Positions 1-56,639 of a DNA stretch of 56,639 bases are shown here, piece by piece. The notes beneath the pieces were generated by a model that worked only from the letters and a program-made list of their open reading frames with translations, ran no database searches and was not told the DNA's origin. Source of the DNA: Candidatus Jordarchaeia archaeon (GTDB taxonomy: Archaea > Asgardarchaeota > Jordiarchaeia > Jordiarchaeales > Jordiarchaeaceae); contig JAHQXB010000176.1 of the NCBI GenBank assembly GCA_029856435.1, positions 1 to 56,639 of the forward strand, given 5' to 3'. Numbering within the stretch: the first letter of the stretch is position 1; the number at the start of each line of letters is the position of its first letter. The translations under genes were made by a program, and so were the position numbers.

Positions 1-1
1 T

Positions 2-238
2 GTGCACTATGACAAGATGTGGTTTGATTTTCCAGACTGGGACAAAATCAAAGCCGGCCCTCCAGACGCTATTGCTGCTTATGAGAAGGAGAGGTACAAG
101 ATTGCCTGTTCTGATCCCAAGAGTAAGTACTGGAATCCTGGGCCGTCCGACTACTGGATACCAATGGAGCACTATCAAGCTTGGGTTGACGCCTGCAAAA
201 AGTATGGAGCGTATCCAAAGGGATGGGAGCAGCCCTAA
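2..238 (+). CDS. C-terminal fragment of a uroporphyrinogen decarboxylase/MtaA-family (UroD-like) protein, 5'-truncated by the window edge
   Basis: Ends IPMEHYQAWVDACKKYGAYP, matching the typical UroD/MtaA C-terminal helix (IP.EN..A.V.A.KKYG.Y); GPPDAIAAY resembles the G.PEEI segment. Confidence 0.55.
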   Translation: MHYDKMWFDFPDWDKIKAGPPDAIAAYEKERYKIACSDPKSKYWNPGPSDYWIPMEHYQAWVDACKKYGAYPKGWEQP

Positions 239-301
239 GACAAACTATTAACCATTTCTTTCAAATTTGGTAATTAGTATTTGGTTTGGAGGTAAAAAAT
301 T

Positions 302-694
302 TTGGCAACTGTAGAGGATTCAGACGCCTGTTTTCATTTTGGCGTTGAAAGAATTAAGAAGATTCATAAGGAAGGTCTGGGTGAGGGATGGGAACCTTTT
401 ACAGTGGTGATGTGGCTGGAAGACTTGAAACGAGGGTACTGGTACAAGTTTGAGAAAGACGGTATCCTTGAAGACGCAAAAATAGTGACTGGCGAACCGC
501 CTGAAGCCACAGCTGTTGTCTATATTTCAAGCGACGATTGGGTGGGACACCACACGAAAGAAGTGGATTTGGCTGAAAAATACTTTTCCGGCGCAATGAA
601 GGTTAAGGGCGACGTGGTGGTTTTACAACAGTATCAAACCTATGACTCTTATGAACCCTACTATCCTCCGGGACATCCTAAACACAAAAAATAA
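302..694 (+). CDS. SCP2 sterol/lipid-binding domain protein
   Basis: TTG start after GGAGGT; C-terminal YFSGAMKVKGD matches the SCP2 signature (f..GklKv.Gd); 130 aa. Confidence 0.7.
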   Translation: MATVEDSDACFHFGVERIKKIHKEGLGEGWEPFTVVMWLEDLKRGYWYKFEKDGILEDAKIVTGEPPEATAVVYISSDDWVGHHTKEVDLAEKYFSGAMKVKGDVVVLQQYQTYDSYEPYYPPGHPKHKK

Positions 695-876
695 TTGCAA
701 AGCCATGGAAATCTAGTAATCAAGGGATAAAAGATTTGGGTGTGAACAAAATTCCCCTCCACCCGTTCCACCCTCTTTTTTCCTTTCAACATATTTTTTG
801 ACACTTTTGTAATGTCAGCTGTTTCTAGGTTCCATTTTTTGTGAAATTATTTTCTAAATGTGCTAGATCTTTGGGG

Positions 877-2562
877 TTACACGGTTTGTGGTTTAAATTC
901 TCCAAACACTTCTCTTAAAACCTGGCATATTTCTCCCAGTGTGGCGTAGGCTTTAACTGCTTCTATGAGGGTGGGCATAAGATTACATTTTTCCTGCTTT
1001 GCCTCTTCTCGCAGCTTTTCAAGGAGGCTGTCCACCAGTTTATTGTCGCGTTCCTCTTTTACCTTTTTGATGTTGAAAATCGCCTCCTTTTCAATTTGGG
1101 GGTCTAATCTGTGTAGGGATAGATGAGGCTTTTCGCCGGTTTGAAACTTGTTAACTCCTACTATGATTCTTTCGCCCCTTTCCACTTCCTTCTGGTATTT
1201 GTAAGCCATTGAGGCTATTTCCTTCTGAACGTAACCCTTCTCTATGGCTTTCACCATTCCCCCCATTTCATCAATTTCCCTAATATAGTCCAGTGCCTGC
1301 TCTTCAAGTTTGTCTGTCAAAGTTTCTACAAAGTATGAGCCTCCAAGGGGATCTATGGTGTTGACGACACCGCTTTCGTAGGCTATTATCTGCTGGGTTC
1401 TTAAGGCTATTCTCACAGATTCCTCGGTGGGGAGAGCTAGGGCTTCATCCATGCTGTTTGTGTGTAGGGATTGGGTTCCGCCTAGAATGGCGGCTAATGC
1501 TTGGATTGCTACTCTTATTATGTTGTTTTCTGGCTGTTGGGCGGTTAGGGTTGAGCCCGCGGTTTGGGTGTGGAACCTTAGCTGCAGGGAGTTTTCCTCC
1601 CTAGCTTTAAATCTGTTCCTCATTATTTTGGCCCACATTCTTCGCGCAGCCCTAAATTTTGCTATTTCTTCGAAGAAGTCGTTGTGTGAACTGAAGAAGA
1701 ATGATAGTCTTCCTGCGAATTGGTCTATGTCTAATCCTCTCTCCAGGACCGCGTTTACATAGCATATTCCGTTGGCGAGGGTGAAGGCGATTTCTTGAAC
1801 CGCGTTGGCACCCGCCTCCCTTATATGGTATCCCGAAATGGATATGGGGTTCCATCGGGGCATATTCTTGGTGCAGTATTCTATTACGTCGGTAACCAGC
1901 CGCATAGAGGGCTTTGGTGGGAAAATGTATGTTCCTCGGGCAACGTATTCCTTGAGAATGTCATTTTGAACTGTTCCCGCAAGTTTTGAAATGTCAACCC
2001 CCTGTTTTTGGGCAACCGCAATGTACATGGCTAATATGATTGCTGTGGGAGCGTTGATAGTCATAGAGGTGCTAACCTTGTCCAGCGGTATCCCCTCAAA
2101 AAGAGTCTCCATATCTTTAAGGGTGTCAATTATTACCCCCACTCTTCCAACCTCTCCCCGAGCAAGTGGATGGTCTGAATCGTAGCCCATCTGTGTGGGA
2201 AGGTCAAATGCTACGCTAAGGCCCGTTTGTCCCTGCTCAATAAGGTACTTGAATCTCTTATTGGTTTCCTTAGCTGACGCAAAACCCGCGTATTGCCTCA
2301 TGGTCCAGAGTCTTCCCCTATACATGGTGGGGTAAACGCCCCTAGTGTAGGGATAGTCTCCCGGAAACCCCAATTCTTCAACATATTTTTTCCCGACTCT
2401 GTCCAGCGGAGTATAAAGTCTATTCAAAATTATTCCCGAGGCGGATTGGAATATTTTCTCCCGTTCAGGGTTTTTCTCTAAAAACCTTTTGAGCTTTTCT
2501 TCCTCCCATCTTTTAAGACCTTTTTCTATATCTTGCAATTCCTCGATGTTATCCTTAGCCAT
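877..2562 (-). CDS. mcmA: Methylmalonyl-CoA mutase, substrate-binding (large) subunit, archaeal split type
   Basis: [66 protein letters not shown]; no B12-binding domain; ATG at 2562 has GAGGT 7 nt upstream. Confidence 0.95.
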
Positions 2563-2579
2563 TTTCAAAACCTCTTATT

Positions 2580-2951
2580 CTAAATAGGCTCAAAAATGAT
2601 TCCCATGGATGGTTTTCCCTCTGAGTCTACTGATACTTGTCCATAGGTAGGTTTGACCTTCATTCCTATTTCCACCTTTTCCCTCTCGGAGATCTGTCCA
2701 AATATTCTCACACCATTGTCGAATTCCACTATGCCAAACACGTAGGGCGGTTCACCCTTAAGGGTTTCAGGGAGGGCGTACAGCTTTGTGAAGGTTACAA
2801 CTGTGCCCCTATCTAAGGGTTCAGGGTAAATGTCTTCCAATTCTGAGGCTCTACACTTAATACACCTAATTCTTCCCGGATACTGAATCCTACCACAACT
2901 TTTACATTTAACTCTCCGAAGCTCTTCCATCATTTTATCCTTATTCTCCAT
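2580..2951 (-). CDS. DUF35-family Zn-ribbon/OB-fold protein
   Basis: CKSCG..YPGRIRCIKC rubredoxin-like knuckle followed by OB fold (GTVVTFT, PYVFGIVEFDNGVRIFGQI); ATG 2951 with GGGTGA upstream. Confidence 0.9.
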   Translation of the reverse strand: MENKDKMMEELRRVKCKSCGRIQYPGRIRCIKCRASELEDIYPEPLDRGTVVTFTKLYALPETLKGEPPYVFGIVEFDNGVRIFGQISEREKVEIGMKVKPTYGQVSVDSEGKPSMGIIFEPI

Positions 2952-3191
2952 TTTACCAATCACCCATAAATAGACAGAGAAAACCAATAATTAGAGTTAG
3001 TCATCCACCAATATTAAACTATTTCAATCCTCTCAAAAATAACAAATCCAACTTAATGGACGTAAAAAGTTTCAGGAGCAGGAACTCAAAGCTTCAAAAA
3101 CCGAACCACACACCAATCGCATGAATCAAAAAAACATAGAATGCACCAGAGAATTTTTACGCCCAATAAAAAAGAAAAGGTTGTGGGTTCT

Positions 3192-4142
3192 CTAAATTAA
3201 ACCCACCTTTTTGAAAATGTCTATAAACTCTGAGCTTGGAGGGGCCTTCTTAATCAATTCTTTAAGTTTGGGGCCCAATTCCTCCGGCGTCCAAGTGCCA
3301 TTCTTCTTCGCTTCTCCCACATCATGCCAAGACTGTAGAAGGAAAACAGTACCTCCCACAAGTCTAATTACCCTGCCCGTAATGTCTTTTGCGTCGTCTG
3401 AGGCTAAATAAACTACCAGAGGAGCAAGGTTTTGGGGCCCCAGCGGGTCATACCCAAACTTTTTAATCATCTCCTCGGGAGTACTCATTATGGGCGCTAT
3501 AGAAGGAGTTGCTTCTGTGGTCAACCTTGTCCTAGCTACAGGAACCACAGTATTTGCGGTCACCCCGTACTTCGCCATTTCCTTAGCTACAATATTCGTG
3601 AAGGCTACGATTCCCGCTTTGGCAGCTCCATAGTTGCTCTGACCCGGATTATAGAGCAAACCAGCATCGGAAGCAGTGTTTATTATTCTTCCGGCTACGG
3701 GTTTTCCTTCTTTGGACTGGGCTCTCCAGTAGTTGCAGGCGTGTCTGGTGCAGTTGAAGGTGCCCTTGAGGTGAACCGCTATTACTGCATCAAAATCTTC
3801 TTCTTCCATGTTGAATATCATTTTGTCTCTGAGGATTCCCGCATTGTTAACCAGTATGTCCAATTTGCCAAAGGTGCTGATGGCCTGATCAATTATTCTT
3901 TTTGCTCCCTGAAAGTTGGCTACATTCTCATAGTTGGGAGCAGCTTCTCCTCCCATCTTCTTTATTTCATTTACTACCTCGTCGGCGGGTCCGTGGAACT
4001 CACCTTTTCCATCGTGGCTTCCGCCCATATCGTTAACAATTACCTTTGCCCCATACTTTGCAAGGAGTAAGGCTTCTTCACGGCCTAATCCTCTACCGGC
4101 ACCAGTTACTATAGCCACCTTACCTTCAAGCATCTTTGCCAT
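3192..4142 (-). CDS. SDR oxidoreductase, MFE-2/hydroxyacyl-CoA dehydrogenase-like (paralog 1)
   Basis: TGAGRGLG, VNDMGG, NNAGILRD, YGAAK (YxxxK); ATG 4142 with GGGGTGA upstream. Confidence 0.93.
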   Translation of the reverse strand: MAKMLEGKVAIVTGAGRGLGREEALLLAKYGAKVIVNDMGGSHDGKGEFHGPADEVVNEIKKMGGEAAPNYENVANFQGAKRIIDQAISTFGKLDILVNNAGILRDKMIFNMEEEDFDAVIAVHLKGTFNCTRHACNYWRAQSKEGKPVAGRIINTASDAGLLYNPGQSNYGAAKAGIVAFTNIVAKEMAKYGVTANTVVPVARTRLTTEATPSIAPIMSTPEEMIKKFGYDPLGPQNLAPLVVYLASDDAKDITGRVIRLVGGTVFLLQSWHDVGEAKKNGTWTPEELGPKLKELIKKAPPSSEFIDIFKKVGLI

Positions 4143-4274
4143 CTTCTCACCCCACAAAATGGCTGTCAATTAATCGTTTTAATAAACTCTTTCATAAGCC
4201 TTTCTGTAGCCATAAAATAAATTAATAATTAAACAGGTTATATCAACCCAGCTTGAATTAAGTGTTAGCTAGAT

Positions 4275-5081
4275 TTATTTTCTTGGACGATAGTCGAGAC
4301 TTCTCATGTTTGTTGGGTCTATTTTTTCTCTTATGAGGTTAATTTGGTTTATTGTAGGGGGTTCTGTCTCAGGAATCTTCTCCGGAATTAAGAGGGGGAA
4401 TCCCGTGTTCTCCTTTACTTCATCTAAAGAAATGCCCTTGTGTATAGATTCTAATCTCATTTTGCCACTTTTCTCGTCAAATCCCAATACGCAGAGGTCG
4501 GTGATTACTTTGCATGGGCCTCCCCCGCTAATTTTTAGGTTTTTTCTCCACTTGCCCTCATCTAAGTGTCCTGGACCCGTGATGAAGTCGACCTTTTCGA
4601 CGAAAACTCTGGGCTCATGTCTAGGTACATAAACAAGAAGCCTTCCACAAAGGTGTGCCACGTCACCTATCGCTACACCTCCTGGCAGTCGAACTTTAGG
4701 CTTAAAGTAGTCTCCCACCACGCTATTATTGATATTACCATACTGATCTATTTGACCCGGCCTTATGATTCCAAAGTCAATCTCTTCCCTCTGCCAGAGG
4801 TCGTGAAGGTCTGTTAACTTTATGAGAGCCTCAGCTTTAATGGTTCTAAAAGCAGCGGGGTCAGCCATCACCGCCATATAATTTGTGTAGGGATCAGGAT
4901 TAACCCACATCCCATAAATGCAGACCAGATTCGGCGCATGGGTTACGCGAGCAAGCTGAGTTGCCACTACCCCAATTGGGGTAGCCGCACCTAGATACAT
5001 TTTTTCTCCATCTCTCATCTCTCGAGCCAAACTCACAACCATTAGTTCGTCTATTCCATAATCTTTGGCGTATTCCGACAT
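4275..5081 (-). CDS. Class I CoA-transferase-fold beta subunit (GctB-like) lacking the catalytic Glu
   Basis: LARVTHAPNL, GQIDQYGNIN, RVFVEKVDFITGPG, VITDLCVLGFD, HKGISLDEVKENTGF; PNLVCIYG where active enzymes have P....ExG. Confidence 0.88.
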   Translation of the reverse strand: MSEYAKDYGIDELMVVSLAREMRDGEKMYLGAATPIGVVATQLARVTHAPNLVCIYGMWVNPDPYTNYMAVMADPAAFRTIKAEALIKLTDLHDLWQREEIDFGIIRPGQIDQYGNINNSVVGDYFKPKVRLPGGVAIGDVAHLCGRLLVYVPRHEPRVFVEKVDFITGPGHLDEGKWRKNLKISGGGPCKVITDLCVLGFDEKSGKMRLESIHKGISLDEVKENTGFPLLIPEKIPETEPPTINQINLIREKIDPTNMRSLDYRPRK

Positions 5082-5096
5082 TTTTCATCCTCCCTT

Positions 5097-5939
5097 TCAG
5101 CCCCTTTTTACCTTTTTCAGGTATTCCTCATGGCCTTCAACTGAGTAAATGTACTTATCCAAATACTCTTTGTAAGCTTCAGGTTTACTGGAAGCCATAG
5201 TGTATTCTGTAATGTGGGGCACATCCATAGTATACAGTGGCAGAAGACCGGTGGGATGAGCCCCGTAGGGAGCCTCCACTATGAGGTCAACTTCATATTT
5301 CGGTAGCATTAATCTGGCGTCTTTTCCTGGTTCTCCTTCTACCACCTTCTCCACGGTGACTATGGTTTTTTTAGCCGCTTGGGCGAATGCTACCAGTAAG
5401 TCGGTCATTATCTGGGATTCCACCGCGTAAATGTTTCCAAGGGAGTCACTCTGATAGGCGTGTATTAGCGCTACGTCAAGTTTGGTTGCTGGTACTGCTA
5501 CAGTTTTCTGGTTTGTTATGGGGCAGTCGAAAACTTTAAAGTCAGTATTAATTTTCAGCAGATCCGAACCTAAAAGTGACCTAGTGGGTAGGAAGCTCAC
5601 TCCCATAGCTGCGGCTCTGAGGCCCAACACAAAGGTTAGCTCACTGTACTCTTTGAAACTTATTTCACCACTCTCAACTTTGCTACGGAAGTTTGGAGCA
5701 AATCCCATCATGGGGAAACCAACGTAGGCCGCGCAAATTCTTTTAGAACAACCAGAGCCCACCAGCAGATCTACATCTATATCGCCCATAAGGGAATACA
5801 CAGTTAAATCTTGAATTTTTTGTTTTATGATTTCCCTTACGGCAGCCATAGGTTTATAGACCAGAGATGCACCAGCAATTCCTACAGTGTCTCCCTTTTT
5901 TATTTCACTTACTGCTTTCTGTAAACTCACAATCTTCAT
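5097..5939 (-). CDS. Class I CoA-transferase-fold alpha subunit (GctA/IpdA-like)
   Basis: KPMAAVREII, LRAAAMGVSFLP, DVALIHA..SDSLGN, VEAPYGAHPT; immediately upstream of the beta gene. Confidence 0.9.
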   Translation of the reverse strand: MKIVSLQKAVSEIKKGDTVGIAGASLVYKPMAAVREIIKQKIQDLTVYSLMGDIDVDLLVGSGCSKRICAAYVGFPMMGFAPNFRSKVESGEISFKEYSELTFVLGLRAAAMGVSFLPTRSLLGSDLLKINTDFKVFDCPITNQKTVAVPATKLDVALIHAYQSDSLGNIYAVESQIMTDLLVAFAQAAKKTIVTVEKVVEGEPGKDARLMLPKYEVDLIVEAPYGAHPTGLLPLYTMDVPHITEYTMASSKPEAYKEYLDKYIYSVEGHEEYLKKVKRG

Positions 5940-6493
5940 AATCCGAAACCTCCCTAACTCCTTGGTTAAAGATTAGCTTAAAAAGGCATAAACAAGTCCA
6001 CAGCACTCCTCGCCCAATTTTTTCCAAAAAACACATCATATTTAATACTTGAGAAATAGTTTATCCCTCTAATATTTTTATTGTTAAGGATGAAATTCTA
6101 CCAGAGTTCTAGGCCTCAATTTTCATTACGTATGGTAAATGTCACATGTGTACTCAAGCAATCTTATTTGTAGGAATATGTCTTCGTGGCGGGCTTGAGA
6201 AACCTATTTCACCACGGTTAAACACTAAGTGTAGGAAAGGGAGACCCTAGGGATTTTGGAAGTAGGTCCAAGATCAGGGCATGTAACCAAAAAAACCAGC
6301 AGCAAGGAACATTGTTTAACTAAGGATATAGATTATTCTTTCCCGTTTCTTCTAATGAGGCTTCATAATAACAAGAAGCAGGCTTAAACATTACCTTTTT
6401 TATAATTATGCATAGCCAGAACCACTAAATGTTTCTCCACTGGTGCACGCTTTTTCGGGTGATTTTATTTTTTCAATATATTTTATAAATAAA

Positions 6494-6537
6494 TTGAAAA
6501 TTTTTCAAATTAACAGTGTAAAATTGCAAAAAAATTC
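6494..6537 (+). repeat. AT-rich dispersed intergenic repeat, copy A
   Basis: TTGAAAATTTTTCAAATTAACAGTGTAAAATTGCAAAAAAATTC nearly identical to 36585-36627; inverted relative at about 39453-39520. Confidence 0.65.
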
Positions 6538-6880
6538 AAAATGCGAAAAAAGATATTTCATGCAGAAATTGCTAGAGAGTATCTCCGAATGGGCTTCAAG
6601 TTTCCTTCCAAATGTATTTTGGCCTCCACATTTATTCCCTCTTTTGCCAATAGGAGTCTTCAATAGGGCTTCTTTTCACATTAAAAACATACTTTTTTCA
6701 GAGAACATGGAAAACAAACACGCCCACACTCCAAAATACACTAAAAGCTTTTTAGGCACAAAATTAAATATGATGAGTTACGCAACACATAGTGAGTAAA
6801 ATTTTTATGAATTGAACCAACAATAAAATCCAAATTGGATATGAAGAGTTAATATTCTATTAAAGGGGTGTGGAGTTTAA

Positions 6881-7306
6881 ATGTCAGAAACAAAATCCGA
6901 GTTTGGAGATCTAAAGGAATTCTTGCCTGGAACATTGACTAAACCTTTGAATTCTCAGAGTTTACTAATTGGCTCTAAATGTAAAAACTGTGGAAAAATT
7001 TTCTTTCCGAAAAAGAAACTTTGTACAAATTGTTACACCTGGGACAAAATGGAGGAAACAACCCTGAGCAAAAGGGGAAAGATATTCTCCTGGACTGTTT
7101 CCAGTATGTATGGTCTCCCACCGATTCCCTTTGGATACGTCGACTTACCAGAAGGTATTAGGTTATTCACCCAATTTACAGAATGCGACCCCTGTGAGCA
7201 AAATCTGAAAATAGGAATGGAGGTAGAGATGGTGGTCCAAAAAATGAATGACCAATTCTTCACAAAGGAATTTGTGGGCTACAAATTTAGACCAGTAAAA
7301 AAATAG
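6881..7306 (+). CDS. DUF35-family Zn-ribbon/OB-fold protein (thiolase partner)
   Basis: CKNCG..FFPKKKLCTNC plus OB fold (GKIFSWT, GYVDLPEGIRLF); directly upstream of a thiolase. Confidence 0.92.
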   Translation: MSETKSEFGDLKEFLPGTLTKPLNSQSLLIGSKCKNCGKIFFPKKKLCTNCYTWDKMEETTLSKRGKIFSWTVSSMYGLPPIPFGYVDLPEGIRLFTQFTECDPCEQNLKIGMEVEMVVQKMNDQFFTKEFVGYKFRPVKK

Positions 7307-7321
7307 GGAGGGTAGAGAAAA

Positions 7322-8515
7322 GTGAGAAAGGTTGCTGTTGTTGGGGTAGGAATGACAAAGTTTGGAACCCTTTATGATCAGGATGTGAAGGAATTAACTG
7401 AGGAGGCAGTGTGGAACGCCCTTCAAGACGGGGGAGTTGACCCGAAAGACATACAAGTGGCATACTGTGGCAATGCGGTGCCTGGAGTGGTAAGTAGACA
7501 GGCGGGCATCACCGGCCAAATAGGTTTAATGAGTGTTGGAATAACTGGAATACCCATCACAACTGTTTCCAACGCTTGCTCCAGCAGCACATGCGCCTTC
7601 AGAGAAACCTACTTTGCCATAGCCACCGGCCTTTACGATGTTGGCCTCGCCTTCGGAGTCGAAAAAACAGTAATGAGGAAAGAAGAAGCAACTATGGCTA
7701 CGCTGGCCATAGGCTCCAAATTTCTAAGCTTGGGGGCAGACGGAGAGCTGGAAAACATATATGGTATATCCTTCCCGGGATTTTTTGCCAACGCAGCCCA
7801 GAGGCATATGCACCTTTACGGAACCACCCGAGAGCAGATGGCTAAAGTAGCCGTAAAAAATCATCACAATGCCACTATGAATCCCTATGCCCAATTCCAA
7901 AAGGAGATCACAATCGAAGATGTTTTTAAATCTCGCATGGTTGCTTATCCCCTAACTGTCTATGACTGCTGTCCATTGTCAGACGGAGCCTCAGCTGCAA
8001 TTCTAGTGGGTGAAGAGCTGGCGAAAAAGTACACCGACACCCCTATATGGATCAAAGGTACTGGCCAAGCCTCAGGCGTCTATTCCAATACTGAGGAAGA
8101 TTTGACTAGGTTTTTACCAACTATAATGGCTAGCAGAGAAGCCTATAAACAAGCTAAAATAGAGCCCAAAGATATTGATTTTGCTGAGGTTCACGACTGC
8201 TTCACCATCTCTGAAATCATTCACTACGAGGATCTCGGGTGGTGCAAGAAGGGAGAGGGAGGAAAAATGATAGAGGAGGGAATAACGGAGCTTGGAGGCA
8301 AACTGCCCGTGAATCCGGGAGGTGGACTGAAGGCACGGGGACACCCAGTAGCAGCCACGGGAACAGCGCAAATAGCTGAGTTAGTCTGGCAACTGAGGGG
8401 CGAAGCTGGAAAACGCCAAGTGGATGGAGCTGAAATTGGATTAGCGCATACTCTAGGGGGACTAACCCACGCAGACGTTGCAGTAAGCGCTGTAGTAATT
8501 CTGGGAAGAGAATAA
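7322..8515 (+). CDS. Thiolase, SCP-x/archaeal type, with intact catalytic Cys
   Basis: GMTKFG, NACSSS (nucleophile Cys), EVHDCF, GGLKARGHPVAATG; GTG start after GGAGGGT. Confidence 0.95.
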   Translation: MRKVAVVGVGMTKFGTLYDQDVKELTEEAVWNALQDGGVDPKDIQVAYCGNAVPGVVSRQAGITGQIGLMSVGITGIPITTVSNACSSSTCAFRETYFAIATGLYDVGLAFGVEKTVMRKEEATMATLAIGSKFLSLGADGELENIYGISFPGFFANAAQRHMHLYGTTREQMAKVAVKNHHNATMNPYAQFQKEITIEDVFKSRMVAYPLTVYDCCPLSDGASAAILVGEELAKKYTDTPIWIKGTGQASGVYSNTEEDLTRFLPTIMASREAYKQAKIEPKDIDFAEVHDCFTISEIIHYEDLGWCKKGEGGKMIEEGITELGGKLPVNPGGGLKARGHPVAATGTAQIAELVWQLRGEAGKRQVDGAEIGLAHTLGGLTHADVAVSAVVILGRE

Positions 8516-8571
8516 CGCATCATTCTCCATTTTTGAAATTAGGAATTTCCACAAATTGGGAGAGAGTGGTT

Positions 8572-9606
8572 ATGGTTGAATTAGAAGTGTTTGACAAAAC
8601 AATGTCTATGGAGGAAGCTGTTAAGAAATTTGTGAGAGATGGGGACTTATTGAGTATTGCTAGCACTGGCACTCCTTCCCCATACGCGGCGATTCATGAG
8701 ATTGTCAGACAAAAGAAAAGAAATTTGACTCTTCTACAGGCTGGTTCAGGACAAGAGACTGAGATACTTGTGTGGACCGGATGTGCGAAGAAATTTATAG
8801 CGTCTTATCAGGCGAGGGTAATGGCGGGTGAGAGGGCTTTTGACCGTGGTTTACGTAAGCACAAAGTGGAGGTGGAAGAATTTACAAATTACACGGTCAC
8901 AGCTATGCAGATGGCTGGGGCTTTAGGTCTACCCTGTTTTCCGGCTCCACTTTCTTTAGTGTGCACTGACATCTACCGCAAAAGAACGTTCATGGGTAAT
9001 AATAAGATAGTGGTTATGGATAATCCCTTCAAGGCTGGGGAGAAAATGGCCCTCATCCCCTCGATAGTAGCAGACGTCTCGGTAGTTCACGTTCAGAGAA
9101 TAGATAAGTATGGCAATGCTCAGGCTTGGGGTGGTCTTGCGTCCACTAAGTGGGGGGCGCTCTGCGGGAAAAAAATTATAGTTTCGGCTGAAGAAATGGT
9201 AGATCATGAAGTGGTGAAATTCAGTCCCAACTACACTATTATTCCCAGTTACAAAACAAGTGCAATTGTAATAGAGCCTTGGGGAGCCCATGCTACTGAC
9301 CTTACCGGTTACTATGATTTGGATATGCCATTTGGAATGCTTTATTATATGAGTTCCATTGGAGGGGATGAGAGCTTCCAAGCTTGGTTAGATGAATGGG
9401 TGTATGGCGTATCAAACCGTACAGAGTACTTGAGACACTATTCTGAAAAGTTTGGTCCCAAGGCTCTTGATAGACTTAGGGTGAAACATAGGCCGAGTTC
9501 TGAAGTGAATTATGGGGGAAGTTATCAGTCATACCGTGAAATGTTGGGCATCACTGATGAAATGATGGAAAAAAGCCCGGACTTGTTTGAGATAGAGGTG
9601 GAGTGA
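8572..9606 (+). CDS. Class I CoA-transferase alpha subunit (GctA-like) with C-terminal extension
   Basis: AAIHEIVRQ, MAGALGLPCFP, VHVQRIDKYGN, EPWGAHAT; start placed at ATG 8572. Confidence 0.9.
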   Translation: MVELEVFDKTMSMEEAVKKFVRDGDLLSIASTGTPSPYAAIHEIVRQKKRNLTLLQAGSGQETEILVWTGCAKKFIASYQARVMAGERAFDRGLRKHKVEVEEFTNYTVTAMQMAGALGLPCFPAPLSLVCTDIYRKRTFMGNNKIVVMDNPFKAGEKMALIPSIVADVSVVHVQRIDKYGNAQAWGGLASTKWGALCGKKIIVSAEEMVDHEVVKFSPNYTIIPSYKTSAIVIEPWGAHATDLTGYYDLDMPFGMLYYMSSIGGDESFQAWLDEWVYGVSNRTEYLRHYSEKFGPKALDRLRVKHRPSSEVNYGGSYQSYREMLGITDEMMEKSPDLFEIEVE

Positions 9607-10439
9607 AGAAGATGCCCAGAAAAATTAGGTTAACTTTGGACGAGATTATGTGCTCTGTCGCCTCAAGGGAGATTAGAGACTGGAATGTCGTCATAGTTGG
9701 CCACGGTTATCCTCTTCTTGCAGGCTACTTAGCCAAGAAGACTCACGCACCCCACGCCGTGCTAATTACGGAGTGCGGTTTGGTGGATCCAGATGTTTAC
9801 CGTCCCATGCAGCACCCAAACGATTTCTGCAGCACAAAGGGGGTTTCTATGTGTACTGATATACCTGACTTGTTTGCTTCAAACCTGTTTCGGGGATATG
9901 TTGATGTCGGTTTCCTGTCGGCTGCGGAGGTTGACAAGTATGGGAACATAAACACCTCCTACATTGGAGGGAAACACTTTGCAGGCAGTGGGGGAGCAAA
10001 TGAAATTGCGGGTTATGCCAAGAGAACAATCATTATGCTGAGACATGGAAAATTCGTTGAGGAATGTGAGTACATAACTACTCCGGGATACCTTGAGGGT
10101 TATGATTCACGTTACAAGGCGGGATTGCCGGAAGGGACAGGCCCCTCGATTCTGGTGAGCAGCAAGGGAGTTTTCCGTTTTGATGAGAAGACTAAAGAGA
10201 TGTACTTGGAGTCTTGCCATCCGGGTGTAACTGTGGAAGAGATTCAAAAGGAAATTCCTTGGAAACTTAAGATATCCCCTAACTTGAGGCAGACTTTGCC
10301 ACCCACAGAAGAGGAGCTTCGCATAATGAGGGAGTTTGCTCCAACAATATCACTCGGGCGATCCTTTTACGTGCAAATTATGATGAACTATATGCGAAAA
10401 TTCGTGGAGGACGCCCAAAAGGCAAAGTTGGGGAGCTGA
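9603..10439 (+). CDS. Class I CoA-transferase beta subunit (GctB-like) with catalytic Glu
   Basis: PHAVLITECG (Glu present), GFLSAAEVDKYGNIN, GSGGANEIA, HPGVTVEEIQ; overlaps the alpha stop codon. Confidence 0.92.
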   Translation: MKKMPRKIRLTLDEIMCSVASREIRDWNVVIVGHGYPLLAGYLAKKTHAPHAVLITECGLVDPDVYRPMQHPNDFCSTKGVSMCTDIPDLFASNLFRGYVDVGFLSAAEVDKYGNINTSYIGGKHFAGSGGANEIAGYAKRTIIMLRHGKFVEECEYITTPGYLEGYDSRYKAGLPEGTGPSILVSSKGVFRFDEKTKEMYLESCHPGVTVEEIQKEIPWKLKISPNLRQTLPPTEEELRIMREFAPTISLGRSFYVQIMMNYMRKFVEDAQKAKLGS

Positions 10440-10468
10440 AACAAGGGGAAACTGGGGGCAAAAATCTA

Positions 10469-12172
10469 TTGGAGTGTGGAAACTGGATAGACTTGTACGG
10501 AGACGCCATACTCAAGCCTTGGTACGAAATGGTAAACAAAAGTCCTTGGGTAGAAGAGAATAGGAGATGGCTAAAAGTTTTACCAAAAAGTTTTCCCAAA
10601 ACTTTGAACTACCCAGAAGTTCCCCTATTTGAAGTTTGCGACCAGGCAGCTTTAAGGTTTCGTAATAATATTTCCGTTTGCATGATACTCCAGGACCGAA
10701 AGTACTCCTATCTGGAGATGAAGTACTATAGTGATCAGCTTGCCTCAGCTCTACGCGACCATTTTAACATTGGGAAGGAAGTTTCAGTAGCAATCGATAC
10801 TTGGAATAGTCCCGAATTTGTTTTCAGCCTCTTTGGAGTAAACAAAACCGGAGCCTCGTGCACTCTAATAAACCCTCTATTGACAACAGAAGATATAGAA
10901 TATACTATTAACGACGCGGAAATAGTTGACACAATAATTGTGGACAGCAAAGTCTACCCTAAAGTTAAAGACATAAAAAAACTCAAAAATTTCATCATAG
11001 CAGGCCAAGAGGAAATACCGGGAACCATAAACTTCTGGAAACTAATAAGGGCTCATAAGCCCAAACCGCCTAGAGTAGAAATTGAACCCAAAGAAGACAT
11101 AGCGGCGCTAATATATACCGGAGGAACCACAGGTAGACCCAAGGGTGTTATGCTCACCCACTATAATCTAGTTGCAAACACCCTCCAGTGCGCCTACACT
11201 GGACAGCATCCCTTACAAGCACGATCAATGTTCGGAAGGGGAGTAACACTGATAACACTTCCCATATGCCATATTTCAGGGTATGTAATGCTACTTAATG
11301 CTGTCTATGAGGGCTCCATGCTGGTCATGGAAAATACCTTTGACCCCAAATACATTTGTGAAGCCATACAATGGTACAGGGTGACAAGGTTTCCAGTTGT
11401 TCCCACAATACTAGTTATGCTAATAAATTTCAAGGAAATAGCCAACTATGATCTCAGCTCTCTCACCCTCGTAGGATCCGGAGCCATGGCTTTAGCCCCA
11501 GAAATAGCCAACAAGTTCGAGGAGCTAACCGGTTTAAAGGTAGTTCAAGGAATGGGCCTCACAGAGTGCTGCGCAGCCGTACTCTCAAACCCCATTTGGT
11601 CACCCTCTCTCATAAAACCTGGAAGTGTAGGAATACCAGTTTTGGACACCGATGTTAAAATCGTTGACCCAGTTACTACGGAAGAGCTACCCGTGGGCCA
11701 AGAAGGAGAACTCTGGGTTAGAGGACCACAGTTGATGAAGGGATACTGGAAAAATCCCCAAGCTACAGAAGAGGCAGTTAAAAATGGCTGGATGCGCACC
11801 GGGGATTTAGCGGTGATGGATGAGGATGGCTACATCTATCTTTCTGGGAGGCTTAAAGATATCATAAAATATAAGGGTTACAAACTTTTCCCCGACGAAA
11901 TAGAAGCAAAATTGTATGAGCATCCCGCCGTAAAGGAGTGCGCAGTGCTTGGGATACCAAATCTAGTCTCAGGCGAAGAAATAAAAGCGTTCATAGTTCT
12001 CAAAGATGAATACCAAGGAAAAATAACAGAAAAGGAGATCATTAATTGGGCTAAGGACAAACTCGGTCCCATAAAATATCCCCGAATGGTAGAGTTTAGG
12101 GAAAGTTTACCAAAAACTCTATCTGGTAAAGTTTTAAGAAGAAAATTAAGAGAGCAAGAAATGCAAAAATAG
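10469..12172 (+). CDS. AMP-forming acyl-CoA synthetase (long-chain fatty acid-CoA ligase family)
   Basis: YTGGTTGRPKG P-loop, QGMGLTE, GWMRTGD, GRLKDIIK, PKTLSGK; true start may be ATG 10529. Confidence 0.95.
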   Translation: MECGNWIDLYGDAILKPWYEMVNKSPWVEENRRWLKVLPKSFPKTLNYPEVPLFEVCDQAALRFRNNISVCMILQDRKYSYLEMKYYSDQLASALRDHFNIGKEVSVAIDTWNSPEFVFSLFGVNKTGASCTLINPLLTTEDIEYTINDAEIVDTIIVDSKVYPKVKDIKKLKNFIIAGQEEIPGTINFWKLIRAHKPKPPRVEIEPKEDIAALIYTGGTTGRPKGVMLTHYNLVANTLQCAYTGQHPLQARSMFGRGVTLITLPICHISGYVMLLNAVYEGSMLVMENTFDPKYICEAIQWYRVTRFPVVPTILVMLINFKEIANYDLSSLTLVGSGAMALAPEIANKFEELTGLKVVQGMGLTECCAAVLSNPIWSPSLIKPGSVGIPVLDTDVKIVDPVTTEELPVGQEGELWVRGPQLMKGYWKNPQATEEAVKNGWMRTGDLAVMDEDGYIYLSGRLKDIIKYKGYKLFPDEIEAKLYEHPAVKECAVLGIPNLVSGEEIKAFIVLKDEYQGKITEKEIINWAKDKLGPIKYPRMVEFRESLPKTLSGKVLRRKLREQEMQK

Positions 12173-12267
12173 AAAATTGGAAGGTGATATGATTCTAAAA
12201 ATTTATCAAAGAGCTTTTCTTTATTATAAAATAAAAAATTATTCAATGTTAAAAAGGAGGGATTAAA

Positions 12268-13281
12268 ATGATAAAAACTAAACTAACAGAAATGCTAGGA
12301 ATAAAACACCCCATAATACAAGCGCCAATGGGACCCTTTTATACAACCAAGCTTGCAGCAGCGGTAACAAACGCAGGAGCACTCGGAATAGTATCGCATA
12401 CTAACCTCTTCGGCAAAGACCCCGTGAAAGAGATGGAAGAAAATGTTAAGTGGGTCGCAGAAAATAGTGAAGGACCCTTCGGAGTAAATATCAGAGTTGC
12501 CAGACTACAAATCGACGCCCCAGAACTAATCAAACTGGTAATAAGACTAAGAAAAGAAAACCCCGAGCTAAGAGAGCGACTAAAAGTAGTAATAACCTCT
12601 GCTGGAAACCCTAGACCACCGGCCACAGAATTCAAAGCCCACGATCCCGAACTAATACACTTCCACGTGGCTCCAACCCTTTATCATGCTCTGAAAGTAG
12701 ATTCACTATGCGACGGCATAATAGCCACTGGCTATGAGGGAGGAGGACATCAAAGCTATGAGGGAGTAAACACTTCAGTTCTCGTTCCTGAAGTGGTTGA
12801 AAAATGCAAGAAGCCAGTCGTAGCTTGTGGAGGCTTCTTTAATGGGCGGGGCCTTGCTGCCGCCCTAGCTATGGGCGCGGTGGGTATTCAGATGGGCACC
12901 CGCTTTATAGCGACTAGGGAGTGTGAATTTCACCAGAATTATAAAGAGTTCATTGTGAGGTCGAAAGATTCCGACACTGTTGTTACCCAAGGAATGCTGG
13001 GACCCATTAGGCTGCTTAAGAACAAGTACACGGAGGAGCATAAAGAGATTTTGACCAAAGAGGAAAAAATAGAGTTGGAGCAGAAACTGGACTTAGAGAA
13101 GCTTATTGAAGATCAAAAGAAATACGAGTTGGTATATCAGGGGGAGGTCGAGAGGGGCCCAGTACTTTGCGGGGAGTCCTGTGGTGGAGTTAATGATATT
13201 CCAACAGTGAAGGAAATTATTGAAAGGACAGTCAAGGAAGCAGAGGAAATACTTAGGGGAATCGGAAAACTTGTTGTATAA
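12268..13281 (+). CDS. Nitronate monooxygenase/FabK/IpdC-like FMN oxidoreductase
   Basis: HPIIQAPM, PFGVN, GYEGGGH, GLAAALAMGAVGIQMGTRF. Confidence 0.92.
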   Translation: MIKTKLTEMLGIKHPIIQAPMGPFYTTKLAAAVTNAGALGIVSHTNLFGKDPVKEMEENVKWVAENSEGPFGVNIRVARLQIDAPELIKLVIRLRKENPELRERLKVVITSAGNPRPPATEFKAHDPELIHFHVAPTLYHALKVDSLCDGIIATGYEGGGHQSYEGVNTSVLVPEVVEKCKKPVVACGGFFNGRGLAAALAMGAVGIQMGTRFIATRECEFHQNYKEFIVRSKDSDTVVTQGMLGPIRLLKNKYTEEHKEILTKEEKIELEQKLDLEKLIEDQKKYELVYQGEVERGPVLCGESCGGVNDIPTVKEIIERTVKEAEEILRGIGKLVV

Positions 13282-13452
13282 TGGCGTCGCATTGCGCTTT
13301 CCCAGTTCAATTTCCAATATTTACGTTTTGTGGTAATTGATGATGCGTCTATGATTGTCAAGAGTTGAAACAAAATTGGTTTATAACGCCCTTTTATTTT
13401 ATTGTAACTGGAATTTATAATAAAGTAATTCCAACTTTTTGGAGGAAACTTA

Positions 13453-14424
13453 ATGGGCAAAAAGCTTCTTGTTACTGGTATGGATTTTCTTCTGGATTGG
13501 GTTAAGCAGCACATAAAAAGTGCGGAAATCGTTTGTACGTCGAATGTTTCTGAGGAGAATCTATGCCGCATGGTTGAGGATGCTGATGGTATACTATATA
13601 TGCAAGCCTTGAATTATCCCATTACCCGGAAAATTATTGAATCTGGTAAAAAGTTGAGGTTCATAAGTTCGGCGGGTGTGGGGTATGAACGCATCGATGT
13701 TCAAGCCGCCACGGATAATGGGGTGGTGGTAATGAACATGCCTGTGGGTACCACTGTGTCTGTGGCGGAACACACTGTGGCTTTAATACTGGCGTGTGCA
13801 AAGAATCTGGTCAAGGCCCACGAAAACGTGGTTAAGGGGGGATGGAGACTCCTAGCCATGGGTGTTGAACTGTGGAATAAAACTTTGGGAATAATTGGTT
13901 TTGGCAGAATAGGTAGAGAAGTGGTTAAAAGGATGAAGGGATTTGAAATGAATATCTTGGTGTATGACCCATACGTGGAGGAGAACGAAATCAGAAATAT
14001 GGGGGGCAGAAAAGTGGACTTGGAAACACTGCTTAAGGAGTCGGACATAGTCTCAATTCACTCACCCTTAACCAAAGAGACCGAGGGACTAATAGGCGAT
14101 GAAGAACTGAAATTAATGAAACCAACAGCTATCTTGGTAAACACCGCCAGAGGAGAACTAGTGGATGAAGATGCGCTTGTTAAGGCGTTGAAGGAGAGAA
14201 GGATAAGTTATGCGGGTCTGGATGTTTTTCGGCAGGAACCCCTAAATAAGGATAATCCCCTACTAACCTTGGACAATGTTGTTCTGACGCCACATATGGC
14301 GGTTCAAACACTTGACGCTGTAATTAGAATGATGAATCAAAACGGTATTCAAGTCGAAAAGGCTTTAAATGGAATTTATGAAAATGTGGTAAACCCCGAG
14401 GTTTTAACGAAATTGAAAAAATAA
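13453..14424 (+). CDS. D-isomer-specific 2-hydroxyacid dehydrogenase (SerA-like, no ACT domain)
   Basis: GVGYERID, VAEH, GIIGFGRIG, NTARG, LDVFRQEP, LTPHMA. Confidence 0.93.
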   Translation: MGKKLLVTGMDFLLDWVKQHIKSAEIVCTSNVSEENLCRMVEDADGILYMQALNYPITRKIIESGKKLRFISSAGVGYERIDVQAATDNGVVVMNMPVGTTVSVAEHTVALILACAKNLVKAHENVVKGGWRLLAMGVELWNKTLGIIGFGRIGREVVKRMKGFEMNILVYDPYVEENEIRNMGGRKVDLETLLKESDIVSIHSPLTKETEGLIGDEELKLMKPTAILVNTARGELVDEDALVKALKERRISYAGLDVFRQEPLNKDNPLLTLDNVVLTPHMAVQTLDAVIRMMNQNGIQVEKALNGIYENVVNPEVLTKLKK

Positions 14425-14441
14425 CTTGGAGGTATAAGTAA

Positions 14442-16361
14442 ATGAGTTTAGAGGTTGGACTGGATGCTCCTGGAAAAAAGGTTCTTTTGATGGGAAACGA
14501 GGCGGTTGCTAGGGGAGCATTGGAAGGAAACTGTCAGTTTGCTGCTTCCTACCCCGGAACACCTGCTTCGGAAATATTGGAGACTATGGCTCGTTTGGCA
14601 AAGGATTTTGAAATATACGCTCAATGGTCAACGAATGAGGCGGCTGCTTTCTGGGCTGGAGCTGGAGCCACTTATTGCGGCTTAAGATCTATGGTTTCGG
14701 CGAAACATCATGGAGTAGCGTGGATGACCGATCAACTTATCCACATTTCTCACTGGCAAATTGGTAAAGGCGGGCTCGTCATAGTGATTGGAGACGATCC
14801 GAAGGGACATAGTTCAGCTAACGAGTATGATTCTAGGAATCTGGCATCTAGAGTTTTTGAGATTCCCATTTTGGAGCCTGCAGATCCTCAAGAATCCAAA
14901 GAGTTTACTAAAATGGCGTTCGACTTTTCAGAAAAACTAAAACTCCCCATATATGTGAGGATGACCACCAGAGTATGCCACGCAAGTGGGGATGTGCTTC
15001 TGGGAGAGATTCCCAAAGAAAAGAGAGTTCCCAGCTATTATCCCACATTCTTTGAATTGGGAATGGAAATGCTCATGGCAAAGGGATGGGTGGATGTATC
15101 TTACCTACACGAAAGATTGCACACAAAAAAGCTAAAAGAAGCCGCCGAAATATCAGAAAACTTTCCAGGCAACAAATTGGAGATGAGTGGAGACGAGGAG
15201 ATAGGGATAATTGCGTCTGGGGTTTGTCGTCACTATGTGGAAGAGGCTGTGGATAAGCTCGGAGTTAAAGCAGCGTTCCTGCACTTGGGCATGTCTTTTC
15301 CCCTGCCCAAAGAGAAGGTGTCCAAACTCCTAAAATCCGTTAGTAAAGTAATAGTTTTTGAGGAGACAGACCCAGTCATCGAAACTGAGGTTAGAACATT
15401 GGCAAAGGACGAATCTTTGGGTGTCGAAATCTTGGGTAAAAGAAATGCGTTTACTCCCATCTCTGGCGAATTAAACCCCTTAGATGTTATGGTTGTGCTT
15501 TCAAAAGCCTATGGTAAACCTATCCCCACAGTTCCGGAAAGGAAGGAACTTAGGGAAATGATTAAGCCCTATGAGGGAATGAGGAGAATAGTTTTGTGTG
15601 CCGGGTGTCCCCACAGAGCATCCGCATATGCAGTGAAGCTGGCGGCTAAAACCTTCAAAGGAGGATCCTATATTGGAATAGGGGACATTGGTTGCTATGG
15701 CATGATGGGACCCCCGCCCCTTATGGCCTTCACCCTAACCAACTGTATGGGGGGAAGCATTGGACTGGCAAATGGTATAGCTAAAGCGGGAATAGACCAA
15801 CCAGTGGTAGCATTCATAGGGGACTCCACGTTCTACCATGCAGGTATACCTCCTCTGATAAATGCCACCTTCAACAACGCCAAATTTACCACAATTGTTC
15901 TAGATAACCAAGTAACTGCATTAACCGGTTTTCAACCCCACCCCGGATCCGGATTCACCGCTATGGGCGATAAAACTAAACCGGTGAAGATAGAGGATAT
16001 AGCAAGGGCATGTGGAATAGAGTTTGTAGAAGTAGTGGATCCATATAATATCAAAAAGGCGGCTGAAGTCATTAAGGCGGCTTTTGAGCATCCCAAAGCG
16101 TCCCTTGTAATATGTAGGAGGCTGTGTTCAACAGAGGCTCTAAGAAGGAGAAGAAGCGAGGGATTACCGCCACCAAAGCCCTTCATGGTAGACCCAGATT
16201 TGTGTAATGGATGCAAAATATGTATAAATGAGTTTGGTTGCCCAGCAATGATCTGGGATGAGAAGACAAAGAAGGTATCAATAGATGAAACTCTGTGCAT
16301 AGGTTGTGCAGTCTGCACCCAAGTATGTCCAGAAAAAGCCCCAAAAGCAGTCAAGGAGTGA
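14442..16361 (+). CDS. iorA: Indolepyruvate:ferredoxin oxidoreductase alpha subunit
   Basis: MGNEAVARGA, YPGTPASE, LCAGCPHR, GDIGCY, GDSTFYHAG (TPP), two C-terminal 4Fe-4S motifs. Confidence 0.95.
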   Translation: MSLEVGLDAPGKKVLLMGNEAVARGALEGNCQFAASYPGTPASEILETMARLAKDFEIYAQWSTNEAAAFWAGAGATYCGLRSMVSAKHHGVAWMTDQLIHISHWQIGKGGLVIVIGDDPKGHSSANEYDSRNLASRVFEIPILEPADPQESKEFTKMAFDFSEKLKLPIYVRMTTRVCHASGDVLLGEIPKEKRVPSYYPTFFELGMEMLMAKGWVDVSYLHERLHTKKLKEAAEISENFPGNKLEMSGDEEIGIIASGVCRHYVEEAVDKLGVKAAFLHLGMSFPLPKEKVSKLLKSVSKVIVFEETDPVIETEVRTLAKDESLGVEILGKRNAFTPISGELNPLDVMVVLSKAYGKPIPTVPERKELREMIKPYEGMRRIVLCAGCPHRASAYAVKLAAKTFKGGSYIGIGDIGCYGMMGPPPLMAFTLTNCMGGSIGLANGIAKAGIDQPVVAFIGDSTFYHAGIPPLINATFNNAKFTTIVLDNQVTALTGFQPHPGSGFTAMGDKTKPVKIEDIARACGIEFVEVVDPYNIKKAAEVIKAAFEHPKASLVICRRLCSTEALRRRRSEGLPPPKPFMVDPDLCNGCKICINEFGCPAMIWDEKTKKVSIDETLCIGCAVCTQVCPEKAPKAVKE

Positions 16362-16368
16362 AAAGGTA

Positions 16369-16956
16369 ATGAAGAAAAACTTTGACATACTAATAGCAGG
16401 AGTAGGGGGACAGGGAGGAGTTCTAACTTCCAGAATAATAGGAGACGCAGCAATTGAAGCAGGCTACCATGTAACTGTGGGCGAAACATTTGGAGCCAGC
16501 CAAAGAGGAGGCTCTGTCATAACCCACGTTCGACTGGGGAGAGAAAGAATTTACGGTCCACTCATACCCGAGGCGAGTGGCGACGCAGTGATTGGGTTGG
16601 AGCCACTTGAATCACTTAAATGTGCAGTGAAGTTCCTTAAACCCAACGGGATAATAGTGACCAATGAACGCCCTATACTGCCGCCGGACAAAAACTATCC
16701 GGAGCGGGATAAAATATTCGAATCCGCGAGGAAAATTCCCGCACAACTGTTCTCACTCGACAGCGTCAAACTGGCTAAAGAAGCGGGGGACATACTATCG
16801 TCAAACATTGTTATGATAGGCGCAGCCTATGCGGTAAAGGCACTCCCCATAGAAGAGGAATATTTGAAGAACTCCATCCGAAGTAAGCTCCCCAAAGCAG
16901 TCGACTTAAACCTTAGAGCATTTGAATTAGGAAAAAAGGCGATGGAGAAGAAGTGA
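16369..16956 (+). CDS. iorB: Indolepyruvate:ferredoxin oxidoreductase beta subunit
   Basis: GVGGQG, ETFGASQRGGSV..HVR, NIVMIGAA; follows iorA; ATG 16369. Confidence 0.93.
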   Translation: MKKNFDILIAGVGGQGGVLTSRIIGDAAIEAGYHVTVGETFGASQRGGSVITHVRLGRERIYGPLIPEASGDAVIGLEPLESLKCAVKFLKPNGIIVTNERPILPPDKNYPERDKIFESARKIPAQLFSLDSVKLAKEAGDILSSNIVMIGAAYAVKALPIEEEYLKNSIRSKLPKAVDLNLRAFELGKKAMEKK

Positions 16957-18395
16957 TGCCTGAAGAAAACCGGATTACACAACAACTCACTCCCCTTTTT
17001 AAACCGTCCTCGGTTGCCATAATAGGAGCTTCCGCCACCCCCATGAAGTTCCCTACTTGGATCACATCCACCGCCCTAAAAAGCAGTTTCCAAGGCAAAA
17101 TGTATCTTGTGAATCCCAGAACCAAAGAAATCCAGGGAATAAAAACCTACCCCAGCATATTAGACATTAAGGATAACGTGGACCTCGCGGCAATAATAAT
17201 ACCCGCGGACCTAATTCCAGGAGTGATGGAGGAATGCGTTGAGAAGGGTGTTAAAGCTGCAATCATATTTTCTTCGGGTTTCAGAGAAATAGGAGAAAAG
17301 GGAATAAAAAGGGAGGAGGAAATACTCAGAATAGCTAGAAGAGGAAATATTAGGCTGGTTGGCCCCAACTGCATGGGAATATACAGCTCAGAAGTAAACC
17401 TCACCCTATCCATAATTTCATTTAAGGAAAAGGGAGAGATTGCATTCATAACCCAGAGTGGCGGCTACGGTATCGAGATATGCTCCTCGGCTATGTCTAA
17501 AGGCATAAATTTTAGCAAGTTCATAAGCGTGGGCGATAAAATAGATATCCAAGACTATGAGTACCTGGAGTACCTTTACCAGGACCCGGACACCAAGGCT
17601 ATAATGATGTATATAGAGGGAATAGAGAAGGGTAGGGAATTCCTAAACACTGCAAAGAAGGTAACCCGAAGAAAACCCATATTCGCAATAAAAATTGGAA
17701 GAACAATAGAAGGCAGCAGAGCTGCAAGCTCCCACACTGGAGCACTAGCTGGAAAAGACGCCCTATACGACGCAGTCTTCAGGCAGAGCGGAATAATAAG
17801 AGCATACGATATAGAAGAACTCTTCGACTATCTGAAAGCTTACCTGACTCAACCCCTACCAAAAGGAAACCGTGTGGGATTACTTGTGGGAAGCGGTGGG
17901 GTGGGCTGCGCAGCCACAGATAAATGCGTAGAATTGGGGCTGCAGGTTCCAGAGATAAGCGAAGAGAACAAAGAAATGTTAAGAGCCATTTTGCCCGAAT
18001 TCGCATCCGTAAGGAATCCAGTGGACTTCACAGCATCTGGAGCCCAAGGAATATTCACAAACACCCAAGTGCTCAAAAAGCTCTTCGCAGACCCAAACAT
18101 TGACGCCTGGTTTTTCGGAGGATTCACCAGCTCATCCATAGCAGAAATAAAGGACATAATAGAACAATTCAGACCAGCCATAGACAAAATAAATTCCAAA
18201 GATTTAATGGGAGAAATCAAAGTGCCATTAGTGGGATCCATGGATGAAAACGATATAGTTAGGCCAATTATGGAAAAAATGTTCGGAGCAATATTCTACC
18301 CAACACCCGAAAGAGCAATACGAGCACTATCCGCACTATACCGATATGGAAAATACTTGGGAGGGAAGGAAGCCGAAGATTCCACTTTTAAATAA
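16953..18395 (+). CDS. acdA: ADP-forming acyl-CoA synthetase alpha subunit
   Basis: SVAIIGAS, GPNCMG, TQSGG, SHTGALAG (phospho-His), NPVDFT, YPTPERA; overlaps iorB stop. Confidence 0.92.
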   Translation: MMPEENRITQQLTPLFKPSSVAIIGASATPMKFPTWITSTALKSSFQGKMYLVNPRTKEIQGIKTYPSILDIKDNVDLAAIIIPADLIPGVMEECVEKGVKAAIIFSSGFREIGEKGIKREEEILRIARRGNIRLVGPNCMGIYSSEVNLTLSIISFKEKGEIAFITQSGGYGIEICSSAMSKGINFSKFISVGDKIDIQDYEYLEYLYQDPDTKAIMMYIEGIEKGREFLNTAKKVTRRKPIFAIKIGRTIEGSRAASSHTGALAGKDALYDAVFRQSGIIRAYDIEELFDYLKAYLTQPLPKGNRVGLLVGSGGVGCAATDKCVELGLQVPEISEENKEMLRAILPEFASVRNPVDFTASGAQGIFTNTQVLKKLFADPNIDAWFFGGFTSSSIAEIKDIIEQFRPAIDKINSKDLMGEIKVPLVGSMDENDIVRPIMEKMFGAIFYPTPERAIRALSALYRYGKYLGGKEAEDSTFK

Positions 18396-18491
18396 AATCT
18401 GTGAGCCAACAGTGGTGCCACTCCACTAGACAATTTTTCAGCTATACACTCCCTAAAACATTTAATCATAGGAACAGTTTAAAAGGGCATT

Positions 18492-18599
18492 GGTGATGTA
18501 GATTAGCCCGATTCTACCCCTCGTTTTGAGGCTCTAAATCGGAAAAGAAGCCCTATAAACGCTTCCTTCGAAGACGAAATCGAACGAATCTACACCCCG
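18492..18599 (+). mobile_element. MITE-like element, copy 1 (108 bp)
   Basis: Imperfect TIRs starting GGTGATGTAGA; perfect 10-bp direct repeat AAAGGGCATT at 18482-18491 and 18600-18609. Confidence 0.85.
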
Positions 18600-18628
18600 A
18601 AAGGGCATTCAGGATAATGGCGTTATTA

Positions 18629-18851
18629 GTGATAGAACGGAGTTTATTGTGATTTTACTGACATAGAAGGAAAGGATTACCTGGCTTTCTGCCCCACGCT
18701 TCCAGGATGCTTCTCTCAAGTTGACACCAGAGAGGAGTCTTTGGAAAAAATCAAGCCATAGAGGGCATGTATTGAGAGCCTCAAAAAGGAAGGCTTACCG
18801 GTGCCAGTTGACACGAAGCCTGAAGTAGCATCAGTGAAAGTCTATGACTGA
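18629..18851 (+). pseudogene. hicB: HicB-family antitoxin pseudogene (frameshifted)
   Basis: Joined frames read EFIVI..EGKDYLAFCPTLPGCFSQVDTREESLEKIK/AIE/ACIESLKKEGLPVP, the typical short HicB; about three frameshifts. Confidence 0.8.
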
Positions 18852-18912
18852 CATACTCCCACAGCTAAACACTCATACGCTAAAGCGCTTTAGACGAAGG
18901 ATGAAAACCTAA
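18844..18912 (+). pseudogene. Possible truncated HicA toxin remnant
   Basis: ATG overlaps the hicB stop (ATGACTGA); MTDILPQL, then AKAL in a shifted frame, resembling HicA N-termini. Confidence 0.4.
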
Positions 18913-19469
18913 AGCTTTTTTCATGATAAATTATTACTATGAAACTAATTGAAAAACAACATTTTCCCCTTCGGTAACCTAAAAGTAATTACTATTACAA
19001 CCTTGCCCCTTAAAATGCCTGTAGGTGCCGAAACCATTACCACCTATGAAAATAAGTTAATTCGTTTACAAAAAGTTCCAAAGGAAATTCTGGAACTTTA
19101 GTTCTGGAATGAATTTTTGATGAATTTGAATACGGCAAAAAGGAAAAAATGGAATAAACATATGCGCCATCATAAGAGAGGACACGTAAACGGGATGTAT
19201 GGCGCACCTATTGGATGTTTGAATATGAGCTTCAAAGAATGCCTCGCCTTTAATCGCCTATGCACTACCCACATTATGGGTAATTTTTCTCTCCCGGATT
19301 TTATATGTGTGCGATACTTTTATCTGCAGGAACAGGAAACTATGCATTTTCCACACAAAGTTAGAGAAAAACAATTACTCCTACCACTTATGGGTAACGC
19401 ATAGCTTTAGTCGCAGGGAGTGTCAATAAATTAGTACCGCAATATAAAAATAGGGGGATGGGGAGGGTT

Positions 19470-20423
19470 TTAGCTTAGGGCACTCATTATTATTCCTGCG
19501 AGTTCTTCTCTTGGGGGCTGTTTTGCTATTAGTTCTTTTAGTTTCGGCCCTATTTCTTCCGGTTTCCAGAATCCTTTTGGGGAGCGTTTTACGGGCTCGC
19601 TGGATCTCCAGCTGTGCAGTAGCCACATGTTTCCGCCGACTACTCTTATCACTTGGCCGGTTACGTCTTTAGCGTCGTCGGAGGCTAGGTAAACTACTAG
19701 GGGAGCCATGGCTTCGGGACTTAGGACGTCGTATCCATACTTCTTTTCGAAGTCCTCCTTGGTTCCCATCATGGGGGCCAGTGAGGGTGTGGCTTCGGTT
19801 GTTAGTCTGGTGCGGGCTACGGGTACTATCACATTTGCTGTTACCCCATATTTCGCCATTTCTTTGGCTACTATGAGGGTAAAGGCGGTTATTCCGGCTT
19901 TTGCGGCTCCGTAGTTGCTTTGGCCCGGGTTATATAGTAGCCCAGCGTCGGAGGTGGTGTTTATTATTCTTCCGGCTACGGGTTTTCCTTCTTTGGACTG
20001 GGCTCTCCAGTAGTTGCAGGCGTGTCTGGTGCAGTTGAAGGTGCCCTTGAGGTGAACCGCTATTACTGAGTCGAATTCTTCTTCTTCCATGTTGAATATC
20101 ATTTTGTCTCTGAGGATTCCCGCATTGTTAACCAGTATGTCCAATTTGCCGAAGGTGTTGATGGCTTGGTCAATTATTCTTTTTGCTCCTTGGAAGCTTG
20201 TGACGCTTTCGTAGTTGGGGGCGGCTTCTCCTCCCATTTTCTTGATTTCGTTTACTACATCGTCGGCGGGGCCGTGAAATTCGCCTTTTCCATCGTGGCT
20301 TCCGCCCATATCGTTCACTATGACTTTTGCCCCGTGTTTTGCTAGAAGTAAGGCTTCTTCTCGTCCTAAACCTCTTCCAGCGCCAGTAACTATAGCTACT
20401 TTACCTTTAAGTGATATTGGCAT
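19470..20423 (-). CDS. SDR oxidoreductase, MFE-2-like (paralog 2)
   Basis: Close paralog of 3192-4142 with the same motifs; ATG 20423 with GGGTGA upstream. Confidence 0.93.
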   Translation of the reverse strand: MPISLKGKVAIVTGAGRGLGREEALLLAKHGAKVIVNDMGGSHDGKGEFHGPADDVVNEIKKMGGEAAPNYESVTSFQGAKRIIDQAINTFGKLDILVNNAGILRDKMIFNMEEEEFDSVIAVHLKGTFNCTRHACNYWRAQSKEGKPVAGRIINTTSDAGLLYNPGQSNYGAAKAGITAFTLIVAKEMAKYGVTANVIVPVARTRLTTEATPSLAPMMGTKEDFEKKYGYDVLSPEAMAPLVVYLASDDAKDVTGQVIRVVGGNMWLLHSWRSSEPVKRSPKGFWKPEEIGPKLKELIAKQPPREELAGIIMSALS

Positions 20424-20508
20424 TTTTACATCACCCTGAAAGGCAACTATTAATGAGTCGATTACCATTTAGATAACTGATTCATAAGCATTTCGTCTAC
20501 TTTAAGAG

Positions 20509-20616
20509 GGTGATGCAGATTTATTCGATTCCATCTCCCTAATAAGGCTCCAAATCGTGAAAGAAGCCCTATAAACACCCCCTTTTTGAGGCGAAATCGA
20601 ACGATTCTACATCACC
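20509..20616 (+). mobile_element. MITE-like element, copy 2 (108 bp)
   Basis: 22-bp TIR, 18/22 identical (GGTGATGCAGATTTATTCGATT vs GGTGATGTAGAATCGTTCGATT); perfect direct repeat ACTTTAAGAG at 20499-20508 and 20617-20626. Confidence 0.9.
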
Positions 20617-20626
20617 ACTTTAAGAG

Positions 20627-20734
20627 GGTAGTTAGAAATTTTGGGTTCTACTCCCCCACTTCAATGTTCTAAATCGAAAAAGAAGCTATATAAATGCTTC
20701 TTTTGGGAGTGAAATCGAAAAATTATAAATTGCC
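20627..20734 (+). mobile_element. Degenerate MITE-like element, copy 3, abutting copy 2
   Basis: Shares TCTAAATCGAAAAAGAAGC.ATA.AAA.GCTTC...GAAATCGAA core; ends eroded, no target duplication visible. Confidence 0.65.
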
Positions 20735-20853
20735 CCCTCCCCACTTTTCCTGCGGATAAAATATTAATACAGAGTGATATAGAAGTTCTGTAAAGTTACC
20801 TTCAAGGTTTAGAGGAGGATTCCATTATAATTGAGATTAAAAACTGGCACAGT

Positions 20854-23541
20854 ATGCCGATTGAGGAAGTAATGAAAATTCTGGAAACCAGCTCCAAAGG
20901 CCTTACCAAGGAGGAGGCTTCCAGAAGATGGGAATTATACGGCCCCAACAAGGTTCAAGAAGTGAGAAGACGTTCTTCCCTGAAACTTTTTTTGGAACAG
21001 TTTCGGAACGCCCTAAATTACATCCTCATTTTGGCCGTTGTAATCTCAATAATCCTTGGAGATACCTTGGACGCTATAATAATCATCGTGATACTTTTAT
21101 TCAACGCCACTTTAGGGTTTGTTCAGGAGTACCACTCCGAAAAAGCCCTAGAAGCCCTTAAAGAGTTGTCAGCACCCAAAACCATAGTTGTACGAGAAGG
21201 AAAGGAGAGAGAAATCAAAACAGAAGAACTGGTTCCCGGAGACCTAGTAATTCTCAATACTGGAGATAAAGTTCCCGCAGACATACGTCTCATCACCTCT
21301 GTGAGACTGAGGGCTCTAGAATCCATACTTACCGGCGAAGCCGGCTCTGAAGAAAAAGTTACTGGAGAGCTGCCCGAAGACACCCCCCTAGTAGACCGCT
21401 TAAACATGGTCTACTCTGGAACAGTCATCACCGGAGGTAAAGGCTCGGGAATCGTTGTAGCCACAGGTATGAACACCGAAGTGGGAAAGATTGCGAAAGA
21501 AATTTCAGTAGCCGGCGAGGAAAAAACACCTCTCCAGAAGAAAATATCACGCCTAGCAATTTATCTGGCAGTAATCGCCTTCATATTCGCAAGCATCCAA
21601 GCGATTCTAGCATTTGTGAGAGGTATACCTGCATCAGATATACTTTTATTGGCTCTCGCCTCGGTGATTCACTTCATTCCCGAAGGACTCATAGCTGTGG
21701 TAACCATAGTTCTAGTCATCGGCGTCAGAATAATGGCCAAGAGGAACGCCATAATCCGGAACCTGCAAGCGGTGGAAACTCTGGGCTCCGCCACTGTGAT
21801 ATGCACAGATAAAACGGGCACACTCACCAAAAACCAGATGACAGTACGAGTAATATACTTGAATGGTGAAGTCATAGAAGTAACCGGTGAGGGCTACACG
21901 CCAATAGGGGAATTCCGAAAAAATGGAGCGGTTATAAACCCAAAGGAGAACCCCAACCTCCAACTGTTCCTCAGAGCCATGGCTCTGTGTAATGATGCCC
22001 GTCTTATCTCAGAAAACGGCAGATACTCCATAGTGGGGGATCCCACTGAGGGAGCACTGGTAGTTGCAGCTGCCAAGGGAGGAGTTAACAAGGAGGAGGA
22101 AGAAAAAGAAAGCCCTAGGGTGGATGAGATTCCCTTTGAGTCTGAACTGGCCTGTATGGCTACAGTCCACGACTTTACAGACGAGGAAAAATATGTTTAC
22201 GCTAAGGGCTCCCCTGAACGCATAATTAACCTCTGCAACGAGATATACATAAGGGATCAGGTTATCCCCATAACTGATGAGCTCCGAAAACAGGTGTTGG
22301 AGGTAAGCCACGAATTCGCATCTAAAGGTTACAGGGTCTTAGGGCTTTCCTATAGAGTTGTGGGGAGCAAGTACCGTTTGGCCAGAGAGGACTGCGGAAA
22401 AGACCTAGTTTTTCTGGGATTAGTGGGAATGGTGGATCCCCCCAGAAAAGAAGTCATAGAAGCCATTGAAAAGTGTAAAACTGCGGGGATAAAGGTTGTC
22501 ATGATTACTGGAGACCACCGGGAAACAGCTCGAGCCATAGCCCAAGAAGTAGGAATAATGACTAAAAAAGACCTGATACTTGAGGGCAGAGAACTGGACA
22601 ACATTCCTGAGGAGGAGTTTGAAAAAATTGTGGATTCCGTTAAGGTCTACGCCCGAAACGAGCCCCGCCACAAGCTCAGAATAGTCAAAGCCCTCAAGAA
22701 AAAAGGACAAATTGTGGCTATGACTGGTGATGGAGTAAACGATGCCCCCGCACTAAAGGAGGCGGACATAGGTATCGCCATGGGAATTACGGGAACACAG
22801 CTTGCTAAGGAAACCTCCAACATGGTCCTGGCCGACGATAACTTTGCATCAATAGTGGCAGCAATAGAGGAAGGGCGGACCTCCTTCAACAATCTGAGGA
22901 GAGTAGTGCTTTACCTAATAACAACCAGCATTGCGGGAGGCTTCATTCTACTCTCCTCTCTGCTCCTAGGACTGCCCATACCCTTCCTTCCTTTGCAGAT
23001 ACTGTGGATTAACCTAGTTACAGATGGTATCTGCGACAAAACCCTAGCAGTTGAACCCCGGTACAGAGATGTCCTTAAGGATCCTCCCAGACCCCCAAAA
23101 GAGAACATTTTAAACCGAGGAGTAATCTACCAGATAGCCTATCTATCAGTGATTATGATTATTGGAACAATGTGTGTCTACTACTTTTCCCTCCATTCCT
23201 TGGGATTGTCATACATCTGGAGGGGGTATGAGGAGCCTAGAACAATGGCCTTTGCAACCATTATTTTCTTCCAGCTTTTCAATGCTTTGAACATAAGGTC
23301 TCGGGAGAACTCCATTTTCAAGATAGGACTCTTCAAAAACAAGTATTTCGCAGTAGGATTCCTTTTCTCGCTGATTCTGAACTTCTCCATAGTTTATGTA
23401 CCATTCTTCCACCAGCTGTTTGAAATCACACCCCTAAACGTTTATGATTGGCTCATAGTGTTTCTGGTAAGCAGCAGCATCCTCATAATAGAAGAAATAA
23501 GGAAGATGGTAGCACCAAAACTATTCACAAAAACCAGATAA
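20854..23541 (+). CDS. P-type cation-transporting ATPase (type IIA-like)
   Basis: LTGEA, PEGL, DKTGTLT, KGSPE, DPPR, MITGD, TGDGVNDAPAL, multiple TM helices; start may lie upstream at a non-canonical codon. Confidence 0.96.
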   Translation: MPIEEVMKILETSSKGLTKEEASRRWELYGPNKVQEVRRRSSLKLFLEQFRNALNYILILAVVISIILGDTLDAIIIIVILLFNATLGFVQEYHSEKALEALKELSAPKTIVVREGKEREIKTEELVPGDLVILNTGDKVPADIRLITSVRLRALESILTGEAGSEEKVTGELPEDTPLVDRLNMVYSGTVITGGKGSGIVVATGMNTEVGKIAKEISVAGEEKTPLQKKISRLAIYLAVIAFIFASIQAILAFVRGIPASDILLLALASVIHFIPEGLIAVVTIVLVIGVRIMAKRNAIIRNLQAVETLGSATVICTDKTGTLTKNQMTVRVIYLNGEVIEVTGEGYTPIGEFRKNGAVINPKENPNLQLFLRAMALCNDARLISENGRYSIVGDPTEGALVVAAAKGGVNKEEEEKESPRVDEIPFESELACMATVHDFTDEEKYVYAKGSPERIINLCNEIYIRDQVIPITDELRKQVLEVSHEFASKGYRVLGLSYRVVGSKYRLAREDCGKDLVFLGLVGMVDPPRKEVIEAIEKCKTAGIKVVMITGDHRETARAIAQEVGIMTKKDLILEGRELDNIPEEEFEKIVDSVKVYARNEPRHKLRIVKALKKKGQIVAMTGDGVNDAPALKEADIGIAMGITGTQLAKETSNMVLADDNFASIVAAIEEGRTSFNNLRRVVLYLITTSIAGGFILLSSLLLGLPIPFLPLQILWINLVTDGICDKTLAVEPRYRDVLKDPPRPPKENILNRGVIYQIAYLSVIMIIGTMCVYYFSLHSLGLSYIWRGYEEPRTMAFATIIFFQLFNALNIRSRENSIFKIGLFKNKYFAVGFLFSLILNFSIVYVPFFHQLFEITPLNVYDWLIVFLVSSSILIIEEIRKMVAPKLFTKTR

Positions 23542-23581
23542 AAAACGGAAAAAAGTTGGCCCGCCACAGTTACACAGAGAT

Positions 23582-24739
23582 TCATCTTTGGAATATGTGC
23601 ACTACAATGTTGTTGCCGAAGCCGCCGAAATTAACTGATAGCCCTGTTTCGCATCCTGGAACCTGGCGTTTTCCAGCCTCCCCTCTCAGCTGCCATGTTA
23701 TTTCAACCGCCTGAGCCACGCCAGTAGCGCCCAGAGGATGACCCCTAGCCTTAAGTCCCCCGCTAGGATTTATGGGCAGTTCTCCATCAAGCCAAGTTTT
23801 CCCCTCCTCAACGGCTTTGGCTCCCTCACCCTTCTTAAAGAAACCCACATCCTCGGATTGAACAATCTCCAATATAGTGAAGGCGTCGTGTAACTCTGCA
23901 AAATCTATGTCCTGCGGTTCGAGCTTAGCCATAGAATATGCCTTCTGTGCGGCCTCCCTTAAAGCTCCCAAAACAGTTGGATCCTCCCGCTCAGCAACCA
24001 TCTGAATATCAGTGGCTTGACCAAAACCCTTAATGTATACGGGGGTATCAGTGTACTCTTTGGCTTTATCCGCCGCGCAGAGAACTAGGGAAGCCGCCCC
24101 ATCACTTACAGGGCAGACATCGAATAGACGTAGTGGTTCTGCAATGATTGGTGAGGCTAACGCCTTTTCTAGGGTTATTTCCTTCTGGAAGTGAGCGTAG
24201 GGATTGTGAGCCCCATTTTTGTGATTTTTAACCGCCACCAATGAGAGCACCTCTCTCTTAACACTATATTTTTTCAAATACAACTGTGCAAGAAGCCCAC
24301 CCAGAGAAGGTAGGGTAACTCCATACTTGTACTCTGCAGTGGGATGAGTTAGTGTCGCAACTGAGGAGCTAACCTTGGGATTGGGAATGGAAGTCATTTT
24401 CTCCACACCCACAACCAAAACGAGGTTAGAGACGCCAGACGCGATAGCTTGGAAGCCCTCTTTTATGGCGGAGCCACCACTCGCCGGGCCATTCTCTATT
24501 TTGTCTGCGGCTGCGGGTAGCAAATTGAGCCTATCTGCAAGCACACTCGCGATACCCGTCATCCTATTGAACTCTCCAGAAAACATGTTGCCCACATAAA
24601 CCGCGTCAAAATCACTCTCAGAAGCATTAGCGTCAGAAATCGCCCTGAGACTAGACTCAACCATAAGATCAGTAAGAGACTTACCCTCAAGCTGCCCAAA
24701 TCGCGTCATACCACAACCAACAATGGCAACACCACGCAT
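23582..24739 (-). CDS. Thiolase-family protein lacking the nucleophilic Cys
   Basis: GMTRFG, ENGPASGG in place of ENAC.SG, ELHDAF, GGLKARGHPLGATG; ATG 24739. Confidence 0.92.
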   Translation of the reverse strand: MRGVAIVGCGMTRFGQLEGKSLTDLMVESSLRAISDANASESDFDAVYVGNMFSGEFNRMTGIASVLADRLNLLPAAADKIENGPASGGSAIKEGFQAIASGVSNLVLVVGVEKMTSIPNPKVSSSVATLTHPTAEYKYGVTLPSLGGLLAQLYLKKYSVKREVLSLVAVKNHKNGAHNPYAHFQKEITLEKALASPIIAEPLRLFDVCPVSDGAASLVLCAADKAKEYTDTPVYIKGFGQATDIQMVAEREDPTVLGALREAAQKAYSMAKLEPQDIDFAELHDAFTILEIVQSEDVGFFKKGEGAKAVEEGKTWLDGELPINPSGGLKARGHPLGATGVAQAVEITWQLRGEAGKRQVPGCETGLSVNFGGFGNNIVVHIFQR

Positions 24740-24897
24740 AAACACAACCCCAAACAAACTAAAATAACCAACATACAAAAGATGAAAGTGTCTGCTTTTT
24801 GAATTTTTAGTCCACTTACTATAAAAGGCTTCTCATAAACAAGAAGGCATCAAAAAATCGGAGGATGTGTTTGGTTTTTAGAACTTCCCTAGCCACT

Positions 24898-24939
24898 GGC
24901 GATATAGATTTATTCAGTTACGTTTCCCTTCGAAGGGTA
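24898..24939 (+). mobile_element. Truncated left end of the MITE family
   Basis: GGCGATATAGATTTATTCAGTTACGTTTCCC aligns with the reverse complement of the 56358 end (GGCGATGTAGATTTATTTGGTTCCGTTTCCC). Confidence 0.6.
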
Positions 24940-25039
24940 GCTTTGGGTGAGGTTTTTAAATTAGTATGTGTTCAAGGCTACCAAATTTTCTTTTCACGTT
25001 TTAGGGCGGGTTTAATTCTGGATCTTTTTTGACTTTTTG

Positions 25040-25363
25040 CTAGTTCTTCCTAAGTCTTCGATTGACAAAGAGGCTATCTATGCTATTCTTTAGAAATTGA
25101 GGAATGGGTTGGTTGTAAATGTATTTTCTTATATCCTGTATAATTCTTTTTGAGTGTTCAAGGGGAATTGGAGCGTAAAGGTAAAGTGCATCGTTCTCCT
25201 CCCTGTCCACGACAAAACTAAGTGTGCCGATTCGCTCCCCTCCTCTAGCTTTCTCGTCAGGGATAGAAAAATAGTACACAAAGGCGCTCTTCTTTTCCTC
25301 TCGGACAGGAATTATAGATTCCCACTCATCCAAATGGTGATTTAAAGCAACTGCACCAACCAT
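25040..25363 (-). CDS. Small folliculin/SMCR8-type longin (uDENN)-like protein, possibly N-terminally truncated
   Basis: AFVYYFSIPDEKARGGERIGTLSFVV...YAPIPLEHSKRIIQDI matches the F.xxF.I.D..ARG..R pattern recalled for folliculin/SMCR8 N-terminal domains; no clear RBS. Confidence 0.5.
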   Translation of the reverse strand: MVGAVALNHHLDEWESIIPVREEKKSAFVYYFSIPDEKARGGERIGTLSFVVDREENDALYLYAPIPLEHSKRIIQDIRKYIYNQPIPQFLKNSIDSLFVNRRLRKN

Positions 25364-25428
25364 TGTCCTCAAAGCAATTTTATTATAAATAGGATTAGAA
25401 GGGCTTGAGATTTTTACACTAAATATTT

Positions 25429-26055
25429 TTAATCGATTAGTACTAGGGCTGTGAGGTTCATTGACTCTTTTGTTCCCCACTGTATTTTGAACCCCGCGTT
25501 TTCCGCAGTTTTTGAGACATCTATTCCTACGGCTTCCATTGATGGCCTCGCTTCGAAGGGGTGTTTGCAGGGGTTTTGGGGGTTGCACTCTTTGCAGAGT
25601 CTGCAGGGCCCGGTTGTGAGTCCCAGTGTTAGGCGGTATCCCCTTTTGAACGCTTCTCTTTCTATGACGGTTATTATTCTGTTGACATCTGCCCCTTCAT
25701 TTCCCAGACCTTTACTCATTATTAGTTGTGCGAATTTTTCGTCTTTGGTTAGGTCTAGGAGGTTTGTGGCCTTGTTTTTGAGGTAGTCTTGTATTTCTCT
25801 GTCTATGGTTTTGTCTATTTGAAAGATTATCGCGTGCTTGTACTTTTGGAGGATCTCCTTGAACTCTTTGGCGGACGGGGTATAGGGAGGACACATGAGG
25901 TTTCTTCCATAATTGATGCAGGGTGGATACTTGCATTTCAGCTGTACTCTTTCGTCCACCACAATTAAACTTGTATCTATGGCCTTAGCTCGGGACGCCC
26001 CCTCCCTCACAGCTATTTCGCTTAGCTCCTCCAAGTCCCTTTCAATTTTTGACAA
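25429..26055 (-). CDS. DUF2284-family predicted metal-binding protein
   Basis: KCKYPPCINYGRNLMCPP, GPCRLCKEC, CKHP..ARPSMEAVGIDV. Confidence 0.88.
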   Translation of the reverse strand: MSKIERDLEELSEIAVREGASRAKAIDTSLIVVDERVQLKCKYPPCINYGRNLMCPPYTPSAKEFKEILQKYKHAIIFQIDKTIDREIQDYLKNKATNLLDLTKDEKFAQLIMSKGLGNEGADVNRIITVIEREAFKRGYRLTLGLTTGPCRLCKECNPQNPCKHPFEARPSMEAVGIDVSKTAENAGFKIQWGTKESMNLTALVLID

Positions 26056-26154
26056 GCCTCAAAACCCACCTTAAACAGCCTTCTTCACTCCTAGCTAAGC
26101 GATTCCATATAGGTTTTTTCTTCCCAGTTAGACAATATGGTGGAAAGTTATATA

Positions 26155-26577
26155 TTATTTGTAGAGATCTTTTTCGCTTACCAGTTTGAATCCTGCGCCC
26201 TTTAGAGCTTCTGTGGCTGCTTCAATGTCTGAGACCCTTATTATCATTATGGCTTTTCCCTCTTTTAGTGTGGTGTAGAGGTACTCTATGTTCACGTTTT
26301 TTTCTCCTAGGGTGGATGCTATCTCGTAGAGGCCGCCTGGCTTATCCTGTGCCTCCACTGCTACGACTTCTGTTTCTGAGACCAGATACTCACTCTCTTT
26401 TAACACTTTTAGGGTTTTTTCAGGGTCGTCTACAATCATTCTAATGATTCCGTAGTCCGAAGTGTCTGCAACGGTAAGCGCCCTTATGTTTATCTTTTTA
26501 TCAAGGAGTATTTTTGTTAAGTTTGCCAGAGTGCCGGGTCTGTTCTGGAGAAAAACCGAAATCTGTTTAACCATCAC
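26155..26577 (-). CDS. Tandem ACT-domain protein associated with PaaK
   Basis: QISVFLQNRPGTL, NIRALTVADTSDYGIIR, DKPGGL, NIEYLY; directly downstream of paaK. Confidence 0.9.
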   Translation of the reverse strand: MMVKQISVFLQNRPGTLANLTKILLDKKINIRALTVADTSDYGIIRMIVDDPEKTLKVLKESEYLVSETEVVAVEAQDKPGGLYEIASTLGEKNVNIEYLYTTLKEGKAIMIIRVSDIEAATEALKGAGFKLVSEKDLYK

Positions 26578-26593
26578 TTCATTCCTCCATATT

Positions 26594-27907
26594 TTAAATG
26601 TTTTCCTTCCTTAAGTCTATAACTCTCTTCGCCTTTCCCATAGACCTGGGAATCTCGCCGGGGGCGACTAGCTCAATTTTAACCTTAACCCGAAGCGCCT
26701 CAAACAATCTTTCCTCAATCATTCTCTGAAAATTCTCCAAATCCTTAATTCTATCGGAAAACTTTTCTTGGGTAACTTCAACCCTTACTGTTAGAGTGTC
26801 GAGAATGTCCCGGTCAACAACTATCTGGTAATTCTCACCAACACCCGGTATTCCCATTAGGACATGCTCTATCTGCGAGGGATAAACGTTAACGCCTCTG
26901 ACGATAAGCATGTCGTCCGCCCTTCCCGTAACCTTAGACATCCTGACCATTTTGCGGTTACAGTTGCACTTCTCATAGTTCAGGGAAGCAATGTCATTTG
27001 TAATATACCTCAAGAGGGGTACACCCTCCTTGGTGAGGGGAGTGAACAGCAGGATTCCCTTCTCTCCCGGTGAAACCGGCTCCCTTGTTTCCTTATCTAT
27101 AACTTCTGGAAGTATCTGGTCCTCCCATACGTGTAACCCGTTCTTCTCGGGACACTCAACAGAAACCCCTGGCCCATATATTTCTGAGAGCCCATATATG
27201 TCGAAGGCATCAATGTTTAGGGAGTTCTCAATTTTACTTCTCAGGGTTTCCGAGGAGGGTTCGGCACCAAAAATTCCCAGTCGCAGTTTTATTTCCTTCT
27301 CGATGTCAACTCCTTCTTGCTTCGCATACTCAGCGATGTATAGGGAGTAGGATGGAGTGCAGGTAAGAATAGTTGAGCCGAAATCTTTCATCAGCTTAAT
27401 CTGGAGACTGGTGTTTCCGCCTGAGATGGGAATAACTGCTGCGCCGATTCTCTCACCGCCATAGTGGAATCCTAAGCCTCCAGTAAAAAGCCCATAACCA
27501 TAAGCGTTCTGCAAAATGTCGCCCCTATGACCCCCAGGACAGGTGATAGTGCGAGCCATAAGTTCAGTCCAAGTCTCAATATCGTTACGAGTGTACCCCA
27601 CAACGGTGGGGGAGCCGCTTGTTCCCGAACTGGCGTGTAACCTAACGATTTCCTCCAATGGTTTTGCAAACATTTTGAAGGGATAGTTTTCTCTAAGATC
27701 ATCCTTAAAAGTGAAGGGGATCTTAGTGACATCCTTAACGGACTTTATATCCTCAGGATTTAGCCCCGCTTTCTTAAACCTCTCATTATATAGGCGAACA
27801 TTGTCGCAGCAGTATTTGACCATGCTCCTCAATCTCTTATATTGTATCCTCTCAATTTCTTCTCTCGAAAACAACTCTACGTCTTTATTCCAGTACAGGT
27901 ATTCCAC
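26594..27907 (-). CDS. paaK: Phenylacetate-CoA ligase family protein
   Basis: HASSGTSG, YGYGLFTGGLG, GAEP, DIYGLSE, PLLRYITND, GRADDMLIVRGVNVYPSQIE, GKAKRVID. Confidence 0.93.
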   Translation of the reverse strand: MEYLYWNKDVELFSREEIERIQYKRLRSMVKYCCDNVRLYNERFKKAGLNPEDIKSVKDVTKIPFTFKDDLRENYPFKMFAKPLEEIVRLHASSGTSGSPTVVGYTRNDIETWTELMARTITCPGGHRGDILQNAYGYGLFTGGLGFHYGGERIGAAVIPISGGNTSLQIKLMKDFGSTILTCTPSYSLYIAEYAKQEGVDIEKEIKLRLGIFGAEPSSETLRSKIENSLNIDAFDIYGLSEIYGPGVSVECPEKNGLHVWEDQILPEVIDKETREPVSPGEKGILLFTPLTKEGVPLLRYITNDIASLNYEKCNCNRKMVRMSKVTGRADDMLIVRGVNVYPSQIEHVLMGIPGVGENYQIVVDRDILDTLTVRVEVTQEKFSDRIKDLENFQRMIEERLFEALRVKVKIELVAPGEIPRSMGKAKRVIDLRKENI

Positions 27908-28258
27908 TCAGAATCACCTCACACAAGCCACTCAGCTGCAAGCCACGGCTCACGAAGAAATAAGGAAGAACCAGATAGAAAAATTCTCAACCTTATTTTT
28001 ATTCCTTTTGCATTGCTTTAGTTCATTTTTTCTAATATTTACTTTAAACGGAAACCTCTCTTAAGGAGATTTTAAAGGCGGACTTGCAAAATCGCCTCCC
28101 TAGAGGAGGAAAAAGGAACCCGGAGAATTATTCCGCTCCGCGTCTTTAAAAGAGAATAATTTTAAAACTCGTAGAGCATAAGATAATAGGAAAATGAACT
28201 GTGACCCCTTTGTCGTAGTCAAAATGTACCGTAATTGCGAGTATTTTGAGGTGATGTT

Positions 28259-28912
28259 TTGTCCGAGGAGAAGATCCGAAGGGATATTGAGGAAGCATTG
28301 CTGGAATTTGAAGAGGAAAAGCTGGCAAAAATCCTCAAAGACTCCCTAGATAGGGGTGTTGGTCCCCTGAAACTTATAGATGTGCTAACCGATGTTTTGA
28401 GAGATTTTGGAGATAAATTTGAGAGCGGCGAGTTCTTTCTGCCTCAGCTAATAGCTGCTGGAGACGCGGCTCAGGGCGCAATAAAAGAGGTCTTGGAACC
28501 TGCTCTCAAAAAAAGCGGCGAATCACGAGAACCCATAGGAAAGGTGGTTATTGGCACAGTTTTTGGAGACATACATGACATAGGGAAAAACATTGTGGCC
28601 TCCATGCTCTTCGCAAATGGATTTGAAGTTTACGACTTGGGCAAAGATGTCCAACCAGAAGAATTCGCCAAAAAAGCCAAGGAGCTAAACGCAGACATAG
28701 TGGGAGCCTCCGCCATGCTCACCATGACCATGCAAGAACAGCTTAATGTGGCAAAGGCTCTTGAAAAATATGGAATCCGCGACAAGGTCAAATACATTAT
28801 TGGCGGAGCCATAGTCACCGAGAAGTGGGCGGAGGAGATTGGAGCCGACGGATTTGCCACCGACGCCGTGGAGGCAGTGAAACTAGCCAAAGAGCTTCTA
28901 GGAGTAACATAA
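28259..28912 (+). CDS. Methyltransferase cognate corrinoid protein (MttC/MtbC-like)
   Basis: GDKFESGEFFLPQL cap domain, GDIHDIGKNIV (DxHxxG), SAML, IIGGA. Confidence 0.94.
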   Translation: MSEEKIRRDIEEALLEFEEEKLAKILKDSLDRGVGPLKLIDVLTDVLRDFGDKFESGEFFLPQLIAAGDAAQGAIKEVLEPALKKSGESREPIGKVVIGTVFGDIHDIGKNIVASMLFANGFEVYDLGKDVQPEEFAKKAKELNADIVGASAMLTMTMQEQLNVAKALEKYGIRDKVKYIIGGAIVTEKWAEEIGADGFATDAVEAVKLAKELLGVT

Positions 28913-28925
28913 GGAGGAGGAGGAT

Positions 28926-30419
28926 TTGAAGATTCCAAGATTAGAGGTTTTAAGTAGTGATGAGATTACACAGATCCACAATGCCTCCATGGAGATATTG
29001 GAGGATGTGGGAGTCAAAATAGATGTAGGCGAGGCGCGAGAAATACTGAAGAAGGCGGGAGCGGAAGTAAATGAGGAAAGCCACATGGTGAAAATGCCAG
29101 AGTACATGGTTAAAGAAGCTTTAAATAAGGCTCCCAGTCAATTCATACTCTACGGCCGTGAGGAAAAGTTCAAGCTAAGAGTGGGAGGCGACACACTAAC
29201 CTTCACCTTCTCGCCCACCCCAGTTAAAATTATTGATTCAGAAACCGGAAGGGTCAGGGAAACCACTCTTAAGGACGTGGAGAACAAGTACCGACTGATA
29301 GATGCTCTAAAATACATTAACACTTCCCACACCGACGTTTGGGCCCACGACGTCCCCCTCACCACACTACACGCCTATGAAATATTGACTTGGGCTAAAA
29401 ACACGATAAAGTGTTTTGGAATAGGCCCCTATGGAGTTATGGCTTCCCAAGACGTAATAAATATGGTTTCCATGGTTGCAGGAGGAGAGGAAGAGCTCAT
29501 AAAGAAGCCCCGCATAATCGGCTTCTATAATCCCGTTAGTCCCCTGCAAACTTCGGACATTGTTATGAGGGGAATGATGATTTTTAACCGGTACAAACAG
29601 CCCATGATAATTGCACCCGAAGCCCAAGCGGGAGCCACTGCCCCCTCAACCCTCGCAGGCCTTCTAGTCCAACAAAACGCCGAAATACTCAGCAACCTAG
29701 TGCTCTGCGAGCTTGTTAGTCCGGGAACACCAGTACTCTATGGCACCGTCTCAACAATAACAGATATGCGCACCGGAAACATAGCCCTAGGCTCCATAGA
29801 AACCGGACTAATATATGCTGCCTCTGCTCAACTTGCGAAGTTCTACCGCCTTCCCTCGAGGGCACTGGCGGGAACAAGTGAGTCGATGCTTGTAGACATC
29901 CAAGCGGGATTCGAAAAGGCTCTCACTCTCTTCATGGCGGCTGCCGCCAGAATAAACTACATCACCTGCGCTGGAACCATCGAATCCAGCATAACAACAA
30001 ACATGGAGCTCATAATGATTGACGAGGAACTTATAGGAATGATTAGAAGATCCTTGGAAGGAATAGAAGTAAACGAAAACACCCTAGCCATAGATGTAAT
30101 AAAAGAGGTGGGTGCAGGTGGCTCATACTTAAGCCACAAACACACTCTCAAAAACTTCCAGAAGGAACAGTACATACCTTTCCTAATAGACAGGAGCAAG
30201 AGGGAAGTATGGGAAAAACGCGGCTCAAAAAGCATCATTGACGTTGCGAGGGAAAAATGGCAAAAAATACTGAAGGAACACCAACCAGAACCACTGGATA
30301 AAAGTGTGGAGAAAAAGCTCCTAGACTACCTAGAAATGGTGAAGAAAAGAACCCTAGACGACTACTTTAAAGCTGAAGGAATCGAGAGAAAACCAACTGG
30401 ACTACCCAACCTACCATAA
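28926..30419 (+). CDS. Trimethylamine methyltransferase (MttB) superfamily protein, pyrrolysine-free
   Basis: AGATAPSTLAG.L.QQNAE.L, PGTPVLYG, DMRTG, DIQAGFEK, GSYLSHKHT; no in-frame TAG. Confidence 0.92.
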   Translation: MKIPRLEVLSSDEITQIHNASMEILEDVGVKIDVGEAREILKKAGAEVNEESHMVKMPEYMVKEALNKAPSQFILYGREEKFKLRVGGDTLTFTFSPTPVKIIDSETGRVRETTLKDVENKYRLIDALKYINTSHTDVWAHDVPLTTLHAYEILTWAKNTIKCFGIGPYGVMASQDVINMVSMVAGGEEELIKKPRIIGFYNPVSPLQTSDIVMRGMMIFNRYKQPMIIAPEAQAGATAPSTLAGLLVQQNAEILSNLVLCELVSPGTPVLYGTVSTITDMRTGNIALGSIETGLIYAASAQLAKFYRLPSRALAGTSESMLVDIQAGFEKALTLFMAAAARINYITCAGTIESSITTNMELIMIDEELIGMIRRSLEGIEVNENTLAIDVIKEVGAGGSYLSHKHTLKNFQKEQYIPFLIDRSKREVWEKRGSKSIIDVAREKWQKILKEHQPEPLDKSVEKKLLDYLEMVKKRTLDDYFKAEGIERKPTGLPNLP

Positions 30420-30751
30420 AATACGAGAACACAATAAAACTACTTTTCCCCTCTCCCCTTTTTTCATAGGAAGTCTTGGATGGTATACTTCCGCCACATA
30501 TGTGTGTTTTTTGGACAATTTTAGTTTTCGACCAAAAAGGAGCCCAAGAAATGTTTTTCTAGAATTGAGGGAAGGAATAAGTGTTTTTAAAGAGGGGATA
30601 AAAGATGCTCACTATCAAAAACTTAACAATTCGCTCTGAAAATTTTTAGGTTCCAGCTTTTTGAGACGCTTAATCTCTGGCTCTAAATTTATAACTGAGA
30701 AGTAGTGAGAATAATTAGTTTAACCCAGATTTTCCAAAGGAGGTAGTAGTT

Positions 30752-31600
30752 GTGGAGAATTATGAAACAATAAAGTATAAGGAATTGGAGGATGGAATCT
30801 CCATTGTCAGTCTAAATCGCCCGGATAAGCTGAATGCCTTCACTATTCAGATGATTGAGGAGCTCCACGACCTTTTTGACAAGTTGGAGTGGGACTTGGA
30901 TGTGCGGGTGCTAATTCTAACCGGTGAGGGGCGAGCGTTCAGTGCTGGAACGGATCTCAACGAATGTGCAAGAATCTACGCCCCCGAAATAATGGAGAAC
31001 TACAAACATATTAAGTACATGGATATTCCAGAAGTGGCCAAAAGGCAATACTATGCCCAGGTGCGAACCTCCCAGCTGGCTTTAAAAATGCGCCAAATCC
31101 CCCAACCCATTATTGCCGCCATAAAGGGTCCCGCGGTAGGCATGGCTTTCGCCCTATCTCTAGCTGCAGATATACGCATCGCAGGGGAGAGCGCCAGGTT
31201 TAGAAATTCAGTGTTTCTCTTGGGACTTTCAGGAGTAGACATAGGCAATAGCTACTTTTTACCAAGATTAGTGGGCTGGTCCCGAGCTGCGGAAATTATT
31301 TACACTGCAAGGTTCGTGGAAGCCCAAGAAGCAGAGAGAATAGGCCTCGTTTCCCGTGTGGTTCCAGATGACAAACTTATGGATGAAGCAATAGCAATGG
31401 CAAAAATTCTCGTAGCAAAAAGTCCCCTAGGTCTAAGACTAACTAAATCCTCCATAAATATAAACTTCAACGCACCCAACCTAGAAACCGCCCTCGCCAT
31501 GGAAAACAGGGCTCAAGTAATATGCATGGGCACCACGGATCCCAAAGAAGGCATCACCGCATTCTTCGAGAAGAGAGAACCCAAATATCCCAGAAGGTAA
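30752..31600 (+). CDS. Crotonase-superfamily enzyme (paralog 1), both canonical Glu absent
   Basis: LNRPDKLNA, AFSAGTDL, PIIAAIKGPA, GLSGVDIG, AERIGLV. Confidence 0.92.
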   Translation: MENYETIKYKELEDGISIVSLNRPDKLNAFTIQMIEELHDLFDKLEWDLDVRVLILTGEGRAFSAGTDLNECARIYAPEIMENYKHIKYMDIPEVAKRQYYAQVRTSQLALKMRQIPQPIIAAIKGPAVGMAFALSLAADIRIAGESARFRNSVFLLGLSGVDIGNSYFLPRLVGWSRAAEIIYTARFVEAQEAERIGLVSRVVPDDKLMDEAIAMAKILVAKSPLGLRLTKSSININFNAPNLETALAMENRAQVICMGTTDPKEGITAFFEKREPKYPRR

Positions 31601-32039
31601 CCCTAAAACCCCAACCAATTTTTTCACAATCCCCAAACATACTTAAAAGTCTCCAAAAACCCTTTTCCAATCAGCCACTACTTATGTCCAATTTTTAATT
31701 AAGAACTCTTACCGAATGATCAGCTGGCAGAAACCGAAGCTCATCACCCCAATTTTCCTCCCCTTGCAAGAAACCTGAACACACAAAAATGGAGATCCAC
31801 TTTTCCAAGGCTCACCCATCTACCTTAGATGCGTTGCTCCTTTAAGGTTTCAACTCACACTCTCATTCAGATGAAGTTAACCCTTATTGAATGTTTTCAA
31901 GGGTGTTCCGCACTTCCTTTTTTGTATCAGGTTTTTTCGAATTAATCCTTTAATTATGGGTTCCTAAAGTTGGAGACTTATCGAAACAGTTTTATCTTTA
32001 AATGACTAGATATGAAACCAAATTAGCTCCTTTGGAGGT

Positions 32040-33224
32040 ATGAAGTTGTCAGTTGATATTATCGATAAATTGAAGGACGATATCGGCCCAGAATACATAC
32101 TCCAAATGTATGATCCCGGCTCTGGTATGAGAGGTGTAATAGTAATTGATACTGCTGCTTTCGGAGTTGCTGCCGGCGGTATCAGAATGCTTCCTGACAT
32201 AACTACTGAGGAAATCTTCCACCTAGCCAGAGCCATGACCTACAAGTTTGCAGCTCTGGATATGCCTGTGGGTGGCGCTAAATCAGGAATATTCGCTGAC
32301 CCTGCTGATCCTAAAAGAGAAAAGATACTTGCCGCCTATGGTAGACAAATCGCCCCATTTTTGAAACAACTCATGTATATTCCTGGTGCGGATATGGGCA
32401 CCTCAGATGAGGATGTAGGCAAAATATACAAGTATGCAGGTATGAGTGAAATGGCTCCCAGCGGTTTGACCCTCAAAGAAAAGGAAGGCATGCCTCTGGA
32501 AGATCACCTGACGGGATATGGGGTGGTCGTAGCTGCCAAGGTCGCCAGCGAACAAATAAAACTCTCTATGAAGGATGCGACTGTAGCTATAGAGGGCTTC
32601 GGCAAGGTTGGAGGAGGAGTGGCACGCTATATGGCTCGTTCGGGAGCCAAAGTGGTAGCATTATCCACAATTGAGGGCGCAATATACAACCCTAACGGCT
32701 TAGATGTAGAGAAAATGTTAACAATGCGAAAGAAGTACGGAGATAAGGTGGTTTTAGAGTACAAGGACGCCAAGCCGATTAAAAGGGAGGAGCTGTTTAC
32801 ACTGCCTGTAGACATACTGGTTCCTGGTGCTAGACCCTACGTGATAAACAAGAAAAACGCGGGTAAAATTAAGGCTAAGCTAATTAGTTCTGGAGCTAAC
32901 ATTCCAGTTACTGATGAGGCTGAGAAAATCCTTTTGGAGAAGGGGATAGTTGTTATTCCAGACTTCATCTCGAACTCGGGAGGCGTCATTGCTGCTACTT
33001 TGGACCGCATGAGTGCTACTGAAGAGCAAGCCTTCAAACTGGTAGAGGAGAAGATAACGGCTTCCGTGGGAAAGGTATTGTCCAAGGCCCTTAAGGAGAA
33101 AAGGGTTCCCACAGAAGTGGCAAAAGAAATGGCAATACAAAAAGTAAAACAAGCAATGAAAAAGAGGCAACAGGTACAAGCACAAGAGTTGGAAAAAATC
33201 ATGAGGGAAAAATTCAAGGCTTAA
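32040..33224 (+). CDS. Glu/Leu/Phe/Val dehydrogenase family protein
   Basis: GGIR, MTYK, GGAKSG, GADMGT, LTGYGV, EGFGKVG, PDFISNSGGV; start could be TTG 32046. Confidence 0.92.
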   Translation: MKLSVDIIDKLKDDIGPEYILQMYDPGSGMRGVIVIDTAAFGVAAGGIRMLPDITTEEIFHLARAMTYKFAALDMPVGGAKSGIFADPADPKREKILAAYGRQIAPFLKQLMYIPGADMGTSDEDVGKIYKYAGMSEMAPSGLTLKEKEGMPLEDHLTGYGVVVAAKVASEQIKLSMKDATVAIEGFGKVGGGVARYMARSGAKVVALSTIEGAIYNPNGLDVEKMLTMRKKYGDKVVLEYKDAKPIKREELFTLPVDILVPGARPYVINKKNAGKIKAKLISSGANIPVTDEAEKILLEKGIVVIPDFISNSGGVIAATLDRMSATEEQAFKLVEEKITASVGKVLSKALKEKRVPTEVAKEMAIQKVKQAMKKRQQVQAQELEKIMREKFKA

Positions 33225-33394
33225 AAATGACTCCCATTTCACATTTTTCTTTAACGAAGTTTTGAAGGCTTTTGTCTTTTTTCTGAAATGTTTAACAATT
33301 TTTGTGTTTTTACTCTTTTTTATTTAGGCGTGCCCACATTTTTATAAATGTTTAATTGAATTGGATTAAACAAATTTGTTTTGGAGGTTTCTAA

Positions 33395-34246
33395 ATGGTG
33401 GATTATAAGACTATTAGGTATCAGGAATTGGAGGAAGGTATAGGTATATTAACCCTGAATAGGCCGGAGAGGCTCAATGCGCTTAATTTTGAGATGATTG
33501 AGGAACTCCACGACTTATTGGGCGAGTTAGAGTGGAATATGGATTGTCGAGTGCTAATAATTACTGGGGAAGGACGAGCGTTCTGTTCCGGAACGGATCT
33601 TAAGGAAGCTTCCCTATTTGAGTCCTTAGATAAGCTTCCAGAAAAATATTCAAAGCTGAAGTATTTGAATGTGGGGGACGAAGCCAAGAGGAAGATGTAT
33701 GGCCAGAGAAGAATTGCGGATGTCATACTTCAGCTGAGAAGAATTAATCAACCAGTAATTGCCGCAGTGAGGGGACCCGCAACTGGAGGAGGCTTCGCCC
33801 TAGCTATGGCTGCAGATATTAGGATAGCGGGTGAAAGTGCAAGATTCAACAACGCCTTCATAAACATTGGCATGTCCGGAACTGACGTTGGAAGTAGCTA
33901 TTTTCTACCCAGACTAATCGGATTATCACGAGCCGCAGAAATACTATACACTGGAAGATTCGTAGATGCACGGGAAGCTGAGAGAATAGGGTTCGTCTCC
34001 AGAGTGGTTCCCGACGACAAGTTGATGGAAGCCACCTTGGAACTAGCGCGAGAAATGCTCAAAAAAACACCCCTCGGACTGCGCTTAACCAAGGAAGCGA
34101 TAAACATGAATATAGATGCTCCAAGCCTTGAAGCAGCCCTATATCTTGAAAACCGGAACCAAGTAGTTTGTATGAGTACTAAAGACGTTTTTGAAGCCCT
34201 AATGGCCTTTATGGAGAAAAGAAGCCCAAAATATGGGAAGCGCTAA
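33395..34246 (+). CDS. Crotonase-superfamily enzyme (paralog 2), both canonical Glu absent
   Basis: LNRPERLNA, AFCSGTDL, GPATGGGFALAMAADIR, GMSGTDVG. Confidence 0.92.
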   Translation: MVDYKTIRYQELEEGIGILTLNRPERLNALNFEMIEELHDLLGELEWNMDCRVLIITGEGRAFCSGTDLKEASLFESLDKLPEKYSKLKYLNVGDEAKRKMYGQRRIADVILQLRRINQPVIAAVRGPATGGGFALAMAADIRIAGESARFNNAFINIGMSGTDVGSSYFLPRLIGLSRAAEILYTGRFVDAREAERIGFVSRVVPDDKLMEATLELAREMLKKTPLGLRLTKEAINMNIDAPSLEAALYLENRNQVVCMSTKDVFEALMAFMEKRSPKYGKR

Positions 34247-34267
34247 GCCCCCCTTTACTCCCCTTTT

Positions 34268-36370
34268 TTATGCTTTTAGAAGCTCCAGCATTTTTCCAAC
34301 ATCTGTGGTTGGGAACTTGCAGGCAAGATTTTGGCACACGTAGGCTGTAGCTTTGCCCCCAATGCTCTCCTGGTTTTTAGTGAACTCAGCAATATTGGTG
34401 ATTTCAGGAGATCTCTCATCGCTGGGGACAAAAAGCACCACCTTGTTGGGAACAAATTTCCCTCTAAGGGCTCTCAGCATGGCCTTAGTATCATCAGCCT
34501 GAGTGTTACCCACAATGACCACCTCATAGGAAGGCCCTAAAGCAAAATCCAGTCCCACCATAAATTGTGTGTGTCCCATAGGGTTTCTGGAGACGGTACT
34601 AGAGAAGGCACGCACTAATTGCGCAGCCTTCTCTTCATATTCTGGGTTTGCCGTCAAGCGACTGAGGAGAAGAAGGTCCAGCATTGCCACAGAGTTTCCG
34701 GAGGGGTAAGCGCCATCATATATTTCCTTCTTTCGGATAAGAACATTTTCTGCATCACTTGCAGTGAAGTAGAAGCCTCCACTCACAGCGTCCCAGAAAA
34801 GTTCAATCATTTCCCCAGATAGATTGATGGCTTCCCGCAAATACTTCACTTCAAAGTTTGCCTCATAAAGTTCAATTAGGCCATAAATGAGGAAGGCATA
34901 GTCATCCAAAAAGCCAAGTATAGCGGCTTCACCCTCACGGTAACGATGATAAAGCCGCCCCTCTGCGTTGTGCATTTTTTCAAGTATGAAATCAGCCGCC
35001 CTTTTAGCAGCGTCCAAGTATTCCGGCTTTTCTAGAACTTGGGCTGCCTTGGCCAGAGCCGCAATCATTAAACCGTTCCAATCGGTTAAAATTTTATCAT
35101 CTTTGTGGGGGTGTACCCTTTTCTCCCTTTCCAAAAAGAGCTTCTGCCTTGCATTCTCTAAGAGTTTTAAGGTTTCTTCCAGCGGCATTCGAAGCTCCGA
35201 AATTATTTCGGGAAGCGGCTTTTTGAGGTGTAATATGTTTTTTCCAGTCTTTCTCCTTGACGCTTCCTCCTCAAAGTTACCCTCCTTGCTAATGTTGTAG
35301 ATTTTTATTACGGCTTCCGCTTCTTTCCTTGAGAGTATTTGTCTGATTTCCTCCTCTCTCCAAAGGTAAAACTTTCCTTCCTCACCCTCACTGTCAGCAT
35401 CCTCAGCGGAGTAAAATCCTCCCTCAGGAGAAACCATGTCTCGCAAAACATAGGTCAGCACTTCCTGAACTGTTTGGGAATAAACTAATTTTCCAGTGAC
35501 TTGATAGGCTTCAATGAAAGCCAACACCAGCAACGCTTGATCATACAGCATTTTTTCAAAATGTGGAACCAGCCACTTGTTATCCACTGAGTATCGGTGG
35601 AAGCCGAAACCTACATGGTCATATACGCCGCCCAGACGCATAGCCTGAAGAGTTTTTTCCACCATCTTTAGGGGCCAATTGTCACCGGAGCGCTTCCAGT
35701 AGCGGAGCAGAAAATAGAGATTGTGGGGTGTGGGAAACTTGCGACCGTACCCAAAGCCTCCATTTCGCTCATCAAAGATATCGTAAAGATTTTCATAGCT
35801 TCTGTGAAGAATTTCTTCGCCCAAATCTTCACCTGGAGTCTCCCTTGAAGCGGACTTGATTGAAGCTACTATCCGCTCAGCTGAATTCTCCACCTCTTCC
35901 CTACGTTTCTCCCAAAACTCCTTAATCCTTGGTATTAGGCTTTTCATCCCAGTTAGACCAAACCTATTCTCCTTAGGAATATAGGTGCCTGCAAAGAATG
36001 GTTTCCCGCTGGGCGTCATAATTATGGTTAGAGGCCAGCCACCTGAGCCAGTCATCATTTGGCAAACCATCATGTAAACATTGTCTAGGTCCGGCCTCTC
36101 CTCCCTATCCACCTTAATGGAAACAAATGTTTCATTCATCAGTCTGGCTACTTCGGGGTCTTCGAAGGATTCCTTTTCCATTACGTGACACCAGTGACAG
36201 GTAGAGTAACCGATGGACAGAAAAATGGGTTTATCTTCCCTTCTTGCCTTTTCAAAAGCCTCCTCGCCCCAAGGATACCAATCCACAGGATTATAAGCAT
36301 GCTGCAAAAGATAAGGGCTTTTCTGAAAAATCAACCTATTAGGACGCCTCTCCGCGGACATATCAACCAT
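34268..36370 (-). CDS. Thioredoxin-domain DUF255/YyaL (SPATA20-like) protein
   Basis: [67 protein letters not shown]. Confidence 0.95.
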
Positions 36371-36584
36371 AAGCTAAATTCCCTACCAATAAAAGATTTA
36401 AGAGACTTGCAGGATAAACGTTTAAAGTTGAAAATAAGAACATTGTGGATAATCTCCCAACCCTTGCACCTTAGAACCTCTCCATAGGGGAAAAGAGTGA
36501 AATACAGCAGGAAGCAAAGTGTCCCAACACTCAAATAAGGGCTCTGTTGAATAATTTTAATTTTTTCAAAAAATTGATTGTTTT

Positions 36585-36655
36585 TTGAAAATTTTTTAAA
36601 TTAACAATGTAAAATTGCAAAAAATTCGTTAAAATGGTAAGAAAATTGAAAAAAT
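36585..36655 (+). repeat. AT-rich dispersed intergenic repeat, copy B
   Basis: Matches 6494-6537; extended match to the reverse complement of 39453-39520. Confidence 0.65.
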
Positions 36656-36702
36656 AAAACTTTTTCAACAGAGCCATAAGCTGGGAATAGCGTTTACTAT
36701 TT

Positions 36703-37071
36703 TTATGGTTTGCCGCGTTTTTTCATTTTTCTTTCTATTTCCTTTAATAAGTCATTTAAGTCTGAAATTTCACTAAGGTTCGGGGGCTTTTCGACATATT
36801 GCAGTTTTGCTGGTTCTCCGTAAATAATTGATTTTACTAGGTGTAGTTTTTCTTCACTGAGAGGCCTCTCTTTGTGTTCTTGGAGGGTTTGAGTCAATTT
36901 CTCTAATATTTCTCTATTTTTAGAGATGACTTCCCTACTTATGGAGCTATCTTTTTCTCTTAGACTCAACTCCTTCCAGCAATCACTAAGATACTCGTTT
37001 ATATCTGTTAACTCTCCACACTCTATGTCGTTCAAGAGTTTCCTTAAACTACTCAGAAAAACTTCTCTCAT
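36703..37071 (-). CDS. Hypothetical helical protein (about 122 aa)
   Basis: Open frame with protein-like, charged amphipathic composition in an otherwise empty interval; ATG 37071 preceded by GGGGAG; no family recognised. Confidence 0.65.
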   Translation of the reverse strand: MREVFLSSLRKLLNDIECGELTDINEYLSDCWKELSLREKDSSISREVISKNREILEKLTQTLQEHKERPLSEEKLHLVKSIIYGEPAKLQYVEKPPNLSEISDLNDLLKEIERKMKKRGKP

Positions 37072-37543
37072 TACCACATCTCCCCTATTTGTTCTTAATG
37101 GTTTGGGGTGCTTAGCTGCATTCAACATTTATTCTATTTTTTAGTGGTCGCAACTTTATTGTGATGCTCCTTAAGCAGCAATTTTCAGTTTAACCAATTA
37201 TCACATTAAAGTAATTCTTAAATAATAACTGATATAAAGTTAATATTCTGTTATAATATGCCATTTCCATTTATTATTTTAGGTCATATAAAAACTTTTG
37301 CTACGCATTTAACCATTTTTAGTCAAAGTGGAGGACGAGGAACCTACAAACACTGAAGAAAAGACTATTTCCGCTTTGTTTATGGATCCCAGATAAGTGA
37401 AAGAAATGCTCCTACAAAGTGTATTTTTAAAGGGTTAAGGGATTCTGCCAGACCAATTTTTTGAGTGAAATACCCACCAAAATTTAAATTTAAGATGGCT
37501 CAAATTCAATTAAACAGATTTTACAGCGGAAGGAGGTTATTTT

Positions 37544-39394
37544 TTGTATGAGGTAAACCCGAAGCTTGAGAAGGAAATAATGAGTGAAATATCTGTTAAA
37601 GAAATTATGAAGAATCTGAAGTGGCTTGCGGAAGAGGCGCCCCAGCGCTTAGCAGGAAGCCCAGAGGATAGAAAAACTGCAGAATGGATTAAAAGCACCC
37701 TTGAAAACTATGGAGTTCACGTTGACATATACGAGTTTGAAGCCTTCCTAAGCTTCCCGGTATATGCAGAGTTGAAGGTTTTATCTCCTGGTCCTCCACG
37801 GTCTATAGATGCGGTTGCCTATGCCCACAGTGCCTCCACAACAGCTTCAGGAATAAGCGGAGAACTGGTTTATGTAGGAGCAGGGGGAGAAAAAGACTAT
37901 GAAAAGGTGGACGCAGAGGGCAAAATAGCTTTAGCAGAAATCTCCTATGACCCGCCCCGACCATACAAGTATAAGATAGCTCAGGACCACGGGGTTAAAG
38001 CCCAAATCCAGATGAACTGGGGCTCCCTAGAACATGATGTCCTGCCTATGGGAACCATGAAGCCCGTGTGGGGTAACCCTACACCCGACACGATAGGACT
38101 GATGCCCACCATCCCTGGCCTCGCCATCAGCCGCAAGAGTGGAGAGTGGCTAAAAGAGCTCCTGAGCAAGGGAAAGGTGAGAGTGTGGTTGAGGGTTGAA
38201 GCGACTCGGGAGTGGATAAAAATTCCTATGCCGGTTGCAACCATTAAGGGTACTGAGGAGCCGGAGAAGTTTGTTATGATGGGGGGACATATGGATGCGT
38301 GGGGTGGAGGAGTAACGGATAATGGGACGGGAATAGTTTGCATGATGGAGATGGCTCGAATCTTCCAGAAGTATAGAGACAGACTAAAGCGTTCCATAAA
38401 GTTTGGATTCTGGGCGGCTCACGAAACCGGCATTATGGAGGGCTCCACTTGGTATACGGATAACTTCTGGTCAGACTTGAACAAAAACTGTGTAGCCTAC
38501 CTTAACTGTGACTCCACGGGAATGGTTGGAAGCAAGCTGTATTTCCCGCTATACCACGAGGAAGTTGAAAGATTCCTCATGAAGGTCATTGAGGACACTT
38601 TGGGGAAGGATGAGGTTAAACAGATAATGGATACAAGGGAGTTTGCAAGGAGCATTGGTTTCGATGTTGGTTTACGTCCCAGTAAGGTGGCGGATAATGG
38701 TTCATTCTTTGGGCTTGGCATTCCAGTGGTTGATGCTCGAACAATGTTTGATGTGGAAACCCTAACCAAGGAACACATGGCGGTGCTGGGATGGTGGTAC
38801 CAGAGCGTTGAAGACACCCTTGACAAGGTGGATCCCAAAATGTTGGAGAAGGTTATGAAGGCGGACTCCATATTTCTTTTGAGACTCATAAACACACCAA
38901 TTATTCCCTTTGAGTTCTTCTCGCTTGCAGGTGTTCTTAAAAACAGGCTCATAAAATTAAATGAGGAAGCCCGGGGAAGAATGGATTTAAAACCCTTAAT
39001 CAAAACAGCTGAAGAACTGGAAAAAAGAACCAAGGAGCTGGACGAAGCCATACAAAAGTTCTGGAACAAGTATCAAAGCCAGCCCTCAAAGGAGGGGAAA
39101 GAACTACTCAAAGAGATCAACCAAACCATTATGAAGCTCAGCAGAATACTGATACCCATAAACTACACTTACATCGGCAGATATGAAAGAGACCCTTATG
39201 GAGCCACCTATGTAAACAAACCGATACCCGTACTACTACCCCTACTGGAATATGCGGATTTGAGCCCAGATTCTGAGAGATACAAGTTATTAACCACAAA
39301 ACTGGTCCAAGAAAAGAACAAGGTACTAGATACCCTAGAAGAAGCTCTGTGGTACACAAATTACATCACTCGAGAAATAAAGAAACAGCTCTAG
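37544..39394 (+). CDS. M28-family metallopeptidase with PA domain
   Basis: RLAGSPED, GELVYVG...DY...DAEGKIAL (PA domain), GHMDAW, TDNGTG, HETG, LNCDS. Confidence 0.9.
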   Translation: MYEVNPKLEKEIMSEISVKEIMKNLKWLAEEAPQRLAGSPEDRKTAEWIKSTLENYGVHVDIYEFEAFLSFPVYAELKVLSPGPPRSIDAVAYAHSASTTASGISGELVYVGAGGEKDYEKVDAEGKIALAEISYDPPRPYKYKIAQDHGVKAQIQMNWGSLEHDVLPMGTMKPVWGNPTPDTIGLMPTIPGLAISRKSGEWLKELLSKGKVRVWLRVEATREWIKIPMPVATIKGTEEPEKFVMMGGHMDAWGGGVTDNGTGIVCMMEMARIFQKYRDRLKRSIKFGFWAAHETGIMEGSTWYTDNFWSDLNKNCVAYLNCDSTGMVGSKLYFPLYHEEVERFLMKVIEDTLGKDEVKQIMDTREFARSIGFDVGLRPSKVADNGSFFGLGIPVVDARTMFDVETLTKEHMAVLGWWYQSVEDTLDKVDPKMLEKVMKADSIFLLRLINTPIIPFEFFSLAGVLKNRLIKLNEEARGRMDLKPLIKTAEELEKRTKELDEAIQKFWNKYQSQPSKEGKELLKEINQTIMKLSRILIPINYTYIGRYERDPYGATYVNKPIPVLLPLLEYADLSPDSERYKLLTTKLVQEKNKVLDTLEEALWYTNYITREIKKQL

Positions 39395-39452
39395 AATAAG
39401 TTGCACACCCTCTTTCTTAACACTTTTTATTTTAACTTTCTCATATTTCCTA

Positions 39453-39520
39453 TTTTTCAATTTTTTACGTTTTGCTGAATTTTTTGCAACTTTTCGGAAT
39501 ATTAATTAAAAATTTTGAAA
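39453..39520 (-). repeat. AT-rich dispersed intergenic repeat, copy C (inverted, more diverged)
   Basis: Reverse complement TTCAAAATTTTTAATTAA...TTGCAAAAAATTC...AAAAAATTGAAAA aligns to 36585-36655. Confidence 0.5.
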
Positions 39521-39559
39521 GAAGTAAAAATTTCCAAGCCAGCCCACCCGGCCAAAAAA

Positions 39560-39725
39560 AGGCCTGAACGAGACCTAGCTACCAGAACAGGCTCAAACCC
39601 GCAACTTGCGTTGAAGCCACGCTTCCCGTCGCCGCCAGCTGGGCGTAAGGGAAAAAACGCCTGCCAGAGCGGAGAGGTTCACGCCTCTAAAGGAGGCAAG
39701 TGCTCCTCTATGAGGCAGGAACCGA
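39560..39725 (+). ncRNA. GC-rich structured non-coding segment, possibly a tnpB omega-RNA-like remnant
   Basis: Nested hairpins (CGCAA-C-TTGCG; GAAGC-CAC-GCTTC; GGCGT..ACGCC; CCTGCC 39660-39665 pairing with GGCAGG 39714-39719); ACGCCTG...ATGAGGCAGGAA resembles tnpB 3' regions. Confidence 0.35.
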
Positions 39726-39774
39726 ACACCATCTGGAAGAATGCTCCAAGAGGGATAAGTTTCGGACAACGATC

Positions 39775-41334
39775 TTAGAATCTTTCGTCCTCCTTGCTCC
39801 AAGGTGGGTACCACTGGTAATACTCTTTAGGTTTTGCTTTCTTGAGTCCTTCATACGTGGCTTTTGCAAGTATAATTACGCCCTGCCTTGTCCTGTAGAG
39901 GTCAACCAGCTTCTTTTCCTCAAGTGACACTAAAGCCTCGTCAAGCTGTTCTTCATCAAGTCCAGTGTCTTCGATTAATTCTTCCCTCTTCATGTGGAGA
40001 CCGGGGTTAACGAAGTAGTCTGCTGCGAGAGCCTCAAGAATAGCTTCCTCCATACCCTGCAAATCTTTGGGAACCTTTTTTGGAGCAAATTCTGGTGAGG
40101 GCTTATAATAGGGTATCGGGACCTTCAATTCTTTGTGTATCCGCCTTCGGGGAGCTTTAAGCTCATCAGCCATAATTCTTCTTGCTTGGGCAGTTAATAG
40201 TCTTCTGAGAACTTCGTTGGTGCCAGCACCAATTTCTAATATTTTAGCATCTAGCAGTATCTGCTCTACTGGATAGAACTTTGTGAAGCCGTCTCCTCCG
40301 ATGATTTGGAGTGCGTCTAGCGCCGCTTCCCTGCAGGCTTCTGTGGCATATATTTTTGCTGCGTTAGCTTCAACAACTGGGTTTAATCCTTGGTCCATCA
40401 TCCACGCAGCGTAATAGGTGAGGAGTCTAGCTGTTTTCAGCCTTATTATGATGTCCGCCAGTTTGTACTGGTTGGATTCGAAATCTATGGTGCGCTGGTT
40501 GAACTGCACCCTCTTGGTTGCAAAGTATAGCGCATATCTTAGGGCTTCCCTAATACCCGCGATTATTTGGGTTGCCACTGTTAGTCTCTCAAAGTTTAAA
40601 CCCGCAGTCATAACTCCCCAGCCGTTTCCTTCCCCCAGCAACATGTTAGATGCTGGAACCCGAGCATTGTCGAAATCCAAAATTCCGTTTCGTATGCCTC
40701 TGAATACTGCTAAATCATTTATTTTTTCAACAGTGAAGCCCGGGGTGCCCTTCTCAACTATGAAGGCCGACAGATGCTTATATGCTGCTCTGTCTTTGGG
40801 GTCTTCGCTGGTTTTCGCATACACCATGTAAATGTCTGCTACTCCCGAGTTTGAAATGAACCTTTTTTTGCCATTCAATATATAATAGTCGCCATCGCGG
40901 GTAGCCGTGGTTCTAATACCTGCAGCGTCTGAGCCTACAAATGGTTCGGTGAGAGTTATGGCTCCCAGTAGCTCCCCTCTGGCAATTTTGGGTAGCCACC
41001 TCTCCTTCTGTTCCTCTGTGCCAAACATGCATATTTGCTCCACACCGCCGAAAGAAGTGGCACTGTATACACCACCTAGGGTACTAGCTCGAGTCAGCCC
41101 CTCACAAATAATCTGGCACCCTGTTACCCCAACTTCCTTTCCCATTCCACCATATTCTTCTGGTACAAGCGCCCCAAACCAACCCTTCTCTGCAACCATC
41201 TTAATTAGGTCCCGGGGATGCTCCTGTTTAATAGCAGCTTCGTAGGCTCTGGGAGTTATTTCGTCCACAAATTCGTTAACTTCATCAACGAGCCTTTTTT
41301 GCCTCTCGTTAAACCAAGGATACTTTTCCAACAC
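39775..41334 (-). CDS. Acyl-CoA dehydrogenase (IVD-type) with C-terminal winged-helix-like extension
   Basis: [26 protein letters not shown] (helix-G Glu), EIGAGTNE; about 130 extra C-terminal residues. Confidence 0.93.
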
Positions 41335-41653
41335 AAACCACCTCTAACCAATTCAAATAAATGGAAGCCTGAAAACAAAATCGAAAATAACTATTTACCT
41401 TTTTCCCCAAATTTTGAATAAAAAGGTATGTAGGAAAATTTCTAGTGCAATTTGTTTTACGGATATTAGTTTTGGCTTTTTGCGCCGTTCTCCAGATGTA
41501 ATTATTATTCCCCTTTTCTTCTCAAAAGGATCCTTCTTTTGGGCAAAAGCGGAGACCCACAAAAAGGCCAGCCGCCCAAACCATCCCTAAACTTCTAAAT
41601 GTACAGGCCCAAAATAAGTAAATAAAAAATGTGGCTATAACCGCTTAAAATGG

Positions 41654-42724
41654 TTATTTAGAAGTTTTCTTTTTAGCCTCGAGGATTGCCAGGCCCATTT
41701 CAAATACTCTGTTGAAGGGCTCCTCACGGTCTTCCCTCAGTTTTAGAGTTATGGCTTCCTCGGGACAAGCGGTGGCGCACAATCCGCATCCCAGGCACTT
41801 ATCCCTATTCACAGTTGCGATATCCTCTAGAGTTATTGCCCCCACCGGACACCGGTCAATACATGTTCCGCAACCAACACATTTCTCTAGATCAACTTGA
41901 GATTCGAATAGTGCGTTTAGATATTTGCGCTTATCGTAACCCTTTTTTGTTATTCCCTTCATAGACGCACAGCAGCAGGGACAACAGTTGCAGATATTGG
42001 ATAGGTGTTTGGAGTTCACTCCGGCGTGGACTAGGCCCGCCTTGTCTGCCTCTTCAATAATTTTTATGGCCTCCTCGGGAGTTATTTCGCGTCCCATACC
42101 GTTTTCTATGTAGTATTCTGCTGCGGCTCCAAAACTGAGGCAGGTTTCAAGGGGGTAGTTGCACCCCTCACCGGTTAGTCTGGCTTCTTTGCGGCAGATG
42201 CACTCGGTAACTGCGATTTTTCGGGCCTGTTTGATACTCTCCTTGAGTTTGTGATAGGGGTAGAGCACGGTGTCAACCTGAATAGTTTCCTCCACGGGAA
42301 GCACTTTAAATCCCGGAATGTTGCTTGCTCCCAATTCATCAAGGTAAGCTGTATCATAATATTCTTTGAAGAGTTTCGCAAGCTCCTTATCCATCTTTTT
42401 AACCGAGTACTCATACAACCCTATCATGAAAGGTGCTGTATTATAAAATGTTTTACCCTCACGCCTAGCCCTGAAAATGAGTCCCTTTTTCGACATGGCT
42501 TCCAGCTTATCTTCCAGCCATTTTTCATCTAGACCAGCCCTCTTCGCGATTTGGGAAGCCTCTTCTGGAAGCGGAGTTAATAGCACCGCTATTTTTGCCT
42601 CCTCCTCGGTGAAAAGTCTTCTTAATATTTTGATCTCAACACCTGAGGAGGTTTTAGGAAACCCCAAAGGTAATTGATCCAAAAATTCACGCAATTTCAG
42701 AAACGGATCCTCAGACATTACCAT
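41654..42724 (-). CDS. 4Fe-4S binding protein with N-terminal HTH-like region
   Basis: ECICRK, CNYPLETC, ICNCCPCCC, and two ferredoxin motifs CVGCGTCIDRCP and CLGCGLCATACP. Confidence 0.88.
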   Translation of the reverse strand: MVMSEDPFLKLREFLDQLPLGFPKTSSGVEIKILRRLFTEEEAKIAVLLTPLPEEASQIAKRAGLDEKWLEDKLEAMSKKGLIFRARREGKTFYNTAPFMIGLYEYSVKKMDKELAKLFKEYYDTAYLDELGASNIPGFKVLPVEETIQVDTVLYPYHKLKESIKQARKIAVTECICRKEARLTGEGCNYPLETCLSFGAAAEYYIENGMGREITPEEAIKIIEEADKAGLVHAGVNSKHLSNICNCCPCCCASMKGITKKGYDKRKYLNALFESQVDLEKCVGCGTCIDRCPVGAITLEDIATVNRDKCLGCGLCATACPEEAITLKLREDREEPFNRVFEMGLAILEAKKKTSK

Positions 42725-43039
42725 TAACTCCCTAAACAGTATTACAAAACAAAAACACTAATTTTAAAATAAGAAACCTAGAATCAAAATAAAATTCTTT
42801 CGGTAACATCCCAAAAATACTTTAGAATCTCATAAAAACAATAATCAAGCTACCTACAAGACGCATTAAGCTAGTATAACATCAATCAAGCCCCAAACTT
42901 TATGATGAATGATTTTAATCCCCAAAAAATGTAAAACTAATAACTTTTAGACATCAAAATCTATAAAAAATAAAAACCACTATGTGAATGTCAATTAAAG
43001 TCTTTTCCACCTATAAAAAAATAGACGGACTGATGAGAG

Positions 43040-43465
43040 TTGCCTAGAGAATTCTCCGCCGGTGTAGTGATCTACAGAATGGAAAATGGGGAACCCCAAT
43101 ACCTCATTCTGCAGCATGAAAGAGGACACTGGGACTTCGTCAAAGGAAACCTCGAGAAAAACGAAAAAGTAAGAGACACCATGATAAGAGAAACCGCCGA
43201 AGAAACCGGAATCCAAGACCTGAAATTCGAAGATGGCTTCGAAAACAAGATCAGCTACTTCTATAGGAGAAGCGGAAAAACTGTATACAAAGAAGTCATC
43301 TTTCACCTAGCCCAAACCCAAACCAAACAAGTCAAAATATCGTATGAACATGTAGCTTATGAGTGGGTAAACTATCAAGAAGCGTTAAAAAAATTGAGCT
43401 TTGAAAACTCGAGAAAAACACTAAGAAAAGCACACAAAATAATCATGAAAAACAAAAAAGTGTAG
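43040..43465 (+). CDS. Nudix hydrolase, asymmetrical Ap4A hydrolase-like
   Basis: SAGVVIYR, HWDFVK, complete Nudix box GNLEKNEKVRDTMIRETAEETGI, ISYEH. Confidence 0.9.
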   Translation: MPREFSAGVVIYRMENGEPQYLILQHERGHWDFVKGNLEKNEKVRDTMIRETAEETGIQDLKFEDGFENKISYFYRRSGKTVYKEVIFHLAQTQTKQVKISYEHVAYEWVNYQEALKKLSFENSRKTLRKAHKIIMKNKKV

Positions 43466-43854
43466 TTAATTTTAGAATTATTTGTTATCGTTTCGAGAAT
43501 AATTTTGTAAACTGATTTTTGCATCTTCTACTAACAAACTAAAATTTTAGTTAAAAATTGAGTGTCTCTTTGCTTTAATCTACTATTCAGCTGAAATTAG
43601 TTCTTTTGTATGTGTTTAGCTGTTATGACCGAATAATGGGTATTGGGGCTCTAAACCTCGAAGGAAGGCTTATTTAGACTTTTCTGACGAATGTCTCCCT
43701 CCCCGGAAAAGAAAATAAAGTAGCCCTCCTTTCAGGGAAAGGAGGCATATAACACTAGGTCGGCTCCCAAGAGCTAAACACTCATCTTGGTTAGCGGTTG
43801 AAAAATATTAATATAAATTGAAACACATAATTAAAGAGACTATACAAATTTGAG

Positions 43855-44934
43855 ATGATCATTATGAGCAATATTAGGAAGGAACCATTATTATTCCAAG
43901 AATTCCCCAAGTTGAAGAAGCATATTCCGTGGATGCCTTTAACCCGGGTGACTCCGGTGCAGAAATGTGAAAAGTTGGGTGAAATGTTGGGTTTGAATGA
44001 ATTATGGGTTAAGAGAGATGACATGACTACTGATATTTATGGGGGTAACAAGCCGCGTAAGCTGGAATTTGTGCTTGCGGAGGCACTTCAGCAGAAGAAG
44101 AGCAAGGTTATTACTTATGGTGGGACGGGTTCTAATCACTGTTTGGCTACGCTGCTTTTTGCTAAGAAGTATGGTTTGGAGACTATTCTGGTTTTGTGGG
44201 ATCAGCCGATTACTGCTCATGTTCAGAGGCAGCTTCTATTGTTCAAGTCGCTGGGTGCACAACTTATTCACTTAAACGAATTTGATTACAGTAAGTTGCC
44301 TGATCAGGACAAAATTTACAATATTGGGCCAGGAGGGACATCCCCACTAGGAATATTGGGATATGTGGAGGCAGCGTTGGAGCTTAAGAAGCAGGTGGAT
44401 GAGGGTTTGATGCCGGAGCCGGAGCTAATTTTTGTGGCTGCGGGCAGCTTGGGGACGCAGGCTGGTTTAGAGTTGGGAATTAGGCTTTGTGGGCTGCGTT
44501 CCAAGGTGATGGGAGTTCGGGTGACTGCTAAGGAATTCGCCAACGCGGACTTGGTTGCTACCTATGCCAAGGAGTCCTACGCGCTTATTAAGGAACATCT
44601 TGGGGGTGTTCCTGAACCGGACTTCAAGGGTGTGACTGTTCTTGACGACTATGCTGGGGCGGAGTATGGTGCGGTAACCCAAGAGGGATTGGCGGCGATT
44701 GAACTTATGAAGAAGTATGAGGGCATTCAACTGGAAACTACATATACTGGAAAAACTTTGGCTGGCCTAATAGATTACACCAAGAAACATGATTTGAAAG
44801 ATACTCCCATACTTTTCTGGAACACATATAATTCAGTGAACCTCTCAAAATATATGAAGCGTGGAATAACTTACAAGGATTTGCCGGAGGTGTTCCACAA
44901 GAACTTCGAAGAAGATCTGCTCCACAAAAAATGA
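43855..44934 (+). CDS. PLP enzyme of the ACC deaminase/D-cysteine desulfhydrase family
   Basis: VKRDD, GGNKPRKLEF, GSNH, GSLGT, YTGK (Thr, as in desulfhydrase-type members); start may be ATG 43864. Confidence 0.9.
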   Translation: MIIMSNIRKEPLLFQEFPKLKKHIPWMPLTRVTPVQKCEKLGEMLGLNELWVKRDDMTTDIYGGNKPRKLEFVLAEALQQKKSKVITYGGTGSNHCLATLLFAKKYGLETILVLWDQPITAHVQRQLLLFKSLGAQLIHLNEFDYSKLPDQDKIYNIGPGGTSPLGILGYVEAALELKKQVDEGLMPEPELIFVAAGSLGTQAGLELGIRLCGLRSKVMGVRVTAKEFANADLVATYAKESYALIKEHLGGVPEPDFKGVTVLDDYAGAEYGAVTQEGLAAIELMKKYEGIQLETTYTGKTLAGLIDYTKKHDLKDTPILFWNTYNSVNLSKYMKRGITYKDLPEVFHKNFEEDLLHKK

Positions 44935-44946
44935 GTACTGGAAAAA

Positions 44947-46254
44947 CTATATGCAGTGAATGTTTAAGATTCTTATGTGGGGACCTCCCTCGGAGATTGG
45001 GAAGCCCTTCTCAATGTTTGGTCTCAATCGGACGTCCTTCCCCACGGCATCTATACTCGATATTATTTTTTTGATTTCTTCAGTTATTCTTAGATTTTTG
45101 ATTGGCTGTTTTGCCACTCCCCTCTCCACAAGGTATCCCATTTCGGGGGATATTTCGATTCGCCCACCGGAAACAGTCGACTCTGCCCTCACTATTCCTC
45201 TGGTGTATATTCCGAACCGGGTCTCTTCAAAAATTTCTTCAACCCTCCAGTCTCTAGGCTGGATGTACACATTGCTCATCAAGGGGCGGGGCATATGAAA
45301 TATTCCATGTGCGTTTCCAGGTTCATCTCCTTCTTTGGCAGTTAATCGTGTGTGAAGTAGCTGTAATCCTCTTTCGCTGAGCAGAATTTTGGGTCTTCCC
45401 CTCACCCCCTCATCGTCCCAGTTGAAGGACCCATAACCATTCTCCAGAGAGGGATTGTCAACAAGACCTAGAGGTTCACTTAAGTCCAATTTATGGAAAT
45501 TTTTTTCCTGATAGATGTCTGCCTCCAACATGTGGGCTATCTCATGAGCCAGAGCACCAGCCCCCTCATTATCCAAAACTACATTAAATTTGGTAGCTGC
45601 ACCCCTAGATAGGACGCCTGCCTGCGTGGATTCAACTGCCCTAGTAGTTAAATCTTCAACTATCTCATACCAATTGGGGGCTTCAACTATTTCAAATCCT
45701 CCTCTTCCCCCAATACTTTTACTGGCAAATCCCTCAGACAAACCCCTCGCCACCGCGTAGAGAAAAATGTCAACTAGGGGGAACCTCTCAACAATGTCGG
45801 CTCCCTCAGAGCTAACAAAATGATAATCAGTGAAACTATATGAGGCAACTATTTCGGCTCGGGAGTAAAAGTTTCCCAGAGAATATTTAATCTCACCACT
45901 AATGTTTTTCAAAAATTCTATAACTTTATCCACTTCAAATTCTTTTTTCACCGGGAAGATTTTCTCACCTTTTTCCGCTTTAAGTGGGAGAAGCTCAATT
46001 TTCGCATCGCACATCTCCGCCTGTTTTAGCGCGAGCCTTGCCAATTCTTTGAGGCTACTTGCATCCTGAAGGTTGGCGCTTGCCACACCGTAACCTTTTG
46101 AAACCGCTCTACACGCCACCCTCTCAGACTTGTTTTTAAAAATATCAGCGGAGTCTCCCCTAAAGGCGACTTCAATAACCTCTTGCCTCACTAAACGCAC
46201 ATCAGAATACTTGGCAGAGGACATTTCTCCCAGAACACCATATATGTCAATCAT
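44947..46254 (-). CDS. TldD/PmbA-family protein with atypical metal site
   Basis: GALAHEIAHMLEAD, DNPSL..GYGSFNWDDEGV, RPLMSNVYI, GYLVERG, PISEGGPH. Confidence 0.88.
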   Translation of the reverse strand: MIDIYGVLGEMSSAKYSDVRLVRQEVIEVAFRGDSADIFKNKSERVACRAVSKGYGVASANLQDASSLKELARLALKQAEMCDAKIELLPLKAEKGEKIFPVKKEFEVDKVIEFLKNISGEIKYSLGNFYSRAEIVASYSFTDYHFVSSEGADIVERFPLVDIFLYAVARGLSEGFASKSIGGRGGFEIVEAPNWYEIVEDLTTRAVESTQAGVLSRGAATKFNVVLDNEGAGALAHEIAHMLEADIYQEKNFHKLDLSEPLGLVDNPSLENGYGSFNWDDEGVRGRPKILLSERGLQLLHTRLTAKEGDEPGNAHGIFHMPRPLMSNVYIQPRDWRVEEIFEETRFGIYTRGIVRAESTVSGGRIEISPEMGYLVERGVAKQPIKNLRITEEIKKIISSIDAVGKDVRLRPNIEKGFPISEGGPHIRILNIHCI

Positions 46255-46422
46255 TAAGCATCACATCCAAGACCCTCAAATTAAATAATTATTTGGATGC
46301 CTTAATGATTTCTTATCTATTGTAGGGAGAAATGTTTATCTTTATCAATGTAATTCTGATACACGATTTATTCCTAATAGTTTTTGAATGTTTTGGGTTT
46401 AGAAGCATTAGAGGTGAAAACT

Positions 46423-47343
46423 GTGGAGGATACCAAACTGGAATGGGTAAGAGGGACCGTTAGAGTGAAACGCGGCTTCATGCAAATGCAGAAACACGGC
46501 GTCATAATGGATGTAACAAGTGTGGAGCAGGCCCAAATAGCTGAAGACGCAGGAGCAGTAGCAGTTATGGCACTGGACAAACTTCCATACGATGTGCGAA
46601 AAGCAGGAGGAGTAGCACGCACTGCAAGCCTAAAAGTAATAGAAGAAATAATGGACCACATCACAATACCCGTTATGGCTAAATGCCGAATAGGACACAC
46701 CTACGAAGCCAGAGTACTGGAGGCCATAGGCGTAGACGCCATAGATGAATCCGAAGTGCTAACCCCTGCAGATGAGGAGAGACACATATGGAAATGGGAC
46801 TTCACGGTACCATTCGTCAACGGCACAAGAGACTTAGGAGGAGCCCTTCGAAGGATTGAAGAAGGAGCCTCTATGATTAGAACCAAAGGCGAAGCTGGAA
46901 CTGGCAACGTGGCGGAAGCAGTGAAACACATGAGAATAATGAATAGTGAAATAAGACAAGCCAAAATACTCCTAGAAAACGAGGACTACCAGGAACTAAT
47001 GAAACTAGCGAGAAGCCTTAAAGCCTCCTTTGACTTGCTTTTAGAAACCGCACGACTGGGAAGGCTTCCCGTGGTGAACTTCGCCGCTGGAGGAATAGCG
47101 ACCCCCGCAGACGCAGCCCTCATGATGTCTCTGGGATGCGATGGAATATTTGTGGGTTCAGGAATATTCAAGTCCGAGGATCCCTTGGAAAGAGCTAAAG
47201 CCATTGTTACCGCGTGCACCTACTGGGACGACCCCCAAATAGTGGCAGAAGCCCAAAAAATCATAGATGAAAGAAAATCCATGGCTGGACTGGACATTCA
47301 AACCTTGGAGCTAAGAATGCAGGATAGAGGAGCAGAAACATGA
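46423..47343 (+). CDS. pdxS: Pyridoxal 5'-phosphate synthase lyase subunit
   Basis: [53 protein letters not shown]; GTG 46423 after GAGGTG. Confidence 0.97.
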
Positions 47344-47960
47344 GTAATTCCAGTGTGAAAATCGGGGTACTGGCTTTACAAGGAGCAATAGAAGAACACG
47401 TTCAAGCTACCAAGTTAGCTCTCAAATCTTTGGGCATAGAGGGAGAAGTGCTTTGGATAAAGAAGCCTGAGCACTTAGAAGGAATCCAAGGCCTCATAAT
47501 TCCTGGGGGAGAGAGCACCGTCATGGGGAGATTAATGGAAACCAGTGGACTGCTAGAGGCTATCAAAAAATTTGCTAAAGAGGGTAGACCCATACTGGGC
47601 ACCTGCTCAGGGATGGTTCTCCTAGCCAGAGAGGTTTATGACCGAGTAGTAGGTAAAACGGGCCAGCCAACCCTAAAACTAATGGATATCACTGTGGAGA
47701 GAAACGCTTTTGGAAGACAGGGGGAATCCTTTGAAAGAGATCTAGAAATTCCACTTCTGGGCGAAAAAAAGTTCAAGGGAGTATTCATCCGAGCCCCAAT
47801 CATTCAAAGCATGGGCGGCAACGTTAAACCCCTCTGCCACATCAATGGAAAAATTGTTGCCGCACAGCAAAACAACATTTTAGCAACATCATTCCACCCA
47901 GAGCTGGCAGAAGATACCCGACTCCACGAATTCTTCCTAAAAAAAGCAACAGAAAAATAA
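47340..47960 (+). CDS. pdxT: Pyridoxal 5'-phosphate synthase glutaminase subunit
   Basis: [38 protein letters not shown]; overlaps pdxS stop. Confidence 0.97.
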
Positions 47961-48116
47961 CCCAACCCATCCATTTAGTTCTTGCCCTATTATGGCTTCA
48001 AAAAAGCTTGCGGTTCCAAGGAGAGGGTTTTAGGAAACATCCTTGAGATGGCGATTGGTTGGGACACTTATTTCTCCTTGGAACCACCCTTTAGTCTATT
48101 TTTTCAATTTTGGAGT

Positions 48117-48617
48117 TTACCACTGCGGGGGACCCCTGCCTCCTCCTGACCCTGCGCCTCTGCCCCATCCACCTCTACCTCTGCCTCTTCTAGCGTATCC
48201 TCGGTCTTCAGGTGTTCGGTGGATATTGGTTGAGCCGCATTTGGGGCAGTTGTTGGGTCTTGGAGTTCCGTAGGGTACTTCCCAGTTGTAGCCGCACTGG
48301 AAGCATGTGAATTTTTTCATTTCAAGTTGGGCCATTGTGTAGTCACCTCCTTGAAAGTGTAATTCTTTGCCCTCGATTAGGGCTTCAGCTACTTTTTGTC
48401 TAGCTCTTTCTATTAGCCTATAGAAGGTTGGCTGGGAGATGTTCATTTTCTGTGCGGCTTCTTCTTGGGTGAGTTTTTCTAGGTCCCTTAATCTTATGGC
48501 TTCTAGTTCGTCAAGTGTCAGAACCAGTTTTTCGGATGTGTAGGGGGCGTCTTCTGGTTTGAAGCCGCTTATTTCGGGTTTGAATCTGATTTCCCGTATT
48601 TTTCTTGGCCTGGGCAT
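48117..48617 (-). CDS. DUF134-family HTH protein with Zn-ribbon and RGG-rich tail
   Basis: MPRPRK, DELEAIRLRD, QEEAAQKMNISQPTF, GGDY; CFQC...CPKC; tail RGRGRGGWGRG. Confidence 0.92.
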   Translation of the reverse strand: MPRPRKIREIRFKPEISGFKPEDAPYTSEKLVLTLDELEAIRLRDLEKLTQEEAAQKMNISQPTFYRLIERARQKVAEALIEGKELHFQGGDYTMAQLEMKKFTCFQCGYNWEVPYGTPRPNNCPKCGSTNIHRTPEDRGYARRGRGRGGWGRGAGSGGGRGPPQW

Positions 48618-48626
48618 AAGCTCTCA

Positions 48627-48646
48627 TTATGAATATATATTCATAA
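48627..48646. promoter_or_regulatory. Perfect 20-bp palindrome, candidate operator
   Basis: TTATGAATATATATTCATAA lies between a TTTAAATA box and the start of the DUF134 gene. Confidence 0.6.
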
Positions 48647-49586
48647 ATATTTAAATATACCGCCCACAAAAGTTATCACCAAATTCTCTTCAGCCACTTC
48701 TTTTGCCCAAAAAAGCAAAGCAAACCGCATATCTCCATTACAACAGGCAACACGCAAAAATCCAAAAAGTTATGGAGCACCCTCAGAACTCGGAAAAATT
48801 ACTGCAATTCAAAAAATTTCTGAATAGGTTCTGATTGCAAAGAAATTCTCCTTGGAAAAGGCAAGTTTTATGCCCTGTTTAAATTCAAAAGCTTGGGATT
48901 CTTAAATTATCCTATTATTATTAACAACAGAAAGGGGAGACAAGACTTTAGAATCAAGTGGAGTCTAATACAATATTTCTCAAAAACTGTCTAATGCTTT
49001 GATTATTTTGGTGTAAAGTTCGGTGGAACATCTCCACCCTTCCTCGATCATTTCCTGCTTATCCATAAATTCTTTCCTTGTTATCATTATTCCTATGCTT
49101 GATGAACATTAGGTTCCCCAAATATAACATAGGTTTCTGGGGATTGGTAACTCTTTAAACCTTTACAATTCCATGGATCCCATTAACGAATCCGGTGGAC
49201 TTTCACGATTCTGTTACCATTTGCTTCCAAAATCCACACTTAGCATTATTTCTCAAACCAACTTTGAAAAAAGGCTCAGATACAAGTACCAATTAAACGT
49301 GGAGTGCATCGCTGCATTAAAGCTTCTATAAAAGAATCAGAGGAGGGAAGAGCAGAATAAAGACATTCAACACCATCACTAAGCACCTTTAAAGATTCAA
49401 TTTAGGTTGTTGCTTGCTGAATAATGACCTAAATTTTTGGGTATCCTCAGTGGTTAGATAAATGATTATAGCAAGTGACCCCCCGCCACTTCTTTTCTTA
49501 TAACACTGGTGGTTCATAAAAAAATGGTTCTTAAAAAATTGAAAAAGTGGGGATTTTAAAGGTGGGTGCGGGTTTTCAGTGTTTTT

Positions 49587-50837
49587 TTATTCGTATACTT
49601 TTTCTGCTACTTTGTGGGCTTCTATGGCGTCTAGTTCGATGTCTCTTTCTTTTTCCATTTTTCCACCCATGAGTTTTCGGTAGGCTTCGTGCTGAATGAT
49701 TAATTGCATGATTTCGCTTGAGCCGGTCCATATAATTGCGAGCCTTGCATCTCGGAGAGCCCGTTCCAAGGGGTAGACTTGGGTGTATCCTATTCCGCCT
49801 AGGATTTGCATGGCGTCGTTTATAATTTCCCAGCCGGTCTGGGTTGCAAACAGTTTTGCTTCGGAAACCAGCCTTCTTGTTTCGTAGGAGTCTGGGTCCC
49901 TATCCGCCTGTTTAGCTGCAGTGTAGACCAGTGCTCGGGCTGCGTCCAATTTGGTTAAGCAGTCGGCTATCTTGAAGCTTACTCCTTGGAACATTCTTAT
50001 GGGGGCTCCGAAAGCCTTTCTCATACTTGCATACTTCATGGCCAGTTCTAGGGCGGATCTCGCGCCGAGGCTTCCTGCGGCTGAGGTTAGTCTTTCGGGA
50101 AGCATCATGCGGTTAAAGATTTCTCTTCCCCGGTTCTCGCCCAAAAGTAGGTTTTCAGCTGGCACCTCTACCTCGTTGAGCTGTATTCTGGCGGTTCCCA
50201 TGCCCCGGAATCCCAGTAGCCCGTATGTTTCCGCAATTTCCACGCCCATTTTTTTCTCAACCAAAAAGGCGCTCAGTGCCTTGTGTCCCGGGACTTTAGG
50301 GTCGGGGTTGGTTCTAGCATAAAGTAGGAATAGGTCTGCGGCTTTGGCTCCCGCAATAAATCTTTTTTCACCTGTGAGGTAATAGACGTCACCGTCTTTT
50401 TTGGCAATAGTGTTGGTTCCGAAAAAGTCTGAGCCACCCCGGGGCTCGGTTAAACCCTCAGCTGCAACCATTTCCCCCTTAAGTATGGGTACTAAATACT
50501 TTTTCTTGTGTTCTTCTGTTCCGAAGGTGTTTATGGCTTCACCCACAATTGTGGGCATGGACCATGAGCACCCCAGGCCGCAGCCGAAGATTCCAATCTC
50601 CTCAAGTGCCACGCACTCCGCTACCCAGTCCAATTCTCGGCCGCCGTACTTTTTTGGAAATCGTAGTCCAAGGAGGTTTCTTCTGCCTGCTTCCCTGTAA
50701 AACTCGTGAGGGTAATCTATTTGTTCGGCGTCCATAGCTTTCAGTAATTTTGGGTCTACCCACTTCACAAATTCCTTAACCTCATCTCTCAGCTTGATGT
50801 GCACCTCATCAAGGAAAATATCGTTTTCCAATACCAA
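49587..50837 (-). CDS. Acyl-CoA dehydrogenase (IVD/LCAD-type catalytic Glu)
   Basis: GLTEPRGGSD, GEKRFIAG, MLPERL, RKAFG, IWTGSSEI; TTG start after AAGGAGGT. Confidence 0.94.
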   Translation of the reverse strand: MVLENDIFLDEVHIKLRDEVKEFVKWVDPKLLKAMDAEQIDYPHEFYREAGRRNLLGLRFPKKYGGRELDWVAECVALEEIGIFGCGLGCSWSMPTIVGEAINTFGTEEHKKKYLVPILKGEMVAAEGLTEPRGGSDFFGTNTIAKKDGDVYYLTGEKRFIAGAKAADLFLLYARTNPDPKVPGHKALSAFLVEKKMGVEIAETYGLLGFRGMGTARIQLNEVEVPAENLLLGENRGREIFNRMMLPERLTSAAGSLGARSALELAMKYASMRKAFGAPIRMFQGVSFKIADCLTKLDAARALVYTAAKQADRDPDSYETRRLVSEAKLFATQTGWEIINDAMQILGGIGYTQVYPLERALRDARLAIIWTGSSEIMQLIIQHEAYRKLMGGKMEKERDIELDAIEAHKVAEKVYE

Positions 50838-51082
50838 GTTTATACCTCCTTACAAAGAATTAATCCCAACCAAACAGGAACGGCGACACAAATTATTGAA
50901 AAGTTAACTGACTGTGAGGAAGGGATTATTCTTGTTAAAGCCATAATAACCAACTAGTACTTAAATTTAATTAAATGATTGGTGGAAAATGAATTAAAAA
51001 GTAGAAGGTACAAATACCAGAACTCAATAGAAGAGTTGTGGTTTTCGTTGCATGTTGGATTTGTTGTTGGAGGACGCTGTTT

Positions 51083-51433
51083 ATGCCCGGAAATATTGTT
51101 GAGAGTTTTAAAAAGGAAAGGGAAAGATTAAATGAGATAGTGATGAAGTATGCTGGTCTTAACATTAAGAGATTCTACAATTTGGATTCTGGAGTTTATG
51201 TTGATGGCGCCTTGCCCAGAAAATTTAAGGAGTTAATGGGACTTGTTGCCTCACTGGTGTTGAGATGTGACGACTGCATTAAGTACCACATTATTCAGTG
51301 CCATGAGCAGGGAGTGACAAGAGAAGAACTGGAGGAGTCACTCGCAATAGCCCTCATTGTTGGAGGATCCATCACCATTCCCCATCTCAGAAGAGCATTC
51401 GAAGTATGGGAGGAACTAGAAGCAGTCCCCTAG
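51083..51433 (+). CDS. Carboxymuconolactone decarboxylase/AhpD-family protein
   Basis: GALPRKFKELMGLVASLVLRCDDCIKYH, GVTREEL.E, GGSITIPH; ATG after GGAGG. Confidence 0.9.
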   Translation: MPGNIVESFKKERERLNEIVMKYAGLNIKRFYNLDSGVYVDGALPRKFKELMGLVASLVLRCDDCIKYHIIQCHEQGVTREELEESLAIALIVGGSITIPHLRRAFEVWEELEAVP

Positions 51434-51448
51434 GAAGAAGGTTTTTAT

Positions 51449-51714
51449 CTACACTTCGCAAGAAGACCCCTTTCCGAAAGGGAGGGGATGAATTGTGGTT
51501 GAACTTAAATGACTCTTACAATCTAAAAAGTTTTTGGGATGTGCCCTTGCAGAAAATACGACAGAGACCTGAATGCGTGTGTAAATATAGCCCATAGGGT
51601 AACGAGCTCTATGGGATGGGGGAGCCGTGAGCCCCCGAACCAGCAGATGAGGAGATAGGCGTAAAGCCTACCCTAAACGCTGGAAGCCCCGTCCGTTAGG
51701 GCGGGGTAGTTCAC
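51449..51714 (+). mobile_element. tnpB: Internally deleted IS200/IS605-family mini-element retaining the tnpB 3' end
   Basis: Left hairpin CCCCTTTC-CGAAA-GGGAGGGG (51467-51487); fragment CRKYDRDLNACVNIA (TnpB RuvC-III); right hairpin CCCCGTCC-GTTA-GGGCGGGG (51687-51706) followed by TAGTTCAC; left boundary approximate. Confidence 0.85.
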
Positions 51715-51921
51715 TTGCTCTTGAGTTCTTTTAGTCACCTTTTTTGGGGCCTCATTTTTCTTATTATGTTGCGGTAGCCCCTTATGTGTCTTCTTTTGAA
51801 GGTGTATTTTTCTCCGAACATTTTTTCTGCAGTAGGAGGTGCCCGCCGGCTACGCGCACTGAGAACTTTTTGTAACCGTTGTTTGTTTTTGGCTTGAAAC
51901 TGTTTGTAGGGGTTTTGCTAG

Positions 51922-52725
51922 TTAGGAAGTTTGTTTTATTCCAATTTGGGTTTTTTGCGTTAGTTCTGTTTTTTTCTCTGTGGCTTTATTTATTGCTTCT
52001 TGCACTGCTCCTCTTATGGCGTATCCTGCTACGTGGAGTACTGTGTCTCCTAGTGTTTTGTCTACTTGCATGCTGGCTGTGCAGGGGTAGGCGTGGTGTG
52101 CTTCTGAGATTCTCTCATTTATGCCGTTTATGCTTCGCTTCTCTATTTGCTTCATAACGTACCAAGTGCTTCCGCAGGGTGCACTTTGTAGGACTTTAGT
52201 GCGTGTAATGGTGTCATTGTCTACCGAGACCTGGACTATGGGTTTCCCCACCCTGTATTTTTTGATGAATTGATCTATAATTGTGTTGTGTCCACTGTCT
52301 TCCAGCATGCAGAAGGGTTTGGGAAAGGCGTGTGCTACTCCCATATTGTTGAGTTCATCTTCTACCTGTTTTTGTAGGCCTGGGGGGCACCAGTTTGGGT
52401 CCTCTAGGGGTACTATTACTCCTTTGGCTTGGGTTTTTTCTACAAGGAGGGGTAAGCTTGCCAGAAGGTCTTGGTGGAGTCCTATGGCGATTATTATGTC
52501 GCATCTTGGTGGATTTTTGGGCAGATACTTTTCGGGCTCTTCTATAAAGTTTGGCAGGTTGGGAGGTATTCTATCCACTCCCACTATGTCGGAGGCAAAG
52601 GAGCCATATTCTATGCGGCAATGTCCACAAGCTTCCCCACATGAGGTACAGAAGTTTGAAAAGTTAACTAGGTTCCCCACAACTCTTTCCCCAAAATCAT
52701 CACCATAAATAATATATAAACGCAT
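51922..52725 (-). CDS. DUF166-family protein
   Basis: FGERVVGNL, CTSCGEACGHC, FIEEPEKYLP, PKPFCML, SAPCGSTW, HHAYPCTASM, LHVAG. Confidence 0.82.
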   Translation of the reverse strand: MRLYIIYGDDFGERVVGNLVNFSNFCTSCGEACGHCRIEYGSFASDIVGVDRIPPNLPNFIEEPEKYLPKNPPRCDIIIAIGLHQDLLASLPLLVEKTQAKGVIVPLEDPNWCPPGLQKQVEDELNNMGVAHAFPKPFCMLEDSGHNTIIDQFIKKYRVGKPIVQVSVDNDTITRTKVLQSAPCGSTWYVMKQIEKRSINGINERISEAHHAYPCTASMQVDKTLGDTVLHVAGYAIRGAVQEAINKATEKKTELTQKTQIGIKQTS

Positions 52726-52923
52726 AATCATTCCCTACTTTTACCCTTTATTTCTAATCATTTTTTAGGGTTTTTGGCTTTTTGCCCATTAATTAGAGTA
52801 AGAAATATTTAATAAAAATTTTGATAATAGTTTATCGATATTTTTGGATTTTCAGCTATGAATCATAAAGGTTTAAATAATTATAGACTATAACCTCCAA
52901 ATAGGCTAATATTGGTGTTTGAA

Positions 52924-53502
52924 ATGGCTGAGAACCTATCCCGATTGGACGATAAAGACCGTGAAATATTAACCCTCCTAAGTGAGGATCCCGATATTTC
53001 CCAGGAGAAAATTGCAAAAATTATCAAACTATCACAGCCATCTGTTGCGGTGAGGCTGAAAAAGCTCAGAGACATGGGGGCATTCAGCAAAATTTGTGGA
53101 ATAAATCCCCTCAAAATGGGTCTCCACCTAGCCAAAGTTGAGGTCTCCACAAACAACACCCAAAAAATACTGAAAATGTTTAAAGGCTGCCCATACTTCT
53201 TCAACGCCTTCACAGTATCTGGAAGAAGCAACCTCTGCCTACTATTCGTGGGTGAAGACATAACAACCCTGGAAGCAATAGTCGAAGGACACCTAAGACC
53301 ACTAGAAGAGGTTAAAGACATTGAATTCAACATTATAATCTCCGCCGCCAACGACCTAATTATGCCCTTCAAAATGAAAATAAAGAGTTCAGACAAGCAA
53401 CCCTGCACAATAAACATTCAATGCGCCGACTGCCCCAGCTACCGCGAAAACAGATGCCTAGGATGCCCCGCAATAGGACAATACAAAGGCAAACTCTGGT
53501 GA
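52924..53502 (+). CDS. Lrp/AsnC-family transcriptional regulator with Cys-rich C-terminal tail
   Basis: LDDKDREIL..L..D..ISQ..IA....LSQPSV..RLKKL wHTH; RAM-like domain (SGRSNL); tail CTINIQCADCPSYRENRCLGCP. Confidence 0.9.
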   Translation: MAENLSRLDDKDREILTLLSEDPDISQEKIAKIIKLSQPSVAVRLKKLRDMGAFSKICGINPLKMGLHLAKVEVSTNNTQKILKMFKGCPYFFNAFTVSGRSNLCLLFVGEDITTLEAIVEGHLRPLEEVKDIEFNIIISAANDLIMPFKMKIKSSDKQPCTINIQCADCPSYRENRCLGCPAIGQYKGKLW

Positions 53503-53612
53503 GAAACACAAAAAAGTTAGGCAACCCAAAAAAAGGGTTGAACAGGGAAATTTCTACAACCAAACCAAAAAAAGGAGGGAGAATGGTAGTATCCTTCCTT
53601 GGACTCCTTGTT

Positions 53613-56177
53613 TTACGGTCTTCTAAGCACAACCACTGTAGCCGCCACAACTATTATCAAAACTAGAGCAGCGATTCCGCCCCACAACAAATTCGATGAA
53701 GCCTGCTGGCCGGAAACAGCTTGCCCAAGGCCCACCACTGTGAAGTAGTTTGCCAATGCCTGATAGTAGGGCAACATAATCAAGTAAATAGTCTGCGCAA
53801 GTGTGTACACTGGAACAGATATGTTACCCTTCTCTTGGCTTTGATTTGATGAATTTAGAATTTCATCGTCATAGAAGAAGTCTGGGTGAAGCATATCCTT
53901 ACTATACCAGTTAAGTAGCATATCATCAAAGTGGTAGGAGGTCTCATTATTGGTGTTACCGTAGGGTAAGCAGCTCCAAGACTTGACCTTTCCATCCTCC
54001 CACGTTGTAACCATTTCGAATGATTCTCCACCATAGCAGTACCAGAGACCAGTGGTTGAATCGAATTGTCCATAGTGCGGGTTCAGACAACCGTAAGGTT
54101 CACCTGAGGTCCCATTCAGACCCACTATTGTAGTACCTCTAACTACAATGTGAACATTGCCCCAATATACTCCGGTAGCATTTCCATACTTGGATATCAT
54201 CCAGTTAACCGTAGCATTCAAAGTAGTGACAGCCGCATCTTGGCTGCTTGGAGGTGTTCTGCTTGTATTCTCACACCAGAGTTGGAACACGGTCATAGCG
54301 GTTTGATTAGTAGCATACTTATCCCAACTTTTGAGTAGGTGTATGGTTTCATTAAGTGTTTCATTGCCCAGACCAAATACATGGTCGGGTAGCATATCTA
54401 TGTAGTCGGTTGCTATGTAGTAGACTGAACTGTTACCCGCGATTCCCAGAAAATCATCAGCAGAGACTGAGCCCGGTCCGCCTGAAGCAAGACCATCTAG
54501 TATGTAGAACATGTTATATCCTCTTGTGTAATTGCTCATAGCTCGGTAGTATCCACCACCAGATTGGTAGGTGTAGTGATTTACTAAGTATCTTGGGAAG
54601 GGATTGGTTTCATTTGTTTTTGTGATGTTGTTTGGCTGGGTGGTTATGTTCCAACATTGAATGTTGCAGTTTTGCATCCATCCGCTCTCGGGGTCTTCCT
54701 CCATTGGTAGGTTGCCGAAGGATATGAATTCTCCCCAGTCGGTGGTGGTGTTCCATCCCGGCACTGCCAAGTTCCAGTTCCACATATCATTCCTTTGTGG
54801 GCACATTGCGTTCCAAACATAGAAGGTTTCATTGTATTTGGTTGCCACCATATAGTTGAATATGCCTACTCCCAGAAGGGACATAGCTTCCTTCCACTGT
54901 GTGATGTTTTGTGCAGTGTTCATAAGGTAGAACTGTTCCACGCCAGTCCATTGCCCGCTTGTGGAATAGTTTACTGCAAGTGCGTAGTGTGCTGTCTCAT
55001 TTATGGTTAGTAGGACTCCGTGATGGGAATAGTATGTGGGTAAATCTTGAATCATTACACCTATTCCGGGGACTAGTACTGGCAGTTTTATTACTTCTTT
55101 TGTGAGGGGAACCCAGGAACCATTGTAGTAGTACTTGGTGTTGGTAGAGTCTAATCTTTCTATCCAAACGTCCATAGTGTCGGGCTGGTTAACTGTTGAC
55201 ATCCAAGCAAGATACTCGTTGTGCCCAATCCCTATGAAGGGCAGCCCATAAAAGATTACTCCATGCACATTTAATTCGGGTAGTGTGCCCTCCGCTGGCG
55301 CCATTAGGTGGGCCTCGTGCCATTGGGTGATTCCATCCCATTCTAAGTGGGGATCAGCACCCAAAATGGGATAACCAGTGGTAGAAAGGCTTCCATTCAC
55401 AAGATACTCGTTGCTCCCCTTATCTAACAGTCCAGAAGAACCTAATGAGGGAGGCATTGGAACCGGCCCTAGGTGATGTTGTTGGAGATATGTTTCGACA
55501 TCCCAGCCTAAAGCGTTTAGTGTGCCCTCTGCTGTTAGCCAGCTTCCAATGTCTTCTGCGAATAGAAAGTTGATGAGGGCGGCCATTGAGGCTATGTCTT
55601 CTCCTGTTACTGGTGCGTTTTGCTTTATCCATGAGGGTAAGGTGTTCCAGTGTTCGTAGAGGTAATAGTTGATGCCAGCGGCGAATGGTTCTATCATTAT
55701 TTCTCTCATTGTTTGATTTATCTTGAGGTATTGTGAGTGGCTTACTGGAATCTTCAATTTCCACAGTAAACCGTCGCTCATAGAGTTATCCAAATCATAA
55801 GGAGTGATTATTCCTTGGGATCTGAACTTGTAGCCTGGATACCAGGTGTTATTGTATTTGTCGTATCCGAATGTTGCTGATAGTCTGCCTTTTGCTGTGA
55901 TGAGGTTTAACATTAGTAGTTCGATGCCGTCTACTGCCTGGGCATATCCATGGCCGAAGAAGGTGTCTGCCTGAGTTGTTCCATTAATGTGCGGGATACC
56001 GTAGATGTCCCAGATGATGGTTACATTTCTTCCGGTTTGCTTAGCGGTGTTTTCTTGGACGGCTAGAAGGTTTAGAGATCCGGCGGTGTTTGATGTGGCT
56101 AGGGTGATGCCTGTTAATAGTATCATGCTGATGAAAAGAGCGGCTATGGAGAAGGACAACATTTTCTTCTTTTGCAA
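53613..56177 (-). CDS. Secreted, membrane-anchored penicillin acylase/AHL-acylase-family Ntn hydrolase
   Basis: Signal peptide; WDIYGIPHI, GYAQA, GSNEY (catalytic Ser), GADPHL, GHNEYLAW, QNCN; C-terminal TM helix ending LRRP. Confidence 0.93.
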   Translation of the reverse strand: MQKKKMLSFSIAALFISMILLTGITLATSNTAGSLNLLAVQENTAKQTGRNVTIIWDIYGIPHINGTTQADTFFGHGYAQAVDGIELLMLNLITAKGRLSATFGYDKYNNTWYPGYKFRSQGIITPYDLDNSMSDGLLWKLKIPVSHSQYLKINQTMREIMIEPFAAGINYYLYEHWNTLPSWIKQNAPVTGEDIASMAALINFLFAEDIGSWLTAEGTLNALGWDVETYLQQHHLGPVPMPPSLGSSGLLDKGSNEYLVNGSLSTTGYPILGADPHLEWDGITQWHEAHLMAPAEGTLPELNVHGVIFYGLPFIGIGHNEYLAWMSTVNQPDTMDVWIERLDSTNTKYYYNGSWVPLTKEVIKLPVLVPGIGVMIQDLPTYYSHHGVLLTINETAHYALAVNYSTSGQWTGVEQFYLMNTAQNITQWKEAMSLLGVGIFNYMVATKYNETFYVWNAMCPQRNDMWNWNLAVPGWNTTTDWGEFISFGNLPMEEDPESGWMQNCNIQCWNITTQPNNITKTNETNPFPRYLVNHYTYQSGGGYYRAMSNYTRGYNMFYILDGLASGGPGSVSADDFLGIAGNSSVYYIATDYIDMLPDHVFGLGNETLNETIHLLKSWDKYATNQTAMTVFQLWCENTSRTPPSSQDAAVTTLNATVNWMISKYGNATGVYWGNVHIVVRGTTIVGLNGTSGEPYGCLNPHYGQFDSTTGLWYCYGGESFEMVTTWEDGKVKSWSCLPYGNTNNETSYHFDDMLLNWYSKDMLHPDFFYDDEILNSSNQSQEKGNISVPVYTLAQTIYLIMLPYYQALANYFTVVGLGQAVSGQQASSNLLWGGIAALVLIIVVAATVVVLRRP

Positions 56178-56251
56178 TCTCTCCTACTCCTCCATAAGTT
56201 TGAATAGTCTCTAATCTTTCTCTATTATAAACTTTTTTCCGCGCTTTGCGA

Positions 56252-56358
56252 GGTGATGTAGAATAGTTCGGTCACGCCTCAAAAATGAGCGTTTATAAAG
56301 TTCCTTTCGTGATTTAGAGCCTTAGGAGGGAAACGGAACCAAATAAATCTACATCGCC
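56252..56358 (-). mobile_element. MITE-like element, copy 4 (107 bp, inverted)
   Basis: Aligns end to end with the reverse complement of copy 2; perfect direct repeat CGCTTTGCGA at 56242-56251 and 56359-56368. Confidence 0.9.
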
Positions 56359-56639
56359 CGCTTTGCGACGAAGTTCAGCTCAATGTTTAGTGGCGGTATT
56401 CTTGCAAATTTTCCCTTATTTTTTAGGCAAGGCTTCCAGTTTTAATAAAGCCCGGCAATTTTGGGGTGTTAAAACCGCTATTTAGAAAGTTTGTTAACTT
56501 AAACTGTTAACGTTAAAGAAAACCCATTAAATCTACTATTTAAAAGCAGCCATACACATGTGTCGTGTAGCCGATTCCGGCCAAAGCCCGGAATGCGGGA
56601 AGTTTGAAAAGGTCAAAAGGGGGGCAGGGCCGCAATTGG

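Follow-up and report, generated by a model that had tools for sequence, protein, structure and literature searches.

The closest described relatives of the locus reported here are two-subunit enzymes acting on CoA esters. Glutaconate CoA-transferase (GctAB) of Acidaminococcus fermentans (PDB 1POI) belongs to the hydroxyglutarate operon, in which the transferase genes adjoin those of 2-hydroxyglutaryl-CoA dehydratase. IpdAB of Rhodococcus jostii RHA1 and Mycobacterium tuberculosis (PDB 6CO6, 6CO9, 6COJ, 6CON), which hydrolyses the ring of COCHEA-CoA, has the family I CoA-transferase fold without the catalytic Glu of the beta subunit. AibAB of Myxococcus xanthus (PDB 5MZW-5N03) decarboxylates 3-methylglutaconyl-CoA; it is related to glutaconate CoA-transferase, no longer has the beta Glu, and acts on its glutaconyl-type CoA ester as a lyase (PMC7756340).

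We analysed a stretch of 56,639 nucleotides from Candidatus Jordarchaeia archaeon (GCA_029856435.1 JAHQXB010000176.1:1-56639; hereafter the window), and all genes named in the first-pass annotation were found there by Pfam, with alignments confirming the altered residues that it had listed (Table 1). Within 34 kb, 15 genes from 10 acyl-CoA families are present vs 1.2 expected at genome-wide density; this 12-fold excess is the genome maximum, the next-richest stretch holding 8 of the 127 genes that the genome devotes to these families. About half of the span consists of unrelated genes that the first-pass annotation does not list: besides the D-2-hydroxyacid dehydrogenase, indolepyruvate:ferredoxin oxidoreductase, ADP-forming acyl-CoA synthetase and glutamate dehydrogenase of Table 1, these encode a P-type ATPase, a DUF2284 protein, an ACT protein, a PaaK-like ligase, a corrinoid protein and an MttB-like methyltransferase. 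The concentration of acyl-CoA genes in this region is real, but it is a mosaic and does not make up one pathway. Two divergent operons form the working core of the region: P1 alpha, P1 beta, SDR1, DUF35a and methylmalonyl-CoA mutase on the minus strand, and on the plus strand DUF35b, thiolase, the true CoA-transferase P2 alpha/beta, ligase and FabK-like reductase followed by D-2-hydroxyacid dehydrogenase, indolepyruvate oxidoreductase and ADP-forming acyl-CoA synthetase, spaced by ≤170 bp and in the same order in the relative L072.

Table 1. Features of the window, with positions counted from its first letter.
Feature	Position	Strand	Basis or remark
SCP2-like small protein	302..694	+	Pfam SCP2 21.0 bits vs cut-off 21.3 (borderline)
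Methylmalonyl-CoA mutase large subunit, canonical type	877..2568	-	Pfam 788 bits
DUF35a (zinc ribbon + OB fold), mutase partner	2580..2987	-	Pfam; absent from the first-pass list
SDR1, MFE-2-type (3R)-hydroxyacyl-CoA dehydrogenase	3192..4169	-	NF005861 382.5 bits vs cut-off 373
P1 beta, CoA-transferase-fold subunit without catalytic Glu	4275..5081	-	Alignment to GctB
P1 alpha, CoA-transferase-fold subunit, Glu100 at IpdA Glu105 position	5097..5939	-	
DUF35b	6881..7306	+	Pfam; BbsA-like 69 bits, far under cut-off
Thl1, SCPx/archaeal-type thiolase, nucleophile Cys present (SNACSSS)	7322..8515	+	
P2 alpha, glutaconate-CoA-transferase-like	8533..9606	+	Best PDB match 1POI_A, E 4.7e-40
P2 beta, catalytic Glu kept (ITECGL)	9603..10439	+	
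AMP-forming acyl-CoA ligase, generic	10469..12172	+	No equivalog cut-off reached
NMO-family, FabK-like enoyl-thioester reductase	12268..13281	+	Pfam NMO 180 bits
D-isomer-specific 2-hydroxyacid dehydrogenase	13453..14424	+	
Indolepyruvate:ferredoxin oxidoreductase alpha	14442..16361	+	TIGR03336 621.6 bits vs cut-off 650.9
Indolepyruvate:ferredoxin oxidoreductase beta	16306..16956	+	Pfam POR; listed ORF overlaps alpha, real start probably further downstream
ADP-forming acyl-CoA synthetase, alpha-type	16953..18395	+	
Repeat copy, left flank of SDR2	18492..18594	.	
SDR2, SDR1 paralogue	19470..20468	-	NF005861 374 bits vs cut-off 373
Second repeat copy, right flank of SDR2	20509..20611	.	
Thl2, thiolase-fold protein without nucleophile Cys (ENGPASGG)	23582..24778	-	Start likely Met at residue 14
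Crotonase without both canonical Glu	30752..31600	+	
Glutamate/leucine-type amino-acid dehydrogenase (glutamate dehydrogenase)	32040..33224	+	
Crotonase without both canonical Glu	33395..34246	+	
Acyl-CoA dehydrogenases	39775..41334 and 49587..50837		Pfam

In the P1 pair the CoA-binding fold is preserved, but key residues have been exchanged. In P1 beta, NLVCIYGMW aligns to IIVESGL of GctB, the Glu being missing, and an Arg-Pro has been gained (IIRPGQID). In P1 alpha, E100 (KEYSE), invariant in 10 orthologues, aligns with the residue that distinguishes PDB 6CO6 from the IpdA E105A variant 6COJ. P2 beta retains its Glu, and in P2 alpha the IpdA Glu105 column is occupied by Asn. In a set of 47 pairs from archaea and bacteria, the beta Glu is lost where the alpha Glu is gained, and Asn or His fills the alpha position where the beta Glu is retained; in the beta-subunit tree, Glu-bearing rows form one side of a branch (support 97/90). 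Because P1 lacks the catalytic Glu, the GctAB mechanism is impossible for P1, while it is possible for P2, whose best solved relative is 1POI (141/130 bits). Judged from these residues, P1 would be a lyase and not a transferase. The resemblance to IpdABC proposed by the first-pass annotation stands at the two diagnostic positions, and an NMO-family enzyme, SDR, ligase and thiolase indeed lie beside P1, but it fails in score: P1 alpha/beta reaches 124/104 bits against GctAB vs 111/60 against IpdAB (alpha 111/103, beta 60/49 bits, under the GctAB scores).

The best PDB match of SDR1 is yeast MFE-2 (3R)-hydroxyacyl-CoA dehydrogenase (2ET6, 321 bits), both SDRs pass NCBIfam NF005861, and the FabK-like flavoenzyme matches FabK 7L00 best (175 bits). 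The mutase has a Tyr/Arg signature and its paralogue C79a has Phe/Gln, as in isobutyryl-CoA-mutase-like enzymes. Thl2 reads ENGPASGG where relatives read EAACASGG, and its best PDB match, 4YZO, likewise lacks the Cys; both crotonases have residues other than Glu at the two canonical positions. Thiolases without the Cys and crotonases without the Glu residues are common throughout the genome, a point that counts against the first-pass interpretation. The core has no crotonase, MaoC or acyl-CoA dehydrogenase gene, the genome has no Carboxyl_trans or OAD_beta domain (completeness 97.8%), and it encodes two HGD-D sets with one activase each.

Recurrence of the gene order, proposed as a check, was seen for the ~16-kb core (877-18395) in very close relatives and nowhere further: L072 keeps the order of 13 genes at 82-91% protein identity. 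Parts of the 34 kb are shuffled or absent in species of the same genus, which contradicts the proposal of one coherent pathway cluster. In G117, mutase-DUF35 (here fused in frame into a 697-aa ORF), SDR and Cys-less thiolase adjoin, and P1, P2, ligase and oxidoreductase are missing; in G118, mutase-DUF35 is joined directly to the 2-hydroxyacid dehydrogenase, and in G119 an IS110 transposase sits at the junction. Given this reshuffling, chance may account for part of the gene adjacency. In the present genome the dehydratase lies away from P1, and it is kept in genus members without P1 and P2, so it does not co-vary with them. The SCP2-like protein is conserved in the genus (62-95%).

We also examined eight P1 loci outside the genus, with 60-68% identity in the alpha subunit; they represent only two or three lineages, 7 of the 8 contig names coming from one metagenome series (Ga031530x-Ga031531x). 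Directly upstream of P1 lies a family III CoA-transferase in five and a nitroreductase in three; five have an SCP2 protein nearby, to which the SCP2-like protein of the window is weakly similar (22% identity, E 7e-5). An HGD-D-family enzyme (2-hydroxyacyl-CoA-dehydratase/benzoyl-CoA-reductase type) was present in 3/3 loci long enough to show one. In the distant L076, a D-2-hydroxyacid dehydrogenase and DUF35-thiolase are near P1, DUF35b-thiolase again being divergent from it. About 5 kb away are two HGD-D subunits of 378 and 427 aa, which match BzdN/O in length, and two different ATPase genes, one passing the BzdQ equivalog cut-off (392.9 vs 380.2). An orthologous N-like subunit adjoins P1 in L073 and L074. 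Altogether, these conserved neighbours fit anaerobic acid fermentation.

Our tentative reading, to which we give a probability of roughly 45%, is that the core ferments amino-acid-derived 2-oxo and 2-hydroxy acids anaerobically via CoA esters, with P1 serving as the lyase that decarboxylates or hydrates an enoyl-CoA, for instance glutaconyl-CoA. On family functions, an oxidative branch would convert 2-oxo acid to acyl-CoA (oxidoreductase) and then to acid plus ATP (synthetase). In a reductive or rearranging branch, the dehydrogenase would form the (R)-2-hydroxy acid, P2 its CoA ester, and a dehydratase encoded elsewhere in the genome the 2-enoyl-CoA, e.g. glutaconyl-CoA from glutamate. P1 might then decarboxylate this product as AibAB does, an option proposed alongside the absence of a biotin-dependent glutaconyl-CoA decarboxylase from the genome, or hydrate it as IpdAB does; SDR1 and thiolase/DUF35b could carry the product to acetyl-CoA, and the FabK-like enzyme could reduce enoyl-CoA as an electron sink. 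The glutamate dehydrogenase in the window was counted toward fermentation. Beta-oxidation and parts of the hydroxyglutarate pathway are predicted for Freyarchaeia (PMC11291895). Nevertheless, the residue pattern gives a decarboxylase role no direct backing, since AibA has Gly and not Glu at the key alpha position, and the Arg gained in P1 beta would be suited to hold a carboxylate and not to expel it. The indolepyruvate oxidoreductase and the repeated presence of SCP2 beside P1 also suggest hydrophobic or aromatic substrates over glutaconyl-CoA.

Rather unlikely is beta-oxidation, or its reversal, of ordinary, methyl-branched or isoprenoid-derived acids by a peroxisome-like set (MFE-2-type SDR, SCPx-type thiolase with DUF35, SCP2 carrier, FabK-like reductase, ligase), P1 filling the hydratase/dehydratase step. 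The relatives of SDR1, the type of Thl1, the recurring SCP2 proteins and the enoyl-reductase family of the FabK-like enzyme agree with it, and the core, having no crotonase or MaoC gene, would otherwise leave that step unfilled; yet 24 crotonase genes lie elsewhere in the genome, no carboxyltransferase would pass propionyl-CoA to the mutase, and the genes next to P1 orthologues are not those of beta-oxidation but encode CoA-transferases and dehydratase-type enzymes. That the ring of an alicyclic or dearomatised CoA ester is opened, with SDR1 forming a ring ketone and thiolase/DUF35 shortening the product, appears unlikely. The IpdAB-like exchange of Glu residues suits it, and we keep it in view because of the four-subunit Bzd-like set at L076, to which the N-like subunits of L073 and L074 can be added, as can an IpdAB-like, DUF35, SCPx-thiolase and IpdC-like cluster shown for Sterolibacterium denitrificans in a figure legend (PMC6678751). 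However, the N/O-like subunits match HadC/HadB equally well and pass no cut-off, their divergent pairing with the D-2-hydroxyacid dehydrogenase fits a dehydratase, a BzdQ-type ATPase occurs in 0/6 genomes of the genus though in 56/400 Asgard genomes, and Asgard families having BzdQ do not place Glu-less pairs next to it.

We judge it just as unlikely that no common pathway exists and that expanded paralogue families piled up in a recombination-prone, repeat-rich region as small independent units (mutase-DUF35, P1 pair, thiolase-DUF35, P2, oxidoreductase-synthetase). Rearrangement in G117, G118 and G119, the ~105-bp repeat flanking SDR2 (~105 genomic copies) and the sheer number of family members speak for this; the density, the order kept in L072 and the divergent DUF35b-thiolase of distant L076 speak against it. 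Catabolism of steroid or hopanoid C/D rings (HIP-type), known from the actinobacterial KstR2 regulon and raised in the first-pass annotation, is disfavoured as very improbable, and a steroid substrate for the cluster is unlikely. Its likeness is at family level only (IpdAB-like residue layout, NMO-family enzyme, SDR, ligase, thiolase), and no steroid-specific NCBIfam cut-off was reached (score/cut-off: FadD3 family 251/657, CasG 289/750, EchA19 187-194/400). P1 resembles GctAB and AibAB at least as closely as it does IpdAB, the core is without crotonase and acyl-CoA dehydrogenase, synteny is confined to near relatives, and conserved P1 partners elsewhere are fermentation-type enzymes. The accompanying argument that propionyl-CoA is handled by the mutase fails, since without a carboxyltransferase in the genome it is not fed there by the usual route.

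Compared with known systems, the neighbourhood recalls eukaryotic peroxisomal MFE-2/SCPx in bringing together an MFE-2-type SDR, an SCPx-type thiolase and an SCP2-fold protein; unlike there, the proteins are separate and not fused, a hydratase-2 (MaoC) domain is missing and the SCP2 match is borderline. In the anaerobe S. denitrificans, SEDNCHOL_10317-10325 place the same five families side by side, with directly adjacent crotonase and acyl-CoA dehydrogenases, going by gene names (PMC6678751). GctAB is the best solved relative of both P1 and P2, and the P1 orthologues of L073, L074 and L076 lie near HGD-D genes, like the transferase genes of the A. fermentans operon; the next enzyme of the hydroxyglutarate pathway after the dehydratase, a biotin-dependent decarboxylase, is absent from the present genome. 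P1 scores similarly against AibAB (109/60 bits), but in AibB the place of the former Glu is taken by Cys56, the Cys of P1 beta lying three residues upstream, and neither HMG-CoA synthase nor AibC accompanies P1. P1 differs from IpdAB in the extra Arg-Pro of its GxQID motif, in its setting in an anaerobic archaeon without a KstR2-type gene set and in its conserved partners (CoA-transferase, SCP2, dehydratase-type enzyme). It shares with IpdAB the two-subunit family I fold, the beta subunit without catalytic Glu, the alpha Glu, and a nearby thiolase, SDR and NMO-family enzyme: the densest acyl-CoA gene collection of this Asgard genome includes a CoA-transferase look-alike rebuilt like IpdAB.

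Pfam and NCBIfam scans of all long open reading frames recovered every gene that the first-pass annotation had listed, and the features are collected in the table below. A 118-aa frame at 6443-6799 was discarded: it has no family match and is missing from L072, a metagenome locus that also bears the first CoA-transferase-fold pair, and it is therefore probably not a gene. The frame of the MttB-family methyltransferase is open, with no in-frame stop, which suggests a probably non-pyrrolysine member; the corrinoid and MttB-like genes have no relation to the surrounding acyl-CoA genes.

Features of the window by gene family, with coordinates and strand
Feature	Coordinates	Strand	Remarks
SCP2-like protein	302-694		borderline: Pfam 21.0 bits, cut-off 21.3
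Methylmalonyl-CoA mutase, large subunit	877-2568	minus
DUF35 protein (DUF35a)	2580-2987	minus	missing from the first-pass list
Short-chain dehydrogenase SDR1	3192-4169	minus	best solved relative (3R)-hydroxyacyl-CoA dehydrogenase of yeast MFE-2, 321 bits
P1 beta	4275-5081	minus	CoA-transferase fold
P1 alpha	5097-5939	minus	CoA-transferase fold
DUF35 protein (DUF35b)	6881-7306	plus
Thiolase Thl1	7322-8515	plus
P2, second CoA-transferase pair	8533-10439	plus	beta subunit 9603-10439
Acyl-CoA ligase	10469-12172	plus
NMO-family protein	12268-13281	plus	best solved relative FabK, 175 bits
D-2-hydroxyacid dehydrogenase, indolepyruvate:ferredoxin oxidoreductase alpha and beta, ADP-forming acyl-CoA synthetase	13453-18395
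SDR2	19470-20468
P-type ATPase			between SDR2 and Thl2
Thiolase Thl2	23582-24778
DUF2284, ACT protein, PaaK-like ligase			after Thl2 in gene order
Corrinoid protein and MttB-like methyltransferase	28259-30419
Crotonase, glutamate dehydrogenase, second crotonase	30752-34246
Acyl-CoA dehydrogenase	39775-41334
Acyl-CoA dehydrogenase	49587-50837

The altered enzymes called from the sequence were all confirmed at the residue level. In P1, the beta subunit reads NLVCIYGMW against IIVESGL in GctB, the catalytic Glu being deleted, a loss also seen in an alignment of 47 pairs; the CoA-binding motifs are kept and the transferase nucleophile is gone. The beta catalytic Glu that marks a GctAB-type transferase is retained by P2 (ITECGL), which had rightly been called the normal CoA-transferase. 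The former catalytic-Glu column of P1 beta holds Gly/Tyr, with a Cys three residues upstream; in AibAB-type decarboxylases, a Cys stands in place of the former beta catalytic Glu (PMC7756340). On the alpha side, Glu105 of IpdA was located by the single residue that differs between PDB 6CO6 (wild type, REMDE) and 6COJ (E105A, REMDA). E100 of P1 alpha (KEYSE motif) aligns with this column, where GctA has Gln and AibA has Gly, and is invariant across 10 orthologues. The Cys-less thiolase is Thl2 (ENGPASGG vs EAACASGG in a normal archaeal thiolase), and its best solved relative, 4YZO, likewise lacks the Cys. In both crotonases, residues of the Ala/Phe type replace the two canonical Glu; the two proteins resemble PDB 5E0N and 3SLL, which have the same Glu-less layout.

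We then placed P1 in its family. P1 alpha has ~2600 homologues at E <= 1e-10, with Asgard proteins at 58-90% identity and proteins of bacteria and Bathyarchaeota near 40% among them; the nearest named protein matches are from Asgard archaea. P1 beta has matches in 265 of the 400 Asgard genomes searched. The 47 aligned alpha/beta pairs were drawn from the loci of this Asgard search, the paralogues of the host genome (G000) and three plasmid records. Where the beta Glu is kept (6/6 pairs), the alpha partner has Asn or His in the Glu105 column; most Glu-less betas are paired with an alpha that carries Glu there, the exceptions being Ile in a clade of a host paralogue (C177), Gly in the L013/L017 clade and Cys in Nocardioides. 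Many Glu-less clades have also gained an Arg-Pro in the GxQID motif. Of the 41 pairs that come from Asgard archaea or related metagenomes, 36 lack the transferase Glu. The maximum-likelihood tree of beta subunits (46 rows) sets those that bear the Glu on one side of a branch (support 97/90), and the sister of the P1 clade (8 rows, support 99/98) belongs to another Asgard family. Judged by the residue pattern across the pairs and by the beta tree, P1 is one orthologous group within a large and mostly unstudied set, in which the Glu has moved from beta to alpha.

The acyl-CoA genes of the window are clustered beyond chance but not special in kind, and altered enzymes are a genome-wide theme. The ten families in question have 127 members in G000, among them 24 crotonases, 24 thiolase-fold genes, 16 ligases, 13 acyl-CoA dehydrogenases, 10 NMO genes and 9 CoA-transferase pairs. 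Of the 127, 15 lie in the 34 kb first taken as the cluster (302-34246), against 1.2 expected; no other stretch of the genome is as dense, the runner-up holding 8. The nucleophile Cys is missing in about half of 22 aligned thiolase-fold paralogues of G000, one or both Glu in more than half of its crotonases, and the beta Glu in at least 4 of its other CoA-transferase pairs. Cys-less thiolase paralogues are found, for example, at C5:53367-55671, C2:14688-16593, C79:9149-11439 and C157:12956-15286, several of them as tandem pairs adjoining DUF35, crotonase and CoA-transferase-fold genes.

Comparison of DNA and proteins with five other genomes of the genus showed that the 34 kb are a mosaic and not one unit; the arrangement differs across these genomes, and the proposal of a single pathway cluster had to be abandoned. 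Gene order recurs in part. The core, some 16 kb from the mutase through the ADP-forming synthetase (877-18395), is kept in one relative (G121) and in L072, where 13 genes from mutase to oxidoreductase lie in unchanged order at 82-91% protein identity, and it is rearranged or missing in G117, G118 and G119. In G119, SCP2-mutase-DUF35a lies on one contig and a second contig carries the genes from NMO rightwards, preceded by genes for an IS110 transposase and a metallo-beta-lactamase; the segment SDR1, P1, DUF35b, Thl1, P2 and ligase was not found in that genome. In G118, mutase-DUF35a is directly joined to an SDR fragment and then to the 2-hydroxyacid dehydrogenase. The complete genome of G117 has mutase-DUF35a, an SDR, the Cys-less thiolase and DUF2284-ACT-PaaK close together, with P1, P2, Thl1, ligase and oxidoreductase all absent from the mutase locus. 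Only some of the species have the core, which is thus accessory, and since arrangements differ within the genus, linkage does not connect it with the crotonases, the Cys-less thiolase or the acyl-CoA dehydrogenases. A repeat of ~105 bp, with ~105 copies in G000, brackets SDR2 (18492-18594 and 20509-20611). A further copy lies at 56252-56363, and many occur in other genomes of the genus.

The window mutase is the only one of three G000 paralogues with the canonical Tyr/Arg signature; of the others (C79:13017-14666 and C79:35824-37434), one has an isobutyryl-CoA-mutase-like Phe/Gln and the other neither signature. It had been proposed that this mutase handles propionyl-CoA, a link that fails as stated because the carboxylase to feed it is missing: neither PF01039 (carboxyltransferase) nor PF03977 (OAD_beta) has a match in G000 (97.8% complete), and hence no acetyl-CoA/propionyl-CoA carboxylase and no usual biotin-dependent decarboxylase, glutaconyl-CoA decarboxylase of the hydroxyglutarate pathway included, is encoded. 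The other families of that pathway (glutamate dehydrogenase, 2-hydroxyacid dehydrogenase, glutaconate CoA-transferase, 2-hydroxyglutaryl-CoA dehydratase and its activator) are all in G000, none at equivalog cut-off. Throughout the genus, a DUF35 gene stands immediately before the mutase large subunit (window 877-2987), and in G117 the two are fused in a single 697-aa frame (L083:6846-8939). DUF35 proteins, which combine a zinc ribbon with an OB fold, are known partners of thiolases; we know of no earlier DUF35-mutase fusion.

Outside the genus, the P1-clade sample is thin: its eight loci (alpha 60-68% identical) come from two or three lineages, and all but one have contig names of a single metagenome series. 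The gene immediately upstream of P1 alpha encodes a family III CoA-transferase at five loci and a two-domain nitroreductase at three; SCP2 is found at most two genes from P1 in five of the eight, and an HGD-D-family gene in all three loci long enough to show one. The family III protein matches best the dicarboxylate CoA-transferases of NCBIfam, always below cut-off, and might be an alpha-methylacyl-CoA racemase. Two alphaproteobacterial plasmids, of Shinella (CP132317.1) and Azospirillum (NZ_CP032326.1), repeat the arrangement of a Glu-less pair (checked as such in Shinella only) followed by a family III CoA-transferase, so that a lyase-like pair recurrently stands beside a genuine transferase. 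No neighbour family of the window or of the P1 clade recurs beside the other Glu-less Asgard clades. The plasmid operon is conserved, adjoins genes for a LacI regulator and a sugar ABC transporter, and continues with an acetolactate-synthase-like TPP enzyme and DhaK/L (dihydroxyacetone kinase). A related pair with an alpha Cys, on pNOCA01 of Nocardioides sp. JS614 (137598-139339), lies with an SDR and an ADP-forming CoA ligase between coenzyme M biosynthesis genes and the alkene monooxygenase/EtnE genes of this ethene-assimilation plasmid. G000 has a single family III CoA-transferase, which shares 54% identity with the protein next to P1 orthologues. Its locus (C174:9893-14462) continues with an NMO paralogue and an ADP-forming synthetase and has a nitroreductase-like gene alongside, a smaller echo of the window's plus-strand operon.

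The reading that we favour, at a probability of about 0.45, is that the core ferments amino-acid-derived 2-oxo acids via CoA esters, P1 acting on an enoyl-CoA. Going by families and neighbours, beyond the observed residue pattern, gene order and presence or absence of genes, the oxidoreductase and the ADP-forming synthetase would form an oxidative, ATP-yielding branch, and the 2-hydroxyacid dehydrogenase and P2, the true transferase, would open a 2-hydroxyacyl-CoA branch, its dehydratase being presumably encoded elsewhere in the genome. P1 and the dehydratase on C67 show no co-variation within the genus. The FabK-like enzyme could plausibly serve as enoyl-CoA reductase, P1 might decarboxylate a glutaconyl-type ester as AibAB does or add water like IpdAB, and SDR1 followed by the thiolase and DUF35b could complete breakdown to acetyl-CoA. 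This fermentation agrees with the beta-oxidation and incomplete hydroxyglutarate pathway predicted for Freyarchaeia (PMC11291895).

Ring opening of an alicyclic CoA ester, for which the IpdAB-like residues of P1 and a Bzd-like gene set in the distant locus L076 would speak, appears quite unlikely. In L076, DUF35b-Thl1 orthologues diverge from P1 as in the window, along with SCP2, nitroreductase, a GlcD/CCG pair and the D-2-hydroxyacid dehydrogenase; then follow, at 10962-15126, two HGD-D subunits of BzdN/O length and two different ATPases, the second above the BzdQ equivalog cut-off of NCBIfam (392.9 vs 380.2). The large subunits score similarly as BzdN/O and as HadC/HadB, under every cut-off. 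In this comparison only that locus has the full four-subunit layout: a BzdQ-type ATPase is found in none of the six genomes of the genus (it passes cut-off in 56 of 400 Asgard genomes), and G000 has two HGD-D sets with a single activase each, a dehydratase layout. A part in beta-oxidation or its reversal, with P1 as the hydratase, is unlikely, and a merely accidental neighbourhood of genes strikes us as rather improbable. The steroid- or hopanoid-derived substrate of the first-pass annotation is extremely improbable, since no steroid-specific model was reached (ligase 251 against a FadD3 cut-off of 657; crotonases, 18 kb away, 187-194 against 400 for EchA19) and the gene context points elsewhere. 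More speculatively, and with some doubt on our part, the P1 clade could be an uncharacterised class that, in Asgard archaea, follows directly on the dehydratase/benzoyl-CoA-reductase family of ATP-driven radical enzymes, either as a decarboxylase of glutaconyl-CoA that needs no biotin or as a ring-opening hydrolase in place of Oah. Such a class would belong to the wider Glu-moved group common in Asgard archaea and many bacteria; the decarboxylase would fill the hydroxyglutarate-pathway gap in Asgard archaea, and the hydrolase would serve in an archaeal dearomatisation route.

Eukaryotes have no closer known relatives than the Asgard archaea, whose energy metabolism has, to our knowledge, been inferred almost wholly from annotation, "glutaconate CoA-transferase" calls counting as evidence for the hydroxyglutarate pathway. 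The pairs that lack the transferase Glu, 36 of 41 here, probably catalyse something else. If P1 were a biotin-free decarboxylase or an enoyl-CoA hydratase/hydrolase, predicted carbon and energy balances would change and the fold would gain a third reaction type beside IpdAB and AibAB. Altogether, these results are of value chiefly as a correction, in that the genes form no steroid cluster and the 34 kb no single unit.

How, then, does P1 compare with the characterised systems? Placement is by pairwise scores against PDB chains (the beta tree holds no IpdA/B, AibA/B, ScdL1L2 or Sterolibacterium sequences): 111/103 bits for IpdA and 60/49 for IpdB, 124/104 for GctA/B and 109/60 for AibA/B, and by this measure neither IpdAB nor AibAB is closer than GctAB. 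The KstR2-type neighbourhood of IpdAB, the hydrolase of COCHEA-CoA (echA20, fadA6, fadE30-33, fadD3, ipdC, ipdF), does not surround P1, and the core has no crotonase and no acyl-CoA dehydrogenase; likewise, the HMG-CoA synthase and AibC-type reductase of the AibAB context were not seen among the scanned window proteins. With AibAB, whose alpha subunit has Gly in the Glu105 column, P1 shares only the lost beta Glu. The proposed resemblance to IpdAB fails on overall score and gene set and holds at both diagnostic positions, the lost beta Glu and the alpha Glu105.

Follow-up and report, generated by a model that had tools for sequence, protein, structure and literature searches.

What does a heterodimer of the CoA-transferase fold do once the nucleophilic glutamate of its β subunit is gone? 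The question is raised by a gene pair from an Asgard archaeon, located in a stretch of 56,639 nucleotides that was analyzed as a whole and is called the window here. An earlier note on this DNA had proposed that the pair has the fold of a CoA-transferase, lacks the catalytic Glu, and probably carries out a new reaction. The two genes lie 15 nt apart:

5097..5939, minus strand: α subunit P0001, 280 aa (Pfam CoA_trans, E 1.9e-29)
4275..5081, minus strand: β subunit P0002, 268 aa (Pfam CoA_trans, E 2.6e-16)

The proposed fold is well supported. Both proteins match Pfam PF01144 (CoA_trans), and their closest solved structures are GctAB (1poi), IpdAB (6co6/6con), and AibAB (5mzw). In sequence searches of the PDB, P0001 finds GctA at 6.6e-35, IpdA at 6.6e-31, and AibA at 2.9e-30, while P0002 matches GctB (7.5e-29) more closely than IpdB (2.3e-15) or AibB (2.7e-15). 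Pairwise, P0001 is 34% identical to IpdA (E 2e-38) and 29% identical to the canonical α subunit encoded in the same window (4e-33). AF2 models of the single subunits reach a pLDDT of 95.1 for P0001, with TM-scores of 0.91 to both 1poi_A and 6co6_A and 0.84 to 5mzw, and of 87.8 for P0002, with TM-scores of 0.81 to GctB, 0.80 to AibB, and 0.78-0.80 to IpdB. The structural comparison with these three systems that the note had called for thus gives TM-scores of about 0.8-0.9, and the pair constitutes the α and β subunits of a GctAB-type class I CoA-transferase fold.

The motifs on which the proposal was built are present in both subunits and in a second β subunit of the window. APNLVCIYGMW spans residues 49-59 and GIIRPGQID residues 104-112 of P0002, and KEYSE spans residues 96-100 of P0001. 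The positions of interest are the following:

4911..4913, minus strand: codon of β Gly57, in the column of GctB Glu54, IpdB Gly57, and AibB Cys56 (alignments, PMC5380842)
5640..5642, minus strand: codon of α Glu100, candidate general base, in the column of IpdA Glu105
4758..4763, minus strand: codons of β Arg107-Pro108, replacing the Gly-Gly of the canonical G-G-A-Q-I-D
9603..10439, plus strand: second, canonical β subunit P0007, with APHAVLITECG, GFLSAAEVD, and β Glu57; its partner α has Asn119

The nucleophile is indeed missing from P0002, where Gly57 takes the place of GctB Glu54; P0007 retains the Glu. In a three-way alignment of P0002, P0007, and Nocardia IpdB, the latter has Gly at this position as well. 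No acidic residue occurs among residues 50-62 of P0002, and a search by sequence for a different Glu at the nucleophile position found no new acidic residue in β and α Glu100 as the only candidate. This residue aligns with the sole position that differs between 6co6_A (REMDE) and 6coj_A (REMDA); the sequence difference, together with the title of 6coj naming E105A, identifies it as the column of IpdA Glu105. The suggestion that KEYSE brings a Glu to the site of the IpdA base is therefore correct, the relevant residue being the last one of the motif. The first, Glu97, does not vary among the 27 aligned α subunits of pairs without the β Glu and is hence uninformative. In the AF2 model Glu100 begins the helix 100-112, right after strand 94-97.

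The additional Arg of the β subunit was also recovered, P0002 having GIIRPGQID where P0007 has GFLSAAEVD. Arg-Pro is present in 34 of 34 β subunits of one Glu-less subclade, while Glu-bearing β subunits mostly have Gly at both positions (86% and 87%). Arg107 directly follows strand 103-106 in the model, just as Gly57 follows strand 53-56. Furthermore, the glycine loop of P0002 reads P-G-G-V-A-I-G-D, compared to G-S-G-G-A-N-D/E in the Glu-bearing paralogues of the genome. Strong purifying selection acts on the two genes (dN/dS 0.05-0.07), and orthologues of 69-94% identity retain Glu100, Arg107, and the CoA-binding core. The missing β Glu is thus neither a chance nor a decaying feature.

How the pair relates to the rest of the family was analyzed on related loci collected with a 25-sequence alignment and on unrooted trees of 87 α/β pairs from many phyla. 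The Glu-bearing β subunits form one supported clade (97-98). The window pair and the IpdB/IpdA pair of Nocardia fall together outside of it (98 and 96). Given the length of the Ipd branch and the lack of a root in the trees, this places Nocardia IpdAB on the same side of the split and implies no sister relation; with a branch length of 1.95, the exact place of IpdB is unsure. The Glu-less division comprises sequences from Asgard archaea, Bathyarchaeia, Acidobacteriota, Aquificota, Chloroflexota, and Bacillota. Judging from the sequences its members are not rare, as the Glu motif is absent from 111 of the best 150 representatives of 50%-identity clusters.

The α column of Glu100 follows this division. 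Among the 87 pairs, α subunits of the Glu-bearing clade have Asn, His, or Leu and never Glu, whereas most α subunits of Glu-less pairs carry Glu. Across 120 loci, with near-duplicates counted, the column contains E 43, C 6, I 3, G 2, and V 1 times where β lacks the Glu, and N 34, H 21, and L 1 times, never E, where β has it. Within the genome that contains the window, the partners of the four Glu-bearing β subunits all have Asn, and those of the four Glu-less ones have Glu (three) or Asp-Ile (one). An independent-contrast test yields a single contrast for the association between loss of the β Glu and gain of the α Glu, so that the pattern, which goes back to one deep split, is to be read at the level of clades and no statistical covariation is claimed. 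The α Glu is also not universal in the Glu-less division, some lineages having Cys, Gly, or Ile instead, and for this reason the division probably holds several chemistries.

The genomic neighborhood offers further hints on function. The pair heads an operon that continues with a dehydrogenase, a DUF35 protein, and the large subunit of a mutase, and it is flanked by a convergent gene and a divergent set:

3192..4169, minus strand: SDR P0003 of the MFE-2 / Rv3548c type, 105 nt downstream of β (NCBIfam PRK07791, 382.5 bits, cut-off 373)
2580..2987, minus strand: DUF35 protein of the ChsH2 type, OB fold and zinc ribbon (Pfam OB_ChsH2_C, zf-ChsH2); same order in G010
877..2568, minus strand: acyl-CoA mutase large subunit, 11 nt downstream of the DUF35 gene (Pfam MM_CoA_mutase, 5.7e-237; TIGR00641, 844 bits); same order in G010
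302..694, plus strand: SCP2-like protein, convergent with the operon (weak Pfam SCP2 match, 21.0 bits against a cut-off of 21.3)
6881..13281, plus strand: divergent set of DUF35 protein, SCP-x-type thiolase, canonical CoA-transferase α and β, acyl-CoA ligase, and FabK/IpdC-like NMO flavoenzyme (Pfam, NCBIfam)

Much of this arrangement is conserved. An SDR of the P0003 type adjoins the pair also in L002, L004, and G010, SCP2 genes adjoin orthologous pairs in L001, L037, and G010, and the divergent set does so in L001, L002, L003, and L038. P0003 scores 297 bits against the SDR next to echA20-ipdABC in Nocardia farcinica, and the NMO flavoenzyme, 6 kb from the pair, scores 140 bits against Nocardia IpdC. 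No crotonase of the EchA20/MenB type lies next to the pair, and Nocardia EchA20 reaches only 45 bits against the crotonases of the window. The canonical pair is located 2.6 kb away and co-occurs with the Glu-less one in L001, L002, and L038; with a Glu-bearing transferase so close, a second one is not needed. In L001, two HGD-D genes of the 2-hydroxyacyl-CoA dehydratase or BCR type follow the pair; their assignment to benzoyl-CoA reductase or 2-hydroxyacyl-CoA dehydratase is ambiguous, all scores being far below the cut-offs. A role of the pair as ring hydrolase in a benzoyl-CoA pathway is speculative.

Around more distant relatives, the gene content varies or gives no clue. The pairs of 46-49% identity in Heimdall- and Hodarchaeal genomes, like those in L036 and L037, have no pathway genes beside them that are shared with the window. 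A neighbor census by single-sequence phmmer, an insensitive method, found no family-wide partner gene, and only the mutase stands out: an MCM gene lies within 6 kb of 5 of 40 Glu-less and of 0 of 53 Glu-bearing pairs, cases that are not independent of each other. In Aquificota a Glu-less pair sits between the large and the B12 subunit of a mutase, and mutase genes also occur near Lokiarchaeial pairs.

Taken together, sequence and context lead us to favor, tentatively, a non-transferase in the style of IpdAB, probably a C-C hydrolase or a hydratase acting on a 3-oxoacyl- or enoyl-CoA. IpdAB is the model since it and the pair share both signature residues and one side of the main split; for the same reasons, the data do not imply a probably new reaction. 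The heterodimer would bind an acyl-CoA and polarize its thioester or enolate, and α Glu100 would act as general base that adds water to the 3-oxoacyl- or enoyl-CoA. For the E105A variant of IpdAB, an enolate species visible in UV-visible spectra is reported. A C-C bond may then be cut in a retro-Claisen or retro-aldol reaction, or the substrate at least be hydrated, with the CoA ester kept. The 3-oxo substrate could be supplied by the co-transcribed MFE-2-type 3-hydroxyacyl-CoA dehydrogenase, and the subclade-specific β Arg107 might bind a substrate carboxylate or stabilize an oxyanion. As a member of the IpdAB-type division, whose β subunits have lost the nucleophilic Glu and whose α subunits usually contribute a Glu to the active site, the pair would no longer transfer CoA. 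Counting against this reading are the closer match of β to GctB than to IpdB by sequence, the absence of Arg-Pro from IpdB, the uncertain place of the long IpdB branch, the lack of an EchA20/MenB-type crotonase next to the pair, the lineages of the division that have no α Glu, the single contrast behind the residue pattern, and the varied neighborhoods of distant relatives.

Among the reactions that the earlier note considered, hydrolysis or retro-Claisen cleavage fits this picture best, and decarboxylation of the AibAB type fits the residues poorly. In such an enzyme, acting on a carboxy-acyl-CoA of the glutaconyl-, 3-methylglutaconyl-, or methylmalonyl-CoA type, Arg107, a natural carboxylate ligand, would hold the leaving carboxylate and Glu100 would protonate the enolate. 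AibAB is a solved Glu-less member with TM-scores of 0.80-0.84 to our models (PMC7756340), the mutase subunit is part of the operon here and in G010, mutase genes accompany the Aquificota and Lokiarchaeial pairs, an MCM gene occurs near 5 of 40 Glu-less but 0 of 53 Glu-bearing pairs, and the two HGD-D genes behind the pair in L001 speak for a decarboxylase as well. We nevertheless consider a decarboxylase unlikely: β has Gly57 instead of the AibB Cys56, α has Glu100 where AibA has Gly, and Pfam scans of the whole window detected no HMG-CoA synthase and no LiuC or AibC, the context of that pathway. Moreover, the mutase counts lack phylogenetic independence, and the mutase-linked pairs of Aquificota are without the Arg, have an α Cys, and could thus represent another enzyme. 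A proton-transfer enzyme, that is an isomerase, epimerase, or plain hydratase that acts on an acyl-CoA carbanion or enolate with Glu100 as sole acid/base and without C-C cleavage, would agree with the alternation of Glu and Cys at one column in related lineages, and an epimerase would suit the link to the mutase. No precedent for such activities is known in the fold, though, and hydratases of the crotonase and MaoC types already have genes in the window or in L001, which makes this reading very doubtful.

Two further possibilities stay closer to transferase chemistry. Glu100 could activate water for hydrolysis of the thioester itself, turning the pair into an acyl-CoA thioesterase. Mack and Buckel reportedly converted GctB into a hydrolase in 1997 by the exchange E54D. 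Replacement of Glu by Asp does make class I CoA-transferases hydrolases, as documented by PDB entry 9cq2 ('CtfAB E46D active site mutant hydrolase'), but these engineered enzymes keep an acidic residue at the nucleophile site, where P0002 has Gly. The thioester is retained by IpdAB (PMC5380842), which falls with the pair on one side of the split. A fermentative anaerobe would pay a high price for discarding it, yet conservation of the pair is strong and its cluster is one of CoA-ester pathways; we regard a thioesterase as quite unlikely. Alternatively, the nucleophile may have been relocated, with α Glu100 from the active-site region of the partner subunit forming the anhydride and the enzyme-CoA thioester. 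By analogy with scpA-argK-scpB-scpC of E. coli, the Aquificota operon in L045, with mutase, crotonase, MeaB, and a CoA-transferase-like pair, would need a transferase. This explanation is rather improbable given that IpdAB, with the same arrangement of Glu, showed no CoA transfer (PMC5380842), that the Cys, Gly, or Ile of sister lineages cannot carry an enzyme-CoA thioester, that the canonical G-S-G-G-A-x-D stretch has become P-G-G-V-A-I-G-D, and that the neighboring genes already provide a canonical transferase. Finally, the absent nucleophile could mark a non-catalytic remnant or scaffold, but the low dN/dS (0.05-0.07), the conservation of Glu100, Arg107, and the CoA-binding core across orthologues of 69-94% identity, and the high confidence of both AF2 models make that highly improbable.

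Returning to the IpdAB-style reading, a bolder version can be formulated, which on present evidence is a long shot. Asgard archaea would possess an Ipd-like catabolic module that works without oxygen, with the pair as the hydrolase that cuts C-C bonds; its other parts would be an acyl-CoA ligase or CoA-transferase, the MFE-2-type dehydrogenase, the FabK/IpdC-like flavoenzyme, a DUF35-thiolase, SCP2, and the mutase; ligase and thiolase genes are both found in the window. The module might open alicyclic or branched acyl-CoAs derived from isoprenoids, steroids, or reduced aromatics, and the Arg107-Pro108 subclade would represent a distinct, previously unrecognized enzyme class that occurs widely among sediment archaea.

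Within the CoA-transferase fold, no members that lack the catalytic Glu have to our knowledge been studied except IpdAB and AibAB, and these two stand as the precedents that the note took them for. Our literature searches returned no specific report on an archaeal or Asgard Glu-less GctAB homologue and no broader survey. The Glu-less branch is thus almost unstudied. It is large and phylogenetically wide, includes IpdAB, and routinely carries the annotation 'glutaconate CoA-transferase'. It follows that metabolic reconstructions probably err when they take such genes for CoA-transferases, for example when Asgard genomes are credited with glutamate or butanoate fermentation. Characterization of one archaeal member would provide a function for more than 100 clusters at 50% identity and could show by what chemistry C-C bonds are broken in the CoA-ester pathways of anaerobic archaea.

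Among the known systems, GctAB of Acidaminococcus fermentans (1poi) is the best match in sequence and fold for both subunits (TM 0.91 and 0.81), but key residues and motifs differ: GctB Glu54 is replaced by Gly57, the Gln of GctA by Glu100, G-G-A-Q-I-D by R-P-G-Q-I-D, and G-S-G-G-A-N by G-G-V-A-I-G. The 3-methylglutaconyl-CoA decarboxylase AibAB of Myxococcus xanthus (5mzw and others) shares the fold (TM 0.80-0.84) and the absence of the catalytic Glu, and has Cys56 in AibB and Gly in AibA in place of Gly57 and Glu100. The engineered CtfAB E46D (9cq2) demonstrates that loss of the proper nucleophile can yield a hydrolase in this fold, although it is a laboratory mutant that retains an acidic residue at the site and hydrolyses the thioester itself. 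With IpdAB / ScdL1L2, the hydrolase that opens ring C of COCHEA-CoA in steroid catabolism (6co6, 6co9, 6coj, 6con), identity is only 34% for α and 28% for β, and IpdB is without the Arg107-Pro108 motif, so the active sites differ. The host of the window pair is an anaerobic Asgard archaeon whose locus has neither an EchA20-type crotonase nor a KstR2-style regulon, and the substrate is probably not a steroid fragment. On the other hand, the heterodimer fold is the same (TM 0.91 for α, 0.78-0.80 for β), both systems have Gly57 at the lost nucleophile (numbering of IpdB from RHA1; PMC5380842, which also found no CoA-transferase activity for IpdAB), both place an α Glu in the Glu105 column, both fall on the same side of the main split, and an Rv3548c-type SDR and a FabK-like NMO are found nearby as in the actinobacterial locus. 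The sequence evidence therefore suggests that the catalytic style of the pair is most likely the known one of IpdAB, probably applied to another substrate.

The two genes under study lie 15 nt apart, and no NCBIfam equivalog reached its cut-off for either product:

5097-5939, minus strand: alpha subunit P0001, 280 aa, Pfam CoA_trans (E 1.9e-29)
4275-5081, minus strand: beta subunit P0002, 268 aa, Pfam CoA_trans (E 2.6e-16)

By sequence, the nearest solved structures are, for P0001, GctA from glutaconate CoA-transferase (1poi, 6.6e-35), IpdA from the COCHEA-CoA ring hydrolase (6co6/6con, 6.6e-31) and AibA from 3-methylglutaconyl-CoA decarboxylase (5mzw, 2.9e-30), and, for P0002, the partners GctB (1poi, 7.5e-29), IpdB (6co6/6con, 2.3e-15) and AibB (5mzw, ~3e-15). 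In the structural alignment proposed by the earlier note, both AlphaFold2 models, which are confident (pLDDT 95.1 for alpha, 87.8 for beta), superpose on all three enzymes, with TM scores of 0.91, 0.91 and 0.84 to GctA, IpdA and AibA, and of 0.81, 0.78-0.80 and 0.80 to GctB, IpdB and AibB. Length and key residues are unchanged in 69-94% identical orthologues, and dN/dS, computed against orthologues of 93% and 84% identity, comes to 0.051 and 0.054 in beta and to 0.066 and 0.068 in alpha; these are not decaying genes. Named relatives of the protein belong to Odin-, Hod-, Heimdall-, Hel- and Thorarchaeota.

Every motif quoted earlier for this pair and for the second pair of the window is found in the sequence, and the idea that the beta subunit lacks the catalytic glutamate is borne out. 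Three-way and HMMER alignments, the latter showing AibB as chain 5n00, its C56A variant, place Gly57 opposite GctB Glu54, AibB Cys56 and IpdB Gly57. According to Crowe et al. 2017 (PMC5380842), Gly57-beta of IpdAB stands in the place of the essential Glu54-beta of GCT, and IpdAB displayed no CoA-transferase activity. The glutamate is kept in the neighbouring pair:

8533-10439, plus strand: second, canonical CoA-transferase pair, beta Glu57 kept according to the alignment

The alpha subunit was also correctly said to carry a glutamate of KEYSE in the column of the IpdA base. The informative residue is the last, Glu100, which aligns with the sole residue differing between 6co6_A (R-E-M-D-E) and 6coj_A (R-E-M-D-A), the latter entry being titled "IpdAB E105A COCHEA-CoA complex". 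Elsewhere this column holds Gln in GctA, Gly in AibA and Asn119 in P0006, the alpha subunit of the canonical pair; Glu97, invariant in 27 of 27 aligned alphas of Glu-less pairs, is uninformative. The additional beta arginine is likewise present, Arg107-Pro108 standing in for the canonical G-G of G-G-A-Q-I-D. The active site of the CoA-transferase fold is located at the C-terminal strand ends. Since Gly57 directly follows strand 53-56 and Arg107 directly follows strand 103-106 in the beta model, both are placed at such ends and may be spatial neighbours.

The relation between the two positions was analyzed in 80 loci from species-representative genomes, to which loci from metagenomes and from the same genus were added. 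In the 87 adjacent pairs that are non-identical, the 48 Glu-bearing betas are partnered by alphas with Asn (30), His (17) or Leu (1), and the 39 Glu-less betas by alphas with Glu (28), Cys (5), Ile (3), Gly (2) or Val (1). Including non-adjacent pairs, the counts become Asn 34, His 21 and Leu 1, and Glu 43, Cys 6, Ile 3, Gly 2 and Val 1, respectively. The Glu-bearing betas form a single supported clade (SH-aLRT 97), so that the Glu state changes only once, and the alpha tree independently recovers the same split (96, supported). The association therefore reflects one deep split rather than repeated covariation, and with one split an independent-contrast test has no power.

To place IpdAB, a genuine ipd locus with the gene order SDR, SDR, echA20-like crotonase, ipdA, ipdB and ipdC-like NMO was retrieved from Nocardia farcinica (NZ_LN868939.1 219257-234108). 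Its IpdB (98) and IpdA (96) fall, with support and on a long branch, on the Glu-less side with the window pair. P0001 matches IpdA at 34% identity (E 2e-38), compared with 29% (4e-33) for P0006 from its own window, and the canonical pair reaches IpdAB at only ~E 1e-12. The underlying PLSDB entry, 'Nocardia farcinica plasmid 2', spans 2.66 Mb with only 2 annotated features, none in the ipd stretch; it carries a chromosomal-type echA20-ipdABC locus and probably represents a piece of a chromosome deposited under the label of a plasmid.

Within the Glu-less betas, P0002 belongs to a supported clade of 21 rows, mostly Asgard with some Bathyarchaeia, whose trait is Arg107-Pro108 in place of G-G; the arginine is absent from every Glu-bearing beta in the alignment. 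The seven rows nearest P0002 read I-Y-G-[MI]-W and are sister to a Hod/Heimdall group with Y-G-G-Y-W (98, supported). HMMER, run exhaustively against 1.84 billion cluster representatives, returned 2,472 relatives with E<=1e-3, of which 176 reach E<=1e-30. In the best 150 of the 2,472, a sample biased towards the query, E-x-G is absent from 111, present in 31 and partial in 8, and Arg-Pro occurs in 26; despite this bias, more than 100 distinct Glu-less 50%-identity clusters exist. Natural alpha-beta fusions occur in both classes among the representatives.

The own genome (3.54 Mb, 181 contigs searched) holds eight GctB-like genes. Four encode E-x-G, with Asn at the Glu100 column in all three readable partner alphas, and four lack the Glu, with partner alphas carrying Glu (three) or Asp-Ile (one, on C177, replacing Ser-Glu at the base site):

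Contigs C177:16024-17748, C88:26510-28321 and C2:19043-20731: Glu-less pairs besides P0001/P0002
Contigs C129, C38 and C7, and window 8533-10439: Glu-bearing pairs

The C2 pair adjoins two DUF35-thiolase pairs, an LplA-like gene and a gene for a beta-keto acid cleavage enzyme (BKACE). A match to a Glu-bearing beta paralogue at C38:2547-3290 (minus strand) contains one in-frame TAG.

Around the pair, a plus-strand SCP2-like gene is followed on the minus strand by mutase large subunit, DUF35, SDR, beta and alpha, with gaps of 11 (DUF35/mutase), 204 (SDR/DUF35) and 105 nt (beta/SDR). A same-genus genome has the same arrangement at 87% nucleotide identity; the other four (one complete) lack an orthologue of the pair, their best matches being 41-47% identical paralogues. 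In three metagenomic contigs, 93% identical, an IS66-family transposase gene (L002:8358-9002, L003:7736-8380, L004:623-1267) separates the pair from the divergent DUF35-thiolase operon. As only one of the five genomes of the genus has an orthologue, the unit looks both accessory and mobile. The SDR scores 382.5 against PRK07791 of NCBIfam (cut-off 373) and 297 bits against the SDR flanking Nocardia echA20-ipdABC, the counterpart of Rv3548c, a MFE-2-like member of the KstR2 regulon (PMC5380842). The window has a second MFE-2-type SDR paralogue at 19470-20468; the one at 3192-4169 adjoins the pair. The divergent set comprises DUF35, SCP-x-type thiolase, the canonical CoA-transferase pair, acyl-CoA ligase and a FabK-like NMO flavoenzyme (140 bits to Nocardia IpdC), and also stands beside the orthologous pair in related loci L001 (73% identity), L002/L003 (93%) and L038 (85%); in L001 there are also two MaoC hydratases, SCP2 and two HGD-D genes whose type is ambiguous. 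All the domain types that make up peroxisomal beta-oxidation in eukaryotes occur in the cluster as separate genes:

302-694, plus strand: SCP2-like protein
3192-4169, minus strand: MFE-2-type dehydrogenase
7322-8515: SCP-x-type thiolase
L001:2029-2915: MaoC hydratase 2

Further along, at 28259-30419, a corrinoid-binding protein gene adjoins an MttB-family methyltransferase gene, an arrangement suggesting that this Asgard genome supports the use of methylated amines.

Distant Glu-less pairs occupy other settings:

L045:5476-10895, also L044, L049 and L052: Aquificota mutase-embedded pair
L051:6293-8873, L066:6287-8879, L068 and L104: nitroreductase-split pairs of Promethearchaeota

The Aquificota pairs (alpha Cys) lie between mutase large and B12-binding small subunits, followed by crotonase and MeaB and preceded by an acyl-CoA dehydrogenase, a tight operon that suggests a mutase-coupled function. 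Lokiarchaeial pairs have a nitroreductase-family gene (~265 aa) between alpha and beta, with a mutase/B12/MeaB set nearby; in L050 and L056 (Promethearchaeota) the subunits are ~4 kb apart with four genes in between, and in L037 a double nitroreductase gene is directly upstream of the orthologous pair. Acidobacterial pairs are found beside luciferase-like monooxygenases, SnoaL, SDR and ligase, and no recurring metabolic neighbours surround the Hod/Heimdall pairs examined. This variety indicates that the Glu-less division probably covers several substrate specificities and perhaps several chemistries.

Taken jointly, the evidence makes it probable that the pair does not act as a ping-pong transferase and that its catalysis is centred on alpha Glu100. 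A CoA-transferase with a relocated nucleophile is disfavoured, given that IpdAB lacks transfer activity and that sister lineages have Cys, Gly or Ile in the Glu100 column. Among the hydrolase, decarboxylase and retro-Claisen options forecast earlier, an AibAB-like decarboxylase would fit the recurring mutase link and the beta arginine, but its signature residues differ, and a putative hydrolase or hydratase is better supported. For a thioesterase, the CtfAB E46D hydrolase (9cq2) provides a precedent, and an isomerase or epimerase is a further alternative.

The best-supported reading, to which we lean tentatively, is an IpdAB-style, CoA-retaining putative hydrolase/hydratase acting on a 3-oxoacyl- or enoyl-CoA. 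It draws together the loss of the nucleophile, the glutamate at the IpdA base position, the shared side of the split with IpdAB, the complete canonical transferase next door and the predicted co-transcription with a 3-hydroxyacyl-CoA dehydrogenase. Compared with IpdAB, the window beta carries an Arg-Pro motif that IpdB lacks and the context is archaeal and non-steroid, which marks the pair as an IpdAB variant and not an orthologue.
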